Assembly: GCA_965207885.1 (NCBI GenBank)
Contig: OZ242311.1
Span: forward strand, 2,720,001 to 2,784,000
Source of the DNA: Candidatus Latescibacterota bacterium
GTDB taxonomy: Bacteria > Latescibacterota > UBA2968
DNA: 64,000 bases
Direction of reading: 5' to 3'
Positions 1-64,000 of this stretch are shown here, piece by piece (the stretch's first letter is position 1; each line of letters starts with the position of its first letter). The notes under the pieces were generated by a model, which was not told where the DNA came from, searched no databases, and saw only the letters and a list, made by a program, of their open reading frames with translations. The translations under genes and the position numbers were made by a program.

Positions 1-14
1 CAGCATACGGGTGA

Positions 15-872
15 TTAACTTCTCTGCACAGCAAAACCGGCTTCTTCGAGAAGGTGTATGATTCGGTTGGCGGCTTTAATGTAGTTCTCTCGGCCGGAGA
101 CGTGGAATTTCTGAGAATGAAGCAAGTGCGGCTCTACGGTGATACAGCCTGAGTAGTTCATTTGGCAAAGGCGTTTGAAGATTTCGGGATATCCGCATTT
201 TCCGTCGCCAGCAATGCAGTAGGTGCTGGTGTCGCCAGGTTCTCGAATGTCTTTGACGTGGACATTGGTGATGTAATCTTTCAATTTTTCAAAAATGTCG
301 ATTCCAACTTCGCCGTGTGCACCAAAGTTGCCGGGGTCAAAGTTGAGTCGGAAATTCGGAGAATTAACAGCTTGAAGTGCTCTTAAACATTCGGAGGCGG
401 TGCAGACGGCGGACGTTTTATTGGGTGGATTTTCGAGTATAAGGATTTTATTTTCCGCGGCAGCTATTTCGGTCATTGCGGTGTACATTTCAATGGCGAT
501 TGCAAACCAGTCGGTTCCTGCGTCGCCTTTTTTATATCCCATCGTGCGCAGTTGGATTGTGCCAACGTAGTCGGCACGTTGAACGGCGCGGGTGATGTGC
601 GATATGTCCTGTGCGCGATTGGCTTCGTCGGGTACTGTGCGACCCACCTGACCGAGATAAGTGGTGACGGTAAAACCCCGTTCTTTGACACGGTCTGCGA
701 CACGGACGAACGTGTCGTCATTCATCTGGTCAACCATTTCACCATAGGCCGCACGCAGTTCAATAAATTTGATGCCAAGTTCATCAAGCACATCCAAACC
801 TTCGTCCAGATCCCACGATGGACTGGGTTCGTCGTTAACACCGGCAATGCAGACGGTTGGAGTTGTGTTCAT
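15..872 (-). CDS. Sugar phosphate isomerase/epimerase family (xylose isomerase-like TIM barrel)
   Basis: 285 aa; ILENP, NFDPGN, VHVKD and TVEPH metal-ligand motifs of the AP-endonuclease-2/IolE-like family. Confidence 0.85.
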   Translation of the reverse strand: MNTTPTVCIAGVNDEPSPSWDLDEGLDVLDELGIKFIELRAAYGEMVDQMNDDTFVRVADRVKERGFTVTTYLGQVGRTVPDEANRAQDISHITRAVQRADYVGTIQLRTMGYKKGDAGTDWFAIAIEMYTAMTEIAAAENKILILENPPNKTSAVCTASECLRALQAVNSPNFRLNFDPGNFGAHGEVGIDIFEKLKDYITNVHVKDIREPGDTSTYCIAGDGKCGYPEIFKRLCQMNYSGCITVEPHLLHSQKFHVSGRENYIKAANRIIHLLEEAGFAVQRS

Positions 873-887
873 AAAAACCTTCTTTGA

Positions 888-1730
888 TTAATTTTTGAGG
901 TCAGCAGCGTCTTCAGCACTCCACTGTTCCCACATCAGCTCATCTGGTTGCATAAATCCACTATTGGCTCGCCGAAATACTTTTTCATCTTCTCCCAATA
1001 AACGCAGCAATCGACGATCTCCAGTCGCTCGCGCTCGCGCTTTGACAGCCTCAGAAATCGGCCCAGAATAATTGGCTCTGTGTTTGAGCCAGGAATGATT
1101 CATCGTTAAAAAGAAAAGATACCGATAGTTCTTTGAATAATTGGCTGTTCCCGAGTGTACAATCGCATTGTGGAATACGGCTATATCTCCAGATTTGGGA
1201 TAAAGGATCACTTCGTCGGGATGGGGTTGTTTTCTTTCTTCTTGTGTTAAAGTCAGGGCTTTCATGTGAGAACCTGGAATAATTCGCAGGGGGCCAATTT
1301 CATCATCGAGATCCTGTAAATAGCTCAGGGCATTGAAGAGTAAAGGTCTATGGTAGATGCCTTCTTGAGGAAACTCGGCAAACATGTCCCGGTGAAAACC
1401 CAGTACCGGGTTTGTGTTTGGGTCCTGTGGTGCCGTGCGCCGGTATGTGATGGATTCGAGTTGGACATGAGGTCCGACGATCATTTCAGCAAAGTCCAGG
1501 AGGCGCTTATTTGACAAGGCTGAGAGAATGAGATCGGGTTTGTGTTCTAACACATCGACAAAGACCTGGGGCCGGCTGCCATCGGGAGTGGGGATGCGAT
1601 CACCGATTTCTTCAAATGAATCCCGCATGGCTTTGACCCAGACATCGTCCAGCATCTTTGGGAAAAGTGTAAATCCAACTGTTTTGAATTCGTCAAGATG
1701 TTCCTGGAGAGATTTGATATCTTCTCGCAT
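888..1730 (-). CDS. PhyH-family Fe(II)/2-oxoglutarate dioxygenase
   Basis: FHRD...IIPGSH...FHNAIVHSG...R; N-terminal EFKTVGF. Confidence 0.9.
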   Translation of the reverse strand: MREDIKSLQEHLDEFKTVGFTLFPKMLDDVWVKAMRDSFEEIGDRIPTPDGSRPQVFVDVLEHKPDLILSALSNKRLLDFAEMIVGPHVQLESITYRRTAPQDPNTNPVLGFHRDMFAEFPQEGIYHRPLLFNALSYLQDLDDEIGPLRIIPGSHMKALTLTQEERKQPHPDEVILYPKSGDIAVFHNAIVHSGTANYSKNYRYLFFLTMNHSWLKHRANYSGPISEAVKARARATGDRRLLRLLGEDEKVFRRANSGFMQPDELMWEQWSAEDAADLKN

Positions 1731-1785
1731 TTTCAGTCTCCTGGTGATTTAGTTTTCAATGGGTTTGTTGCGCGAATCTGTACTT

Positions 1786-3357
1786 CTAATGGGCTCCGAT
1801 CACCACCAGGTCACGCGGTGGTAGCGGGAATTCCTGGAGCATGACGCGGTGCATCATTTCCTTCATCAGTTGCTGACGCGCCTGCTGATACGCCGGATCA
1901 TGCACGACGTTGACCAGTTCGCTGGAATCTCTGGTGAGATCGAAGAGTTCTTCCCCGTCATCGCGCCCCGGCGTGATCGAGTAGCGGAACTCACGGTTTC
2001 GCAGTGTCTCTTTCCAGGGAAACTTCATGATCCCTTCATGGAAGGGCGACTCGCACAGGCCGCCGAATGACTCGGAGAATGCCGACTGCCGCCAGTCCGA
2101 AACCCGCTTTCCCTTGCACAGAGGCATCAGCGAACGGCCGGCACATAGCGGATGGCCATCGCCGACTCCACGCCGCGACAGGGGCCTCGGGTGCTGTTCC
2201 AGAAGCGTTTCGTGCATATCCAACACGGTAGGACAGATGTCCTCGTGCTGTACGAAGAGGTCGCAAGTGCTACCCTGCTTCAGGCCTGGTCCGGCTACAA
2301 TCAGCGGGATGCGGATGACGGCGTCGTAGTGTCTGGCGGATTTTCCACCCAGATTGTGGTCCATGAGCATTTCGCCGTGATCGGAGACGAAGATGAAGTA
2401 GCTATTCTCCATCCTGCCGACCTGTTCCAATCGTTCCAGGATGCGGCCGATCTGTTCGTCGATGTGGATAAAATCGGCGAAGTAGAGTTTGCGGTAGTAA
2501 CGCCAGTTCGGTATCCTGTCAGGCCCATTCCAGTGATCCGTGCCGTAACCGATAGGGTCGGGGATGAGATCCTCGTTGACCATCTCCAGGAATCGCGCAG
2601 GTGGATGAAACGGGGGGTGGGGCTGCACATAGCTGATATGCGTGTAGAGGGGTTGATCCACGGGCGTCTCGTCGATGAAATTTAGAGCATGTTCCGTAAT
2701 CCAGTTGGTCTGGGAGATCTCTTCGGGGAAGGGCAGGGGATAGTAGCCTTCGGTGCGGGTTTTGTTCCCCCCGTCATCGCCTTTAGCCCATGCCATTTTC
2801 TTCTTTGCCCGGCGCATCCTTTCGGTCAGGTTGACTTTCCGCTCGCCATACGAATCGTAATACGGCAACTGAGAATTCCAATTTGCCGGGGTTGCCATGA
2901 TCGCATCATAGTGTTCGGGATGCTCTTTTTCGATCCAGTCGTGCCACTCGCCAGTCCGGTTGTCCTCGGTGTTGTACACCACATCCCAGCCATATTCCCG
3001 GTAGTCCGGGTACGGGTAGTATTCCGAGTCAAAGGGATAGAAGTGGATCTTGCCAAATGCGCTGGTTCGCCATCCGGCCATCTGCAATGTCTTCATGAAG
3101 GTGGGGATGTCGGGATTGAGCCGGTAGCCATTGGAGAGCAGACCGTGGCCTCGGCTGGTGAGTCCCGTGGCAATGCCCGCCCGAGCCGGACAGCAGACCG
3201 GGTTGTTGGAAAACGCATTGGTGAAGGTCACGCCCATGCTCTGGAGACGTTTCAGGTTCGGCAGGTCACAGATGCCGTTCAAGGCCGCTTCCAACCACTT
3301 TGCCCCCATCTGATCGACCATGAAGAAGATGATGTTGGGTTTGTTGTTTGGGTTCAT
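1786..3357 (-). CDS. Cys-type sulfatase (choline-sulfatase-like), cytoplasmic
   Basis: KPNIIFFMVDQ, CCPARAGIATG, GKIH, SDHG; start moved to ATG 3357 (MNPNNKPN). Confidence 0.92.
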   Translation of the reverse strand: MNPNNKPNIIFFMVDQMGAKWLEAALNGICDLPNLKRLQSMGVTFTNAFSNNPVCCPARAGIATGLTSRGHGLLSNGYRLNPDIPTFMKTLQMAGWRTSAFGKIHFYPFDSEYYPYPDYREYGWDVVYNTEDNRTGEWHDWIEKEHPEHYDAIMATPANWNSQLPYYDSYGERKVNLTERMRRAKKKMAWAKGDDGGNKTRTEGYYPLPFPEEISQTNWITEHALNFIDETPVDQPLYTHISYVQPHPPFHPPARFLEMVNEDLIPDPIGYGTDHWNGPDRIPNWRYYRKLYFADFIHIDEQIGRILERLEQVGRMENSYFIFVSDHGEMLMDHNLGGKSARHYDAVIRIPLIVAGPGLKQGSTCDLFVQHEDICPTVLDMHETLLEQHPRPLSRRGVGDGHPLCAGRSLMPLCKGKRVSDWRQSAFSESFGGLCESPFHEGIMKFPWKETLRNREFRYSITPGRDDGEELFDLTRDSSELVNVVHDPAYQQARQQLMKEMMHRVMLQEFPLPPRDLVVIGAH

Positions 3358-3385
3358 CGATAAGTCTCTTTTTTGTAAAATTTTT

Positions 3386-5020
3386 TTAATGAATACCAAA
3401 CCAGAACAGATCACGTGGAGAAACGGGATAATCCTGACGGATAATCTGTTCCATCAGGCGATCTTTCAACTCGCGGCGTAAAGAGGCATGCTCCGGATCG
3501 TTGATGAGATTCTTCTGCTCGTGTGGATCCGTCTCGAGGTCGAATAGCTGCTCGCCGTGTCCATCAGGATAAAACGTGTATCGGTATCTGGATGTGCGTA
3601 CGGTGCGCGCCCAGGCTCCCAGAGTCCCTGGACCGAAGCATGGAAAAGATTCAACATACGCCTCCTCCCGCCAATCGTCCGGCACCTCTCCACGACAAAG
3701 CTCGACTAATGACCTTCCTGAAATTGCTGGCGCCCTATCGTCCAGGCGGCCACCAAAATGGCGAAAGCGTAGGTGAGGCAGGGGCACGCTGGTCATTTCG
3801 AGAATGGTGGGGCAGATGTCTTCCAGTTGCACGATTTCCTGGCATATGGCGTTCTTCTGCAGGCCGGGACCAGCAATGATCAGTGGCACCCGAATACCGC
3901 CGTCGTAGTGGCGTTCCTGTTTTTGCCAGAAGCCGTGATCACCGAGAAATTCACCGTGATCAGACACAAAAATGATGTACGTGCTGTCAAGACGCCCGGC
4001 GTCTTGCAAAGCCCTCCTGACCCGACCCAGTTGTTCGTCCAGGTGGGTAATGTCGGCAAAGTAGCAATGACGCTCGTGGCTGAGATCCGGTATCAAGGGG
4101 GGCTGTCCATCCGAACCGGGTGTAACAGCCATATCTTTCATCCAGGATGGTCGGTCGTCGCTCTCGCCGTGCAATACCCGCGCCATTTTCAGAAAGTATT
4201 CGGGCGCATCCGGATCGTTGAGCCAATCAGCCGGGACAGGAGCAGGGATTTTCTCCGGGTTGACGCGGTCCATGAATTCGGCTGGGGGACAAAACGGGCC
4301 GTGGGGCGCTACATAGCTGATATGGGCAAAGAAAGACTGATCCGAACCGGTATCGCGGATGAAATCCAGCGCCCTTGCAGTTATCCACGATGACTGCGAT
4401 ACCTCCTCGGGAAACGGCAGCGTATAGGCTTTGGGAGAGTTCTGGGGCCACGCCTCGGTGGGGTGTGGATGACGCTCTTTAGCGGCGCGTATGGCCGGTC
4501 TCAGATCGACGCCGTCGGGACCGTATTCGGCGTAACCTGGAACAGCGGGCCAGGCCGTTGAAAGGGCCGCTTCATAATGTTCAGGATGCGCCTCTTTGAC
4601 CCAGTCGAGCCACTCGCCGGCGCGGTCATCCTCAGTGCCGTGTACGACATCGAAACCATAGGGGTGGTAGTCGTGTACGAGGCTTTCGTGATGCGGCCTG
4701 AGGTGCAGCTTTCCGAAAGCGCCAGTCCGCCATCCTTTCTTTTGCAGCGCTTGCATAAAGGTCGGAATCTCAGGGTTGAGCGCGTATCCGTTCATGATCA
4801 GACCGTGTGCTCTTGAACAAAGCCCGGTGGCAATCGTTGCCCGGGTAGGTGAGCATACTGGATTGCTGGAGAATGTCCAGGTAAAGAACGTGCCGTTTTC
4901 ACGCAGCCAGTCCAGGTTCGGCAGGGCGCAGATTCCTCTGTCCTGAGCCACTTCGAGCCACCTGGCCGACAACTGATCGACCATGAAAAGGATGACGTTG
5001 GGTTTGTTTTGTGACTGCAT
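3386..5020 (-). CDS. Cys-type sulfatase, tandem paralog of 1786-3357
   Basis: KPNVILFMVDQ, CSPTRATIATG, GKLH, SDHG; shares LPFPEE.SQ and PRDL...G.H ends with its neighbour. Confidence 0.92.
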   Translation of the reverse strand: MQSQNKPNVILFMVDQLSARWLEVAQDRGICALPNLDWLRENGTFFTWTFSSNPVCSPTRATIATGLCSRAHGLIMNGYALNPEIPTFMQALQKKGWRTGAFGKLHLRPHHESLVHDYHPYGFDVVHGTEDDRAGEWLDWVKEAHPEHYEAALSTAWPAVPGYAEYGPDGVDLRPAIRAAKERHPHPTEAWPQNSPKAYTLPFPEEVSQSSWITARALDFIRDTGSDQSFFAHISYVAPHGPFCPPAEFMDRVNPEKIPAPVPADWLNDPDAPEYFLKMARVLHGESDDRPSWMKDMAVTPGSDGQPPLIPDLSHERHCYFADITHLDEQLGRVRRALQDAGRLDSTYIIFVSDHGEFLGDHGFWQKQERHYDGGIRVPLIIAGPGLQKNAICQEIVQLEDICPTILEMTSVPLPHLRFRHFGGRLDDRAPAISGRSLVELCRGEVPDDWREEAYVESFPCFGPGTLGAWARTVRTSRYRYTFYPDGHGEQLFDLETDPHEQKNLINDPEHASLRRELKDRLMEQIIRQDYPVSPRDLFWFGIH

Positions 5021-5030
5021 AATGATTTCT

Positions 5031-5969
5031 CTATGCTGATTTTCCGGACGGGCAGATCGTGTCTATCTTGTCCAGGGTGGCTTTATCGAGTTCCCCATCG
5101 GCAGCGGCAGCGTTCTGTTTTGCCTGCTCGGGTGTCTTCATTCCGGGAATGGGGCAGGTAACGGCAGGATTGGCGAGGGTGAACCTGAGCGCGAAATCAA
5201 CCATGTTCATGCCTTCGGGTACTAACTCGCGCAGTGCCGCAACCTTGTCGAGTTTGGCGAGGAAATCATCGCGTTGACTTTCTCCTGGGTTCCAGTGATC
5301 TCGAACCATGTCTTCAAACCTTGTATCTGCGGTAAATTTATCCGCCAAAAGACCCTGAGCTATTGGTCCTCGCAGTAATACCCCGATATTGTTGTCCAGA
5401 CAGTGGGGGAGGATGTCATTCTCAGGCCTCCGGTTAAAGAGTGAGTAGTTGATCTGACACGATGCGCATGCGCCCTCTGAGTTGAGCGCTTTGAGCGAAT
5501 CCAGATCGTTGGTGGATATCGCGTAGTGACGGATCTTTCCCTCTTTCTTTAACAACTCAAAGGCTTCGACAAAGATTTCGGGATGTTCCGGGGTTCCGAT
5601 GTGACACTGATACAGATCGATATAGTCTGTATTGAGCCGGTAAAGGCTTGCGTGACAACAATTTATGATGCTGTATATCGTCTTGTACCCGAGAGGATCT
5701 CCCTGACGGCGTCCCCAGTTGCCAACCTTTGTCGCGATATAGACCTCAGATCGCTTGCTTTTCAGCGCTTTGCCTGTGTAGATTTCACTCTGACCACAAC
5801 CGTAGCCATCCGCGGTATCAAACAAATTAACGCCCGCATCAAGGGCAGCGTTGATGGTGTCGAGGGCCTGTTTTTCTTCAACCGGGCCCCACTGTCCGCC
5901 GATGCCCCAGCATCCCATGGAGACAGCGCTTACATTCCACCCAGTTTTCCCAAGCGTTCTATACTGCAT
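5031..5969 (-). CDS. Aldo/keto reductase
   Basis: MQYRTLGKTG, FDTADGYG, IATK, YIDLYQCH, IPGMK. Confidence 0.93.
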   Translation of the reverse strand: MQYRTLGKTGWNVSAVSMGCWGIGGQWGPVEEKQALDTINAALDAGVNLFDTADGYGCGQSEIYTGKALKSKRSEVYIATKVGNWGRRQGDPLGYKTIYSIINCCHASLYRLNTDYIDLYQCHIGTPEHPEIFVEAFELLKKEGKIRHYAISTNDLDSLKALNSEGACASCQINYSLFNRRPENDILPHCLDNNIGVLLRGPIAQGLLADKFTADTRFEDMVRDHWNPGESQRDDFLAKLDKVAALRELVPEGMNMVDFALRFTLANPAVTCPIPGMKTPEQAKQNAAAADGELDKATLDKIDTICPSGKSA

Positions 5970-5982
5970 GATATTCCTCCGT

Positions 5983-6831
5983 TTATGATTTTTCCCGACG
6001 AGGCGTCACGCGCCAGTCGGTTCGCAGTTCGGCAACAAGGTCGGCGGGCGGCTGCATAAAACGCTTAACCCTTTCACTGGCTTTCGCTTGCAGTTCAGGC
6101 CCGGCCAATTCCCAGGCATTGCAGAACAGTCGCTCGCTTTTTGGAACAACGCGGATGTTCAGGGTGCGCCGGGGATCAGGCGTCTGATTTACGCCAGGGC
6201 AATGTAGCCCCCCCGCGTTTACAATGAGTAGATCACCCGGATCGCCAGTCGCCTGAATCTTGTTGCTGTCTGAATCCGGCTCGGGATCCATGATCTCGGG
6301 TTCATCGGCTTTAAAGCAATGGGTGCGCGGAATCACTTTTGTACCGCCATTTTTCTCTGAATAGCCGTCAAGTATAAAAAAGAACCACAGACCGTTGTGC
6401 ATACCTTCTTCCGTGAGGCCGGGTCTGAAGTCGCGATGGAAGCGTCCCTGCCGCGCATCCGGATGATAGCGCACAGTATTAGCAATGAGATCTAATAAAT
6501 AGTAAGTACCCATAGCACGTTCGCAGATCGCGTGAACGGTATCGTGGTCGAGAAGCTCTATGGCCGCTTCGCCCCACATATAACAGATGCGGGCATTTGG
6601 ATTGATTGTGAAGTTGCGTTTCCCGTTTCCATCGAGAATGCGCACTTCTGGCAACTTCATCCCCCCTCGCCACTCGGCGATGTAATCATCCGCAGCACGC
6701 TGGGCGATATCCCGAAGAGGGTCGAGATACCCGGGTGCGATTTGCTCCCGCAGGATGACATAACCGTTTTCTTGCAGGTCGGCTACGTGTGCGTCCAATT
6801 CCTCGTCGCTCATTGGATGGACTGGTTGCAT
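5983..6831 (-). CDS. PhyH-family Fe(II)/2OG dioxygenase
   Basis: LQENGY, FHRD, NGGTKVIPRTH, GDLL...LH...NQTPDPRR. Confidence 0.88.
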   Translation of the reverse strand: MQPVHPMSDEELDAHVADLQENGYVILREQIAPGYLDPLRDIAQRAADDYIAEWRGGMKLPEVRILDGNGKRNFTINPNARICYMWGEAAIELLDHDTVHAICERAMGTYYLLDLIANTVRYHPDARQGRFHRDFRPGLTEEGMHNGLWFFFILDGYSEKNGGTKVIPRTHCFKADEPEIMDPEPDSDSNKIQATGDPGDLLIVNAGGLHCPGVNQTPDPRRTLNIRVVPKSERLFCNAWELAGPELQAKASERVKRFMQPPADLVAELRTDWRVTPRREKS

Positions 6832-6838
6832 AGGTTGA

Positions 6839-6866
6839 CTCCTTTCCAGTCTCTGTAGATGTGTAA
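6839..6866. repeat. 28-bp RBS-bearing spacer repeated at 9501-9528
   Basis: ctcctttccagtctctgtagatgtgtaa vs ctcttatcctgtctctgtggatgtgtaa, 24/28 identical. Confidence 0.7.
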
Positions 6867-6898
6867 CAGTTTTGTAGGCGAGTTGAAATGTTTGTCCT

Positions 6899-9409
6899 TC
6901 AGTCTTTTTTTAACTCGGGAATATTGTTCGGCATAAAAGATATCTCTCGCATACCTTCGTCGCCCAAAAACTGAATTGTAACACCACCACCTATGGATAG
7001 CATGTGCTGCAAATCCTCAATATTTCTCACCTTCGCATTGTCCACAGACAAAATTACAGTATCGCCCAATAACCCTACCTGAGCGGCTTCTGACTCTGCT
7101 GGAACATCAATTACCAAAACACCATCATTGTGCTCTAATTCCACAGCCCCAATCACCGCAGATTCCCTACCATAATTTACCAGACTACGCAAGGTCGCCC
7201 CCATCCAGTCATACAGATCAGCATTGACATAGGTGCCCCAAAACTCAGCGTTTTTATCAAACGCTTGCCCCAGACCAGACCAGATGCGCACGTCAGATTT
7301 GAACCTCGAATCTTGCACACCAAATTGATCCATAGGGAAATTTTCAAATCCGACCTCAGATCCAAATTTCGCCCGATAATCTCCAGATGATGGATTGTAA
7401 AAACCTGGATCACATGTTTTCGAATGCACGTCCAGACCCAACGCCCTGTGATCTTCCGGAGGCTCATAAACCGCAAACAGATTTTCATCCACCAAATTAT
7501 CTTCGCCCTGGCAACCCGCCATTCCCATTCCACGCGGTGAATAAGCTTCTCGACGAACAAGAATATTTCGCCGAACCACATCGCCGCTATTGGGATACCA
7601 AACGTGTGGGCTGAATAAGGTAGAAATATTGTTCTCTACAGTTCGAAAAAAGCCTTCACGCAACTTGATACCACCTTGCAAGCACAAATTGCCATAAATG
7701 TGATAATGCCCAGACCCATCGTCTAAATCAATATCGTATCCATGCGCACATTGAATCCGATTGTGGCGCAAAGCAATTGGATCGACACAATCCAGCTTCG
7801 CCATCGTGCGCATGCGGGCGAATTCTTCAGGTGTTGCCTCGCCCTTTAGCTTCATCCAGTACCGATCCCGTCCCCACGAATTATAAGCTCCGTGTTCTCG
7901 CGTGGTCATTGACGTATCAAAAATATCGTTCCATTCAATCACATGTCCACCCCAACATCCATCGTTCACATTGATCGCAGCACGCGGCACATCGTAAATA
8001 CTATTATGACTGACTGTAATCTCTTTGGCCTTAGAAATGAACACACCGGCAATCTGTTTCTCTACACTGCCCAACTGCGTCATCAAATTGTCGTGAATCA
8101 CACACCGGGCCGGATAATTATTGTTCTGAGGCCCTGCTTCTAAATCGACCAACTCCTGTCCTTCATCCAGCATTTCAGACGGCAACTTTGCCATACTCTC
8201 ATTCTCAAATGGCCTGCCATTTACCATCGGTGTTTCACCCCGCATACCTTCAGGCCACCCCCACCAATGTGCCCATCGCGACCTCACGGCAGAATTATTT
8301 CCCTCAAGTAAAACAGCACTCGCACCCGTCTTTACAAACCGACACCCGCTCACAGTGACGTCCCGACTATAATCTTGAATAAAAACCCCATTCCCACCTA
8401 TGCGCTCAAACGAGCAATTTTGAACGGTGCACAATTCAGCGCCTTCAAAAACAACAGCGCCTCCCCGATACACCTTCCAATCTCCACCACTTGGTATGAC
8501 ATCCGTTTCCATAAACGTGTAAGACGTATGGGTCAGTGTCAGCCCATCCAGAGTGATATAACAAACGGGGTTGTCCTCCGACCCTCGAAACTCAAACAAA
8601 TGCCTCAGCACCACAGCTTCCACTGTGGCATCGTCAAGAGTCTGTCCTTCTTCAGGCTTGAAATACAGTGTATGAGTTTCTCGATCTAAAAACCATTCTT
8701 TAGGCGCGTCCAATTCTTCAAACACGTTTTCAATAAACATCCGCCCTTCAGCCAACACATCATACGGATTGGTTCTTCGCCCACTGTTTTGCCACCCACC
8801 TTCTACCTTCCGATCCTTCTCGTACTCAAAGGTGTAAACCCCATCTGGATCTTTTTCCAAAATACGAAAGTGCAATGTACCCCACCCCATCGACATCATC
8901 CCGTGTACAAAAGCACCCACCGGATTGGCATATCCTTTTAAGCGCGCCGAATCAATGGCATCTTGAGAGGTCTCTGGCGAAACCCATCGAATGCTGCCAT
9001 CAAAAAACCCATCTCGCGGATCAGCATTTGGATAGCGACAGCGAACCATCTTTTCACCATTGATAAAAAGCTGATCAAAATCCAAGCCCTCAGGCACCTT
9101 AGCCTTCACCAGCCCATCTCCGGCGTTTTCCCAAATCAAGTTCACAGACTCTGCCCCACTAACAACAACCTCTTCGTCCTCATAAGCCCGATAAACAATG
9201 GGCGCATCTTTCGTCCCAGAATCTTCTGCACCAAAAATGAGCGTCTCGTTCAAATAGTAAGTTCCCTGTCTCAAACACACTGTTATCGGCCCGTTTTGTT
9301 TGCATGCACGAACAACCTCTTGCGCCCGTTTTAGCGTAGCAAGAGGTTGTTCTTCGGTGCCAGAATTTCTATCGTCACCTTTAGATGAAACAAAAAGCGT
9401 CTGCCCCAT
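6899..9409 (-). CDS. Right-handed parallel beta-helix protein with C-terminal PDZ-like domain (putative carbohydrate-active enzyme)
   Basis: FVSSKGDDRNSGT..PLATL, LRQGTYYL, repeated beta-helix turns, SEAAQVGLLGDTVILSVD PDZ-like end; start 9409 with AAGGAG RBS; no signal peptide. Confidence 0.75.
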   Translation of the reverse strand: MGQTLFVSSKGDDRNSGTEEQPLATLKRAQEVVRACKQNGPITVCLRQGTYYLNETLIFGAEDSGTKDAPIVYRAYEDEEVVVSGAESVNLIWENAGDGLVKAKVPEGLDFDQLFINGEKMVRCRYPNADPRDGFFDGSIRWVSPETSQDAIDSARLKGYANPVGAFVHGMMSMGWGTLHFRILEKDPDGVYTFEYEKDRKVEGGWQNSGRRTNPYDVLAEGRMFIENVFEELDAPKEWFLDRETHTLYFKPEEGQTLDDATVEAVVLRHLFEFRGSEDNPVCYITLDGLTLTHTSYTFMETDVIPSGGDWKVYRGGAVVFEGAELCTVQNCSFERIGGNGVFIQDYSRDVTVSGCRFVKTGASAVLLEGNNSAVRSRWAHWWGWPEGMRGETPMVNGRPFENESMAKLPSEMLDEGQELVDLEAGPQNNNYPARCVIHDNLMTQLGSVEKQIAGVFISKAKEITVSHNSIYDVPRAAINVNDGCWGGHVIEWNDIFDTSMTTREHGAYNSWGRDRYWMKLKGEATPEEFARMRTMAKLDCVDPIALRHNRIQCAHGYDIDLDDGSGHYHIYGNLCLQGGIKLREGFFRTVENNISTLFSPHVWYPNSGDVVRRNILVRREAYSPRGMGMAGCQGEDNLVDENLFAVYEPPEDHRALGLDVHSKTCDPGFYNPSSGDYRAKFGSEVGFENFPMDQFGVQDSRFKSDVRIWSGLGQAFDKNAEFWGTYVNADLYDWMGATLRSLVNYGRESAVIGAVELEHNDGVLVIDVPAESEAAQVGLLGDTVILSVDNAKVRNIEDLQHMLSIGGGVTIQFLGDEGMREISFMPNNIPELKKD

Positions 9410-9413
9410 AAAA

Positions 9414-9580
9414 TCACTCCTTATCATAACCTGTTTTTCGATCTCCATCGACTTCCTTAGACCAGGTCGCGTACAGTTCCCAGGCATTAATGCTTTTCAT
9501 CTCTTATCCTGTCTCTGTGGATGTGTAAAAGGGCTGATCACGATATTCGGGTAGGAACCGCTGTTGTTATCACCCATCAT
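9414..9580 (-). pseudogene. Two coupled mini-ORFs made of sulfatase start/end remnants
   Basis: 9497-9580 MMGDNNSGSYPNIVISPFTHPQRQDKR*; 9414-9500 MKSINAWELYATWSKEVDGDRKTGYDKE*; DNA matches 15631-15648 and 15655-15688. Confidence 0.75.
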
Positions 9581-10887
9581 CACGATCCTTTCGCCCGTTG
9601 AAACCAGTCAATGAGTTGGCTTTTAAGATCGTTATAAATCTCAGGATATTGACTGGCCAAATCATTGGCTTCGCCAATATCCTGATCGAGCTTGTACAAT
9701 TCAAATTGCAATTCTTCAATAGCCGGAATAGCCTCGGCAAATTGCCCGCGATGATTAGGGCCTGTACCAACCAGTTTCCAATCGTCTTTTACCGCTCCCA
9801 TTTTCCCAAACAAATCCCAAAACACATACCGTCCTGGCAAATCTTCTTGCCCATGTGATCTCAAATGCGCAAGCAAACTCACTCCATGAACTGGATGCTG
9901 TCCATTCATTTTGGGAATCTCAATGCCAGCCGCATCCAGCACAGTGGCAAACAAATCAAAATGCACAGCACCTGCATCAGATACCATCCCTTTGGGAATA
10001 ACACCCGGCCACTGCATCACCGCAGGCACGCGGATTCCACCTTCATATGTCATTCCTTTTTGCCCGCGTAAAGGGCCATTATTGCCCGGAAATTTATCAA
10101 TCATTGCACCATTATCGCTCAAGTAGATGACAAGTGTGTTATCTACGATAGCCAACTCATGCAATGTCGCCATGATTTTACCCACACCATCATCCATATG
10201 ATCCAGCACCGCACAATAGTCGCGCTTGGGGAACTCAATACCGCGATCTTCATACTTTTTTAACCACTCGGCTTTGCCCGATGTTTTGGGTGCCTGTTCT
10301 CGCCACAAGGGACCATGCACAGCATTGTAAGGCACATAACAAAAAAACGGCTTATCACGATGTTTCCGAATAAAGTCAATCGCATAACCAGTAAACACAT
10401 CCGTCAAATGATCTTCATGCACCATGGGCTGGTCATTGTGCAAAAGGCGACTACCATCAAAAGGCCAATAGGGGTGTGCACCACCCAAAAATCCGACAAA
10501 TTCTTCAAAACCGCGTTCATTGGGCACATTGGGTGCATCATATCCCAAATGCCACTTGCCAAACATGCCAGTTTTATATCCTGCTTCCTTCAAAAACTCG
10601 GGCAAAAGTTTTACATCATCATGAATGCGCCTTGGCAACGTATCTGTTTTCTGCCCCGGCAGTGATGGGCCACGCCACATGCCGCATTCCAAAGAATACT
10701 GCCCAGAAAAAAGAGATGCACGCGTTGGCGCACAAAGTGGATTGACCCTAAACTGTGTAAAACGCACCCCATTTTTTGCAATCGCATCCATCGTTGGTGT
10801 ATCGACCTCTGTATCCCAATAACAACCCGCATCTCCATACCCCTGATCGTCTGTAACAATGATGAGAAAATTTGGTTTTGTGGCCAT
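9580..10887 (-). CDS. Cys-type arylsulfatase-family sulfatase
   Basis: KPNFLIIVTDDQGYGD, CAPTRASLFSG, GKWHLG, SDNG, KGMTYEGGIRVP. Confidence 0.93.
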   Translation of the reverse strand: MATKPNFLIIVTDDQGYGDAGCYWDTEVDTPTMDAIAKNGVRFTQFRVNPLCAPTRASLFSGQYSLECGMWRGPSLPGQKTDTLPRRIHDDVKLLPEFLKEAGYKTGMFGKWHLGYDAPNVPNERGFEEFVGFLGGAHPYWPFDGSRLLHNDQPMVHEDHLTDVFTGYAIDFIRKHRDKPFFCYVPYNAVHGPLWREQAPKTSGKAEWLKKYEDRGIEFPKRDYCAVLDHMDDGVGKIMATLHELAIVDNTLVIYLSDNGAMIDKFPGNNGPLRGQKGMTYEGGIRVPAVMQWPGVIPKGMVSDAGAVHFDLFATVLDAAGIEIPKMNGQHPVHGVSLLAHLRSHGQEDLPGRYVFWDLFGKMGAVKDDWKLVGTGPNHRGQFAEAIPAIEELQFELYKLDQDIGEANDLASQYPEIYNDLKSQLIDWFQRAKGS

Positions 10888-10895
10888 AATGATCA
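10841..10895. repeat. 55-bp 5' end shared with the sulfatase starting at 17034 (copy 16988-17042)
   Basis: 54/55 identical bases covering the start codon and KPNFLIIVTDDQG. Confidence 0.9.
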
Positions 10896-11339
10896 TTCCT
10901 TGAGTGCGGCAGCATCCTCAGCGATCCACTTCGATCCAGTCGTGCCACTCGCCGGTCCGGTTGTCTTCGGTGTTGTGTACCACATCCCAGCCGTGTAGTC
11001 CGGGTACGGGTAGTATTCTGAGTCAAAGGGATAGAAATGGATCTTGCCAAACGCGCCGGTTCGCCACCCGGCCATCTGCAATGTCTTCATAAAGGTGGGG
11101 ATGTCGGGATTGAGTCGGTAGCCATTGGAGAGCAGACCGTGGCCTCGGCTGGTGAGTCCCGTGGCAATGCCCGCCCGAGCCGGACAGCAGACCGGGTTGT
11201 TGGAAAATGCATTGGTGAAGGTTACGCCCATGCTCTGGAGGCGTTTCAGGTTCGGCAGGTCGCAGATGCCGTTCAGGGCCGCTTCCAGCCACTTCGCCCC
11301 CATCTGATCGATGATGTTGGGTTTGTTTTGTGACTGCAT
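10893..11339 (-). pseudogene. Chimeric truncated sulfatase pseudogene
   Basis: 5' 29 bp identical to 4997-5025; body copies 2930-3345 with 12-bp and 7-bp deletions; tail resembles the PhyH end at 888-925. Confidence 0.9.
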
Positions 11340-11401
11340 AATGACTCCCCTGATGCGCTCTTTGAGCTTTTTAGTCGATAATCTTTGTTTCTACAGTCAT
11401 T

Positions 11402-12748
11402 TTATTTTTCGAAAATTGTCCCGGGCCACGGGTAAGCGTTGGATCCAGCCTCATCCTCGATGGGGCCTTCCGGCAGTGTGGCTTGCCAATCCATGACCTG
11501 CTCTGACATCTGCTTGACCAGGGTCTCTTCAAATTTGGCGTGATTGACGAGTTCCATTGGATCTGCAGGAATGTTGTAAAGTTCGACACGACTTCTGTCC
11601 GGGTTGAGAAGCAGCTTCCAGTCACCCTCGCGGATTGAAAGGATCGGGCTTTTGTGAAGGCAATGGCCGTGAACCCGAAATCGCCACTCCCACATCAACG
11701 GCGTCGTGCGATCTACCGAGTTACCTCGAAAGGCGGCTGTCATATTCTCGCCCTGCAGACCAATGTTGTCGGGAATGTCCACGCCAGCGATGGAACAAAA
11801 AGTAGGTAACAGGTCTATGGCACATAAGGGCGTCGTGTTGTCAACTTTGCCTTTTGGTCCGCCACTGCCTGGCCACCGAAGAATGAAAGGGGTTCGCACA
11901 CCGCCTTCGTAGAGGCTTCTTTTACGACCTCGAAAGGGACCAGAAGAACCGACGCCACTGTGTGACGCATTTCGGACGTGGATATCCTCAGGGCCGTTAT
12001 CAGCTGAGAAGATGACAATCGTGTTGTCGGAAAGGCCCAGTTGATCCAGCCGATCCATGAGCCGTCCAATGTGGTAATCTGCGTTGGTAACGACAGAATA
12101 GTAGATGCGTAGTGCACCTTTGTGTTTGTCTTCCAGGCCCTGAGCGGTAAGATTCATATAGGGTTCCATCTGCTCCTCTGTAGGATCCAGAGTGGCGTGG
12201 GTGTCAAGCAACCACGCTTGAACAAAGAAAGGCTCATCTTGATGTCTTTCGATGAAAGATATGGTTTCATCTATAATTACCTCTGTAGATTGAGATCTGC
12301 CTTCGGGAATCTCAATGGGGGGTCCGACCGCATTGAATGTTTTGGATTCGTCAATTCCATAAGCCGTGGTATTAGGTGCTTCTTCGCCACTTCCCAGGTG
12401 CCACTTGCCAAAGTGGCCAACAGCATATCCACTTTGTTGCAGGAGATCCGTGATGGTCGTTGCATCGGGATCCAACCAATCTGGCATGCCGCGTAGGGCG
12501 TTCTGCTCGTGACGGGCAAAATGGCCATGTATGCCCCAGTGGGCAGGAAATCGACCCGTCATGACCGCTGCCCGGCTGGGTGAGCACACACCCGAGCAAA
12601 CATAGAATTGTGAGAAGAGAATGCCCTGCGAAGCGAGCCGATCCAGATTTGGCGTTTTTACAAACTGGTGGCCGTAGCAACTCAAGTCACCCCACCCCCA
12701 ATCGTCGGCGAAGACAAATACGATATTGGGTCTTTTCGATTCAGCCAT
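11402..12748 (-). CDS. Cys-type sulfatase (GalNAc-6-sulfatase/arylsulfatase-like)
   Basis: RPNIVFVFADDWGWGD, CSPSRAAVMTG, GKWHLG, ADNG, RGRKRSLYEGGVR. Confidence 0.93.
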   Translation of the reverse strand: MAESKRPNIVFVFADDWGWGDLSCYGHQFVKTPNLDRLASQGILFSQFYVCSGVCSPSRAAVMTGRFPAHWGIHGHFARHEQNALRGMPDWLDPDATTITDLLQQSGYAVGHFGKWHLGSGEEAPNTTAYGIDESKTFNAVGPPIEIPEGRSQSTEVIIDETISFIERHQDEPFFVQAWLLDTHATLDPTEEQMEPYMNLTAQGLEDKHKGALRIYYSVVTNADYHIGRLMDRLDQLGLSDNTIVIFSADNGPEDIHVRNASHSGVGSSGPFRGRKRSLYEGGVRTPFILRWPGSGGPKGKVDNTTPLCAIDLLPTFCSIAGVDIPDNIGLQGENMTAAFRGNSVDRTTPLMWEWRFRVHGHCLHKSPILSIREGDWKLLLNPDRSRVELYNIPADPMELVNHAKFEETLVKQMSEQVMDWQATLPEGPIEDEAGSNAYPWPGTIFEK

Positions 12749-12788
12749 TGCGGTTCTCCTTAATAAAGTAGGCGGTAAGCCTTTGCCC

Positions 12789-14129
12789 CTACGATGCCAG
12801 GGCTTTCAGGTAGGTGGCGCCTTGCGTGTCGGCGTGTGCCTGGACCCAATCAGATAGTCGGTTTCGGTGATCCGTCAGGATCTGAATGAATTCAGGATCA
12901 TTGGCGAGGTTCTTTGTTTCAGTGGGATCCGAAACCATATCGACAAGCATTTCTTCCGACGTGCCATCGTAGTGGAAGATGGAGTACTTGTACCTGGCAG
13001 ACCTTACCATTCTACCGCCAACAGTTTCGGCAACGACGAATTCCCGCCAATCGGGTTGCTCGCCCAGAGCAAGGGGTTTCAAGCTTCTACCGGGTAGTGA
13101 ATCTGGAATTTCTCCTTTGGCAAAGTCGCATAACGTCGGAAGCAGATCGATCCCATTATTGACCAAAGCATCGATCTGACCTGGAGAAACTCTTCCAGGC
13201 CAACTGATCGTGAGCGGTACGTGTGACGACGCTTCGTAGAACGACCGCTTCATTGTCAATCCGTGTTCCCCATCATGATCGCCATGGTCACTTGTAAATA
13301 TGACAACCGTACTCTCCCGCAGACCGGTGTCATCGAGCGCATCCAGTATCACACCCAACTGTTGGTCCAGGTCCTCCATATAAAAACGGTAAGCCGCACG
13401 GTAGGTCCGCCACTCGTGTTCGGTCCAGTGGATTGCACGCTGACCGAATCTTCGGTTGAGGCCGATTTCGATTGTCTCCTCGTCTCCCAGTGTCCCATCA
13501 CGGAATCTCTGCATCCACTTTGGCTCATCCTGAGGGGGTGCGTGATTATCCGGCAAGGGAGGCAAGTTGTCTCCTGGATCCGAAGGATGTGTCGGCTTCC
13601 CATCCTCATCCAGGACTTTACATATATCGTGTGGATTAATGAACGATGCCCAGAGGAAGAACGGGCGATCGGAATCTCTGTTTTTGAGAAAATTAGCAGA
13701 TCTCTCCGCAAGCTCATCCCTCTGATCGGTTGTGAGCGACTCAAATCCGAATTCCTCTGCCTTTTCTTTTGTGAAAACCTGGGTGCCCTCTACGTGCAGC
13801 TTACCGCCGGCGTACGTATCATATCCACAATTTCGGAGGAGTGTCCCCATCAATGGCGTATCAATATGGTCCAAAATCCGCGGATGTTCCGAAGCCATCC
13901 CCTTGGAGTTATGCTCCAGGCCATCAAAAGTGTGCGGCATATGGCCTGAGACCAGGGCGTACCTGAATGGGACACAAACTGGATTGGAAACGTAGGTGAG
14001 CTCGAATCTCTTACCACCTGCAGCCAGTTTATCCAAATTGGGCGTACTGACATAAGGGTCACCGGAATAGCTCGCCATTCTGTGATGTTGTTGGTCCGTT
14101 GTTATGAGAATGATATGCGGTCGTTCCAT
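12789..14129 (-). CDS. Cys-type sulfatase (choline-sulfatase-like)
   Basis: RPHIILITTDQ, CVPFRYALVSG, GKLH, NPHD, SDHG; start 14129 with AAAGGA RBS. Confidence 0.9.
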   Translation of the reverse strand: MERPHIILITTDQQHHRMASYSGDPYVSTPNLDKLAAGGKRFELTYVSNPVCVPFRYALVSGHMPHTFDGLEHNSKGMASEHPRILDHIDTPLMGTLLRNCGYDTYAGGKLHVEGTQVFTKEKAEEFGFESLTTDQRDELAERSANFLKNRDSDRPFFLWASFINPHDICKVLDEDGKPTHPSDPGDNLPPLPDNHAPPQDEPKWMQRFRDGTLGDEETIEIGLNRRFGQRAIHWTEHEWRTYRAAYRFYMEDLDQQLGVILDALDDTGLRESTVVIFTSDHGDHDGEHGLTMKRSFYEASSHVPLTISWPGRVSPGQIDALVNNGIDLLPTLCDFAKGEIPDSLPGRSLKPLALGEQPDWREFVVAETVGGRMVRSARYKYSIFHYDGTSEEMLVDMVSDPTETKNLANDPEFIQILTDHRNRLSDWVQAHADTQGATYLKALAS

Positions 14130-14169
14130 ATCTGTTCCTTTCGCGTTGCGGACGAATTGTAGCAAGATG

Positions 14170-15642
14170 TCAACGAGGATCGCCAGCTTCAATTGTTCGT
14201 TCCAGCAGCCTGCTGCGCATTGCTTCTTCCCGATCTCGATAATCCGGATTTCCTGCCAGATTCACCAGTTCGCCCGGGTCGTTCTGCAAGTCGTAAAGTT
14301 CAGAACGATCATTCACATAATGTGCGTATTTCCACTTCTCGTTTCGAACCATGCGACCCCGAGAAAGGAAGAACGTTCCCGACTCAACCAGCGGCAATTC
14401 AGGTACGGGCTCCGTCCGACTTATGCCGGCTTTCAGCGCGTCCAGTTCTGCTTCTGGTCCTCCCTCTGGCAATGGCTGACGGCTGCCAACTTCCGCATAG
14501 GTACAGTCTCTTTCTGGAGCCATACCCGACATCATATCTGTCACACTTCTACCCTGAACACCCGACGGGATCGAGATTCCGCTACTCTGGAGTAATGTGG
14601 GCATCAAGTCGATTTGCTCAATTTGCAGTGCGTTTGTTGCACCATCCCGTGCATGTTCCAAACCCCTTACGATCAATGGGACCTGGACAATGCAGTCGTA
14701 GAATGCAGCAGTTTTCCTAATGAGTCCGTGTTCGCCCAGGTACTCACCGTGGTCACCTGTGGCAACAATGATGGTGTCGTCCCAACGACCAAGCGCTTTT
14801 AGTCCATCAAAGAATTTGCCCAGGCAGTCATCCAGGTGCCTGAGCATGCCGTAGTAATACGCCATTGTCTGGCGCAGTTGCTCGTCATCCATGAGATGCA
14901 GCCACCCGCCGTGATAATAGACTTGCTGAACGAATGGTTTTGAGTCCAATTCACCCTCAGGTCTATGTGGGAGAGGCATGTCCTCTGGCCTGTACATCGT
15001 GGCAAAAGGTTCGGGAGCTCGATAGGGCGGATGAACATCGGAAAAGCTCAACCACACAAACGAGGGCTCGACACCCTTCCGTTCGAGATAATCGAGGGCA
15101 TGATTCACGTTGGCTCTTGCTGGAGATTCAGCAGGATCGAAAGGGTAGGTTCCGCCATACCAGATTGGGTTTGGGTGATCTCCCCAACGGAAACGTCTTG
15201 TTTGTGATTCGAACACGGATGGGTCGATGGGTATTGCAGGCCCAGGAAATGGCTTCCCATAGGCTTCTCGCTGCTTTTGCCGAAGTGGTGACTCTTCAAT
15301 ACACGCTTCAAATCCTGCAGTTTCGGCATCTGGAAAACAGTGGTTTTTCCCAAATAGGCCACAGCCGACACCAGCATCTTTCAATAGCCCTGGCAGGTGA
15401 AATCCTTCCTTTTCTTGCATCAACAGCGTGTTGTCTCTGGAACCTGTAACGCTGGGATAACGACCCGTGAAAAATGCGACCCGTGATGCGACGCAGAGCG
15501 GAGAAGGTACGGTGCAGTTTTCAAACCTGATGGCTTCGCTGGCAAAGCGATCCAGATGAGGTGTCGCTCCGACGGGATTGCCATAGCATCCCAATGCGCG
15601 AGCGGCAAGATGCTCAATGGTGATTACGACAATGTTTTTCAT
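14170..15642 (-). CDS. Cys-type sulfatase (CxAxR variant)
   Basis: KNIVVITIEH, CVASRVAFFTG, GKNH, DVHPP, GDHG. Confidence 0.88.
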   Translation of the reverse strand: MKNIVVITIEHLAARALGCYGNPVGATPHLDRFASEAIRFENCTVPSPLCVASRVAFFTGRYPSVTGSRDNTLLMQEKEGFHLPGLLKDAGVGCGLFGKNHCFPDAETAGFEACIEESPLRQKQREAYGKPFPGPAIPIDPSVFESQTRRFRWGDHPNPIWYGGTYPFDPAESPARANVNHALDYLERKGVEPSFVWLSFSDVHPPYRAPEPFATMYRPEDMPLPHRPEGELDSKPFVQQVYYHGGWLHLMDDEQLRQTMAYYYGMLRHLDDCLGKFFDGLKALGRWDDTIIVATGDHGEYLGEHGLIRKTAAFYDCIVQVPLIVRGLEHARDGATNALQIEQIDLMPTLLQSSGISIPSGVQGRSVTDMMSGMAPERDCTYAEVGSRQPLPEGGPEAELDALKAGISRTEPVPELPLVESGTFFLSRGRMVRNEKWKYAHYVNDRSELYDLQNDPGELVNLAGNPDYRDREEAMRSRLLERTIEAGDPR

Positions 15643-15645
15643 CTC

Positions 15646-17034
15646 TTAGCTCCTATCAACTTCCTCAGACCAGGCCGCGTACAGATCCTGCAGGCGTTCC
15701 ACGACTTCGGGATGCTGATCAATCAGATCTTGACTCTCGGAGGGATCTTCCTTCAGGTTAAACAGGCAGGTATTCTGGAGAAGCTCTGTGCGTTCAACGA
15801 TCCCATCGCAGGACGGCTCTTGACCTCTCCTGCCACCTTTATGCAACAGTTTCCAATCACCAGAGCGCACGGCATAACTATCGCCCCAGCGCCAGAAGAG
15901 GTCTCGCTGGTCTGCGATTTTTGTGACATCTTTTGGGATGGGTTGACCATCCAATCCTTCGGATAACTCGATGCCTGCTGCCTGTAAACAGGTCGGAAGA
16001 ATATCGAGCGTTGAGATCGTCCTGTCACAGATCGTTCCAGATGCCGACTCATTTGGACGGGCGAGGATAAATGGCACGTGAATTCCGCCCTCCCAGAGCG
16101 TAAACTTGCTCCCGGCAAGCGGCAGGTTGCAGGCACCGGTGTTCGGTGCGCCTCCGTTGTCTGAAAACATGATCACGATGGTGTTGTCGGCAAGCGATAG
16201 CTGATCCAACGTGTCCAGAAGGCGACCGATATTGTCGTCGAGGCAATTCAGGTTCGCCAGATAGTATCTGCGAAACTCGTCGGCATTGATCTCGCCGAGG
16301 ATTCTATACCTTTTGAACCAGTCCCCATACCCGCCCATGGTCTCCGGGTCGTAGTTTGGAATCTCCCTTACGCCGTGCTTGTCGAGGTATCGTTTGGGCA
16401 CCTGGTGGATCAGGTGATGCACGGAGTTGTAAGAGAGTGTCACAAAGAAAGGTTCTTCCTGATGGCTCTCGAGAAAATCGATTGTCGCGTCGGTGAAGAT
16501 TTCCGTCAGATACCCTTGCCCAAATTCTTTGTAATCCCGGTTGTGCATGAGCGGCCCAACAACCGCGCTGTGCCCTTTTGGATCGGGCGTGCGGTCTTCG
16601 ATGTCTTTGGTGAGGAGGAAATAGTCGTGGCCATGTGCTGAGAATCCGAGAAACTCGTCATAGCCATGGTTCAACGGATATTCGTGAGCCTCGTGATCGT
16701 GAAAGCCCAGGCCGTAATCGTTCTTACCGAAACGCGCTGTGGTATAGCCGTTAGCCTTCATGATTTCGGTGATGTTCTTTTCTGTTTCAGGATGTCCGCA
16801 AAAAAAGGAAGATTTCGGATCCCAACGCACCTGGTGTCTCCCCGTATTCCATCCGGCGCGGGAAGGGCTGCATACAGGAGCTGTCACATAGGCCTGTGAA
16901 AAGAGAACGCCGCGCTCAGCGAGCCGGTCCATGTTTGGCGTTTGCACGTCTGGCGCATGATGACTGAATGCAGTCAGATCGCCGTAGCCCTGATCGTCTG
17001 TAACAATGATGAGAAAATTTGGTTTTGTGCCCAT
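15646..17034 (-). CDS. Cys-type arylsulfatase-family sulfatase
   Basis: KPNFLIIVTDDQGYGD, CSPSRAGWNTG, SDNGG, KFTLWEGG; upstream in-frame ATG at 17061 also possible. Confidence 0.92.
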   Translation of the reverse strand: MGTKPNFLIIVTDDQGYGDLTAFSHHAPDVQTPNMDRLAERGVLFSQAYVTAPVCSPSRAGWNTGRHQVRWDPKSSFFCGHPETEKNITEIMKANGYTTARFGKNDYGLGFHDHEAHEYPLNHGYDEFLGFSAHGHDYFLLTKDIEDRTPDPKGHSAVVGPLMHNRDYKEFGQGYLTEIFTDATIDFLESHQEEPFFVTLSYNSVHHLIHQVPKRYLDKHGVREIPNYDPETMGGYGDWFKRYRILGEINADEFRRYYLANLNCLDDNIGRLLDTLDQLSLADNTIVIMFSDNGGAPNTGACNLPLAGSKFTLWEGGIHVPFILARPNESASGTICDRTISTLDILPTCLQAAGIELSEGLDGQPIPKDVTKIADQRDLFWRWGDSYAVRSGDWKLLHKGGRRGQEPSCDGIVERTELLQNTCLFNLKEDPSESQDLIDQHPEVVERLQDLYAAWSEEVDRS

Positions 17035-17063
17035 AATGATCACCCGCTCCAATCCCCGCATTG

Positions 17064-18545
17064 TTACCTGTCAGCCCCGCCGAGAAGCTGCTCTCTGGTC
17101 ATTACCTTGATTGGTGGCAGGTTATCGACCATTCCCGCGTCCGTGCGTCGAAGCTCATCAATGGTCCCTTGCCGAAGTTGGGTGAGCAACTCGTGGTGAT
17201 CGGATTCCAAAGCGAGGTTTTCCAGTTCCTCGGGGTCATTCTCGAGATCGTACATCTCTTCGATCTCCCCGGGGACGAGCCAGCGGATATATTTGTACTT
17301 TCCCATGCACAGAGATACCCACCAGGGGATAGGCGGATTGCCTATTGGCTCGCCACAGCCGACATCGGTATCTTCTCCAAAATAATGACCCGTACACTCC
17401 ATCAGCAGCGGGCGATCCCATTCAGCGTTGGGATCGGAGAGCAATAGTGTCAGGTCCTCCCCGTGCATCTTCCAGGGTTGTTTCATGCCGATCAACGAGA
17501 GAAAGGTAGGCGGGATATCCTGGCCGCCGATTGGCACATCGCATACTGTGCCTGCAGGAATCCGTCCCGGCAGCCGCATGATCATCGGTGCTTTGATATT
17601 GGCATCATAGGGCGCCACCTTGAGTCGAAAGCCGTGCTGTCCCCAGGCAAATCCCTGGTCCGACGTAAAGACGACCAGGGTATCATCCAATTGCCCCATC
17701 TCCTCTATGGTGCCGATCACCCTGCCAACCCCTTCATCCAGGGCGCACACGCCCCGGTTGTATTGTTGTTCCCAATCGGTGAGGGTCCGTCCATCCCGGA
17801 TGCCTACCGGTTGGCCGTGATCTCCCTCGCGCCAAACACCGTAGTCCCGCATATGTGTCGCCTTGGTCGGGCGCGGCGGATAGATGTCTTCTGGCGTGGG
17901 GACCTGGGAAACATCTGGATAGTCCTGGAGATGGCGGTCAGCCACTTTCCAGGGGCCGTGTACTGCGTCATAGCACAGCCAGAGGTGCCAGGGCTTATCC
18001 GGTTCTTCTGCCCGTCCGCGGAGAAATTCAAGTGCATACTCCGTGTAGTTATCGGTAGAATAGCCGCCAACCGGTTCCGGCTCCCTCCCGTTGATACTCA
18101 TATTCTGATTGACATAATAGGGCCCGTATTTCTCGGGTTGGCTGTGGTCCCAGATGGCAGAAAAATCCCAGTACCGACCGTGACCGTGATCGGGACCTGT
18201 GTGCCATTTGCCGACGATGCCTGTGTACCAACCGTTCTCGCGGAGATTCTCGAGCCAGTACGGACACTGGTCTGGATCGCGGACATAGTTTGGGTAGCTC
18301 GAGGGCAGGTGCATGCTCATCACGCCATGCGGCAATTTTCCGGTCAGGTACGTGGCGCGTGAAGGCGCACACCAGGCACTGGTATAGCAGTTGGAAAAAC
18401 GCATCCCCTCATGGGCGAGACGATCGATGTTTGGCGTACTGATCCACGAATGCGCCTCGGGGTAGCAACTCACAGACCGAAAGCTCTGATCGTCGGTGAA
18501 GATGTATAAAATGTTGCTCGGACGGTTCAATTGATCATCGTTCAT
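17064..18545 (-). CDS. Cys-type sulfatase (N-acetylglucosamine-6-sulfatase-like)
   Basis: NILYIFTDDQ, CAPSRATYLTG, GKWH, SDQGFAWGQHG. Confidence 0.9.
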   Translation of the reverse strand: MNDDQLNRPSNILYIFTDDQSFRSVSCYPEAHSWISTPNIDRLAHEGMRFSNCYTSAWCAPSRATYLTGKLPHGVMSMHLPSSYPNYVRDPDQCPYWLENLRENGWYTGIVGKWHTGPDHGHGRYWDFSAIWDHSQPEKYGPYYVNQNMSINGREPEPVGGYSTDNYTEYALEFLRGRAEEPDKPWHLWLCYDAVHGPWKVADRHLQDYPDVSQVPTPEDIYPPRPTKATHMRDYGVWREGDHGQPVGIRDGRTLTDWEQQYNRGVCALDEGVGRVIGTIEEMGQLDDTLVVFTSDQGFAWGQHGFRLKVAPYDANIKAPMIMRLPGRIPAGTVCDVPIGGQDIPPTFLSLIGMKQPWKMHGEDLTLLLSDPNAEWDRPLLMECTGHYFGEDTDVGCGEPIGNPPIPWWVSLCMGKYKYIRWLVPGEIEEMYDLENDPEELENLALESDHHELLTQLRQGTIDELRRTDAGMVDNLPPIKVMTREQLLGGADR

Positions 18546-18560
18546 TTTGGTTCTCCGTAA

Positions 18561-18610
18561 TCTATATGGTCAGGTAACCAGACCATGGTTCGCTTCTATT
18601 TCCTCTGTTC
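18561..18610. repeat. ~50-bp intergenic repeat, copy 1 (copy 2 at 23938-23988)
   Basis: 48/51 identical; contains imperfect hairpin atggtc-a-gg-taa-cc-a-gaccat. Confidence 0.85.
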
Positions 18611-18637
18611 TGCATCTATCCGACTCTGCGCCCCTGA

Positions 18638-19705
18638 TTAGACCTCAGAGCCTGCAACAGTGCGAACGGCCTCGCTCCAGTCATCCCAAAGCCCCGGACC
18701 TTCCGCGCGTGGTTCAGGAGGCGGGACGGCCGGCCCAAGTTCAAGTTCGTGGAGTTTTCTCACGTTGGGCGGTGGCGATGGTCGTGGCCCTTTGACATAA
18801 CGGCCGTTGTATGTTCTGTCATATACAGACTTTTTGTAGGCATCATAAAGAATCATCTGTCGAATCTGCGGAGGGTTGCTGTAGTTCCGCGTTGCCGAGT
18901 GGAACATTCGTCCGTGCCACAAGACCACATCTCCCTCGTCACCAAAAAACTCAAAGGGCTCAATATTGGCGAGTGCGTCCTTGAGACCTGGGGGCTGCGG
19001 CAAAACAAATGCCGCAGCGCCGCTTTCCGGATGGGGCGAATGTAGAATTGAATAGCGAGCGAGATCTACAGAGTCCGGCTCTGCTTCGTAGAGCAAGCGA
19101 TGACTGCCGGGAAAAAGGGCGATGCCACCTCCACCCTTGGGAACCTGGTCAACGTATGCGCTCGCCACCAGATGCACCGGCTCGGGATCAATGTGTGCAC
19201 CGGCACGGACGGCATCCGCCAGAGCAGGTGAGTCGCTCTTACGCTCTCTCGGCAGCACGCAATACATACCGCGCAACTCCTTGCCACCCCAGACCGGCCA
19301 ACCACGCAACCGACTTCCACGCGGATCCGGATCGGCCGCAGAGGAAGTTACCTCTGGTATCACAACTTCACCTTTGCCGAGGAGTTGCTCAAACCAGGGG
19401 AATACGCGGCGTGGAAGCAAGTTGATCAGGTCCTCGTCGCCGGAGAGTTCACGCAGTCGCCAGCCGTGGTCACCGGTGCGATCATTCATGCCATCAGAGG
19501 TGCTTTGACGATCTGCCTCCGGGAGACCGTTTAGCCAGGTTTGAGGATCGTCTCGGCGCAAATGACTTGAGGTGTTTCCCGCCCACAGCCTGTCCCTCGC
19601 TGCAGCACAAAGTTTGGGGTCGAGGATCTTTCGTTTCACAAGGAATCCGTTCGTAATAAATTGTTGGATCTCTTCTGTACTCAGTGCTGCCAATGCTGTA
19701 TTCAT
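18638..19705 (-). CDS. PhyH-family Fe(II)/2OG dioxygenase
   Basis: LSTEEIQQFITNGF, AHID, FPGSH, GDVVLWHGRMFHS; start 19705. Confidence 0.85.
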   Translation of the reverse strand: MNTALAALSTEEIQQFITNGFLVKRKILDPKLCAAARDRLWAGNTSSHLRRDDPQTWLNGLPEADRQSTSDGMNDRTGDHGWRLRELSGDEDLINLLPRRVFPWFEQLLGKGEVVIPEVTSSAADPDPRGSRLRGWPVWGGKELRGMYCVLPRERKSDSPALADAVRAGAHIDPEPVHLVASAYVDQVPKGGGGIALFPGSHRLLYEAEPDSVDLARYSILHSPHPESGAAAFVLPQPPGLKDALANIEPFEFFGDEGDVVLWHGRMFHSATRNYSNPPQIRQMILYDAYKKSVYDRTYNGRYVKGPRPSPPPNVRKLHELELGPAVPPPEPRAEGPGLWDDWSEAVRTVAGSEV

Positions 19706-19722
19706 GGAAATAACCCTTCTTT

Positions 19723-19769
19723 CTTCAATACTGAACCATTGTACGGACTTCAATACCGAACCATTGTAC
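19723..19769. repeat. Tandem 22-bp direct repeat (period 25) overlapping promoter
   Basis: cttcaatactgaaccattgtac / cttcaataccgaaccattgtac. Confidence 0.85.
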
Positions 19770-19791
19770 AAAAAAAAGAGTTGGATTTCAA
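19763..19791 (-). promoter_or_regulatory. Sigma70-like promoter for the leftward gene run
   Basis: TTGAAA-17 bp-TACAAT on minus strand. Confidence 0.6.
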
Positions 19792-19973
19792 CAATTCTTA
19801 AAAGACAGGTACTTACGAAAGGCGATATATGTTATTTGGGATTTTGCTCGAAAATCACCCTGAACAAATTCGCTTGCTTCATGTCCGTCCCTTTTTGTAG
19901 TATGCATCCGGATCCTGCCCCTGGACACCAGCAGTAGTTTTGGTGATTTCAAATACATTGAGGAGGAAGAAAG

Positions 19974-21518
19974 ATGAAAGCAAGACCATTCAAAGGTGCG
20001 AAGATAGGCAGGGCTCTGACCATTGCATTGCTATTGGCTTTGACCGCGGGCAACGTCGCGGCCCAAAGCCCCACCGAGCTGCCAGCCAAAGATTTGAGCA
20101 CGATTGATTTGTCAAAATCGGAAGGTGCTAAATACTTTCTCATAGTAAAGGCTTATGCCGATTATATGATTACCCGCGGGCGCGACCGTTACGGAAGAGA
20201 ACATTCGCCCCTTTTTGCCACAACGCTTAACCGGGAAACCGGAAATGTATATCGCGAAAATCCTCCCGATGCACCCAAAGGTATCCGCAATGGCGATCGC
20301 ACTTGGCGTGGTTCAAATACGTCAAAAGATAATGGTTTATACAGCATACTTTATCATTTGACAGAAATCACCGGAGATGACAAGTATGCACGGGAAGCGG
20401 ATAAAGCAATCAAATGGTTTTTTGCCAACTGCCAAAGTCCTGAAACGGGATTTATGGCCTGGGGAGAACACATCGGTTGGGATTTTTTTACAGAGGCGCC
20501 TATTAAAATGGGTACTCGATCTTTGACACACGAGTACAAAATTTTCAATTATTGGGACAAGGTGTGGGAATTTAATCCGGAAGCTGCTGAAAAGTTTGCA
20601 CTGGGATTATGGGAACACCAGATTTATGCGCACGAAGGACCAGAAGCGGGCGAGTTTAGCCGACATGCCAGTTATGACACGCATAGTCCTGGAAAAGGAA
20701 GAGCTTTTCCCGCACATGGCGGCAATTATATCTATGTTTGGACAAAAGCATATCGGGAAACTGGCAAAGAAGTTTTTTTAACCGCCATTGAAACCGTATT
20801 GAATTATTATGAGCGAAATACAACCGATAAAGGTGCGATCTTATATGCATCAGATTTTCCTGAACAATATTCTTTGAAACAAAGTATGAATCTGGCATCC
20901 AATCTTTATCGCGCAAAGGATTTTATGCCCGCAGACCTTGCAAATAGGATGAAGAAATTGTCAGAAGGAACAGATTCTTTGTATTTAAGTTTTGATCACG
21001 ATCCGTCAAAAGGCGGAAAAGGATTTCTTGAATCTGCCAATCTTATGACCCTTGTACCGGGGAATTTTCGAAGGTCAAGTACTGGAACGGATGCCTGGAC
21101 TGAAATGTGGTCGGCTGGTTATGGGGTGGGATCGGGAAGTACCGAGCAGGCAAACAAATGTTATGCGCGGTATAAACTAACAGGTATTGAAGGCTATAGA
21201 ATCCTTTTTATGAAAGCGGTGAATGCCTATTACAACGAAGATCCTCCGCCGTCAGCAGTACTTTATCCCAGCAATTATTCCAGCATATTTAATATGATGA
21301 TGAATGCGTATGAATTAACAGGGGCAGAACGTTTTTTAAGCAAAGCAAAAACGTATATGGACTTATCGGTAGAAACTTTTCTGAGTGATCAATCACCTCT
21401 ACCAAAAGCATCAAACCAAAGTGAACATTATGAAGCCATAACAGGTGGCCCAGAATTAATGGAAAATGTGCTGCGTTTATGGATCGTAATGAATCCTCAG
21501 GATCGTGCTGGAGAATAG
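19974..21518 (+). CDS. Secreted (alpha/alpha)-barrel protein, PL2 pectate-lyase-like N-terminus
   Basis: Signal peptide ending VAA-Q; YADYMITRGRDRYG...PLF motif; WGEH. Confidence 0.55.
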   Translation: MKARPFKGAKIGRALTIALLLALTAGNVAAQSPTELPAKDLSTIDLSKSEGAKYFLIVKAYADYMITRGRDRYGREHSPLFATTLNRETGNVYRENPPDAPKGIRNGDRTWRGSNTSKDNGLYSILYHLTEITGDDKYAREADKAIKWFFANCQSPETGFMAWGEHIGWDFFTEAPIKMGTRSLTHEYKIFNYWDKVWEFNPEAAEKFALGLWEHQIYAHEGPEAGEFSRHASYDTHSPGKGRAFPAHGGNYIYVWTKAYRETGKEVFLTAIETVLNYYERNTTDKGAILYASDFPEQYSLKQSMNLASNLYRAKDFMPADLANRMKKLSEGTDSLYLSFDHDPSKGGKGFLESANLMTLVPGNFRRSSTGTDAWTEMWSAGYGVGSGSTEQANKCYARYKLTGIEGYRILFMKAVNAYYNEDPPPSAVLYPSNYSSIFNMMMNAYELTGAERFLSKAKTYMDLSVETFLSDQSPLPKASNQSEHYEAITGGPELMENVLRLWIVMNPQDRAGE

Positions 21519-21626
21519 AGCTATAATCAGAAATCCCAAAAACACGTTTGTCTTTGGCATAGACACAGTCTTTCTCCGCCACAGCAAGCTGTCGGTGGCG
21601 AGCAACAGTATGTTTGGGGTGCTCAC
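21477..21626 (-). pseudogene. Start-codon stubs of a sulfatase and of a secreted protein
   Basis: AGGAG + GTG 21626 MSTPNILLLATDSL..., in frame with ATG 21560 MPKTNVFLGFLIIALF...; stops at 21477. Confidence 0.6.
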
Positions 21627-21687
21627 ACGCTATCTCCTGATTGCGATATGAAAATCCTATGCCAAATTGGGTCGCAAATCCATCAGC

Positions 21688-23157
21688 TCAGCGTTTCACC
21701 TGGGTATAGGGGCTTGAAATATACTGCTTGTAGCCGTTAACCTCTCGTCCATGATTGCTGAAGAAATCGATCTGAGAAAACCCATCCTTTAACGGTATGG
21801 CTGCCGTCCATACGCCAGTCTTTGCATCATATTCCATCTCCATCCATTGGTCTGCAGGGATTTGCTCGTGCAAGAAGGGGGCGGAACCTGCCGGAGCGCG
21901 GTCGTAGATCCACCATATACGTCCGTTTATCGGCTGAGGTCCTTCATTAAAACGCACGCTGACACTTAGTTTGTCCTTGGAGATTTTATAATTTGACTTC
22001 GGAGGCTGTAGCAAGGGCTCGCCACCAAAGAAGTGATGCCAGAGGAAGGCGTTGCGATTCTGTTCGTCCTTTGCCGTAGCGACATGCGGCGTTTGTGAGT
22101 GCCCGCCACTGGGTTCGTAATAGACAGGCAACTGGGGATGGTTTTGCGCGCCCCAAGGAACGTCAAATGCAACATAGTCATGTGTTCCCGGCTGGAAAAG
22201 AATATCGACGCCTCGCTCTTTTAGCCGATCCCAATTCTCTGTCACACACAATCTGCTAAGAATGCAATCTGCCAGGTGGTGTATTTCGTCCCAGGATCTT
22301 CCCGCTTTCAACGCAAGTTCATGCAGACTCCTCTTTGATCCCACCATAACGCCTTGATACCATTTGGCGCGTTTTTGATCCAGGTCGATATCGCCGGCCT
22401 TTACAGCCTCAAAGAATGCTTTGTTTGCCGCTCGCACGTTATCCATCTCTTCCTTGTCAAATCTTCGAGTCGGCGAATAGTAAGCAAAGGCTCTATCGGA
22501 ACATGTCGCGGTAAAACGCTCGTCATTAATCAAGGCGGTAGCAGGCGATATGCCGTTCTTGGAGCTGCCTGAGCCAGCCACTTTGCCTTTTTCAAAATGA
22601 TCGGTTTCCGCATACGCGGCGGTTACAGCCCGCATTAAAGTCATCGACCAAATCCAGACCGTCGTGTAACGCGGATTCAGGTCTTTCAGAAACAATTGCC
22701 CCATTTTTTGTTCCAGGCCTTGTTTGCCCGGAATCTGCCTCAGCGCCTTGACGTGCGTCTTAACGATGCCAACGCCACCTGCCAGCAGTTTTGCTTGAAA
22801 GGCGGTTGGGCGCGAGTCCTTCATCAGCGTCTCATATGGATTTGCTCCGGTAACACTAAAGCCCTTCGCCTTGCCTTCGAGCGGCACAATCAGGCGCACT
22901 GGAATCCGATAATCTTGTCCAGGCCACCATTCGGCGACGTTGATTTCGATTAGCTTCTGTCGCGTCGAGCCTGTCACCTCATCTACATGCCAGTCCTTCA
23001 ACGTCTTTATATCCAGCGTGCTTTCGTCAAGAATCTCTTCGGTATTGAACATGTCGCAATTCATACCAGAATCCTTCTCGGAATCGGCAGCAAACGCTAC
23101 GGAAATCGTAAAAGTCGCGAGAATAACCAGCGATGCCATTATTCTAATTCTATCCAT
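21688..23157 (-). CDS. Secreted PqaA-like alpha/beta-hydrolase-fold protein
   Basis: Signal peptide ending AFA-A; GSGSSKNG resembles PqaA GxSKxG; GTHD and GGH. Confidence 0.55.
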   Translation of the reverse strand: MDRIRIMASLVILATFTISVAFAADSEKDSGMNCDMFNTEEILDESTLDIKTLKDWHVDEVTGSTRQKLIEINVAEWWPGQDYRIPVRLIVPLEGKAKGFSVTGANPYETLMKDSRPTAFQAKLLAGGVGIVKTHVKALRQIPGKQGLEQKMGQLFLKDLNPRYTTVWIWSMTLMRAVTAAYAETDHFEKGKVAGSGSSKNGISPATALINDERFTATCSDRAFAYYSPTRRFDKEEMDNVRAANKAFFEAVKAGDIDLDQKRAKWYQGVMVGSKRSLHELALKAGRSWDEIHHLADCILSRLCVTENWDRLKERGVDILFQPGTHDYVAFDVPWGAQNHPQLPVYYEPSGGHSQTPHVATAKDEQNRNAFLWHHFFGGEPLLQPPKSNYKISKDKLSVSVRFNEGPQPINGRIWWIYDRAPAGSAPFLHEQIPADQWMEMEYDAKTGVWTAAIPLKDGFSQIDFFSNHGREVNGYKQYISSPYTQVKR

Positions 23158-23176
23158 TGCCTTCTCCTTGCTGTCT

Positions 23177-23923
23177 CTATGCCGTTTCCACTACGTTAGG
23201 ACGGCGGACGGATGGGGGCGTGAGAACGCGTTTTTGTTGCTCGGTCAGGTCTTCGTAGTCTTCGTGATTGTAGTATATTGATGCGTAGGAAGCGTGGCCG
23301 GGGGTGAATTTGTAGAGTAGGGTTCTGCGTTCGTTTTCAGCAGTCCAGGGCAAGGTTCCGTGCATCGTCGCTTCTGTGAAGATGAGGGCGTCGCCTGTTT
23401 CTGCACTTGGATTGGCGAGGTAGTGAGGGATGCGCTTAAAGGAGCGAACATCTTCAGGGACGTTGAGGGCAAAATTGGATTTGTGTGAACCGGGTACGCA
23501 GCAGAATCCGCCAGAACCTGGGGGGGCGGGTGCAAGGAAGTAGACGACTACGGTCAAGCCATTGCGCATGACGCCGTCGCGATATTTGTAATAGTGCGTA
23601 CCCGCACGATGGTCCCCACCATGGAGGCCACCTTTGCGCCCACCTTGACGCATAAAGATGCCGTAGTCGTGGTCGGCACGAAATTGGGGGCCGAGGAGTT
23701 CGCTGAGGTAAGGAATCATGTTGGGGTGGTCAAACAGATTTTGGAAGGGTTTGCCCCAGAGCGAGACTCTGCGGGGAATCTTGAGTCCGTTATTCACTTC
23801 CTCTTGGTCGGCCATTTTTTGATCGGCAATTGCATTGAGTTCGTCTACTTCGGCTTGAGAGAGTACATTTTTGACAACGATGTATCCTTGCAGGTCAAAT
23901 ATGAATTTTTCTTCAAGTGTCAC
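23177..23923 (-). CDS. PhyH-family Fe(II)/2OG oxygenase, HGG variant
   Basis: EEKFIFDLQGY, LHGG, VPGSHKS, FTEATMHG...ERR. Confidence 0.88.
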   Translation of the reverse strand: MTLEEKFIFDLQGYIVVKNVLSQAEVDELNAIADQKMADQEEVNNGLKIPRRVSLWGKPFQNLFDHPNMIPYLSELLGPQFRADHDYGIFMRQGGRKGGLHGGDHRAGTHYYKYRDGVMRNGLTVVVYFLAPAPPGSGGFCCVPGSHKSNFALNVPEDVRSFKRIPHYLANPSAETGDALIFTEATMHGTLPWTAENERRTLLYKFTPGHASYASIYYNHEDYEDLTEQQKRVLTPPSVRRPNVVETA

Positions 23924-23937
23924 GGAGAATCTCCCTT

Positions 23938-23988
23938 TCTATATGGTCAGGTAAACCAGACCCTGGTTCGCTTCTATTTTCTCTGTTC
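23938..23988. repeat. ~50-bp intergenic repeat, copy 2
   Basis: 48/51 identical to 18561-18610. Confidence 0.85.
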
Positions 23989-24003
23989 CGGCCCCTATCT
24001 TTT

Positions 24004-24068
24004 TTAGACAACCGGCCTGATTTCAGGCGCGCGCGTTCCACTTGTTCCTGCGTTAATATTTGCTCCAT
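24004..24068 (-). pseudogene. Collapsed PhyH gene scar (first ~11 and last 8 codons only)
   Basis: GGAG + ATG 24068 MEQILTQEQVE joined to APEIRPVV* (23/27 nt identical to 29039-29065). Confidence 0.75.
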
Positions 24069-24111
24069 TACATCTCCAGAAAATCAGTATTAATAAAAAC
24101 ACAGAGGGATT

Positions 24112-25539
24112 CTAAACACTCGGCAAAGGCACGGTATCTCCTGTTTCATGTTGCCACAATCGAATTTTCGCCGCCATATCGCGAATGCGATCGCGATGTT
24201 CAGGAACATCAAACAGATTGTTTTCTTCATAAGGATCTGTATTAAGGTCGAACAACTCACACTGATCACCAGCACACAAATTCAACTTCCAGCGATCACC
24301 CGTCACCACAGATCGCCAGGGCAATGTCGCCATCAAGTTAATGCTTGGATTTCCTAAATTGCGATCGCCAATCCCATTCCACTCCATAAATGCAACGTGA
24401 TCCTTCAAATCGCGCTCACCGGTGAGTGCACCAGCCAAACTCTCCCCTTCACACTGATCTGAAACTTCAACGCCCGCCAGATCCAAAAGTGTCGGCACCA
24501 AATCCGCATGCCCAAACACACCATCGATTCGTTTCTGTTCCTTATTCAACCACGGCACACTGAGCAAAAATGGCACTCGCGCAGACTCTTCGTAAAACGT
24601 CCGCTTTTCCATCATCGCATGATCGCCCACCATTTCCCCATGATCACTCGTGTAAGCAATAATCGTATTCTCCAGTTGCCCTGTCTCTTCCAATGCCTGA
24701 ATGATCCGCCCCACAGCATCATCCACAATCTTCATATTTCCGAAGTATTGCGATCTCACTTTCCGCCATCCCAATTCCGTACTTAAATCTTCACCTGCCT
24801 CCTTCTTCGTTGCATAATGCTCTGCTCGCACCCGATTAAATCGCGAATGCCCTTCAGGCTGTTTCAAAAACGTCGGGCCAACCGGCAATTCCTCAGGATC
24901 ATACAAACCGTCATACGGCCCTGTATATGGAGGGTGCGGTTCAAACGTACTGCACACCAGCAACCAGGGCTGATCGACATTTTCTCGAATAAACCGATCC
25001 GCTTCCTGCGCGACAAACGCCCCGACCTGTTGTTCCGCTGGCAAACGCGCGCGATCTCCTGCAGAAAATTGTTTCAAGTCCGGTGCCAAATGCGAGGGTG
25101 GTTCAACGCCCTGCGCCACCAACCACTCATAGTGGGAACTCATCGGCGCATCTTGAATCGTATTCAAATGCCGCAAATTATCCTGAATACTGATCCACTC
25201 ATCAAACCCATGTTGGCGAACGGTATCGTTGCCCAAATGCCATTTGCCCATATATGCCTTGCGATATGTATCTGGCATCATTTCCGCAATCGACTTTGTA
25301 TCTTCCCGTAGATGAATCCCATTCGCCACACATCCGTGCGAATGAGGGTACAACCCAGACATCAGCGTACCCCGCGATGGCGTACACACAGCCTGACCAA
25401 CATACGCATTCTCAAAAACAAAAGACCGCTCCGAAAGCGCATTCAAATGCGGCGATTGAATCCAATCATTGCCGTAACACGACATGGTATCTGTGCGTTG
25501 CTGATCTGTGAACACAAAAAGAATGTTCGGTTGATTCAT
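24112..25539 (-). CDS. Cys-type sulfatase
   Basis: QPNILFVFTDQQR, CTPSRGTLMSG, GKWHLG, SDHG. Confidence 0.93.
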   Translation of the reverse strand: MNQPNILFVFTDQQRTDTMSCYGNDWIQSPHLNALSERSFVFENAYVGQAVCTPSRGTLMSGLYPHSHGCVANGIHLREDTKSIAEMMPDTYRKAYMGKWHLGNDTVRQHGFDEWISIQDNLRHLNTIQDAPMSSHYEWLVAQGVEPPSHLAPDLKQFSAGDRARLPAEQQVGAFVAQEADRFIRENVDQPWLLVCSTFEPHPPYTGPYDGLYDPEELPVGPTFLKQPEGHSRFNRVRAEHYATKKEAGEDLSTELGWRKVRSQYFGNMKIVDDAVGRIIQALEETGQLENTIIAYTSDHGEMVGDHAMMEKRTFYEESARVPFLLSVPWLNKEQKRIDGVFGHADLVPTLLDLAGVEVSDQCEGESLAGALTGERDLKDHVAFMEWNGIGDRNLGNPSINLMATLPWRSVVTGDRWKLNLCAGDQCELFDLNTDPYEENNLFDVPEHRDRIRDMAAKIRLWQHETGDTVPLPSV

Positions 25540-25634
25540 ATCTATCCCTCAAATTTGTCGTTCGCGGTATTCCCTACTTGTTAAACCAAAGAAGCTGCAA
25601 TCCGTTTTCGCTCACAGTACTTTTTAATTTTTGT

Positions 25635-26984
25635 TCACACTTGTTTTCTGCGAAATGCGTGGGGATTTACCATTTCATATCCCCATCGATCCAACAATTC
25701 CTGCCCGTTCTCAAACGCGTCGTTCTGTTCCTTCAACAGATCTGAAAGCAAACCTTCCAGATGCGTTTGAACAGATTCTACCTCAGGCCGACCACAAAGG
25801 TTCTCCAACTGATAAGGATCTGCCTCATTGTCATACAACAACCAGGGCCCCTCCAGGTCACGCACATAAGTATAACGGCTGGTGCGAACGCCCCGATATT
25901 CCCTGCCACCATTTTTATAAGAATAATTGGCAAACGGCACGTAGCATCCAAAAAGTGAAGCCTCCAAAGGCGCATCGGCTTCACCGAGCATGTGTTTGGC
26001 AAAACTCACCCCTTCGACGCCTTCCGGTACAGGCGCGCCCACCAGATCCAACAACGTCGGCATCATATCTGGTATGCCAAAAGGGGTGTCGATTTGGCGA
26101 CCAATCCCATTTGGCAATCGCAACAGAAAGGGCACAAGAATAGATTCATCCCAGGGCCGTATTTTCCGATCATGGCCTTGCGACCCATTCATTTCACCGT
26201 GATCAGAGGTAAACACAAGAATTGTACCCTCTGTCATCCCGAGGCGTTCAAGTGCTTCTTCAACACGCCCAACACAGTGATCAAGTGCCGTAATATGCGC
26301 ATAATAACCCCACATATCATTCCGGGCAATCGCCTCACACTCAGCAGGCACATTGTCTCTCAATACGATTTCATCTTCATTGTAGAGCGCTCTGTATTCT
26401 TCCGGCACTTTGTGGAAAGGGTTATGAGGCGGGCCATATGAAACAAAAAGGAAAAAGGGATCGTCTTCACTCTGCCTGCCCTCCAGATACTCAATCGCAC
26501 AATCGGTCTGTGCAAACGCATCGTATCCTTCCCACTTTTTCATAATGCCCGAGTCATCATAATAGGGCGAATCGTAATAATTGTGCGAGCATTCGTGCGC
26601 GCGCCAAAAGTCAAAGCCCAACCGTCGCTCAGGTGGGATGAAATTTTGCTCGTGGGTATCTCCGTCCAAATGCCACTTGCCAATGTATGCGGTGTCATAA
26701 CCGTGTGACTTTAGAACCTCAGCGAATGTGGTCGTATCGGGCTCAAGCCGAATCTGGTTTAAAAAGATCCCATGCGTCAGTGGATATTGCCCGGTCAAAA
26801 GACAGGCACGAGCCGGACAACAAACCGGGCACGTTGACACAGTCGTATCCAACCGAATACTCTTTTGAGCCAGGGCATCGAGATTGGGTGTCTTAACATT
26901 TGGATCTCCCGTATACCCTGTTGCCTGTGCGCGCCACTGATCGGTCAAAATGAATACAATATTGGGCTTCTCTTTGTTGGCCAC
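25635..26984 (-). CDS. Cys-type sulfatase
   Basis: KPNIVFILTDQWR, CCPARACLLTG, GKWHLDG, SDHG; GTG start 26984 with GGAGG. Confidence 0.92.
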   Translation of the reverse strand: MANKEKPNIVFILTDQWRAQATGYTGDPNVKTPNLDALAQKSIRLDTTVSTCPVCCPARACLLTGQYPLTHGIFLNQIRLEPDTTTFAEVLKSHGYDTAYIGKWHLDGDTHEQNFIPPERRLGFDFWRAHECSHNYYDSPYYDDSGIMKKWEGYDAFAQTDCAIEYLEGRQSEDDPFFLFVSYGPPHNPFHKVPEEYRALYNEDEIVLRDNVPAECEAIARNDMWGYYAHITALDHCVGRVEEALERLGMTEGTILVFTSDHGEMNGSQGHDRKIRPWDESILVPFLLRLPNGIGRQIDTPFGIPDMMPTLLDLVGAPVPEGVEGVSFAKHMLGEADAPLEASLFGCYVPFANYSYKNGGREYRGVRTSRYTYVRDLEGPWLLYDNEADPYQLENLCGRPEVESVQTHLEGLLSDLLKEQNDAFENGQELLDRWGYEMVNPHAFRRKQV

Positions 26985-27054
26985 AAAAACCTCCCTACTT
27001 AATTGCACAACAATCAGAATGCAATCACGATACGAAAAAGTTGTCCATACCTCA

Positions 27055-27085
27055 TGATAATCAAACAAATATTGATAATCAATAT
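27055..27085. promoter_or_regulatory. Palindromic operator candidate in divergent intergenic region
   Basis: atattgat-a-atcaatat (27069-27085) plus a second tgataatcaa at 27055-27064. Confidence 0.5.
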
Positions 27086-27190
27086 AGCCCACAAAAACAA
27101 AAAATGAAGAGTATTTGCCGTAGTTCAGAAATTAACTTATTATGGGACATGGCAGAAAAGGCTTGTAAACCATCGAATGAGGAATACTCT

Positions 27191-27958
27191 ATGGCTCTAA
27201 ACGAAGATCAACTCACCTTTTACCGACAAAATGGCTACTTGCTGGCCTCCGGCCTGATTTCTGATCAGATCGCGGCTCAAGCCGAAGCGGCGATGTGGAA
27301 GCTGATGGACATGGACGCGGGGGATGCGTCCACCTGGTCGATGGTGCCGGAGACCGCCGATACGTATAACAAAGGCAGCGGTGCGGTGATCTTTAACGGG
27401 GTGCAGGATCCCGATTTGATGGCCTGCGCCACAGACGACTACCTCAACGCTGTAGCGCAGCTGCTGGGCGAACCGATTGATTCGTTGCACTCACCCGAAG
27501 CGATCTTTGCACTAAATTTGTTGGGGCGTCCGGGGCAATGGACCATGCCACGGCACCCGCACATCGACGGCCTCAACCCGAAGCATGTGCCCAAGACCTT
27601 TCCCGGGCCCTATCGCATCACCAGCCTCCTCTATCTAAGCGATATCGAACCGCAGGGCGGAGGGACCTGTGTTTGGCCTGGTTCGCCCAGCAAGATACGC
27701 GCCCTGGCTGAATCCGATCCGGTCAAGTACAAGCACCTGAAAGATCTGAACAAGGACATCCCCTCGTTAGATCTGGAACCCGGTATCGAACTGACACCGA
27801 AGCGCGGTGATATCCTTTTTTTTCAACACTTGTTCGGCCACAATGGGTCGGTCAATACTGCGGCTAAACCACGTTTTATGATGCGCTTTTTTTGTTCGTG
27901 CGAAAAATGCTACACGACCTGGCCCAAGGCGGATCATTGGGGTTTTTGGACGCCATAG
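27191..27958 (+). CDS. PhyH-family Fe(II)/2OG dioxygenase
   Basis: LNEDQLTFYRQNGY, PHID, VWPGS, GDILFFQHLFGH...PR; start 27191 with GAGG. Confidence 0.88.
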   Translation: MALNEDQLTFYRQNGYLLASGLISDQIAAQAEAAMWKLMDMDAGDASTWSMVPETADTYNKGSGAVIFNGVQDPDLMACATDDYLNAVAQLLGEPIDSLHSPEAIFALNLLGRPGQWTMPRHPHIDGLNPKHVPKTFPGPYRITSLLYLSDIEPQGGGTCVWPGSPSKIRALAESDPVKYKHLKDLNKDIPSLDLEPGIELTPKRGDILFFQHLFGHNGSVNTAAKPRFMMRFFCSCEKCYTTWPKADHWGFWTP

Positions 27959-27992
27959 GCCTCATCCCATAATACCGCCCTCCTGACTTCGA

Positions 27993-28039
27993 GTATTCGC
28001 CCTGTACCCAACCGCTTCGCGGTTCAGGCGGGCGAATAC
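27993..28039. repeat. Nested inverted repeat (REP-like hairpin)
   Basis: gtattcgccc...gggcgaatac enclosing aaccgc-ttc-gcggtt. Confidence 0.55.
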
Positions 28040-28041
28040 CG

Positions 28042-28209
28042 ATAATCGCCACCGGTGTCGTCGGGGTGACCCTCGAAAACGCGAAGGAACGTCAGGAGCA
28101 AGGGTTCAAAATGGTTGCATTAGGTTCAGAGGCAGGCCTGCTCATTCGCTGCGTGCGAGAAAGCATGGAATCTCTCGGACGTGATGTGAAACCACACCTG
28201 TGGTTATAG
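28042..28209 (+). pseudogene. C-terminal remnant of an HpcH/HpaI aldolase-family gene
   Basis: Startless frame IIATGVVGVTLENAKERQEQGFKMVALGSEAGLLIRCVRESMESLGRDVKPHLWL*. Confidence 0.65.
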
Positions 28210-28275
28210 ATTTTGAGCGATTAAAATAAAGGGGAAAGAGAAATTCAGTCATACAAGTCGACATTTCGGCATTGC

Positions 28276-28310
28276 AAAAAAAGAGGCTATCCAATAGGGA
28301 TAGCCTCTTT
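28276..28310. terminator. Rho-independent terminator between convergent units
   Basis: 13-bp stem aaagaggctatcc/ggatagcctcttt, 5-nt loop, A-tract on left (U-tract for minus strand). Confidence 0.8.
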
Positions 28311-28339
28311 GTCTATATTCGTTGTATAAAATAGTCACG

Positions 28340-28801
28340 TCAAGATGACACGTCTCTATTTCCTCCCAATTCGTCTACATCGGCGAGATCTTTGGGGCGA
28401 GCGGAGGCGCGTTTGTTTTTAATAAGATCTGCCAGAGAAATATAGAACACGGGTGTTTCTCCATAAATTCCAGAGATGCGATTCTGCCAGACCTCTTCAA
28501 ACGTAAGGCCACTGATGCTGTTCATCATTTCGATTCTTACAGGCGCAATCCCCATTCTAACAATGTTGCCAGAATCGGCAAACTCTGTGGCTTGCGCTTC
28601 AGTTGTAGCCAAACCGAATCGGTCAAGTGCATGGCGAATGTGATTGATATTTTCTCGGGTATTTCGAAAAAAGAGATCCAGATCATCGGTTGCTCGGGCA
28701 TAGCCATGGAATGCAACAGCATATCCACCGACAATCACAAATTCAACTGTCTCCGCGTTTAACAATTGTAAGAACTCTTCGAAGTCGTTGTGGATATTCA
28801 C
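28340..28801 (-). CDS. Minimal nucleotidyltransferase (Pol-beta superfamily, DUF6036-like)
   Basis: VGGYAVAFHGYARATDDLD and NKRASARPKDLAD. Confidence 0.85.
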   Translation of the reverse strand: MNIHNDFEEFLQLLNAETVEFVIVGGYAVAFHGYARATDDLDLFFRNTRENINHIRHALDRFGLATTEAQATEFADSGNIVRMGIAPVRIEMMNSISGLTFEEVWQNRISGIYGETPVFYISLADLIKNKRASARPKDLADVDELGGNRDVSS

Positions 28802-28934
28802 GGTGGGTTACCTTACACATCTCCTGGCGTAAATCCTCAAGGAGCGAAACGCGTTCGTCCCCTGTAAGATGTCGGGTATGGTCGCAGGCTTTTTCATTGG
28901 GATCAAATTTTGAAATTGTCAGAACACGTTTCAT
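28743..28934 (-). CDS. Small protein upstream of the nucleotidyltransferase (antitoxin-like partner)
   Basis: 63 aa, GAGG RBS, LTGDERVSLLEDLR...RLRRV; overlaps the NTase start. Confidence 0.6.
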   Translation of the reverse strand: MKRVLTISKFDPNEKACDHTRHLTGDERVSLLEDLRQEMCKVTHREYPQRLRRVLTIVKRGDS

Positions 28935-28973
28935 AGGACAAACCTCAAAGGAATAACTTCACCAACACAAATG

Positions 28974-29002
28974 AATATAGCCCATCAGCATAAGCGCGTC
29001 AA
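28974..29002 (-). promoter_or_regulatory. Sigma70-like promoter of the NTase module
   Basis: TTGACG-17 bp-TATATT. Confidence 0.65.
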
Positions 29003-29038
29003 CGAATCACAGAAATATCAAAAAGATTTGATTCCTTC

Positions 29039-29893
29039 TTAAACAACCGGTCTGATCTCTGGCGCGCCATTCTCTTCACACCACGGCGTAAGTGGGCTAT
29101 CTCCACCGCCAGCTTTGTACCCCTCTATCTTTGGATATCTTTCACCCACCAAATACCGACCCAATTCATCCAGTTTATCCATAAAGGCAGGCTCTTGACT
29201 CCGATAGTCCAGCGGCATCACCCAACGATAGCCATAACCAATCATGATCGCCTTTCGCATGTTACCCGATGTGTTTATACCTGCTGCATGCCCGGTTCGA
29301 TTTTCAAAGAACAGGCAATCACCCGCCTTTAAAGAAGCCTCAACATAACCTTTTGGTCCAGGCTCTCCTTCAGGGACTTCAATGGGGTTGCTGTGGCGAT
29401 TGGAGCCAGGCGCAACCAGCGTCACACCCGAGTTTGGTTCGGTCAGATCATTGAGATAAAACGCGCACTTTAACAAAACACGGGGCACATGATTTCCCAA
29501 TACTTTTGTCGCTGCACCATAATCGCGATGCCATCCGACCCGCCGAACTTTCTTCGAGGGATCGGAAGAGCCTCTATAAGCAAGTTGTGATACCATCAGT
29601 TGGATATGTGCACCCAAAAGCTGTACCGCAACCGACAGCGATTTGGCGTGGGTTAGCAGGGGAATAAAAGCATCATCTTTCACAATACAATTCTTAAAGC
29701 CCAGTCGTCCCGTGCGCATGTGTTGGTCGTCACTCGCAATCAACCGATCAGCAGCCTCAACGACCCGGTCAATCATGTCCTGATCGAGCACGTCGCGCAC
29801 AATGAGATAGCCTTGCTCATCAAACTGCCTGATTTCTTGCGCTGAAAGCGCATACCAGTCCAGATCAATTGACGATTCTGTCATCTGAGCCAT
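29039..29893 (-). CDS. PhyH-family Fe(II)/2OG dioxygenase
   Basis: FDEQGY, WHRD, VAPGS, FFENRTGH...RK; start 29893 with AAGGAG. Confidence 0.9.
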   Translation of the reverse strand: MAQMTESSIDLDWYALSAQEIRQFDEQGYLIVRDVLDQDMIDRVVEAADRLIASDDQHMRTGRLGFKNCIVKDDAFIPLLTHAKSLSVAVQLLGAHIQLMVSQLAYRGSSDPSKKVRRVGWHRDYGAATKVLGNHVPRVLLKCAFYLNDLTEPNSGVTLVAPGSNRHSNPIEVPEGEPGPKGYVEASLKAGDCLFFENRTGHAAGINTSGNMRKAIMIGYGYRWVMPLDYRSQEPAFMDKLDELGRYLVGERYPKIEGYKAGGGDSPLTPWCEENGAPEIRPVV

Positions 29894-29924
29894 TGTTTGC
29901 TCTCCTTTCATTTTGGCGCGGTGG

Positions 29925-31538
29925 TCATTCTCCCGTAACATTCGGGATGAGTGCCGACAAGCCCAGGTTTGTTAGCCGCTCGATTTCCTCCTGGAGTTCG
30001 TCGCCCTCCAGCGGACCCGCGTAGGGGGCCTGCTCGAAGCGACATGGAGACTCCACCAGGCGTGGGTCGTCGTTCTCCCGCAGAAGACCCATAAGTTCGT
30101 TCGCCAGGTCTTTGCGGATCTGCTCGTAGTCCGGGTTCGTGGCGACATTGTTCATGTAGTGGGGATCGACCCGAAGGTCGTAGAGTTCCTCTCGAGGACG
30201 CTTGCCGAAGCCGATTTCAAAGAGGGGCTGTACATCTTCGTCGGCGCGGTGGTGAATCATCCAGGCCTTGGTTGGCCCCCCATCCATGTCGGAATACGCC
30301 GGGCGCGAACTGGCCAGGAGACTGTCCCAGGACGGCGCATCCGCATTGGGGTCGTCGAGCCCTCGCGGGTCCCCCACGGGCCAACGGTCGGGCTCAAAGT
30401 TGTGGATGTAGAGAAAGTCCCGGGTGCGGATCGCACGCATCGGATAAGGCATGCCATCTCTCGCCATGACATTGTGGCGCTCCCGCCCCGTAACGACGGC
30501 CGTGCGCTCTGCTTCTACCTGTCCACTCCTGTTGCTTTCGAGCACAGGTAGAAGGCTGCGAGCCGTCATGCTGTCTGGGATGTCAACGCCCGCGGCGTCG
30601 AGGAAAGTGGGCGCCAGATCCATCAGGTTGACGAAGTCATCGACGACGCGGGCGGAAGGGATGCGTTCCGGCCACCGAGCGGCCAGCGCTACCTCGCAAC
30701 CGATGTTGTAAAGGTTGCACTTGGCGCGCGGGAAGCCCGGAATGCCGTGGTCCCCACTGACGACGATGAGTGTATTGTCCAGCTCGCCGATGGCCTCGAG
30801 GCGCTCGATCAGGACACCCAGACCAGCATCTACCGCCAGACACTCACCCAGATAGTCGTTCACGTCTTCACGGATGTCGTGGACGTCGGGGAGGAAGGCC
30901 GGAAGGCGACCTTCTAGGTCGTCGGGCTCCAGCCCCCATAGCGCCTTGCCGGAACCGCGCTCCCAGGTTCGGTGGGTGTTGGTCGGACCCCACCAGTAGC
31001 AGAAGGGCTTTCCCTTGGGCCTCGCCTCCAGAAAGGCGTCGAAGTTCTGCCGCGTCTCTTCGAGGAGCATCTCTTTGGCCCCGTCGATTCCGAGTTCAGA
31101 TGCCCGTTCGGTCGCGACGTGGGAGAAGCGGTTGTACAGCCTGCCTGCCTGCTCGTACCGCGTGCGCTCTGCGCCGTAGGGGGCGTTCATGGTCCTTCCC
31201 GGAGACCAGACCTTGTACGTGTACCCGATGTGGTAGCCATTTTCCTCGAGAATGAGGGGATAGGTCGGAATGGTCTCGTCCCACACAGCGCCCTGCAGGA
31301 TGGCGCCGAGGCCCGTCTGCCAGAAGTACTGCCCCGAGAGGATGGAACTCCGGCAGGGCGTGCAACTGGGCGCCGGAACAAAGGCGTTTCGGAAGAGCAC
31401 ACCTTCCTTGGCAATCCGGTCGAAGTTTGGGGTGTCGAGGAGTGCGTTAATCGCGTTTTCGCCCTCGACGGGACGGTATGCGCTGGCATAACGTCCCCAG
31501 TCGTCCGCAAAGGCAAAGAGTATGTTGGGGGGCATCAA
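29925..31538 (-). CDS. Cys-type sulfatase (N-sulfoglucosamine sulfohydrolase-like)
   Basis: PNILFAFADDW, CTPCRSSILSG, GDHG..FPRAKCNLY, GRERH, YPMRAIRT. Confidence 0.9.
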   Translation of the reverse strand: MMPPNILFAFADDWGRYASAYRPVEGENAINALLDTPNFDRIAKEGVLFRNAFVPAPSCTPCRSSILSGQYFWQTGLGAILQGAVWDETIPTYPLILEENGYHIGYTYKVWSPGRTMNAPYGAERTRYEQAGRLYNRFSHVATERASELGIDGAKEMLLEETRQNFDAFLEARPKGKPFCYWWGPTNTHRTWERGSGKALWGLEPDDLEGRLPAFLPDVHDIREDVNDYLGECLAVDAGLGVLIERLEAIGELDNTLIVVSGDHGIPGFPRAKCNLYNIGCEVALAARWPERIPSARVVDDFVNLMDLAPTFLDAAGVDIPDSMTARSLLPVLESNRSGQVEAERTAVVTGRERHNVMARDGMPYPMRAIRTRDFLYIHNFEPDRWPVGDPRGLDDPNADAPSWDSLLASSRPAYSDMDGGPTKAWMIHHRADEDVQPLFEIGFGKRPREELYDLRVDPHYMNNVATNPDYEQIRKDLANELMGLLRENDDPRLVESPCRFEQAPYAGPLEGDELQEEIERLTNLGLSALIPNVTGE

Positions 31539-31556
31539 TTATCCATTCAACAATTT

Positions 31557-33548
31557 TTAAAAGTTAGCGGACAGTTCGATTCTCTTCATCACCCGCTCCA
31601 ATACCCACACCCTGACGATGCCGTCCCGCTGCCCACCAAGCCCGCTTGTGTAATTGTTCTTTTCGAGTTGCGCATTGTGTTCCGGTCCGAACATCTCCTG
31701 TTTATTTATGGCCTGCTCCAGGGCGGGAATAAGCGGTTTCATGGGCTGGAGTTCTTCGCGGCTGCGGTATGACAGATAGGCACCGGCTCGTAGCCGCGCC
31801 CAGAGGATATCGCTCGACAGCGCGTGCTCAAAAGCAGGCAGGGCAAGGGCGCCTTCGCCTGCCCGCACCAGATAGTCCCCAGCGGCCAGGCTGACGCTGA
31901 TTGAGGGATCGTCAAGGAGGGGGGACAGGCGCTCGATCATCGCGCGTTCCACACCGAGTGAGCAAAGGCCGGTAACAGCCCAGAAACGCACGGCGCTGTC
32001 GGGATCACCAAGTCGTTTTGCGAGTTCTTCCTTTGCTTCGTCACCCAGGCGCGCCAGGTCTGCTGTTTCCAGAATACGCTCGTAATTATCACAGTGCGCC
32101 CCGACGGCATGACTCACACCATTGAACTGCTCAGCTCGCGCAGCAATCTCCGGTTCATCGATCAAGCCCAAATCACGCGTCTCAATCATCCAGCCAAACA
32201 GCTTCTGCCGCAACTCATCCTTCACATTGCTGTAAGCAGGATCATCTGCCAGGTTATTTATCTCTTCGGGATCGTTCTCGATGTCATACAATTCTTCAGC
32301 CGGTTTGTGATCCTGCCAGATCTGGAACTGCTGGTAATGCTCAGGTAGTCCGTCCTGTTTGATCATGACCGGCGGGCCGAGCATCAGAAATACGCCGTCG
32401 GGGTCGTGGACCTTTTGTTTGCCCGGTAGGCAAGAGGTCTCCCAGAAGGCGCGTTCCGGAGTTCCTTCCTCCGGGACCTTCGCAAAGAATCCGCCGTCTG
32501 GATAGAACGAAGCGTATGGCTGGTGGGGGAGGAAGTTGCGGAAGTAACGGTATTTTTTTGTGCGGATTGTGCGGATTACTTCTGGGTTGTTGTCCAGCCG
32601 ATCCCTGGCACTGCAGACGAATTCTCTCGGTTCATCTCTGTTGGGACCGCACAAATTTCGGCTCTGGATGTGTTCGGGTACAGGAACGCCTGATAGCTGC
32701 AGGGTCGTCGCACACAGGTCCATGTGCAAGACGGGTTCATCAACCGCGGCGCCGGGTTCTGCCGGAGCCAGGTGCCGGTACTTCTCCGGGAATCGCATGA
32801 TCAGCGGGATATTCAGTCCGTCGTCGTAGGCGTGGATTTTCCCCCGGGGATAACCCGTGCCATGGTCTCCCCAATAGACCACAATAGTGTCTTCACTGTG
32901 CCCCTGCACTTCAAGCTCGTCCAAGATCTCTCCGACCTGTTTATCGACATTTGTAAGGGCGTCGTAGAAGAGCGCCATCCGTTCCCTGAACAGGGGCGTG
33001 TCGGGAACAAAGCTCGGAACCGGCACATCATTCGGGTCGTGCAACTCGTCGTCGCTCAAGAGCGAGGAACGCGCTTTCCGCGCATCCTCGGGCGTCAGTT
33101 TGAATACACTGGCGTGGGAACTGCCCAGTCTGTAATACATGAAGAACGGCTTGTCTTCAGGGCGATTCTCCCAGAAATCTTCAGCGTTGTAATACTGTTC
33201 ACGCTCCTCTTTGGAGACGTATAGATTGATGTCATTATCCGGCTGCGTACAGGCGTAACCGGCGTCCGTCAACATTGTGTTTAACAACTCAACTCCTGCG
33301 GGGCGGATGATCGCGCTGCGGTGATGATGTGTGCCCAGCGTGGTCGGATGCATGCCGGTATAGATGCCCGTGCGCGACGGTGAGCAGATTGGGCCAGCGG
33401 TGAACGCGTTGGTGTAGCGCACACCTTCTGCCGATAGGCGGTCAATATTTGGGGTATGTGCGTATTGATCTCCGTAGCAACCGTAGTTCCAGGCACTGGA
33501 ATCGTGGTTACTGATCCAGAGGAAATTGGGTCTGTCTTGTTTTGTCAT
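31557..33548 (-). CDS. Cys-type sulfatase with C-terminal HEAT repeats
   Basis: RPNFLWIS, CSPSRTGIYTG, GDHG, ARDRLD; LGDPDSAVRFWA and LDDPSISVSLAA repeats. Confidence 0.9.
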   Translation of the reverse strand: MTKQDRPNFLWISNHDSSAWNYGCYGDQYAHTPNIDRLSAEGVRYTNAFTAGPICSPSRTGIYTGMHPTTLGTHHHRSAIIRPAGVELLNTMLTDAGYACTQPDNDINLYVSKEEREQYYNAEDFWENRPEDKPFFMYYRLGSSHASVFKLTPEDARKARSSLLSDDELHDPNDVPVPSFVPDTPLFRERMALFYDALTNVDKQVGEILDELEVQGHSEDTIVVYWGDHGTGYPRGKIHAYDDGLNIPLIMRFPEKYRHLAPAEPGAAVDEPVLHMDLCATTLQLSGVPVPEHIQSRNLCGPNRDEPREFVCSARDRLDNNPEVIRTIRTKKYRYFRNFLPHQPYASFYPDGGFFAKVPEEGTPERAFWETSCLPGKQKVHDPDGVFLMLGPPVMIKQDGLPEHYQQFQIWQDHKPAEELYDIENDPEEINNLADDPAYSNVKDELRQKLFGWMIETRDLGLIDEPEIAARAEQFNGVSHAVGAHCDNYERILETADLARLGDEAKEELAKRLGDPDSAVRFWAVTGLCSLGVERAMIERLSPLLDDPSISVSLAAGDYLVRAGEGALALPAFEHALSSDILWARLRAGAYLSYRSREELQPMKPLIPALEQAINKQEMFGPEHNAQLEKNNYTSGLGGQRDGIVRVWVLERVMKRIELSANF

Positions 33549-33642
33549 CTATCTGGTTCTCCCAAAAAAAGATTTTGTGATGATTGGATATCAATATGCA
33601 TCAGACGATAAAAATGCGAACTGCCAATCGCGTTGTAACCCC

Positions 33643-35025
33643 TCACCATTTCTGGTCTATAATCAGAAACCCTTTCGCTTTACACAGTTCACTGTCTTTC
33701 CACCCGTAAAAGAGGAGCATGCCATCTCTTACATTTCCTTTTGGATCTTTGATCGGTTGAATATTGTTAAATTTCCAACCGGCATATTCCGGGGCACGTG
33801 GCGTCAAATCTCTCACTCTTTGCCAGGTAAATCCACTATCGGTGGAGATCCACTCTTCAATATCTCCTCCACCTTTGGAGTCCATGTTGCCACGTTTTTC
33901 TTTTATAAATTTGTGATCACCTACCATCAGATAAGCATGCAGCGTGCCACTTTCATCCTGCCTGAGATAGCAACTGTTCCAATCATCAGTGGCAGGGGAG
34001 ATAACCGTCTGTATCCATTTATGGTTAATATACCTCACATAATAGTAATTGCACCTGTCGGGCACGTCTTCCGATAGCACATGCAAAAAGGCCGGATTGT
34101 CATTTTTATCTATGACAATATCAGGTGGAACGCCTGCGCCTCTCCAACCGGTATCCCAAATTTTGCATTTGTCATTTGCAGTGCCAATATCAATGGGCGT
34201 TCTGACTGTCTCGCCATCAAAATTCGCGACCTCATGCGTTTGAAGGTTGATTTTTACATAATAGAGATTGTATTTAAGCCCGAGATTCTTTTTGGTTCCA
34301 TAACGAGGATTGTAAAACTTTTCTGGGATATCCTTCTTATTGTCATCATAAGAATAAAATACGGCGTGCAAAAACTTTCCATCTTTACTCGGAAAGCAAG
34401 TGTGATAAGAAGACCACTCATTCAAGTCCATCGGATCATCTACTGTTGCTGTTTCTTCCCCCATGTTTAAATCTGTGACATCATTTTCAGGCCCTGACCA
34501 GGTCTTACCTTCATCGTCTGAAATTAAATATGACCACGAACTTCTGTGCTCTCCTGTTCGAAAATAAACCACTTGTCTATTATTGTATATGTGATAAACC
34601 GTAGGATAAGAAAGCGAGTTTCTTATTTCAGGGGCTGGAGACCAGTCTTCTACACCGTTTCCAATATCCGCTACCTTTTTGGATATTAAATGTGTTCCTG
34701 GCGTTTTGTGACAACCTGACAAAATATGTAAAAAGTCATCATTATCAGCCCAGATTATGGGGCAATAATGCTGGTCGTTTGAGCCTTTGGTCCCCAGCTG
34801 TAGGGGAGAAGAAAAGGACTTTGTCTCGGGGTTAAAAGAGATAACAAAAGGATATGTCTTTTCCCTGGTCTCAGCATCCATTGGTGCCCCGCCATTATAA
34901 ACGATATATACTTGATTGTTGATATAGATGGCTTGAGGGCGCTGCCTTCTGTCATAGATCATTTTTAATTGTCCCCCACTTCCAAAGGGAACAACAGAAA
35001 AAACCGTTTGTTTCTCAGTGTCCAC
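33643..35025 (-). CDS. BNR-4 repeat beta-propeller protein (PL24/PL25-like candidate lyase)
   Basis: DQHYCP...DNDDFLHILSGCH, SYP, Asp boxes SDDEGKTWS and STDSGFTW; GTG 35025 has GGAGG RBS (TTG 35070 alternative). Confidence 0.7.
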   Translation of the reverse strand: MDTEKQTVFSVVPFGSGGQLKMIYDRRQRPQAIYINNQVYIVYNGGAPMDAETREKTYPFVISFNPETKSFSSPLQLGTKGSNDQHYCPIIWADNDDFLHILSGCHKTPGTHLISKKVADIGNGVEDWSPAPEIRNSLSYPTVYHIYNNRQVVYFRTGEHRSSWSYLISDDEGKTWSGPENDVTDLNMGEETATVDDPMDLNEWSSYHTCFPSKDGKFLHAVFYSYDDNKKDIPEKFYNPRYGTKKNLGLKYNLYYVKINLQTHEVANFDGETVRTPIDIGTANDKCKIWDTGWRGAGVPPDIVIDKNDNPAFLHVLSEDVPDRCNYYYVRYINHKWIQTVISPATDDWNSCYLRQDESGTLHAYLMVGDHKFIKEKRGNMDSKGGGDIEEWISTDSGFTWQRVRDLTPRAPEYAGWKFNNIQPIKDPKGNVRDGMLLFYGWKDSELCKAKGFLIIDQKW

Positions 35026-35089
35026 AGCCTGACCTCCAAATGCAATCGGTGAAATAAGAAGGACTCTCAATTTTCAGGAGTGCCACCAT

Positions 35090-37759
35090 CTACTTCCTGG
35101 TTGGGGGGGCTTCAGGATCTACTGTAGCGCCTGTTACAAATAATAAGGCATCTTTGGAAAGCTTTTTGCCGCCCACGTACATACCCCATCGAAAGGTACT
35201 GCGACCACTGGGTCTTTCCCAGTCGTGGCGTCCTACAAACTCCCCATTGATGTAGCATTCAGATGTATGGCCGTTGTCGCGAATGCGGACATCAAAAGAC
35301 TTGCCTTCCATGTTCTTTAATACTGTCTTAGAAGTTGCTCTGCGCGGCTGGAATACGACGTCACCATCAGCGGTCATAACCAACATTATAGACCAGTCTT
35401 CACCGCTGTTTTTCACCTGAAAGATGCCACACCCCTGCGCTTTCACAATCGTGTAGGTGCCAATCCATTCATGCCAGGTACCGCGGTTCCACCTCTTTTT
35501 GCTAAACGCCTCAATCCGGGCCGCATTGGCACGTGCATTGCGCACATTGTGCTCGCCATCAAAAAGGCGAAACACCTGTGTGTTTCCGTCCTCTTGATAC
35601 CATCGCGACCATTTGTGAAAATCGCGTCGAGGAATCAAACTGTTGCCCGGTGTGTGAATATTGATTCCACTTTCTATGGGGCGTAATGCATGGGGTCCCT
35701 TTTCTACCACCTTGTTATTGACGTCAATTATTGAACCTGTTATTCCCGTAGAGGAGTTCGTACCGATCGGAATCTGGTTCTCTTCGAGAATGGACGACCA
35801 GGAAGGATCACTACCCTGCCTGGTGTAAAGGACCTGATCGGGGTCGTCTGTTGTAAAATCCAGGATCTTCTTTCGCGTCCCTTTGCTGATGGTGACAACC
35901 CCGCTGTTCCACTCAGCATTGAGAAAGGGGCTTTCAAAGACTTTCTTTGGCGCGTAGTCGATTGGCTTGCCATTGATTGAGGGTACGGCTTTGGCGCTGG
36001 TATCAAAGGTCAACTGATCACCATAGATGGTTTTGTAGCGCAGCACCGTCCCATCTATCTGAACTTCACAGGCTTTTACCTTTTTTTTGAAAGCGTCGAA
36101 ACTCGTGACATCGCTCCTGGCCATGACTTCAATGATCACCGGTGCGTATTCATCATTGGGGATCATGGTCGCGTTTTCGGGAACAAAGCGATCCGTTTCA
36201 AACTCGCCATCCATCCACTTGAAACCGCCTGTAGCCACGCGGATCGCCGCATAAGCACCTTTGGCCTCCACATAGACCACGCCATCCTCTTCCACTGGCG
36301 CGCTCAACCCGCTCTTCGACATCCAGATGATCATCTCGGCACCGTCCTTATGGTGCTTGAGCTTCTGGGTAATCAAGCTGCCTTTGCTCTGCACGGACCA
36401 CTGTGCATTCATGGCCACCCGGTTGTCTTTGGGGCGAACGATGGGAACAATACGCGCATCGTGTTCGCCGGCAAAGATCACGCCTTGCCAGCGGTTTTGC
36501 GCACTGATCGCAGCCCAATCCTTCAGAGGCCTCGCTTCCGTCATCGGCGTTCCCATGATGAAGGCAGGATCACAGTAGCTGTAGCGCAGAATACCCCCTC
36601 CATCGGTTCGCATCCTGGTCGGCACTTGTGTATCAGCAGTCTTCAAAGGGCGACCCGTTTTTCCCAGACCCTGGGGACGCTGCCGCACCTCGTAGCGTCC
36701 TCGTCCTGCCACGTCGATTGCGATATCGGCTACCACGGCTGGTGGACGGTAGTCGCTGAGAGCCGCGTTCACATCATGACCATAAACAGCAGGCTGCTTG
36801 CCGATGCCAAAGTAGAACCAGGCCAGCGGCGCATTGCCATGATCCCGATTTTGCTTAAGCCCTTTCCAGAAATAGATGCGCGACCGCCCACCACCTTGAA
36901 CGCCGTCAATCTGTTCCTGCGCCCAATAGGCAAAATAAAGATCGAGCAACAGCCCGGCTGACCGTCTCACCTGCGGGTCACCAAAGTCGTAGAAATTGTA
37001 GAACCCCTTGATCAATGTGCTGTTATAGTCGTCGCACATCATCTCGATGCACAGGCTTTTGCGCGCACGTTCACGACAGTAAACCACAAAATACGCATTC
37101 CAGGCCCGATAGTGTTCTGCCGCCGTAGCGCCGTCATCATACTTGAGATTCTTGTATTCGGGCCGATCTTTCGCGATTTTGGCAAATTGCCAGCAGACTG
37201 TAAAACTCATGGCATGATGATTCTCTGACAGGTAGATGTGCCAGGTCTTAGATTTTTCGTATTCCGCCTTATCGAGCCTGGAAACCTTCCTGACGTATTC
37301 CCATATCGGCTTGAGAGCGAGGGCTTCGGTCTTTTTGGTGATGCGATTACTACCGTTGGTGCCGTACATCTCAATCAGCCGCATGACGATCTCCGCATGC
37401 CAGTGAAAGCTGTCACGGTCATTGATGTCCAGGGGGTTGTCGAGATAATGCTGGGCATTTTCGGCAAGTGCGGCATTGGCTTCTTCCAGCATCTCGTTCA
37501 GATAGAGGCAGCGTGCGGCAAACCCCACCATGGAATAGGAATAGGCCCGCACATAATTTCCTCGCCCTGGATCGAGTGGCTTCTGTTTTTTTGCCCGCAC
37601 CAACGGCTTGCCAGATTCAGCGCGAAACATCGCATCCACTCGTTGTTCAAAGCCAGCTACGACCGCTTCGGGGGTAAAATTCTTCTTCACTGATTCCGCT
37701 CCTTGTGTCTGCCCAGTTATAAGTATAACGACCAGCATTATACGGTTGATGATTCGCAT
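35090..37759 (-). CDS. Secreted two-module protein: SENH-motif domain plus C-terminal PL7-like jelly-roll lyase domain
   Basis: Signal peptide; YLSENHHAM; C-terminal RIEAF, IFQVK and FRWGMY echo the three PL7-type conserved strands. Confidence 0.55.
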   Translation of the reverse strand: MRIINRIMLVVILITGQTQGAESVKKNFTPEAVVAGFEQRVDAMFRAESGKPLVRAKKQKPLDPGRGNYVRAYSYSMVGFAARCLYLNEMLEEANAALAENAQHYLDNPLDINDRDSFHWHAEIVMRLIEMYGTNGSNRITKKTEALALKPIWEYVRKVSRLDKAEYEKSKTWHIYLSENHHAMSFTVCWQFAKIAKDRPEYKNLKYDDGATAAEHYRAWNAYFVVYCRERARKSLCIEMMCDDYNSTLIKGFYNFYDFGDPQVRRSAGLLLDLYFAYWAQEQIDGVQGGGRSRIYFWKGLKQNRDHGNAPLAWFYFGIGKQPAVYGHDVNAALSDYRPPAVVADIAIDVAGRGRYEVRQRPQGLGKTGRPLKTADTQVPTRMRTDGGGILRYSYCDPAFIMGTPMTEARPLKDWAAISAQNRWQGVIFAGEHDARIVPIVRPKDNRVAMNAQWSVQSKGSLITQKLKHHKDGAEMIIWMSKSGLSAPVEEDGVVYVEAKGAYAAIRVATGGFKWMDGEFETDRFVPENATMIPNDEYAPVIIEVMARSDVTSFDAFKKKVKACEVQIDGTVLRYKTIYGDQLTFDTSAKAVPSINGKPIDYAPKKVFESPFLNAEWNSGVVTISKGTRKKILDFTTDDPDQVLYTRQGSDPSWSSILEENQIPIGTNSSTGITGSIIDVNNKVVEKGPHALRPIESGINIHTPGNSLIPRRDFHKWSRWYQEDGNTQVFRLFDGEHNVRNARANAARIEAFSKKRWNRGTWHEWIGTYTIVKAQGCGIFQVKNSGEDWSIMLVMTADGDVVFQPRRATSKTVLKNMEGKSFDVRIRDNGHTSECYINGEFVGRHDWERPSGRSTFRWGMYVGGKKLSKDALLFVTGATVDPEAPPTRK

Positions 37760-37900
37760 TGTGACTACTCCCAACGCTAAAGCAGTAGGGCTTCTTGGCG
37801 GTCAATCCGCCTGACGTTGTAGCCCCAACGTCAATATGTTTATCGCAGCATTGTGGTCTCTGTCCGTCTTATAGCCACACGCCTTGCAATGATGCACACG
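37741..37900 (-). ncRNA. Predicted TnpB omega/reRNA (5' boundary uncertain) with flanking guide
   Basis: Inferred from known TnpB biology: scaffold overlaps the tnpB 3' end and right end; guide = 37760-37741. Confidence 0.5.
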
Positions 37901-38926
37901 CTGAGAAAGTGGTTTTTTCTCTCTATGTCCACATGCTGAGCAATCTTGTGACGTGTGCTTAGGATCAACGGCTTTGAATCCAATACCAGCTTCTTCCGCT
38001 TTGTATTCGAGACAGTGCCGAAACAGTGACCACGCTACGTCTGCTATTGATTTAGCCAATCGTCTGTTCTTTTGCATCTCTTTAACGTCCAATTTCTCGA
38101 CGGCTATGAATCCGTGACGATTGACCATTTTTCTTGATTCTTGATGAGCAAAGTTATGTCGTTTATTACGGATGCGCTCATGCACTTTGGCAATGACTTT
38201 ACGACGCTTTTCTCTTGTGGGGTCGGTCTTGGGTCTTTTTTTCACCGCGTCCCATTTGCGCTGTGCTCTGGCAAGAGACTTTTCCTCTTTGCGAAAGAAT
38301 CTCTGATTCTCTATTTTCTGTCCGTCACTGGTCACAGCAAAGGAATTGAGACCCACGTCAATGCCAACAGCAGGGCCTGTGTCTGCTCTTTCAGGCGTAT
38401 CGCCAATATCACAAGAGATAGAGACAGACCACTTGCCTGTTGCTGTGCGCGTGATTGTGCAGGATTTAGGCACATCTTCAAGCGGTCTATGTTGGACAAT
38501 GCGAATACAACCTATTTTGCTCAATCGCAAGCCCTTGTCGTCTAATCGACATCCATTGGCAAACTGAGGATACGTGATAGAATCATAGCGATGCTCATTC
38601 TTGTATCTGGGAAATCCAGCTTTCTCGCCTGTCTTTGACTTCTGTTTGAGACGCCGAAAGAATCCTTTGAATGCCCAATCTACTCTCTGGCACACTTGCT
38701 GGAGGACTTGAGAGTGCACAAGAGAAAAAGGCTTGTATTGATTTTTAAGCATGGGCAAAGTCTTATTTTGCTCATATCGGGACAAACTTTGTTTGTTGTT
38801 CTTCCATGCTTGTATTCTGGCACAGAGGAGTTGATTGTATAAAATGCGACATTCGTCTATTTGTGCCAGCAAGACTTTCTCTTGCTTGTTGGTGGGTCGC
38901 AATCTATATTTGAATGACTTAACCAT
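37802..38926 (-). CDS. tnpB: RNA-guided endonuclease TnpB
   Basis: FKYRLRPT HTH, GFPRYK, RuvC GIDVG / AVEKL / DRDHNAAINI, zinc ribbon CSAC...CKAC. Confidence 0.96.
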   Translation of the reverse strand: MVKSFKYRLRPTNKQEKVLLAQIDECRILYNQLLCARIQAWKNNKQSLSRYEQNKTLPMLKNQYKPFSLVHSQVLQQVCQRVDWAFKGFFRRLKQKSKTGEKAGFPRYKNEHRYDSITYPQFANGCRLDDKGLRLSKIGCIRIVQHRPLEDVPKSCTITRTATGKWSVSISCDIGDTPERADTGPAVGIDVGLNSFAVTSDGQKIENQRFFRKEEKSLARAQRKWDAVKKRPKTDPTREKRRKVIAKVHERIRNKRHNFAHQESRKMVNRHGFIAVEKLDVKEMQKNRRLAKSIADVAWSLFRHCLEYKAEEAGIGFKAVDPKHTSQDCSACGHREKKPLSQRVHHCKACGYKTDRDHNAAINILTLGLQRQAD

Positions 38927-38932
38927 AATAAA

Positions 38933-38961
38933 AATATATATTTATGTGTTGTTTGTGTCAA
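38933..38961 (-). promoter_or_regulatory. tnpB promoter, probably leaderless transcript
   Basis: TTGACA-17 bp-TATATT-6 bp-ATG, no SD. Confidence 0.65.
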
Positions 38962-39117
38962 GTTAGATATAGAGCAATCTTGTTGATGCACCGCCCACAA
39001 TCCCTTGAGGATTGTGCCGCCATGCTAAAACACCACACCATAAAATCGTAAGCCCTTCGCCATGCGCCCCAAGCCTGAAGGACTTGGGTTTTACGGGCTT
39101 TGCAGATAAACACTCTG

Positions 39118-39432
39118 CTAATCCTGGTGAAAAACTTCCCTCAGCGGTATGCAGATCGGCGAGTTGTCGGGGTTGGTGTCCATGATATCGGCCATGTAGG
39201 CCCACCATTGCTTGACGATTGCGGTCTCCGGCAACTCATCTGCAGTATTGTCGTCGGCCAGCTTCTGCACGGCGAAGAGTGTCAGCGTCTGTTCATCGAG
39301 AAAAATTGAATAGTCCGAGACGCCAGCTTTGCTCAATTCTTCAGCCAACTCCGGCCAAATTTCGTCGTGGCGCTTTTTGTACTCGGCTTCATAACCGGGC
39401 TTTAGCTGCATCTTGAAAGCATTGCGGTGCAT
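39118..39432 (-). CDS. rhaM: L-rhamnose mutarotase
   Basis: 104 aa; AFKMQLKPG..EYKKRHDEIWPEL, DYSIFLD, WWAYMADIM.TNPDNSP, EVFH. Confidence 0.93.
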   Translation of the reverse strand: MHRNAFKMQLKPGYEAEYKKRHDEIWPELAEELSKAGVSDYSIFLDEQTLTLFAVQKLADDNTADELPETAIVKQWWAYMADIMDTNPDNSPICIPLREVFHQD

Positions 39433-39466
39433 GATATTTTGCTCCTGACTTCGAGGATGAAGGGTG

Positions 39467-41566
39467 TTAGTATTCGTCCCTTGAATTGTTGTTAAAGTCG
39501 AGGTTGAGTTTGTAATCGCCTTTGCAAATTTCAATCTGGCCGCTATCATAATTGGATTGGATATAAGGGCTGTCGAAAACTTTTGGGTGCTCATAATCGA
39601 CATACTTTCCACCAACTGTAGGCACATCGCTTGTATTGGCCGCATTAAATACCATTTCTGCCATTTCAGGCGCGGCACTCTTGTAAACAACAACAATGCC
39701 TGTTTCTCTTGTTACCACGGTTCTATAGAGTGTGAGTTCGCCCTGCAAAATCATACGCTTAAAATTTTCCAATGTTGGGTGATCTGCCTTGCGACCTGCT
39801 TCTATCAGAACGGGACTGTATCTGTTGGTCAGTTGCAAAATCGTCTGATCGTTATTGAATCTATAGCTGTCGTTTCTAAGAACCACGTTGCCCCGGTATC
39901 TATCGGTCCCTTTTGCCCAGGCTTTGGCATCGGCCTCTGCTTCCAAAAGAATAACCCGTATTGCCACATAGACATTTCTCTTCTCTGCAAATATCCATCC
40001 ATCTGTTTCATCAATACGATCCCATCCGTTGCCTAAGAATAACCCGAATTCCCGATCATACCGATTGTCATTGGCTGGATACCAGTCTGGATTGGATTGT
40101 GCCCAACGTCTTCTTTGTTGGGTGATCAGCACTTGCTTCTGCTGGACGCTGTGATACACCAATTCCATATCGTAGATATTTTCACCTTCGCGTTCTCCTT
40201 CTGGCGTATCCAGTGCAATGGTTGCCAGACGGGTGTTGGGATCTTTGGTCACCAGACCTTGCCAGCGCCCGGCGGTTGATAGGTGGTTGTAAAGCGCATA
40301 AGGGTGATCCATCTGAGTACCCAGCACATAATCTGGCGTTACCCATGTGTATTTGACAAACCGCGATGGCGTATCTCCCATCACGGTGCGCTCCGTGCCC
40401 AATGGACGAGGGCTGGTAGGTTCTTCTTCTCCAATGCCCCGAGAGAGATATGCAAATGACCCGAGCCCTTTTCGATCCAGAGCCAATTCCCATACGATTC
40501 TTGGCCAGGCATAGTCGCTTAAGAGTTGTTGCGGATAGTTGAACGAAGTTTTGCCCTCACCACCCAGATAGAAAATGGCAAGATCCGACATAGAATCGTA
40601 TCCACCAGCAGTCTTGTGGTGGCGCGTTTTGGGACCACCTCGTAAACCTGCAATTTGTAGCTGTGCCCAATCGGCCCACATCAGATCTAAAAACATGCCA
40701 ATTTTCTTTTTAAGTCCCTCATCACCACAGAAATTGTAGAGCATAAGAATATAACTGATGGTGTACTTCATATAGGTAGGCGAACCATTTTCAAGAAAGA
40801 ACCCCCGCTTTGCACGCTCAGTGAAATAGTCATTGAGATAGGGCAACCAGGCATCGTAATGATCGGCTGCGTTATAAGATTTTCCGTCCGCCCAATTTGC
40901 GCGCCCACCACCGTGTCGATCATTGCTGCCCTGCCCACAATAGCTCGACTCGCCGTATCCGATGCCATCTCCATAACCGAGGTCGGGATAAATGCGGTCA
41001 ATATACTCGGGTTCATTGGCAAAAATACGCGCACTTAAAAGATTACAGGCTTTTGTATTCAGGTCGTGATTCTCACTACCCGCGATCCACCAGGTGCTCT
41101 TTTTTGCGACAGAAATATCATTCTTGTACCTGGTTCGCGCCCATAGTAAAGCCAGCAAAATTCGCTCTGTTTCAGGCGTGAGTCGATTTGGCATCTGTGT
41201 ACTTTTAGACCCAAACCAATTGTAGAATGTAATCAGCCTTGGATTGCGCCACAGGCTGTAGAGACTCTGCCCGGGTTGTATGCCTTTCTCCTCACATTCT
41301 GCGAGGTTTGCCAGTTCGGTTTGAAAATCTATTGTCAATTCTTTGTTGACTTCGTTTAGATTTTGGTTGAGCCACATCTGATCAAACATCTGACGGTCTT
41401 TGCCCGAAAAATCTGATTTTGCGCCTGCTTGAAAGGCTTGTTGAATGCGTTGGGGGCGCGTTTCCAATTCTTCTGCCATCAATTCGGTGATACGCTTGTC
41501 GATGGGTGAATCACCAAATTCCAGAAGGGATCGAAACCAACTATTTTTAGCATCTGCTTCGGGCAT
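39467..41566 (-). CDS. Uncharacterised SENH-motif protein, paralog of the 35090 N-terminal module
   Basis: GSENHDL, ADWAQLQIAGLRGG, PDYVLGT, RWQG, KVFDSPY shared with 35090-37759; no signal peptide. Confidence 0.6.
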   Translation of the reverse strand: MPEADAKNSWFRSLLEFGDSPIDKRITELMAEELETRPQRIQQAFQAGAKSDFSGKDRQMFDQMWLNQNLNEVNKELTIDFQTELANLAECEEKGIQPGQSLYSLWRNPRLITFYNWFGSKSTQMPNRLTPETERILLALLWARTRYKNDISVAKKSTWWIAGSENHDLNTKACNLLSARIFANEPEYIDRIYPDLGYGDGIGYGESSYCGQGSNDRHGGGRANWADGKSYNAADHYDAWLPYLNDYFTERAKRGFFLENGSPTYMKYTISYILMLYNFCGDEGLKKKIGMFLDLMWADWAQLQIAGLRGGPKTRHHKTAGGYDSMSDLAIFYLGGEGKTSFNYPQQLLSDYAWPRIVWELALDRKGLGSFAYLSRGIGEEEPTSPRPLGTERTVMGDTPSRFVKYTWVTPDYVLGTQMDHPYALYNHLSTAGRWQGLVTKDPNTRLATIALDTPEGEREGENIYDMELVYHSVQQKQVLITQQRRRWAQSNPDWYPANDNRYDREFGLFLGNGWDRIDETDGWIFAEKRNVYVAIRVILLEAEADAKAWAKGTDRYRGNVVLRNDSYRFNNDQTILQLTNRYSPVLIEAGRKADHPTLENFKRMILQGELTLYRTVVTRETGIVVVYKSAAPEMAEMVFNAANTSDVPTVGGKYVDYEHPKVFDSPYIQSNYDSGQIEICKGDYKLNLDFNNNSRDEY

Positions 41567-41615
41567 ATTATTGCTTCACCTCCAATGGAGCCACAAGAAG
41601 GTATCTCATTTGCGC

Positions 41616-43850
41616 TCACGCTGAGCAGTCCCTGGCGTCTTTTGTACCGGTATCAAATGCCCATCCATCCCACATGTTGTCAGCGGTCGCTGGCACATCC
41701 TCTCGAAAGTTTCGGGTATCGACCCACCACTGACGGTTTGGCGCTGGTCCATGCGACAGGTTAAAATATGGCGTCATACCATCTCGTTGATACTCACAAG
41801 GAACGACGAGACGCACGACAGGGCGATCGCGGTCAGCAGAGCGATTGACACCTCCCCCGTGAACAAGGCGAGGATGCCAGAAAACAACGTCCCCTGCTTT
41901 GCCGGAAAACTCCACTGGTGCAATCTCTCTCAGCACATTGTCACGGGCTTTGCTATATGGCTCTGCGAGGTCGGGGTCAAGGGGACCGTAAACAGTAGTG
42001 TGATACAGGTGACTCATGTAATGTGACCCCGGCCAGATTGTAAAGCCACCACAGTGCGGAGGCACTGTATCTACAAAAACCATTGCAGATAATTGAGCCG
42101 CTGTATGGTCTCCATGGGGGGCTAAACGACTTTCTGAATTTGGTGGTTTTGGAAATATACAATAGACCCCTCGCACCCGGTTTGAACGTTTAACTGGGTC
42201 GCCGATAAACAATGAAACCAACTGCCGCATACGTGGGTGGTTGGCGATCTTATCGACAAAAAAAGGCTCTGTACCAATTTTACGCGAGCGCATCTTCCAG
42301 GTGCCGCGCGCAAATTGCCCTGCCTTTTCGGCATCCGCCTCTGTCCACTGCCCGTGTGGCGCATCGAACCACGTTTGCACATCGTCGCGTTTGACAATCT
42401 CACGCGGCACATTTTCCCAAACATAATCCACGATCCGGTCAAACGTCTCCTTCTCTTGCAGAAATCCGCGTTTCACAAGAAAACCATTCTCTTTGAAAAA
42501 CGCGACTTCGGCTTCACTGAGGGTTGGGTCTCCGTTCAAAAATTCTGGATCGGGCAAGAGGGCGGGGTCTCCGTTCGCAAATTCTGGATCGACCAATACC
42601 TGGGGATCACGGATGACGACGTCTTCGGAAATTCTGAGCGCGTGTAAACCGCTTCCTTCAAATGGCGGCACCAAAAGATTGTAGATTTGTTGCGCTTTCT
42701 CTTTCTGATTCATGCATGCCAATTCGGCTTTCACAGGCTCAAAATCCATATTTAAATAAAGGTAAGCGGCGAGCCTCATACATCTAAATGCAGGCTCCCC
42801 AGAAAAGGGTTGAATCTGTGGAAGCGTCCACTCGCGATCGCCCATCCAGTAGGGATAAAGCCAATCAAAGGCGCGTCGCATGGATCGCCCATCGGTAGAT
42901 TCAAAATTGGCGAGATCAATACCCCACTGTCGGCCAATCTCAGCGAGTTCTAAAAGAAGCTCTAAATTCATACTCGCGTATCCAAGTGCCTTTGTGCGTG
43001 CGAGTTCCAGAGGCTGTTGACCATCTGGCTCAATCTGAGCAGCAATCCTTCTTTCTCCCACCCCTTTTAATATCATTCGCGCAAGATCTGATTGCCCCAC
43101 AAAAAGCGCGAATGTCACAACCTGAATATCATAAGAACTCGAATGGTTATTGCCATGACGCGCTTCGTCAACCCCATAAGGATGCTTCAACATCCATTCG
43201 AGAAACGCGTGAAACCAGGCCTGCAAATCTTCCATATCTTTTTGGGACCAGTTCTTAGAGTCGCGCAAAAAACTGACCGCAGGGAGCATCTCGCGTGCAA
43301 ATGCAGCCGTCTCAATAAGCCCGATACCTCGCCCTTCGCATATCCCGGGTATGGCCTGCCCAAACAAAAGGTTTGGGTTCATCCTGGTTTCGGGATTCAT
43401 AAACCATGTTCGCAACAACAATGCAGCCTGAGCAGCGTAGTCTTCTCGATGTGTAAAACCATACGCTAACCCCAGCGTTTTCACCGTTGAAATGAATTTT
43501 GCCAACAAAGGGCGGTCCGTTTTTTCAACCTCGGGATTGACCTCGCCATCTCGTCGGATATAAGGCAAACCGTCAGGCTTATCGGGGTCTGGCCACCAGT
43601 AAGGTCCAACACTCATGTAATCGTGTTTGTCACCACTGGCAGGCAAGATCGGTTTGTTCACAATGGTCAGCGGTTCCTGCTTCAAAGCGGCATCCGCTTT
43701 CACAAGCAGGGCTTTAAGGGCTTGCCCACACGGGTTATCTTCCCGTTTGCTCAACGAGCGCGCCCGCTTGATATAATCGGGATCTACTGTAAATATAGGT
43801 TCAGCAGGTGAAAACGCCTTGAGCAGATCAGCTTCTTTGTCCGGATACAT
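41616..43850 (-). CDS. Fusion: PL38/alginate-lyase-family domain plus PhyH dioxygenase domain
   Basis: DKHDYMSVGPYWWPDP, YIRRDGEVNP, GNNH, QIEPDG.QP.ELART; then FFKENGF, PHGD, WPGSH, WHPRLVH. Confidence 0.8.
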   Translation of the reverse strand: MYPDKEADLLKAFSPAEPIFTVDPDYIKRARSLSKREDNPCGQALKALLVKADAALKQEPLTIVNKPILPASGDKHDYMSVGPYWWPDPDKPDGLPYIRRDGEVNPEVEKTDRPLLAKFISTVKTLGLAYGFTHREDYAAQAALLLRTWFMNPETRMNPNLLFGQAIPGICEGRGIGLIETAAFAREMLPAVSFLRDSKNWSQKDMEDLQAWFHAFLEWMLKHPYGVDEARHGNNHSSSYDIQVVTFALFVGQSDLARMILKGVGERRIAAQIEPDGQQPLELARTKALGYASMNLELLLELAEIGRQWGIDLANFESTDGRSMRRAFDWLYPYWMGDREWTLPQIQPFSGEPAFRCMRLAAYLYLNMDFEPVKAELACMNQKEKAQQIYNLLVPPFEGSGLHALRISEDVVIRDPQVLVDPEFANGDPALLPDPEFLNGDPTLSEAEVAFFKENGFLVKRGFLQEKETFDRIVDYVWENVPREIVKRDDVQTWFDAPHGQWTEADAEKAGQFARGTWKMRSRKIGTEPFFVDKIANHPRMRQLVSLFIGDPVKRSNRVRGVYCIFPKPPNSESRLAPHGDHTAAQLSAMVFVDTVPPHCGGFTIWPGSHYMSHLYHTTVYGPLDPDLAEPYSKARDNVLREIAPVEFSGKAGDVVFWHPRLVHGGGVNRSADRDRPVVRLVVPCEYQRDGMTPYFNLSHGPAPNRQWWVDTRNFREDVPATADNMWDGWAFDTGTKDARDCSA

Positions 43851-43874
43851 GTGAATACTCCTGTTTTAAGTTGG

Positions 43875-45806
43875 TTATTGTAAATCGATTTCCAGTTGCA
43901 AATAATCGTACATAACGCCAAAGTGAGGGTAGTTCTGTCGTTGCCCGCGGTGTTGTTTCCGTGGGAGGAGGTCGAGCGTCAACACATTCTCTCCTGTGCG
44001 CAACAGCGACGCATCAAACGCGATAAAGTGCTCGCTGAAGCGCCCGTAGATGCCACTGCGGGGAAGCGCACTGTCGTTCTCCAAACCGGTAATCTTATCC
44101 AGAGGTTTGCCATTGAGGCCGATAGCGATTCCCCCATCGCGATTTACCGACGCCAGAGCGATTGTGAGGGTCGCGCGCCCGGACATTGGCTCATCGCATT
44201 GAAATCGAATCTTCCAGGTAGGTAGTCGCCAGTTGCCTTCTCCAGTCCGGTCAGCAGGCTGTATGCGGGGTTGCCATCCGCCTTTTTCTTCCCAAATTGC
44301 CATATGTGCATAATTCCAGTCGCTTCGCTCTTTGCTCTTTCCGACCGCGAAATCGACATCCTCGGGAAAATCCTTCTGGTAATTGAACCATAGCCCCCAG
44401 TGGCGATGGTCATCTCCGCGTCGAAATTCAGCAGCAGTTCGGTCTGGTTTTCCGACACGCCAGAGCAACTTGCCGAAAGAACGGGGTGACCACTGCAGAC
44501 TGCCGAGTTTGACTTCGCCGGTTGCGTCGATCGTGACGTCATCTTTTCTAAACTCACCAATCATGTCAGGGGCAAATGCATAAAGCGTATATCTTCCTTT
44601 TCGGACAGCCGGTATTGCATAGGAACCATCAGCCGCCATCCTGGCGCGGTAGATGTAGTTCTCTGCGCCTTGCTGCTGCCAGTCCAGCCCTCGATATTCC
44701 TGGGGCTGCGCCAGTACGACCCATCCATTGCTGTGGTGTGTTAGACCCGTATCTTTGAATCTTCCCGTAACCACAGCCCTGTCGATCGGGTACTCCGGAT
44801 GTTCCAGCCAGCTGTAGGGCCAGCGCTTTCGATGTTTTTCACCCTCGCGCTTTGCATCATACCACAAATGCCGGGCATCTTCACCTTTGTTCATATAAAC
44901 AAATACCGGCCCGAAGACCTTCTCCCATTTACCGCTGACGTAATCCCCTCTGCTGCCGTAGTGGTGAGAATACAGCAGCTTCAGGATGATCGGCCCCCGA
45001 TCAGTCGCGTGGCTGGTATTGTGTTGTTTTGTCGGACCGCCGCAGAGGTATTCATTGCTCGGCGTGACCATCCACACGCCCTGCTTTCCATTGTGCAAAC
45101 CGTGTACAAGAGCCTCCTGAGTTGGAGATGACCAGTTATACTTTGTATCCACTTCTCCCGATTGGAGCGCATGTGTGGCATCCATCACCATGCCCTTTGC
45201 GCTGGATATTGCCTTGCTATCCGGAATCACACCAGAGAGCTTGTCATTGACCCTGATATTCACCATCGAATCGTTTAGGCGCATCCCAAAACGAAGCTGT
45301 GTCAGCACGGCGTCGCCCGTATCCCCGGGTTTGCTAGCTACAACATAATAATAGAACCCCGAATCACCCGCTCTCAGGACATAATGGAGCTCCATCTTGA
45401 ACGGGAAACCTGCGGGTTGTTTGGGGGTGAATGAAATATCGACCATTTCCGGGTTATTGACGTGGATGTTGAACTCAGGGCTTTGGTCGCGCAAAAACTT
45501 TGCCTTCACGTTCGACTCTTTGCCCGCCATATAGTTTGTTTCCGAATCATCGACATAACTGGCCAGGATGGTGAAATATCCGAACTGTTTGGGAGATAGG
45601 AGAGAGTCCCCCTGATATTCCAACGAGATAATCCGCCCCGTAGATTTTTGGATCGCCATCGAGACGGAACTATTTTTAAGGATGATTCTATTGCCAGATT
45701 CAACAAGCATTGAAACCTCTGCGAAAACCGGCGTGCTGATCATACACTGGATGGATACGAGCAGAATGCACGCCGCGCATCTGCCAAATCCAATTTTTTT
45801 GAACAT
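43875..45806 (-). CDS. Secreted rhamnogalacturonan lyase (PL4-like)
   Basis: Signal peptide; GFYYY, TKYNWS, EYLCGGPTKQ, HYG, VFGP, WPYSW, VGKPDRTAAEF, MYDYLQLE. Confidence 0.85.
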   Translation of the reverse strand: MFKKIGFGRCAACILLVSIQCMISTPVFAEVSMLVESGNRIILKNSSVSMAIQKSTGRIISLEYQGDSLLSPKQFGYFTILASYVDDSETNYMAGKESNVKAKFLRDQSPEFNIHVNNPEMVDISFTPKQPAGFPFKMELHYVLRAGDSGFYYYVVASKPGDTGDAVLTQLRFGMRLNDSMVNIRVNDKLSGVIPDSKAISSAKGMVMDATHALQSGEVDTKYNWSSPTQEALVHGLHNGKQGVWMVTPSNEYLCGGPTKQHNTSHATDRGPIILKLLYSHHYGSRGDYVSGKWEKVFGPVFVYMNKGEDARHLWYDAKREGEKHRKRWPYSWLEHPEYPIDRAVVTGRFKDTGLTHHSNGWVVLAQPQEYRGLDWQQQGAENYIYRARMAADGSYAIPAVRKGRYTLYAFAPDMIGEFRKDDVTIDATGEVKLGSLQWSPRSFGKLLWRVGKPDRTAAEFRRGDDHRHWGLWFNYQKDFPEDVDFAVGKSKERSDWNYAHMAIWEEKGGWQPRIQPADRTGEGNWRLPTWKIRFQCDEPMSGRATLTIALASVNRDGGIAIGLNGKPLDKITGLENDSALPRSGIYGRFSEHFIAFDASLLRTGENVLTLDLLPRKQHRGQRQNYPHFGVMYDYLQLEIDLQ

Positions 45807-45926
45807 TTTGTGTTTTGCTATGAGGCGTTGCACGATGAAATGTCTTGATTGAGGTTCATTTTTGTATGTACTATACGCAGTAGTTTCTACACTTACACTC
45901 AACTCGAAACAATGGGAAGAATATAT

Positions 45927-47336
45927 ATGGCACAAGTACGACCACACATACTCATTCTCACGGCGGACCAGCTACGGGCGGATTCTATGGGCTGCGCCGG
46001 TCATCCGCGGGTCAAAACGCCGGTCATCGACTCGCTTGCCAACGACGGCATGCGGTTCAGCAATTGCCACACCGTGTCGCCGGTCTGCCAGCCGTCGCGC
46101 GTGTCGTTCATCACTGGCACCTATCCTCACAACCACGGCATCTGGTACAACCGCGGCGAACTGCCGATCAACTACCCGACGCTGTTCTCCCAATTGCGGG
46201 ACGCTGGCTACCACACGGCAACCGTCGGCAAGTCGCACCTCTGGAGCCACAGAAAGGTGTCTCATTTGCGCGAAGGCGAGCCGTATATGCAAGCGCTCGG
46301 CTTTGACGTCATCGACGAACTCGGAGGACCGCGGGGGAGTCTCAACTCGGACTCGTACTTCACCGACTACCTGCGCGAGAAGGATCTGTTCGAGCTCTTC
46401 GTCAGCGATACACGCGAACGGGTTCGCGACCCAAAGCTCGTCAAACCAGCGGTGTTTGAGGAGGACGACCACATGGACGGGTACGTGGGCAGGCGTTCGG
46501 TCGAGTTCGTCGATTCTGCGCCCGGGGACCGTCCGACCTGTCTGTCCGTCAATTTCCCCGGGCCACATGACCCGTGGGATGCGCCGGGGAAGTACGCCAC
46601 CATGTACGATCCGGCCGATTCGCCGCCCGCCATCGGCGTGCCGCCGCGACCCGCCACGCTCCCCGACGAAGTCGCCCAGAAGGAGGACTTCAAGACGGAG
46701 CCGGGTCTGACCGCTGAAATCGCCGCCGCGATCCGGGCAAATTACGATGGCAAGATCACATTCGTCGATCACTGGTGCGGTGAGATCCTTGCGGCGTATG
46801 AACGGCGCGGCTGGCTCGATGATCTCTGTGTCGTGTTCTGGTCCGATCACGGCGAAATGACCGGCGATCACGGCAGGGTGTTCAAACGCACCTTTCACGA
46901 ATCTGCATTGCGGGTCCCCCTGATCCTGCGCTGGCCCGGGCGGATACCGTCGGGTACTGTCTGCGACGCACTGGTGGAAACTATCGATGTCGGCCCTGCC
47001 TTGCTGGAAGCCCTGGGGCTCGACCAGTTGCAGATGTCCCTTGGGCAGTCGCTGGGGCATTTGTTCGCGGAGCCGACCGCGCACCACCGCACCGAGGTAT
47101 TGTCAGAGATTTTCTACGGTGGTTCGCGCAATACGATGGTGAAAACCGACCGCTACAAATACGCCATGGATCAGCACGGCAGGGGGTACATGCTGTACGA
47201 TATGCAGCAGGACCCGGATGAGCAGCAAAATCTGATCGGCGATCCCGAGCATCGGGATACGGAGAACGAGATGCGGGACACGCTGCTTCGCCGCCTCGCT
47301 GCCAGCGCGTTTGTCATGGACAGCGTGAACCTTTGA
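45927..47336 (+). CDS. Cys-type sulfatase (choline-sulfatase-like)
   Basis: RPHILILTADQLR, CQPSRVSFITG, GKSH, GPHDP, SDHG. Confidence 0.92.
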   Translation: MAQVRPHILILTADQLRADSMGCAGHPRVKTPVIDSLANDGMRFSNCHTVSPVCQPSRVSFITGTYPHNHGIWYNRGELPINYPTLFSQLRDAGYHTATVGKSHLWSHRKVSHLREGEPYMQALGFDVIDELGGPRGSLNSDSYFTDYLREKDLFELFVSDTRERVRDPKLVKPAVFEEDDHMDGYVGRRSVEFVDSAPGDRPTCLSVNFPGPHDPWDAPGKYATMYDPADSPPAIGVPPRPATLPDEVAQKEDFKTEPGLTAEIAAAIRANYDGKITFVDHWCGEILAAYERRGWLDDLCVVFWSDHGEMTGDHGRVFKRTFHESALRVPLILRWPGRIPSGTVCDALVETIDVGPALLEALGLDQLQMSLGQSLGHLFAEPTAHHRTEVLSEIFYGGSRNTMVKTDRYKYAMDQHGRGYMLYDMQQDPDEQQNLIGDPEHRDTENEMRDTLLRRLAASAFVMDSVNL

Positions 47337-47360
47337 AAACAGCCTCCGAGACCGGCACGT

Positions 47361-48287
47361 CTAATCAGCAACGATTCTCTGATCAGAAGCACGCGTTTCG
47401 CTATTTTCATCCCCAAAAGCCGCGTTGTCTTCGTCGTAATATCTGTTGTATCGTATGTTATTCCCCCCGCTTACCCACACGGCGCGAAACAGCGTTTGCC
47501 GTTTTGGCGGCATTGTAGCAATCACTTCTTTGGGTACGCTGCGACCTCCCCATCTGCTGTTTACGGCATTGTAGAGGTGAAATAAGCTCAACCGCTGGCG
47601 ATTCTCGTTTGTCCACCGAGTACCGGTATGACATAGTGCTTCTGTGAAGATCATCGCAGAACCTGCAGGACATGTATATGTATCCCAAATTTCGCTCTCG
47701 CGGTTGCTCAATGAATCAGGTCGGCTAAATGCCGCCTTGTGGCTACCGGAAGCCAGCAGGGTGCCCCCGTCACCCGGCCCGATCTCATTCAATTCCCAAA
47801 CCACGCGTGTCAATCCTGAATGCACCTTGCCTGGAAGCATCTGGTAGATGTGTGAATTTCCAATGAGATTGAAATAGCCGCTGCCCCCGTGAGGCTTGAA
47901 TCGATCGTATCCCACCTCGCGATAGTCAGTGCGTGTGCGCTCAAATGTAAACCCATAACAGTCCTCGGTTGCCAACTGCTGACTTGCAACAATCTCATTC
48001 AAAATCCCGACAATCACGGGATGATCCAGCAGTGCTTGAGAAGGTCCTCCCACCGGATTCCGTTCTTCTGGCGGAAGCGACTCAGGCTCCTTAACGAGCT
48101 TCATCTGATGTTCGTGAATCTCTGCCAACTGATCGCCTTCAACCAATCCCGGCAGGCAAATCCAGCCCTTCATATCAAACAGGTACTTGTGCTCTTCGGT
48201 CATGGGAATGACCGGGAGCCCATCGGCATTGGTTGTCGGTAACATTTTGCCCACATCAGGCTCCAGGTTTGGACGTCCTCGATTCAT
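47361..48287 (-). CDS. PhyH-family Fe(II)/2OG oxygenase, HGG variant
   Basis: EHKYLFDMKGW, PHGG, SGSHKA, FTEALCHT...QR. Confidence 0.85.
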   Translation of the reverse strand: MNRGRPNLEPDVGKMLPTTNADGLPVIPMTEEHKYLFDMKGWICLPGLVEGDQLAEIHEHQMKLVKEPESLPPEERNPVGGPSQALLDHPVIVGILNEIVASQQLATEDCYGFTFERTRTDYREVGYDRFKPHGGSGYFNLIGNSHIYQMLPGKVHSGLTRVVWELNEIGPGDGGTLLASGSHKAAFSRPDSLSNRESEIWDTYTCPAGSAMIFTEALCHTGTRWTNENRQRLSLFHLYNAVNSRWGGRSVPKEVIATMPPKRQTLFRAVWVSGGNNIRYNRYYDEDNAAFGDENSETRASDQRIVAD

Positions 48288-48315
48288 AGCTAACTCCTTT
48301 CTGTTATTATGGGAA

Positions 48316-49143
48316 TTATTTCCCTTTTGACGTATCTAACCAGCTGAGGCACACCCGTTGTCGAGTGGCGATTTCCTTTTTGTGGGTGTAGTGCGCCGTT
48401 TCGAGCAATTCGAGTGTTTCGGGCGCCAGCCGCTCTTTGACCGCCTCAGGAATGGGACGGCCGGGCTGGCGGTGGTGTGGGCGGTAGCGCAACGTTAACA
48501 CCCGGCGTTGGCGATCGACGGGTTTCCAGGGCAGGACCCCGTGGGTCAGGCATTCGGGTATAATGACCACATCCCCAGCTGAGGGCGTGATATTGATGAC
48601 TCCCAACGGGACTTCTCCTTCGATGCGACCCTGGGAAAATAGCTGCGGTGGCCGGTCAAACTGGCTTTTGTGCGAACCCGGAAGCACGAGGAGCCCGCCA
48701 TCACCTGGATGTACATCGTCCAAGTAGGGAAACACCACAAAGTCGTCGCAATAGATACGGCCCTGGTGTATCTCGTAACGGGCGCTCTCAAAGCCGTAGT
48801 CGTCGCGGGCGCAGTGCAGCGGACTCGCCTCGGTGTGTCCGTCGGGGTCGTCGACCATGAGGGTACCGCTGGCGAGCATAGGTTTGCCGTTTGTCAGCTC
48901 CAGCACGATGGGCCAGACTGCGGGCAGAAAGACCAGCTTTTCCAGCGCCCGGTCAAAGGCGAAGCCGTGAGCAAAGCCCTTGAGATTTTCTGATTGTCCG
49001 AAATGCGGCGGCAGGTCTTCCGGTGCGCTGTCGATGTAGCGCCTGGCAGCCTCCGAAGCCGCATCCAGTTCCTCCGGAGTCAGGACGTTCTTCAGGTGCA
49101 GAAAACCGCATAGATCAAAAAGATAGCGTTGTTCTTCGGTCAT
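48316..49143 (-). CDS. PhyH-family Fe(II)/2OG oxygenase, HCA variant
   Basis: EQRYLFDLCGF, LHCARD, LPGSHKS, PECLTHG...QRR. Confidence 0.85.
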   Translation of the reverse strand: MTEEQRYLFDLCGFLHLKNVLTPEELDAASEAARRYIDSAPEDLPPHFGQSENLKGFAHGFAFDRALEKLVFLPAVWPIVLELTNGKPMLASGTLMVDDPDGHTEASPLHCARDDYGFESARYEIHQGRIYCDDFVVFPYLDDVHPGDGGLLVLPGSHKSQFDRPPQLFSQGRIEGEVPLGVINITPSAGDVVIIPECLTHGVLPWKPVDRQRRVLTLRYRPHHRQPGRPIPEAVKERLAPETLELLETAHYTHKKEIATRQRVCLSWLDTSKGK

Positions 49144-49424
49144 TATCGTCAGCCTTGCCTTTCGTCAAAACAGTGAATTTGGACCCCTTAGAATCAAAGA
49201 AGCTATTTTCCGTTGTTGTTATAGTCCCACCGCGAACACTCACGCACCATCGGCAGTGGGCGAGATGTAAAATCATCTTTGAACAGTTTCTAAACTCTGT
49301 TAAGTTTTTTGTTATGATCTTGCCCAGTTTCCAACCCTATTGAGGCTTAAGTCTATGAAACCCATGGCGCGTTTGTCGTTTTGCATACCTGCAGATCAGC
49401 GAGTAGATTTCCAGGAGGCCTTCC

Positions 49425-50471
49425 ATGGCTGATCCCGAAATCCTGGTGCTGGGCGGTCCCGAGCGCGATCTCTATCTGGCCCCGGCCGATCTGGAGCGCC
49501 TGGATAGCTTTGCGAATTGGACATGGCTCCCCTGTGAAGCGGGTCAGATCCAGCCCGGTCACCAGACCGAATTGTCGCGACGGCTGGCGTCCGTCCAGGC
49601 CCTGGTCGTCTATTCGGGGGCGCCCCATATCGGTCCCGAACTCATGGAACAAGCCCCCGAGCTACGCCTCATCGGCGAATTGAACGGCGATCGTTTCGCC
49701 GAGCGCATCGACGTGGAGGCGGCCTGGCAACGGGATATCCGCGTTGTTGACACCACCAATGGCTCGTCCTACCCTGTCTCTGAGTGGGCCCTGGGCCTTA
49801 TTCTCGTATCGTTGCGCAACGCCGGTTATTATCTGCGCCGCTACATGGAGGGAAATTGCCGCAAAACCCGCGACAACCCCAGCTTCCTGCGCGGCGAACT
49901 CACCGGCAAGACCGTGGGACTGATCGGCTGCGGCCATGCGGGCCGTCGCCTAATAGAATTGCTGCGTCCTTTCCGGGTCGCCATTCAGGTTTACGACCCC
50001 TACCTGCCTGGAACCATGGCCGAAGCCCTGGGCTTTCTCCTGACCTCACTCGAACAGGTCCTGTCGAGCTCCGATGCGATTGTCTGTCTGGCCCCGCAGA
50101 CCCCCGGGACCCAGGGCATGATCGGTCGGGCAGAACTGGATCTGATCCCCTCGGGGGCTGTACTGGTCAACGTCTCCCGCGGTCCCATCATCGATTCGGT
50201 CGCCCTGGTCGAACGCCTCAAGCGCGGCGATATTATCGCTGGCCTCGATGTTTTCGACCCCGACCCTATCCCCGACGGCCACGAAATAACCGGGCTGGAC
50301 AATGTATTCCTTACGCCCCATATCGCTGGCGTCACCCGGGCCGCCTACTGGCGCTTTTTCGAGCTGATGGTGGACGAACTAGACCGCTTTTTCCACGGCT
50401 TTGAGCCCTATTTCGAATTGACCCAGCGCACCCTGGACGACCGCAGCGGCCGTCGCCCCGCCACTCATTAA
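49425..50471 (+). CDS. D-isomer-specific 2-hydroxyacid dehydrogenase family
   Basis: VGLIGCGHAG, YDPY, NVSRG, LDVFDPDP, TPHIAG. Confidence 0.9.
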   Translation: MADPEILVLGGPERDLYLAPADLERLDSFANWTWLPCEAGQIQPGHQTELSRRLASVQALVVYSGAPHIGPELMEQAPELRLIGELNGDRFAERIDVEAAWQRDIRVVDTTNGSSYPVSEWALGLILVSLRNAGYYLRRYMEGNCRKTRDNPSFLRGELTGKTVGLIGCGHAGRRLIELLRPFRVAIQVYDPYLPGTMAEALGFLLTSLEQVLSSSDAIVCLAPQTPGTQGMIGRAELDLIPSGAVLVNVSRGPIIDSVALVERLKRGDIIAGLDVFDPDPIPDGHEITGLDNVFLTPHIAGVTRAAYWRFFELMVDELDRFFHGFEPYFELTQRTLDDRSGRRPATH

Positions 50472-50486
50472 AAAGAGGTCGGTTTA

Positions 50487-50509
50487 GTGATTACTCCCAC
50501 CCTAAAGGA
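50487..50509 (-). mobile_element. Orphan IS200/IS605 right-end fragment
   Basis: tcctttagggtgggagtaatcac vs tgctttagcgttgggagtagtcac at 37761-37784. Confidence 0.55.
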
Positions 50510-50532
50510 CAAATATTTATGGTCTTCATTTT

Positions 50533-51516
50533 TTAAGTCTCTTTGGGTGAAAGCAGAAAATGGTCAAACCACGCGACCATCTGCTCGAAGTACTCAACGA
50601 GAAAGCGATGATTGCCGTCGGGTTGATAGACTTTAAAACGATTATCGTGTCCTATTGCTGCATAGGCTTTTTTTACAACGGGTATAAGAGCATCGACGCC
50701 TTGACGCGGCATGTCTTCGTCCCGGGTGGGCGAGATCATCATAAAGGGGCGCGGAGGCATGCAGGTGGCTACGACGCGCGGATGATCAAAGTGACACAGG
50801 AAGTTGGGGATGTAGTAATAGGCACTGTGTCGTTCGTTGTCGCTATGGTGAATGACGCTGGCCAGGCTGCCAAGGCCACCACAGACAGTTACGCCTGCCG
50901 CGATCCAGGGTGCGCACGCCATTGAATACCAGGTTGCGTTGCCGCCAAGCGACATGCCTGTCAGGCCAATGCGGCTTTTGTCAACGCCATTTATCGCGCA
51001 AAGAATTCGAGCGGCTCTGAGTGTTTCTTCGACGAGAATGCCCATCTGGCTTCGTCCATACGGAGTCAGGAGCTTGTTCTCGGTTGCCCATTCTTCAATG
51101 CTGCGGCGTCTTCCTTCTGTGCCTTTGATCGAGATGGCCAGTGTCGTGAACCCTCTTCGCGCGAGTTCACGTCCCCAGCCAATCAATGGACCATCGGGAG
51201 ATTGATGGAATTGTGGATGAGCGACCCGTTCGGCAGAGCCGGATGTGCCAGAAATGCATACGATTCCCGGTCGCAATTTTCCCGTATGTCCAGGCGGTTC
51301 CAGGAGGATGGCCGGAACGGTTTCGTGCAGTGAGTTCTGATAGCTCAGATGGGTGACGCGAATGTCTTCGGTTTCTCGCGTTTCTGAGGTTGTGAAATCT
51401 ACGTTGTCTGGAATTGTAGCCAGTCCCAGAAGCTCTATGAGCTTTGCACGGATATCTGAGTCGGCAAGGTCAGATGTGGATGCTGGCTGGATGTCAGGTG
51501 GTATGATAGGAAACAT
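50533..51516 (-). CDS. Alpha/beta hydrolase (dienelactone hydrolase/esterase-like)
   Basis: RIGLTGMSLGG, PRPF...DE, GNH. Confidence 0.85.
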   Translation of the reverse strand: MFPIIPPDIQPASTSDLADSDIRAKLIELLGLATIPDNVDFTTSETRETEDIRVTHLSYQNSLHETVPAILLEPPGHTGKLRPGIVCISGTSGSAERVAHPQFHQSPDGPLIGWGRELARRGFTTLAISIKGTEGRRRSIEEWATENKLLTPYGRSQMGILVEETLRAARILCAINGVDKSRIGLTGMSLGGNATWYSMACAPWIAAGVTVCGGLGSLASVIHHSDNERHSAYYYIPNFLCHFDHPRVVATCMPPRPFMMISPTRDEDMPRQGVDALIPVVKKAYAAIGHDNRFKVYQPDGNHRFLVEYFEQMVAWFDHFLLSPKET

Positions 51517-51536
51517 ATCGAGAAACCTTTATCATC

Positions 51537-52997
51537 TCACGGTTTTTGCACGACAAATTCCGGCCGTGGAATCATGCGTTCTGGATTCCGTTCGTAACCT
51601 CGTTTCCACAACTCCTCCACAAGCCTTCCACTTTTAGCCAGTTCTTGGCGAAGTGCCTGCTGGTCTGCCTTTGCCCTCTGATCAATCGCTTCCGGGCAGC
51701 ACACCTGGTATAGTATTCGCCGAAGCCGAGCCAGTTTCTGAGACGCATCGGGACGCTCCGCAAGATCTTGCATCTCCAAAGGATCCTCTGCAAGGTCAAA
51801 CAACATCGGTCTTTCCCCAACGCACGCTACATATTTATCTGAACCCGATCTAAGAGCAAATGCGCTTCCCGGAAGGCCCGGCCCATGGAATTCACTGATA
51901 GCGAATTCGGGAAGCGCCGCACCCGGCTCGCCCCTCAAGGATCCCAGCAAGGATGTCCCCCGCATGTGTGTTGGCGAAGGCAACTCCAGGGCTTCCGAGA
52001 ATGTCTGGAAAAGATCGAGATGTGAAACAGGTGCAGGCTCGGACCCTCCTGACTCTATGCCGGGTCCAGCCACGATCATGGGTACGCGAATTGAATCCTC
52101 ATACATCGATCCCATTCCGGAATTGCGATGTGCCCCCATGCTGCCACCGTGATCCGAAGCATAGGCGACCAGGGTCGAATCCCAGAGATTCTCGGTGTCT
52201 ATGGCTTTGAGCACGCGCCCCACGTTGCGATCTGCCATCTCACAGATGCCGTGGTAGCCTACCAGACCACGGCGCAACTCTTCGGATGTGCAAAGATCGC
52301 TGCACGTGTAACGAACAAAATCCCTGTGGAAGGGGTGCAGTCGAGAAACGGGTTCCGAATAGCGCTCGTCCAGGTCTTCGGTTCGCACCAGCGGATCGTA
52401 GTAATCCCATAGCTCCTGCGGCGGATTCCATCCGGGATGGGGCTGTTTGATATTCACTATCAGGACCCAGGGGCGATCTTGTGGGCGTTCATTCATCAGC
52501 CACTGTACCGCTTCTTCCACGACCTGCGCGTCGTGCTGGTGTTCCCCACGCCTACTTGCAGGACCCGCTTCCCGCAATCGATGCAGGTGATGGTATCGGG
52601 GTTGCACGCGGCCCTCTTCGAACAGCGTGTGTACGTCCAGACTCTCCCGTGCCTTGGCCAGGCGCATATCTTCCACTCCAGCATCACTGCCCGGTTTGTA
52701 ATCGAGCTTGCCAATGGTCGTAAGCACGACACCATTTTCTGCAAAGTAATGCCCCCAGCCTCTGGGCACTCCTGAATAGGGAAACGCATTGTCCCAGGTG
52801 GAGATTTCGTGAACATACCGTCCCGCCATCATCGCTCCCCGAGAAGGCGCGCACAGAGGACTTGGACAATAGGCACTGTCGAATCTCTTTCCTCGTCTGG
52901 CGAGCGCATCGATGTGAGGCGTACGGGTAATGGAACTACCGTAACAACCGGAAAACTCCGGGTTGTGTCGATCGGTCATGATATAAACGACATTCAT
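51537..52997 (-). CDS. Cys-type sulfatase (choline-sulfatase-like)
   Basis: MNVVYIMTDRH, CAPSRGAMMAG, WDNA, QPHP, SDHG; start 52997 with GAGG. Confidence 0.9.
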   Translation of the reverse strand: MNVVYIMTDRHNPEFSGCYGSSITRTPHIDALARRGKRFDSAYCPSPLCAPSRGAMMAGRYVHEISTWDNAFPYSGVPRGWGHYFAENGVVLTTIGKLDYKPGSDAGVEDMRLAKARESLDVHTLFEEGRVQPRYHHLHRLREAGPASRRGEHQHDAQVVEEAVQWLMNERPQDRPWVLIVNIKQPHPGWNPPQELWDYYDPLVRTEDLDERYSEPVSRLHPFHRDFVRYTCSDLCTSEELRRGLVGYHGICEMADRNVGRVLKAIDTENLWDSTLVAYASDHGGSMGAHRNSGMGSMYEDSIRVPMIVAGPGIESGGSEPAPVSHLDLFQTFSEALELPSPTHMRGTSLLGSLRGEPGAALPEFAISEFHGPGLPGSAFALRSGSDKYVACVGERPMLFDLAEDPLEMQDLAERPDASQKLARLRRILYQVCCPEAIDQRAKADQQALRQELAKSGRLVEELWKRGYERNPERMIPRPEFVVQKP

Positions 52998-53034
52998 AGC
53001 AGTCACCTCGGTGCGCGTTGTCAATGTCGGCATC

Positions 53035-53853
53035 TTAAGCCGTTGGAACATATCCCAGCTGGTCGTTATGTGCCACAGCTTCGGGGAAGGTCTCGTGAAG
53101 GTGGTCGAGAACCATCTCAATCTTACACCTGCACAAAGAGCTGGGATAGGGCATCTCGCCGGTACGCCGGAAAAATGCCCCGTTCTTTTCGTGAAAATCA
53201 CCCCGCCGGTCCATGAACTGCCCCCAGTGTCCCATCGTGTATCGCATCTCTGTTCTTCTCTCAGCGCTCTGAATCCAGGCCTCGGGAAACAGCATTTGAA
53301 ACCGCGGTGCCGAATTCATCCAGCTGCCGCATCGAACCACTTTTACTTCCGGCCGATGTACTTTCGAATCTCTGAGCAGCCTGATTAGCGATGCCGCAAA
53401 CTGTATGTGCATATCGCTGAGGGGAGATTTTGGCTGGTAAACATTGGCAATATGAAGGCTCAACGAGTCCTCGTGCTTGTAGTCATGATTCCAACATTCG
53501 TGTGAACGATCGCCAGGTCTGGGCTGTTCGTTACCCAACGTGCGAATGCGCGCTTCCATAAGTGGCCAGAGGATCGCAAGTCCCCTGATCTCCACGGATT
53601 CACTATCATTACCATACTTGTCGAAGATTTCTCCCAATTTCCCTACAATGACGTTCCATTCGGGATCTTCGTCTCCCGCTGCCGGATGGTGGTTGCCGTT
53701 GTAGAGTGAGGTATTCCGGTACAGATTGACTCGCACGTTGACGGTATCTTCCAGATCGCCGAGATTTTCCTGCAGCCGTTTGTTCGCGTACCAAAGGCTC
53801 AACCGGGTGAATTCCCGAGCATAATGCACGCGAATCGGATCCAGATCGGACAT
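53035..53853 (-). CDS. Hypothetical protein, GNAT-C/DUF5596-like motif
   Basis: LSLHIA...SPL and CGSWMNSAP resemble the acyltransferase-like C.SWL..P motif. Confidence 0.5.
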   Translation of the reverse strand: MSDLDPIRVHYAREFTRLSLWYANKRLQENLGDLEDTVNVRVNLYRNTSLYNGNHHPAAGDEDPEWNVIVGKLGEIFDKYGNDSESVEIRGLAILWPLMEARIRTLGNEQPRPGDRSHECWNHDYKHEDSLSLHIANVYQPKSPLSDMHIQFAASLIRLLRDSKVHRPEVKVVRCGSWMNSAPRFQMLFPEAWIQSAERRTEMRYTMGHWGQFMDRRGDFHEKNGAFFRRTGEMPYPSSLCRCKIEMVLDHLHETFPEAVAHNDQLGYVPTA

Positions 53854-53881
53854 TGATTCTACCCCCGTTGTTCGTATTGCG

Positions 53882-56068
53882 TTAATCTTTTCCTCTGCCG
53901 GATTTTGCACCAAAATCCTGCCAGCCCCAATCCAGATGGATTCGGGGTATGGAAAACTCGTAATACCAGCGAATACTCACGGGTTCGTGTTGAGGTTCCA
54001 GGTATGCATAAAAAAGAGCAGATCGGCCCGTCACTTCATCCAGCATCCCTGCAGGCGTGAGTTCCGACAACAGGTTCGGATCCTCTTCCACTTCCAGGTA
54101 ACGCAGCAAATCATTTGTGTGGTTTTCGGCGCCGCTGGAATTCACCTGAACGGGTGTCTCATGTTCATTCCACCACGGCAAGTCCGATGCTGGTTGAGAT
54201 TCTCCGTCTGCCGCCTTTGCCCAGATCGGTGTACTCCAGGCAAACTCTCCATCGTTCTGGCGAAGCCGTATGTAGTAGGCATTCTCTTTGAGCGGATGCT
54301 CATCCACGTAAGTCAGATCTACGTCCAGCGTGTTCGGACGCCAGGTCTTCAAGCGTCGATCATTCCGGATGAGATCTACGCGCTGCACTGTTGAGCATGC
54401 GTGAGCTACCACGCGAATTCTGGCTGGGCCTGAAAGCTGTATCTCGCTACCAGCGGGATTGTCCTCTACCGAAACCATCAGAATGATTCGAGCCCCGGTC
54501 GTTGCAAAGGTTCGTTTTTCAGCGACAGCTTGCCAGATGGCCTTTCGTTCACAGTGAGTGGCCCACACACCTGCCAGAGGACCCGATCCAAATCCGGTGT
54601 CACGGATGTTGAGCACCTTGTTGAACCGACCCCGGAAGCAATGGGGAGCCATTGGGGCGCCCAGTGTGGGCAGATGGATATCTCCCGATCCGATAACGGC
54701 CGGTCGATAGCCGTACCTCAGTGCCTTCTGCAAGAGCCACTCGAAAGCGCCGTGACCGCTGGCCACTTCCAGCAGTGGTTCGACATTTGGCCGATATTTG
54801 TCCCAATTTGGCGGTCCCCCTCCAACGTGGGATTCAAGAAGAACATCCTCCCGATCTCCGTAGGTTTCCAGCAGGGTTTCCATCGACGAAAAGGTCGGCA
54901 GGTACCCATCTTCCATCTCCCGGAACACGACGTTTCGGTCCCCTCCGGAGCGCGTGTGAACTTCCGATGCCAGGAAGGGCACATATATTCCGGGCTCATC
55001 GTGATTGGTATATGCCTGTTGAAAGGCTTCCCACAGTTCAGGTTCGTCAGCCTGATCTGGTGGCGACATGGGGCCCGGAGCCGCAAAATCCAGCCGTCCC
55101 ACTTCGCGGGCTTGCCTGTGTCGGGCATCCGGATCCAACTTGAAGCTGGGCTCGTCCATCAGCGCCATGGACGTATCGCCCCAGGCGTGGGAGTGAAAGT
55201 CTCCCCAGAGCAGCCGGAAGTCCGGAGAATTCTGGCAGAATATCGGATTGCTTATGGCTCGAAGGTCTCCATCCCTCGCTTCAAAGCGATAAACGCCAGG
55301 GTGGTCAATCTGCACGTCCTCCAACCTCAGGACGCCGTTATGTACTGGCTCAAACACGGCTCGATCCGGCAGGCCCGATACATTGTCGGGGGCAGTTAAC
55401 TGGACGACGCCCCGATATTGTTCACACACATTTCGATGGATATCGAAAGCGACCAGATTGAGGTGAAAAGATTCGTCCTGTTCGACAATGGATGGTCCCA
55501 GGATTCGCAGCATATCTGCGGATGCTTCTGAAGTAATGCGAATCCGGATCTCCCCACCCGCGATGCTGACAAATTCACCACCGCCATTGCGATCTACCGC
55601 TGCCTCCAGTCGCGCCATTGTAGTCGAGTCATAAACTTCAGCACCTGGACCACCCCCGCAGCGATCACCGATTCGCAATCTGACCCAATCTCCTTTTCGA
55701 AGGATCCCTTTCGATACTCGGATTCTCGCAACTTCGGGTTCGTGACCGTGGTCGGAATTGACAGTCAGGTCCAGCCCGGCGTCAGAATTTGACTCCATTG
55801 TCACATAGTCGCGTCCCAGTGGGTTATTCAACTGAGGGACGTGGCCCATGAGGAATCCGCGGCGGAAGAAGCAGAATCCACCACCATCCTGCACATCCGC
55901 TGCAGCAGTAAATGTGATCTCCCATGTGCCGACTTTCCCGGCAGACAAATTGAATGTGGATCCCGATGCAACAGAACCATCTGCACCCCGAAACAGGACC
56001 TCAAATCCGTCGGGTTCATCCCCGGGAATCGAGGCATGGATCCACTCTATGCGAGCGTTTTTTGACAT
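53882..56068 (-). CDS. DUF3604/PHP-like metallohydrolase
   Basis: SNP...LWGDFHSH, GDRNV, EVASGHG, IGSGDIH, RTFATTG, YYIRLRQ..AWSTPIW. Confidence 0.8.
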   Translation of the reverse strand: MSKNARIEWIHASIPGDEPDGFEVLFRGADGSVASGSTFNLSAGKVGTWEITFTAAADVQDGGGFCFFRRGFLMGHVPQLNNPLGRDYVTMESNSDAGLDLTVNSDHGHEPEVARIRVSKGILRKGDWVRLRIGDRCGGGPGAEVYDSTTMARLEAAVDRNGGGEFVSIAGGEIRIRITSEASADMLRILGPSIVEQDESFHLNLVAFDIHRNVCEQYRGVVQLTAPDNVSGLPDRAVFEPVHNGVLRLEDVQIDHPGVYRFEARDGDLRAISNPIFCQNSPDFRLLWGDFHSHAWGDTSMALMDEPSFKLDPDARHRQAREVGRLDFAAPGPMSPPDQADEPELWEAFQQAYTNHDEPGIYVPFLASEVHTRSGGDRNVVFREMEDGYLPTFSSMETLLETYGDREDVLLESHVGGGPPNWDKYRPNVEPLLEVASGHGAFEWLLQKALRYGYRPAVIGSGDIHLPTLGAPMAPHCFRGRFNKVLNIRDTGFGSGPLAGVWATHCERKAIWQAVAEKRTFATTGARIILMVSVEDNPAGSEIQLSGPARIRVVAHACSTVQRVDLIRNDRRLKTWRPNTLDVDLTYVDEHPLKENAYYIRLRQNDGEFAWSTPIWAKAADGESQPASDLPWWNEHETPVQVNSSGAENHTNDLLRYLEVEEDPNLLSELTPAGMLDEVTGRSALFYAYLEPQHEPVSIRWYYEFSIPRIHLDWGWQDFGAKSGRGKD

Positions 56069-57348
56069 ACGGTATCATCCGTTAATTCAGAAAGCCGCGA
56101 ACGGTTGTCATATACCTTCTGAAATGCCTCTGCCGTTTGTTCGACCCAGATCGGATCGGGATCTACAGGGGTAGATAGCCAGAAGCACGTGCTATGTATC
56201 CTTTCGCTGATCGGCAGGCTGCCCGGTCGATACGATTTTCTCGCGTTATCTGGAAGATATCCCCAGGGACCCCCAAGGCCCTCGAATGAGAAATCGTTGA
56301 ACAGTGACTCCAGATGCATTACACCATACCCGTAAGGCGTTATCTCCGGCTTTGTCCGCACTCCTTCGGCTACCAGCGCTTCCAGAACCTTCGACACGGG
56401 TACTCCATAGGCTTCGGGATCGACCAGACCCGCATACAACAAGAGACCGCCGCGGGTAGCCTTTGGATAGGCCTTCTGAGTCTCAACCCCCTCTACATTC
56501 TCGAGAAGCTCGTCCATTTGTGCAAACCACTTTCGGCGCTTTTCGTTGAGCTCTGAAAGGCGTTCGAGCCGCCCCCGAGCCATCGCGATACCAAAAGGAT
56601 TCGCTCTGTATTTGACGCCCAGGCCCATGTTGTGCAATCCCTTAAACCGATCGGTTTTCCACGATCCCCCGCAACGACCGTACTGTCCCAATGCCATCAT
56701 CTGATCATAGAGATCATCGTCATCTGTCACCACCACCCCGGCCTCCAATCCCGTAACTGGCTTGCTGCCCTGCAGGCTGAAGCATCCAATGTGGCCAATG
56801 CTGCCCACTGGCTTGCCATCCCACAGAGCGCCGTGTGCGTGAGAGGCGTCTTCAATCAGCTTGATATCGGTTCCGGCGATCAGGTCCAGCAGTCCATCCA
56901 TATCCGCCGGATTCCCATAGACGTGTGTGACGACAATCGCGCATGTCCTGTCTGTGATTCGTTGCTTTACATCTTCCGGATCCGCACAGAAGGTGTTCGG
57001 ATCTACTTCGCAGAATACTGGTGTTGCGCCGCAGTGGAGGATGGGTGAAATCGTGGCATGCCAGGTGACCGATGGCACGATCACTTCTTTGCCAACACCG
57101 GCACCTGCAGCAAAAATGGCCGAGTGCAAAGCTGCGGTTCCGTTGCACGTACAGATCGCGTGCTGGGTCTTTACCAGTTTGCTGAAACCAGATTCGAAGA
57201 GCTCGAGATGTCGCCGGGCTGTGTTCGGATCGTCCAGTACCTCGTTCACGTACGACTTTTCGAGCGGGCCGATATTTTCCCACCCATCTCCTACCGGAGC
57301 CGTAACGGCCTTTGGGCCCCCTTCAATTGCCAGAAGTGATTGTGCCAT
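56047..57348 (-). CDS. DegT/DnrJ/EryC1/StrS PLP-dependent aminotransferase
   Basis: NGTAAL, THVYG, IEDASHAHG, FSLQGSKP, GVKYR. Confidence 0.93.
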   Translation of the reverse strand: MAQSLLAIEGGPKAVTAPVGDGWENIGPLEKSYVNEVLDDPNTARRHLELFESGFSKLVKTQHAICTCNGTAALHSAIFAAGAGVGKEVIVPSVTWHATISPILHCGATPVFCEVDPNTFCADPEDVKQRITDRTCAIVVTHVYGNPADMDGLLDLIAGTDIKLIEDASHAHGALWDGKPVGSIGHIGCFSLQGSKPVTGLEAGVVVTDDDDLYDQMMALGQYGRCGGSWKTDRFKGLHNMGLGVKYRANPFGIAMARGRLERLSELNEKRRKWFAQMDELLENVEGVETQKAYPKATRGGLLLYAGLVDPEAYGVPVSKVLEALVAEGVRTKPEITPYGYGVMHLESLFNDFSFEGLGGPWGYLPDNARKSYRPGSLPISERIHSTCFWLSTPVDPDPIWVEQTAEAFQKVYDNRSRLSELTDDTVCQKTLA

Positions 57349-57406
57349 GGTATTCTCCTAAAGTAATCTTTACCCTGGTTGAGATTTTTGGAATCAAAAA
57401 AGGTTC

Positions 57407-58786
57407 TTATCCGTCCAGCCCTCTATTCCATTTGTATAAAAGCCATTTGCTCAGCGCCTGCCCATCTCCAATTTGCCACGCCCAATCTTCGAGTTTCCCG
57501 AACAGCGTCCGCAGCACTTCTTCCAGCCCGGGTTCGCGGAGCCTGTTGTTTATTTCGTCTGGATCAGTGGGACGATGATAGAGTTCCGGAGGTCGCTCTG
57601 AGTTGACGATCAGTTTCCATTCATTTGTTACAATACACCTTTCAAACATCGTAGGGTCACTTTCCGGAGGACAGTAGAGACCATCCTGACGATATGGATG
57701 GTTCTGAATATAAACAGAGTCACGCCATGGACCTTTGCCAGAAAGCAGGAGTTCTCTCGCGCTGCGACCGTGCAGGCCATCGGGAATGTCTAGCCCGCAG
57801 AGATCCAGGATGGTGGGCACCAGGTCTGCGTGACTGACGAGTTCGCTTCGGACTCCAGGTTTGATCTTTCCGATCCAGTAGAAGATCAGAGGAATTCTGC
57901 TCGCCGTGTCGTAGCAATTCCGTTTTGGCTGAGGATTCCATCGGTAGACAAAATCATGCCCGTGATCCGATGTATATACAATCAAGGTGTTTTGCTCGAG
58001 GCCCAAAGTATTCAGGACATCCACCATCCGGCCAACGTTTTCATCAATTCTGTTAACCATTGCATAGTACGTGGGGTACTGGACCTTTCCCTGAAATCGC
58101 TCGCAGTTTTTCGGGGGAGCGGTCCACGGTGTGTGCGGAGGCCGGAAAGATACGATCAAGCAGAATGGATTCTGGTGGTGTTCGCGAATAAACTGGATTC
58201 CGCGGTCGAACTCGAAGTCAACACGGTACTCGCCTGGTTCTTCACGACCAAAATCGGGAATTGCAGACTCGTGATTGTCGGGCACGGTCCATTTCTTCAT
58301 GGGCTCTCCAACCCATTGTGATTCACTCCCGTCATGACCTTGCCAGACATCAAAGTAGTCCGGAGGAGGCTGGATCGGTCTTCCCGATACAGGTCGATCG
58401 AAAGGCTCAGGCGTCGGACCCAGATGCCATTTACCGACGTAGCCGGTGGTGTAACCCATATCGTGCAGGAGCCTCGGAAAAGATGTTGTGTGGTCGGTCA
58501 AAGTCACATCGTTGTCCCAGACCTCAGTCTTGTGGGGAAATAGTCCCGTCAGGATTGAAGATCGGGCCGCGGAACAGAGAGGCTGGGTCACAAAAGCCGA
58601 TTCAAAACAGGCACCTTCACTTGCCAGTCGGTCGATATGAGGAGAAATTGCATTCCGATTGCCGTAACATCCCAATGAATCAAACCTCTGTTGATCAGGA
58701 AGGATCAGGATGATGTTGGGAGGTCTCCCTTCTGTCTCACCTATATTTTTATCTCTGGTCCAATCGTCCGATTGCCGCTGATCCAT
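57407..58786 (-). CDS. Cys-type sulfatase (CxAxR variant)
   Basis: PPNIILILPDQQR, CSAARSSILTG, GKWHLG, PPHTP, SDHG. Confidence 0.9.
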   Translation of the reverse strand: MDQRQSDDWTRDKNIGETEGRPPNIILILPDQQRFDSLGCYGNRNAISPHIDRLASEGACFESAFVTQPLCSAARSSILTGLFPHKTEVWDNDVTLTDHTTSFPRLLHDMGYTTGYVGKWHLGPTPEPFDRPVSGRPIQPPPDYFDVWQGHDGSESQWVGEPMKKWTVPDNHESAIPDFGREEPGEYRVDFEFDRGIQFIREHHQNPFCLIVSFRPPHTPWTAPPKNCERFQGKVQYPTYYAMVNRIDENVGRMVDVLNTLGLEQNTLIVYTSDHGHDFVYRWNPQPKRNCYDTASRIPLIFYWIGKIKPGVRSELVSHADLVPTILDLCGLDIPDGLHGRSARELLLSGKGPWRDSVYIQNHPYRQDGLYCPPESDPTMFERCIVTNEWKLIVNSERPPELYHRPTDPDEINNRLREPGLEEVLRTLFGKLEDWAWQIGDGQALSKWLLYKWNRGLDG

Positions 58787-58861
58787 CTCCTATCTCCTAT
58801 TTTCCAATGCCAGAATTCGACCCGAGAGCCAGTCGGTCTGTTTTATACGCAGAGACTCAAG

Positions 58862-61036
58862 TCAGAGATGCCCGCCAGACTCCAGGATACGCTCTTCCAC
58901 TCTGGGAGGGGTCGGTCGGAGTCCAAAATCTCTCCACCCCCAGTCCACATGGATTTTGGGCATGTCGAATTCAAAATACCAGCGAATACTGATGGGATCT
59001 CGATCGATACCAAAATATCCGAGGAAAAGCGCACATTTTCCGGTGACTTCCTCGATTACGTCGAAAGGGGTCAGATCGTGAAACTCTTCAATCTCTTCTT
59101 CCACCTCCAGGTAACGGTGCAGATCGGCTTCGTAAGACTCCGCCTGGTTGGGCCTGAGGCTCGTGAGATCAAGAGGCTCGTGCGCGTTCCACCTGGGCAG
59201 GTCATATTGCTCAGATCCATCCGGACAGAAGGTCCAGATTGGCGTGGACCATGCGTATTCACCGTCGATTTGGCGGAGACGAACGTAATAGGCTCCCTCT
59301 CGCAGCGGTATCTCGTCGGTGTGGGTCAGATCTATATCGAGTGCATCGGGATGCCATGAGTGGAGACAACGGTCATTCCGAATCAAGTCTATTCGCTGCA
59401 CGGGAGCACAGGCGTGCGCGCAAATAGTGATCTCAGCAGGCGCCGAGATTTTGGCCTCGCTGCCCGCAGTGTGTCCGTTGACATCTACGGTCAGGATGAT
59501 GCGCGCCCCAGTGGTGGCGAAGGTGCGCCGATCCCGAATTGCCTTCCAGATTTCGTTACGCTCGCAGCGCGCTGCCCAAACGGCGGCGATCGGTCCGTTC
59601 CCATACCCGGTGTCTCGGAAGTTCAAACCAACATTGTGCCACCTCCCGAAGTAGTCTTTGGCGGCGATTGGAGCGCCCATCGTAGTAAGGTGGGTGTCCC
59701 CCGATCCAATAACGGCTGGGCGAAAGCCACAGCGCAGGGCCCACTGGAGCACCCATTCAAAGCAGCCATGCCCGCTGGCGACCTCAAGAAGCGGCTCGTG
59801 ACTGGGACGATAATCGTACCATTGGGGGGGACCACCCCCGATGTGGGCTTCAAGGATCACATCCTCTCGATCTCCAAACTCGGCCATCACTTCGTCCATG
59901 GTGCAGAAGGTGGGGGGATAGGTTTCAGTCCATTCACGGTAGATCACGTTCCGATCCCCTCCAGGTCTCGGGTGAACCTCTGAAGCGAGAAAAGGAACGT
60001 AAGTCCCCGGCTCATCGTTGTTCCGATAGGCTTGCTGATAGGCACGCCACAGCTCTGGTCGATCCTCCTGGATTGGCGGAACGGCCGGTCCCGGCGCTCC
60101 AAAGTCCAGCCGGCCGACTCTCCGCAACTGTTCGTGTCTCCGCTCAGGATGAATCTTGAAGGTGGGATCGTCCAGTAGCGACATGCTAATGTCGCCCCAT
60201 CCGTGACAATGGAGATCTCCCCAGAGGAGACGGCGGTCGTGCTGTTCCTTGCAGAGGATGGGATTGCTCACTGCCCTTAGACCGTGGCGTTTGTCTTCCG
60301 CGATCAGACGGATAAGGCCGGGTTCTGATATGCGAATGTCTTCCAGAATCACGAGCCCGCTGTCACTGGAGCCCAACGAGATGGATTTGGGCAAACCCTC
60401 AACCGCTGAAATCGGACCAGAGAAGGTCACTCGACCCTCAAATTGTTCGCAGATATTGTGGTTTGCATCGAAGGCCATCAGATGCAGTGCAAAGGCCTCA
60501 TCGGGCGTAACGATCGACGGGCCCAGAAGCCGAAGCAGCGCCGGCACAGGATTGGATGTGATGTGAATCCTGCAAGGATTGCAGGCCAGTTCCCGATAGA
60601 CGCCATCCCCTGTCCGATCCACGGCGCTGGTAATCCGCCCCAGAGTCGTTCCATCATAAACGGCGCTCCCCGCGCCTCCATAGCTCGAATCGCCAATCTG
60701 AATGGTGAAGGAATCACCGGTTTTCATCTCACCCTCATCGACCAGCACCTGGGCGAATCCCGGACGGTGGGACTGCTTTTCTGAATTGACGATCAGGCGT
60801 AAGGTCGCATCACATTGGGTTTTTAGAGTGACGAAATCACGTCCCTCTGGGTTGTAGTCCTGAATTCGATGCGAGAACAGAAACGAGTGCCGCTGAAAAA
60901 GAAAACCGCCGCCGGCAGTTATGGTTTCTGATGCGGTGGCAGTAATCTTCCACATCCCCAACTTGCCTGCGGGCAATTCCAGATCGTGCCCACAGCTACG
61001 TGAGCCGTCACTTCCGTGAAATTCGACCTCGAGCAT
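58862..61036 (-). CDS. DUF3604/PHP-like metallohydrolase, paralog of 53882; 5' frameshift suspected
   Basis: LWGDLHCH, EVASGHG, IGSGDTH, RTFATTG; RBS-bearing start at 61100 is out of frame. Confidence 0.75.
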   Translation of the reverse strand: MLEVEFHGSDGSRSCGHDLELPAGKLGMWKITATASETITAGGGFLFQRHSFLFSHRIQDYNPEGRDFVTLKTQCDATLRLIVNSEKQSHRPGFAQVLVDEGEMKTGDSFTIQIGDSSYGGAGSAVYDGTTLGRITSAVDRTGDGVYRELACNPCRIHITSNPVPALLRLLGPSIVTPDEAFALHLMAFDANHNICEQFEGRVTFSGPISAVEGLPKSISLGSSDSGLVILEDIRISEPGLIRLIAEDKRHGLRAVSNPILCKEQHDRRLLWGDLHCHGWGDISMSLLDDPTFKIHPERRHEQLRRVGRLDFGAPGPAVPPIQEDRPELWRAYQQAYRNNDEPGTYVPFLASEVHPRPGGDRNVIYREWTETYPPTFCTMDEVMAEFGDREDVILEAHIGGGPPQWYDYRPSHEPLLEVASGHGCFEWVLQWALRCGFRPAVIGSGDTHLTTMGAPIAAKDYFGRWHNVGLNFRDTGYGNGPIAAVWAARCERNEIWKAIRDRRTFATTGARIILTVDVNGHTAGSEAKISAPAEITICAHACAPVQRIDLIRNDRCLHSWHPDALDIDLTHTDEIPLREGAYYVRLRQIDGEYAWSTPIWTFCPDGSEQYDLPRWNAHEPLDLTSLRPNQAESYEADLHRYLEVEEEIEEFHDLTPFDVIEEVTGKCALFLGYFGIDRDPISIRWYFEFDMPKIHVDWGWRDFGLRPTPPRVEERILESGGHL

Positions 61037-61189
61037 CGGGCTCGTTACCCGGCACAGGTTGGACTGTGATGCTGACGCGCTGCACTCGTGATTTCGGCAT
61101 AGGTTCTCCTCAACAGCCGTTCGACGAATCACGGTGCCAGAACAAGTTCATGTTCAAGATTCGGTGGATGGGATTCATTTGCAATGTGA

Positions 61190-62218
61190 TCAGAGACCAC
61201 CGTTCCTCCATTTGTCCAGAACATCACTGGCGACTTTCATGTTGAACTGATGTCCGCCATCAAATTGATCGACAAATAACTGATCCGAAGCGCCGGCTGC
61301 CCCATATGCCTTCCGCACTCTGACCAGGGCTCTCTCCGCCCATTCGTGTGGCGCCAGTCGATCCTCCAACCCCCATTCAATCACCATAGGGCGGGGGGCG
61401 ATGAGAGAGAAGATCTCCGGCGTATCCCCATACTGGAGAAGTCCCGGGATGAGTTGTGCGCCGCACTTCTTCAAAGCCTGATAACGTTCCTGGTACATGC
61501 TCAGACAGCCCGAGGGTACGGCAATCTTGACCCGTGAATCAAAAGCAGAGATCATCATGGCCATTCGACCTCCGAGCGAAATCCCTGCACAGCCAAGCAT
61601 CTCACTGTCGATATAATCAAGGGACTGAAGCACATCGAGTGCCGCCTGTAGATCGCACAGATGTAGTGCCACAACGGTTGTGCCCATCAGCGTTGCACAA
61701 AGGTAGTTGCGCATGCAATAGTCAACCCGGGGATTTGGATAATTGGACCGTCGTTCGCCAAACCCGCGTAGATCGGGCATCAGGGTGACGTAGCCCTGCT
61801 GTGCGAATTTCTGGCCGAAGTTGTATCCCTTCGTTACAATTTCTTCTTTCCGCTCGGGTGAATTGTCGATCCCCGCCACACCATCTTTCCCAAACTGGCT
61901 GTGCCCGTGCAGGCAAAGGAGACCCGGAGTCCGATTCTGTAACTCCTTGGGAACGAGCAAATAAGCCGGTACGAACACGTCCAGCTCCGTCTGGTAGCGA
62001 ATGCGATAGCGTACGTGGTCCCCACAATCCGTTTCAGTCAGGAATTCCAGAGAAAGATCCGATCGTTCCGGGCGAAGGCCCAACAGTTCCACTACTGTTG
62101 ATCGAAATCGATCCTGCCACCTCTCCAGTTCATCGACCGTTGAGCCGTCGAATAGCATTGAAGGCTCAAACTGATCCAGCAGTTGCGAAAGGTCATCTTC
62201 GAAGATGATGGGTCTCAT
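61190..62218 (-). CDS. Alpha/beta hydrolase (dienelactone hydrolase/esterase-like)
   Basis: VPAYLLVP, CLHGH, DLRGFGER, GISLGG, IAPRP, GGH. Confidence 0.88.
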   Translation of the reverse strand: MRPIIFEDDLSQLLDQFEPSMLFDGSTVDELERWQDRFRSTVVELLGLRPERSDLSLEFLTETDCGDHVRYRIRYQTELDVFVPAYLLVPKELQNRTPGLLCLHGHSQFGKDGVAGIDNSPERKEEIVTKGYNFGQKFAQQGYVTLMPDLRGFGERRSNYPNPRVDYCMRNYLCATLMGTTVVALHLCDLQAALDVLQSLDYIDSEMLGCAGISLGGRMAMMISAFDSRVKIAVPSGCLSMYQERYQALKKCGAQLIPGLLQYGDTPEIFSLIAPRPMVIEWGLEDRLAPHEWAERALVRVRKAYGAAGASDQLFVDQFDGGHQFNMKVASDVLDKWRNGGL

Positions 62219-62232
62219 TGTCCAGTCTCGGT

Positions 62233-62261
62233 AGTATAAAATTTAATTCAGAAAAGCACAA
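62233..62261 (-). promoter_or_regulatory. Internal sigma70-like promoter
   Basis: TTGTGC-17 bp-TATACT, 14 nt upstream of ATG 62218. Confidence 0.45.
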
Positions 62262-62307
62262 GCGAATCCAAATCTCTTTGGGATTCCCGGGATTCTTTGG
62301 TTGCGGG

Positions 62308-63381
62308 CTATTCAAACCAATGAGGGGATTGCGGGCGCTTCGTGCGAATCGAATCCAGTGCTGCCTCACAGATAGAAACTATGCGCGCACCCCATCGAGC
62401 CGGGATCGGATTACTGATTTTGCCATCGAGCAGATTCAGATAATCGACCACAGAGCGCCCCCAGCCGTGTCCACCAATTACTTCATGAGCAGATGATTCT
62501 TCGATTGGAACTGGCTCATGGCCACGGCGGAAGAGTTGGCCTTTCCACAACGTGCCTTCGGTGCCATATACGGCTAAAAAACCACCGCCCATTCCCTCGC
62601 CCATGCCATGTCCGGAGCAGCCGCTTGTCACAAAGACTTTGCCTGTGACGCCATTTTCAAATTGAAGGATCACAATATAACAGTCATCATCTGGAAATAC
62701 CGGGATGCTGAGCTTATTGCTATAGGCATAGACCTCCGTAACCGGAGATTCAACCGTCCACAAAATCAGATCAAGTGGGTGGCAGCCGCCGCCCAGCAGG
62801 ATATTCTGGGGATTTTGCCGATCAATGCGCCAGGGTGTGTGACTTTTACCCTCAGGTGAATAATGGCTCCACATGTCATGGATGTAATCGCCCTGGACAA
62901 AGAAAACATCGCCAATCTCACCGGATTGGGCCATCAGTGCCATTTCGTGCCAGGGATGCAGGTAGCGCATGGTTTGGTCGGTCATGACATGCCGGCCACT
63001 CTCTGCCTCCGCGTCGAGGATGCGTTGGGCATCTGCCACTGTGGTAGCAAGCGGTTTTTCCACCAGGACGTGGCAGCCCTGCTCCAATGCCATGACAGTC
63101 TGATCGGCGTGCAAGTGATCCGGTCCTGCCACGACTACAACATCGGGCTGCATTTCTCGCAGGAGTGGAGCGTACTCGTGGCCAGTCAAGGCATCCGGAT
63201 ATTGCTCATGCATCATGTCCAACTGTGCCTGCTGTGGATCGACGAGCCCCACAATTTCTCCACGTCCATCGGCGGCGGCTACCTGAGCCACATTACGGCC
63301 AGCGCTTCCACAGCCGCTAATCAAGAGTTTGTAACGCTTCATGGCAAATATCTCAATTTTTTCTGAAATTCGAACGTTCAC
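62308..63381 (-). CDS. Gfo/Idh/MocA family oxidoreductase
   Basis: GCGSAG, PDHLH, HVLVEKP, GGCHPLD; ATG 63342 alternative start. Confidence 0.9.
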   Translation of the reverse strand: MNVRISEKIEIFAMKRYKLLISGCGSAGRNVAQVAAADGRGEIVGLVDPQQAQLDMMHEQYPDALTGHEYAPLLREMQPDVVVVAGPDHLHADQTVMALEQGCHVLVEKPLATTVADAQRILDAEAESGRHVMTDQTMRYLHPWHEMALMAQSGEIGDVFFVQGDYIHDMWSHYSPEGKSHTPWRIDRQNPQNILLGGGCHPLDLILWTVESPVTEVYAYSNKLSIPVFPDDDCYIVILQFENGVTGKVFVTSGCSGHGMGEGMGGGFLAVYGTEGTLWKGQLFRRGHEPVPIEESSAHEVIGGHGWGRSVVDYLNLLDGKISNPIPARWGARIVSICEAALDSIRTKRPQSPHWFE

Positions 63382-64000
63382 TATCTTCTTTTTGCACTAA
63401 TTTCAGCGATGGTATCACCAGTTATCTTGACGGTGTGGGTATCTACTCGCTCAACGACTTCACGGGTAGCTCTGGCCTCGGCACTATCAGCGGACTGATA
63501 TTCGGTCGCGAATATATACGGAGATGGGATTGTATAAGGTGGGATTTCCCCGATCCTCCCCATGGCCTTGCGAGCGCCTTCTCGGAGCAGATCCCGAGCT
63601 TTAGTGGGAGAGAGGGTGAGTGCAGCCGTGCGGCTGAGCCCCTCTTTCACGACAACGCTTTCGATGTCGGGAACATAACGTCGAGCCTCATCTACAGCAG
63701 CCCGATCCCCGCTGATGAAAACCGTGGGTACGCCAACCTCACCGGCATGGGCTATGTTGAAACCAATTTCGCCGATCAGTTCATCGTTCAACCAGCAGTT
63801 GGCAATGCTTCGGGAACTCCAGCTGTGACACAGCACACCATCAGGGGTGTTCTCCATCGCGTGATGGCCATACAAAAATTGCACCTCAAATGTCAATCCC
63901 ATCTCCCACGCAGAGCCTCTGGGGCGACCGTATATCACCCGGGCTTCGCGGTGGATATGTTCGATATTGATTCCACCACTGCCGTGTCCGTCCAGCACGA
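63381..64000 (-). CDS. M55 (DppA-like D-aminopeptidase) metallopeptidase, 5' part outside window
   Basis: DGHGSG.N, GHHAM...GVLCHS, IGE, ISGD, VVKEG. Confidence 0.82.
   Translation of the reverse strand, partial: VLDGHGSGGINIEHIHREARVIYGRPRGSAWEMGLTFEVQFLYGHHAMENTPDGVLCHSWSSRSIANCWLNDELIGEIGFNIAHAGEVGVPTVFISGDRAAVDEARRYVPDIESVVVKEGLSRTAALTLSPTKARDLLREGARKAMGRIGEIPPYTIPSPYIFATEYQSADSAEARATREVVERVDTHTVKITGDTIAEISAKRR

What the first reader, a model, noticed from the sequence alone, without database searches (positions are those of the whole stretch)
6839..61178. Intergenic spacers are built from gene termini: a candidate gene-cassette turnover system without attC sites
Seen: many spacers translate to the start and/or end of an absent gene, often as a mini-ORF coupled to its neighbours. 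Strong cases: 9414-9580, 10893-11339, 24004-24068, 21585-21626 (MSTPNILLLATDSL), 28042-28209. Weaker cases: 11371-11400, 35015-35089, 41568-41609, 49355-49432, 50491-50529, 61110-61178, 29908-29928. Unrelated genes also share near-identical 5' ends or RBS spacers, and adjacent genes differ visibly in GC. Inference: gene bodies are repeatedly deleted or swapped while RBS, start and stop signals are kept. This could reflect homology-facilitated recombination at termini and/or selection to keep long operons translated. No integrase or attC array is visible, so it would be integron-like behaviour by another route.
Basis: partly seen in the sequence, partly recalled or inferred. Interest (0 to 1): 0.85.

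Follow-up and report, generated by a model that had tools for sequence, protein, structure and literature searches.

The report
Gene stubs from operon duplication and loss
In a sponge-associated bacterium, the gaps between genes of a long sulfatase operon are the leftover first and last codons of deleted genes, and related genomes show that repeated duplication and patchy deletion, with no sign of a dedicated cassette machine, has reshuffled the gene order.

Summary
Of 12 listed spacers, 6 are remnants of gene ends (5 of 5 "strong" cases, one of them only probable, and 1 of 7 "weak" ones). One is gene-derived but internal and antisense. Five have no support. Relatives with 93-99% identical DNA carry full genes where the stubs lie: G007 has an intact 526-aa sulfatase and a ~280-aa PhyH-type dioxygenase where the window has pseudogene 10893-11339.

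Gene order differs in nearly every genome, always on one strand. All orders seen fit paths along one repeated unit of about 12 genes, with stubs where that model predicts lost copies. Junctions are imprecise. The 3' flank of one gene is cut at eight different points in 11 genomes, and junctions carry 0-8 nt of microhomology. No integrase lies within 1 Mb, and there is no attC-like repeat or Rfam hit.

I read this as tandem duplication followed by random loss in a bacterial operon. Deletion ends are confined to the dispensable gene, probably to keep the neighbours' ribosome-binding sites. Mini-ORF coupling is not above chance. Independent sponge metagenome contigs confirm the junctions. The gene turnover is real, but I found no sign of integron-like machinery.

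The parts
15..19771 (-). Co-directional array of 17 genes: sulfatases, PhyH-type dioxygenases, an aldo-keto reductase and a beta-helix protein. I read it as two degenerate copies of one repeat unit with complementary losses.
   Evidence: Pfam scan. Gene orders in relatives. The two-copy reading is my inference.
9497..9580 (-). Mini-ORF 1 (27 codons) in the 3' flank of sulfatase 9580-10896. Its start overlaps that gene's stop (TGATG) and its stop overlaps the next ATG (ATGA).
   Evidence: The first 60-91 nt of this flank go with the sulfatase into every context seen. That it looks like a sulfatase N-terminus ('YPNIVI') is by eye only.
9414..9500 (-). Mini-ORF 2 (28 codons). It has an S6-type start, a stub resembling the end of sulfatase S7 (9445-9476), and the RBS of the beta-helix gene. 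Its stop lies 4 nt before that gene's ATG at 9407-9409.
   Evidence: (32 nt, 94%, E 2e-7). G017 has 135 nt of the S6 start at the same place.
10893..10929 (-). The last 37 nt, stop included, of a PhyH-type dioxygenase gene (P1'). It holds the RBS of sulfatase 9580-10896.
   Evidence: 34 of 34 nt identical to the full genes of G008, G010 and G017.
10930..11339 (-). The 5' 410 nt of a sulfatase (S1'), broken by a 12-nt and a 7-nt deletion.
   Evidence: 91% identical to window 2929-3345 and to G007's intact 526-aa gene at the same place. Pfam Sulfatase, E 5e-12.
11371..11401 (-). The last 31 nt, stop included, of an enolase-superfamily (MR/MLE) gene, x25. It abuts the stop of sulfatase 11402-12748.
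   Evidence: 31 of 31 nt identical to G008's full gene. Family assignment.
21585..21626 (-). A probable sulfatase N-terminal stub (RBS, GTG start, 'STPNILLLATDSL').
   Evidence: A longer version is in G006. No intact source gene was found.
23938..23988 (-). A second copy of the 51-nt leader that precedes sulfatase 17064-18545 (first copy at 18561-18610).
   Evidence: 94% identical, and only two copies in the genome. In G003, G007 and G009 the same leader follows a different gene.
24004..24068 (-). A start stub of 8-11 codons of an unidentified gene, joined to the last ~9 codons of a copy of PhyH gene P5.
   Evidence: In G010 the two parts are in frame (20 codons). In the window they are 2 nt out of frame.
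28045..28209 (+). The last 54 codons and the stop of an HpcH/RhmA-type aldolase gene.
   Evidence: residues 207-260 of 260, 78% identity. Pfam alone found nothing.
41577..41615 (.). A spacer piece similar to an internal part (46236-46271) of the + strand sulfatase 45849-47336. It is antisense to that gene.
10831..10895 (-). A 5' end shared with sulfatase 15646-17061 (16978-17042). The rest of the two genes is unalike at DNA level.
   Evidence: (55 nt at 98%).

Best explanation
The window is part of a very long, one-stranded catabolic operon array of sulfatases, PhyH-type dioxygenases, lyases and reductases. The genome is rich in sulfatases. Its closest named relatives are Candidatus Latescibacterota MAGs.

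The array evolves by duplication of multi-gene blocks followed by patchy loss of the redundant copies. This is the tandem-duplication-random-loss pattern known from mitochondrial genomes.

Loss happens by recombination-independent deletions at little or no microhomology. A deletion survives only if both ends lie inside the dispensable gene or genes. What is left is therefore the start of the first lost gene and the end of the last lost one. Further deletions trim these pieces to roughly 20-60 nt.

The 3' stub tends to stay because, in this tightly packed operon, it holds the ribosome-binding site of the next gene. Short stubs are also less likely than long dead stretches to cause polarity.

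SHOWN:
- the stubs themselves
- full genes at the same places in relatives
- variable breakpoints
- microhomologies at junctions
- gene orders that fit one circular order

INFERRED:
- the repeat unit
- the role of selection on ribosome-binding sites and polarity
- whether the duplicates arose inside a genome or came in by recombination with a relative whose array was ordered differently
For: (1) Relatives share the DNA at 93-99% identity but differ gene by gene in presence and order, with breaks at gene borders.

(2) Orders in 9 genomes and 6 more loci (two of these repeat earlier orders) all read as paths along one unit: S6 S5 x34 P2 AKR S4 x25 x61 S2 S1 P1 S3. All are on one strand.

(3) Genomes that span more than one turn have a stub where the model puts the second copy.
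- G017: S4 stub ... S4.
- L028/G020 and G002: S3 ... S3 stub, followed by S6.

(4) Losses are reciprocal. The window keeps P1 beside gene 15-872 and has a 37-nt P1' stub before S3. G008 has the stub beside its copy of 15-872 and the full gene before S3.

(5) G007 has both genes intact where the window's pseudogene lies. 2003 nt are missing from the window.

(6) 26 of 35 collapsed stub rows touch a gene end, against 2.06 expected for uniform placement. Some rows are duplicates or artefacts; by hand I count about 19 of 28.

(7) Start-plus-end stubs of one gene recur in different genes: S3 46+48 nt, S7 135+50, P2 58+54, P3 ~255+51, x18 43+136.

(8) Microhomology at junctions, by my reading:
- GCGCAT (L027)
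- TGACCTT (G017)
- an 8-nt overlap (L028, P3)
- GGA (G010)
- 0-4 nt elsewhere

(9) Flanks are cut at many different points.

(10) The family is hugely expanded, with at least 151 PF00884 matches in the genome. Array genes S4 and S11 each have a 73-79% paralogue at another locus in every genus genome searched.

(11) An independent metagenome contig of 7961 nt matches window 8800-11145 with one difference. Another sample holds alternative joints.

(12) In E. coli deletion mutants, a longer leftover 3' end of the deleted gene goes with better recovery of the downstream gene (rS 0.38, P 0.024, n 55; passages of PMC8547470).
Against: - No genome seen holds a complete, undamaged tandem duplicate of the unit. 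The unit is my reconstruction by hand, not a formal gene-order test.
- A stub can match another genome better than its own genome's full copy. G017's S4 stub is 156/156 identical to L028's S4 but 151/156 to G017's own. L028's S3 5' stub is 46/46 identical to the window's S3 but 37/39 to its own. The duplicates are therefore old, or came from relatives, rather than being fresh tandem copies.
- Two paralogous PhyH genes (P1 and P1') are cut at the same position, nt ~806 of 843, in what look like separate events. Pure chance explains that poorly.
- The beta-helix gene and the S7-like stub before it do not fit the unit.
- The mini-ORF coupling test was not significant.
- The genomes are kin, so the counts are not independent events.
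- Gene calls are crude (longest ORFs, no gene finder), so the N-terminal class is fuzzy.
- No control genome was put through the same pipeline, so I cannot say how unusual the stub density is.
Confidence: 0.7

Rival explanations
1. The duplicates do not arise inside a genome. Co-resident relatives with differently ordered arrays exchange DNA. Integration is anchored on one homologous gene and closed by an illegitimate joint (homology-facilitated illegitimate recombination; the name is recalled). This adds partly redundant segments, which are then pruned. This rival concerns only the source of the duplicates; the loss step is the same.
For: - Stubs are identical to another genome's gene but 3-5% different from the same genome's full copy.
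- Single genes (9580-10896 at 99.6% nt to G017; 24112-25539 at 98%) are more alike than their flanks, which are 93-96%.
- One metagenome sample holds several arrangements side by side.
- Per-gene protein identity to relatives ranges from 85 to 99.8%.
Against: - An old tandem duplication with lineage sorting of the copies gives the same picture.
- The circular order of the genes is more naturally explained by a tandem repeat.
- No transfer event was dated or rooted here.
Confidence: 0.35
2. The patchwork spacers, made of 12-60 nt pieces of several genes in a row, are made in single complex events by replication template switching at microhomologies (FoSTeS/MMBIR-like; the name is recalled), rather than by a series of simple deletions.
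For: - Spacers are built of several short pieces from different genes. Examples are 9410-9579, 10897-11401, and the 19-nt P2 start before S4 in G017, L025 and L029.
- An antisense internal 30-nt piece lies at 41577-41615.
- Microhomologies of 3-8 nt occur at junctions.
Against: - The pieces lie in the order and orientation of genes that are neighbours in some relative. For example, P2 stands before S4 in G006, and G012 has a start-plus-end stub of P2 there.
- Longer and shorter versions of the same stub exist in different genomes: x25 124 vs 31 nt, S6 135 vs ~12 nt, S4 201 vs 156 nt. That fits stepwise erosion.
Confidence: 0.12
3. A dedicated, so far unknown recombination system moves RBS-to-stop gene units, behaving like an integron without IntI or attC.
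For: - Gene-sized units with only 13-40 nt of upstream flank appear in many contexts.
- Two paralogous PhyH genes are cut at the same nucleotide.
- One deletion joins one RBS to another.
Against: - No recombinase was found in the window. The 4 PF00589 matches of the genome all lie more than 1 Mb away.
- The spacers share no repeat apart from one 51-nt pair, and there is no Rfam match.
- Breakpoints are scattered and stub lengths vary.
- Orders are constrained to one circular order rather than being free permutations.
Confidence: 0.06
4. The stubs and odd junctions are artefacts of assembling a mixed population.
For: The closest named records are metagenome-assembled genomes, and several arrangements coexist in one sample.
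Against: - The window's arrangement across both main stubs is reproduced by a 7961-nt contig from another study with one difference.
- The same stubs occur in separately assembled genomes: 9414-9580 in G008 and 24004-24068 in G010.
Confidence: 0.02

Closest known systems
Tandem duplication-random loss (TDRL) model of mitochondrial gene-order change. The model is recalled; of PMC4430869 I saw only the search listing and the start of the abstract.
   Same: A block is duplicated and one copy of each gene is lost. The order changes without inversion. Spacers hold remnants of the lost copies at predictable places.
   Different: Here it acts on a bacterial chromosome, in a protein-coding catabolic operon of an expanding gene family, with about 12 genes per unit. 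Exchange between relatives possibly adds to it. The leftovers are trimmed to gene ends that carry translation signals.
Integron gene-cassette arrays (IntI, attI, attC)
   Same: Co-oriented, closely packed genes whose presence and order differ between close relatives.
   Different: There is no integrase nearby and no attC-like element. Breakpoints are imprecise. Stubs of genes are left behind, and the order is constrained to a circular path.
Pseudogene erosion into spacers in reductive genomes such as Rickettsia and Mycobacterium leprae (recalled, not looked up)
   Same: Intergenic DNA is the decayed remains of genes.
   Different: This genome is large (6.2 Mb) and its families are expanding. 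The remains sit inside working operons and are cut down to the first and last codons.
Engineered in-frame deletion scars of the Keio collection (passages of PMC8547470)
   Same: The start and the last codons of the deleted gene are kept so that the next gene's ribosome-binding site and coupling survive. Longer 3' leftovers help the downstream gene.
   Different: Those scars are designed and in frame. The natural stubs are of variable length and mostly out of frame.
Gene amplification and innovation-amplification-divergence in bacteria (recalled)
   Same: Tandem amplification of catabolic genes, followed by divergence and loss.
   Different: That model says nothing about gene-order permutation or terminal scars.

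Membership tests
Integron | A tyrosine recombinase (IntI) beside the array | tested here: not met
   The Pfam scan of 46 window ORFs found no recombinase. The genome's 4 PF00589 matches lie at 0.66, 1.70, 4.84 and 5.82 Mb, while the window is at 2.72-2.78 Mb. No IntI-specific model was run.
Integron | An attC-type recombination site at the 3' end of each cassette, with junctions at a fixed point | tested here: not met
   Self-comparison finds only one 51-nt spacer repeat pair. Flanks are cut at 8 points in 11 genomes and at 6 points in 7. No dedicated attC model was available.
Tandem duplication-random loss | All orders can be derived from a tandem repeat of one block by deletions, without strand changes | tested here: met
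   Orders, read by hand against the unit S6 S5 x34 P2 AKR S4 x25 x61 S2 S1 P1 S3. The beta-helix gene and the S7-like stub are not explained. No formal algorithm was run.
Tandem duplication-random loss | Remnants of the lost copy at the predicted place | tested here: met
   - S4 stub before P1' in G008 and G017.
- S3 stub between P1' and S6 in L028/G020 and G002.
- S6 start after S3 in G017 and the window.
- P2 stubs before S4 in G012, G017, L025 and L029.

Tandem duplication-random loss | An intermediate with both copies still complete | tested here: not met
   None was seen in the 13 distinct arrangements looked at. There were only partial cases: two U1 copies in G010, and S1 with S1' in G007.
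Microhomology-mediated (illegitimate) deletion | Short identical stretches at both parental sides of the joint | tested here: inconclusive
   6-8 nt at 3 joints (L027, G017, L028 P3), 2-4 nt at 3 (G010 S11, window stub, G008 P1), 0-1 nt or a 2-nt filler at 2 (L028 S3, G010 x18). All are read by eye, with no chance model.
Translational coupling through bridging mini-ORFs | Spacers tiled by ORFs that end at the next start more often than chance allows | tested here: not met
   20 spacers were tested. Coverage was 0.77 against 0.68 +/- 0.056 in shuffles, reached by 5.8% of 500 shuffles. A stop near the next start occurred in 11 of 20 against 9.1 +/- 2.0, reached by 24%. The chain at 9414-9580 is real but is a single case.

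The most novel reading that the evidence does not exclude
The shuffling is not just passive decay. The array may be a recombination hot spot in which recurrent short motifs at gene borders guide microhomology joints or template switches. Candidate motifs are Shine-Dalgarno sequences and the conserved sulfatase 5' end that unlike genes share. The genome would then gain, lose and reorder RBS-to-stop gene units at a high rate. That would act as an integrase-free cassette system that diversifies the sulfatase repertoire of sponge symbionts, with exchange between co-resident relatives.
Probability: 0.1. Interest if true: 0.85.

Novelty: new variant of a known kind. Interest (0 to 1): 0.5.

Why it matters
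Bacterial operon order is usually stable over long distances. Here, species of one genus with 93-99% identical DNA differ gene by gene. The scars let the history be read directly, as they do in mitochondrial genomes.

If the reading holds, it gives a worked example of how a very large enzyme family grows and is pruned inside operons; this genome has at least 151 sulfatase matches. It also shows what constraint deletions must respect in packed operons, namely keeping the 3' end that carries the next gene's ribosome-binding site.

It also carries a practical warning for annotation. Short ORFs and 'N-terminal extensions' in such spacers are often gene stubs. In my own crude calls, the long-ORF starts of at least two genes swallowed such stubs, and one 148-aa 'gene' (10893-11339) is a pseudogene.

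Three searches of the paper library (listings only) returned mitochondrial, plastid or eukaryotic cases and no bacterial operon case under these terms. That is weak evidence that it has not been described.

Tried and rejected
- Pfam on the 65-aa translation of 28012-28206 found nothing. A database search then identified it.
- Searching that fragment in 41 relatives found only shorter fragments, in G003 and G008.
- Rfam gave no match in the window.
- Promoter-like and terminator-like sites in 1-20000 were not above shuffles (23 vs 17.1 +/- 4.4; 22 vs 19.2 +/- 4.0). This gives no evidence either way on operon structure.
- Protein-level search of window spacers against the genome's own ORFs had a noise floor near E 2e-4, judged from the reversed control. 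Stubs of 12 residues or fewer cannot be shown that way.
- Three 'spacers' turned out to hold real genes or miscalls, not stubs: 53202-53881 (a gene with a 48%-identical paralogue), 47088-47360 (the end of the + strand sulfatase 45849-47336) and 38927-39466 (a small gene).
- The match of 9512-9577 to the 'N-terminus' of a 425-aa ORF in L028 is an artefact of a long ORF reading into the flank of the sulfatase. I dropped it.
- The apparent 'S2 start fused to an S1 body' in 10893-11339 is not a chimera. G007's intact copy starts the same way.
- I first computed the S3 stub of L028 as an in-frame deletion. Reading the sequence showed it is 1 nt out of frame.
- Genome-wide scan: 147 non-repeat spacer hits (56 N, 50 C, 41 internal; reversed control 1). 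The N class is inflated by longest-ORF starts, truncated paralogues can mimic C stubs, and no control genome was run. I use it only as a hint that the phenomenon is not confined to the window.
- Parts of the stretch without RNA-run contigs are not interpreted.
- Supplementary files of papers were not needed and not opened.
Full report
WHAT THE WINDOW IS

The window lies at 2,720,001-2,784,000 of a closed 6.23-Mb genome with 51% GC. Nearly all of its genes are on the minus strand.

A Pfam scan of 46 ORFs found 17 sulfatases. An 18th lies on the + strand at 45849-47336, where I had first called a spurious antisense ORF. The scan also found eight PhyH-type dioxygenases (plus a ninth PhyH domain fused to the alginate lyase), polysaccharide lyases, DUF3604 proteins, oxidoreductases and one TnpB.

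The whole genome has at least 151 sulfatase-family matches. The closest named records are Candidatus Latescibacterota metagenome-assembled genomes. Runs labelled sponge metagenome hold the stretch.

CHECKING THE OBSERVATION

I translated all 12 listed spacers and compared them with genes of the same genome and of relatives.

All five 'strong' cases hold, one of them only as probable.

1. 10893-11339 is a pseudogene.
   - It begins with the 5' 410 nt of a sulfatase. This part is 91% identical to the window's own 1786-3414 and carries a 12-nt and a 7-nt deletion.
   - It ends with the last 37 nt of a PhyH gene.
2. 9414-9580 consists of two mini-ORFs chained by overlapping stop and start codons.
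   - The second begins like sulfatase S6.
   - It continues with a 32-nt match (94%) to the 3' end of sulfatase S7.
   - It ends 4 nt before the next gene's ATG.
3. 24004-24068 joins a start stub of 8-11 codons to the last ~9 codons of a copy of PhyH gene 29039-29941. It is therefore the start of one gene and the end of another.
4. 28045-28209 (+) encodes the last 54 residues of a 260-residue HpcH/RhmA-type aldolase.
5. 21585-21626 is only probable. G006 carries the same RBS and start with a longer sulfatase-like N-terminus, but I found no intact source gene.

Of the seven 'weak' cases:
- One holds. 11371-11400 is the last 31 nt of an enolase-superfamily gene.
- One is gene-derived, but from an internal, antisense piece (41577-41615).
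- Five have no support.

The hits are well above chance:
- Window spacers gave 32 hits, against 0 with reversed spacers and 3 in five shuffles.
- All nine loci gave 285 hits, against 0 reversed.

RELATIVES

Twenty genomes of the same genus are held. I fetched 80 kb from each of G008, G010 and G017, and five further loci around the sulfatase 9580-10896 (L025-L029). Two more loci from that call were left out as redundant. I also fetched six loci around sulfatase 11402-12748. Two of those six repeat arrangements already seen.

The DNA is 93-99% identical, but the presence and order of single genes differ in almost every genome. The breaks in similarity fall at gene borders.

Full genes lie where the window has stubs.
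- G008, G010 and G017 have the complete PhyH gene before, or in place of, sulfatase 9580-10896.
- G007 has an intact 526-aa sulfatase and a ~280-aa PhyH gene between the orthologues of 11402-12748 and 9580-10896. 2003 nt are missing from the window.

The losses are reciprocal. G008 and G010 have a 30-36-nt stub of the other PhyH copy at the place where the window keeps it whole (888-1730).

Relatives have stubs of their own. Among them are start-plus-end remnants of single genes:
- S3: 46+48 nt
- S7: 135+50 nt
- P2: 58+54 nt
- P3: ~255+51 nt
- x18: 43+136 nt

There are also multi-gene deletions that leave the start of the first gene and the end of the last. In G017, 30 nt of one gene are joined to the last 262 nt of a sulfatase six genes away.

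HOW THE JUNCTIONS LOOK

The junctions are not site-specific.
- The 3' flank of sulfatase 24112-25539 is conserved up to eight different end points in 11 relatives.
- The 3' flank of gene 21688-23157 is conserved up to six end points in seven relatives.
- In one search, N-end rows measured 19-255 nt and C-end rows 24-262 nt, with medians near 35-45 nt.

Where both parental sequences can be read, the joints carry little microhomology (read by eye):
- 6-8 nt at three joints
- 2-4 nt at three joints
- 0-1 nt or a 2-nt filler at two joints

Some joints nibble into the last codons of the retained gene. The C-terminus of sulfatase 31557-33548 reads differently in three genomes. The stop of 11402-12748 is supplied by stub-derived sequence.

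WHY I READ IT AS DUPLICATION PLUS LOSS

1. All rearranged genes stay on one strand.
2. Every order I saw can be read as a path along one unit, S6 S5 x34 P2 AKR S4 x25 x61 S2 S1 P1 S3, with different entry and exit points.
3. Genomes whose path exceeds one turn carry a stub where the second copy should be.
   - G017: S4 stub ... P1' S3, S6 stub, x34, S4.
   - L028/G020 and G002: S3 ... P1', S3 stub, S6.
4. The window itself reads as two copies with complementary losses.
   - Copy 1: S6 S5 S4 [x25 end] [S1' start] [P1' end] S3.
   - Copy 2: [S6 start] ... P2 AKR S2 S1 P1.
5. A second, smaller unit (S9, P5, NT, S10) shows the same behaviour.

This is the tandem-duplication-random-loss picture known from mitochondria. 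It is my reconstruction by hand.

Points that count against it:
- No complete intermediate was found.
- The beta-helix gene and the S7-like stub do not fit the unit.
- Stubs can be identical to another genome's gene yet 3-5% different from their own genome's full copy.

The last point means the duplicates are old, or came in by recombination with relatives. One metagenome sample holds several arrangements at once, so exchange between relatives is plausible.

WHY ENDS AND NOT MIDDLES

The enrichment of terminal pieces is large: 26 of 35 collapsed rows against 2.06 expected. Before that count I dropped 80 rows. These were 40 from families outside the array, 15 that were the next gene's own 5' flank, and 25 artefacts of long ORFs or miscalls. 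By hand I count about 19 of 28 distinct stubs as terminal.

Much of this enrichment follows from geometry. A deletion that spares the neighbours must end inside the lost gene, so what remains is that gene's start and end.

What is not trivial is how short the leftovers are. Longer and shorter versions of the same stub exist in different genomes (x25 124 vs 31 nt; S6 135 vs ~12 nt; S4 201 vs 156 nt). That fits stepwise erosion.

The 3' stubs contain the next gene's ribosome-binding site. An example is 10893-10929 before the ATG at 10885-10887. In E. coli deletion mutants, a longer leftover 3' end goes with better recovery of the downstream gene (passages of PMC8547470). I therefore infer selection on translation signals, and against long untranslated stretches that would invite polarity. 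The polarity part rests on general knowledge of Rho and was not tested.

WHAT IT IS NOT

- There is no recombinase in the window. The four tyrosine-recombinase matches of the genome lie more than 1 Mb away.
- The spacers share no repeat apart from one 51-nt pair, which is the leader of sulfatase 17064-18545.
- There is no Rfam match.
- Assembly error is unlikely. A 7961-nt contig from another study's sponge metagenome matches 8800-11145 with one difference. The same stubs occur in separately assembled genomes.
- Contigs from RNA libraries carry S3 and S4. One carries the S3-stub joint (9626 to 10849). The tool warns that this does not prove transcription.

- Shared 5' ends are real. Sulfatases 9580-10896 and 15646-17061 share their first ~19 codons and 12 upstream bases almost exactly, while the rest of the genes is unalike at DNA level and only about a third identical as protein by my reading of the alignment. 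This looks like a recombination or conversion joint in the conserved sulfatase 5' end.
- Per-gene GC ranges from 0.42 to 0.63. For the GC-rich sulfatase 29925-31538 this need not mean foreign origin. A 73% identical paralogue sits at another locus in every genus genome searched.

LIMITS

- Gene calls are longest ORFs with a crude start rule.
- The genomes are kin, so the counts are not independent.
- The circular-order fit and the microhomologies were read by hand.
- No control genome was analysed.
- A genome-wide scan hints that gene-end stubs are common elsewhere in this genome (50 C-end hits of 147; reversed control 1), but it has known artefacts.
- Three literature searches (listings only) found the duplication-loss model only for organelles and eukaryotes. 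Passages of 'The Life-Cycle of Operons' (PMC1480536) do not mention remnants or pseudogenes.

VERDICT

The 'cassette system' reading is not supported.

The best explanation is block duplication, possibly fed by exchange between relatives, followed by microhomology-poor deletions filtered by the need to keep neighbours expressed. My confidence in it is 0.7.

Noticed in passing
window 37802-38926 (insertion roughly 37761-39105): A TnpB (IS605-family OrfB) gene is present here but absent from the same place in G010. The genome has 24 matches to it, 11 of them full length at 77-100% identity.
   Followed up: partly
window 45849-47336 (+): The real gene here is a + strand sulfatase of 495 aa with GC 0.62. 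The minus-strand ORF 45972-47087 that a longest-ORF call picks is spurious.
   Followed up: yes
window 53035-53913 (-): A 292-aa ORF without a Pfam family has a 48%-identical paralogue elsewhere in the genome. It overlaps the over-long ORF call of sulfatase 51537-53201, whose true start is probably further downstream.
   Followed up: partly
window about 39100-39420 (-): A small ORF upstream of the TnpB looks by eye like a rhamnose-mutarotase-type protein (recalled resemblance). The Pfam call that included it failed on a stop codon and was not repeated for it.
   Followed up: no
window 28340-29000 (-): A DUF6036/DUF2204 nucleotidyltransferase gene with a small upstream ORF forms a two-gene module. 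It is present in the window and G008 but missing from G010.
   Followed up: no
window 41616-43850 (-): One 744-aa protein combines an alginate-lyase domain with a PhyH-type dioxygenase domain.
   Followed up: no
G000 618524-620067 and 2340879-2342213; same loci in relatives: Array sulfatases 29925-31538 and 11402-12748 each have a 73-79% paralogue at a conserved locus in all genus genomes searched. Several copies of the second one carry one in-frame stop.
   Followed up: no
relatives G010, G017, L027-L029 (gene x34): An AAA_14 + DUF4143 ATPase gene comes and goes inside the sulfatase array. The window lacks it cleanly between 12789-14192 and 11402-12748.
   Followed up: partly
whole genome G000: 147 non-repeat spacer pieces match coding sequences elsewhere in the genome, 50 of them at the last 30 nt of a gene (reversed control 1). 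Gene-end stubs may therefore be a genome-wide feature.
   Followed up: partly
flanks of the array in G008, G010, G017: The neighbouring minus-strand gene arrays (families x5-x22) also differ in order and presence between these genomes and hold stubs, for example x18 with 43+136 nt in G010.
   Followed up: no
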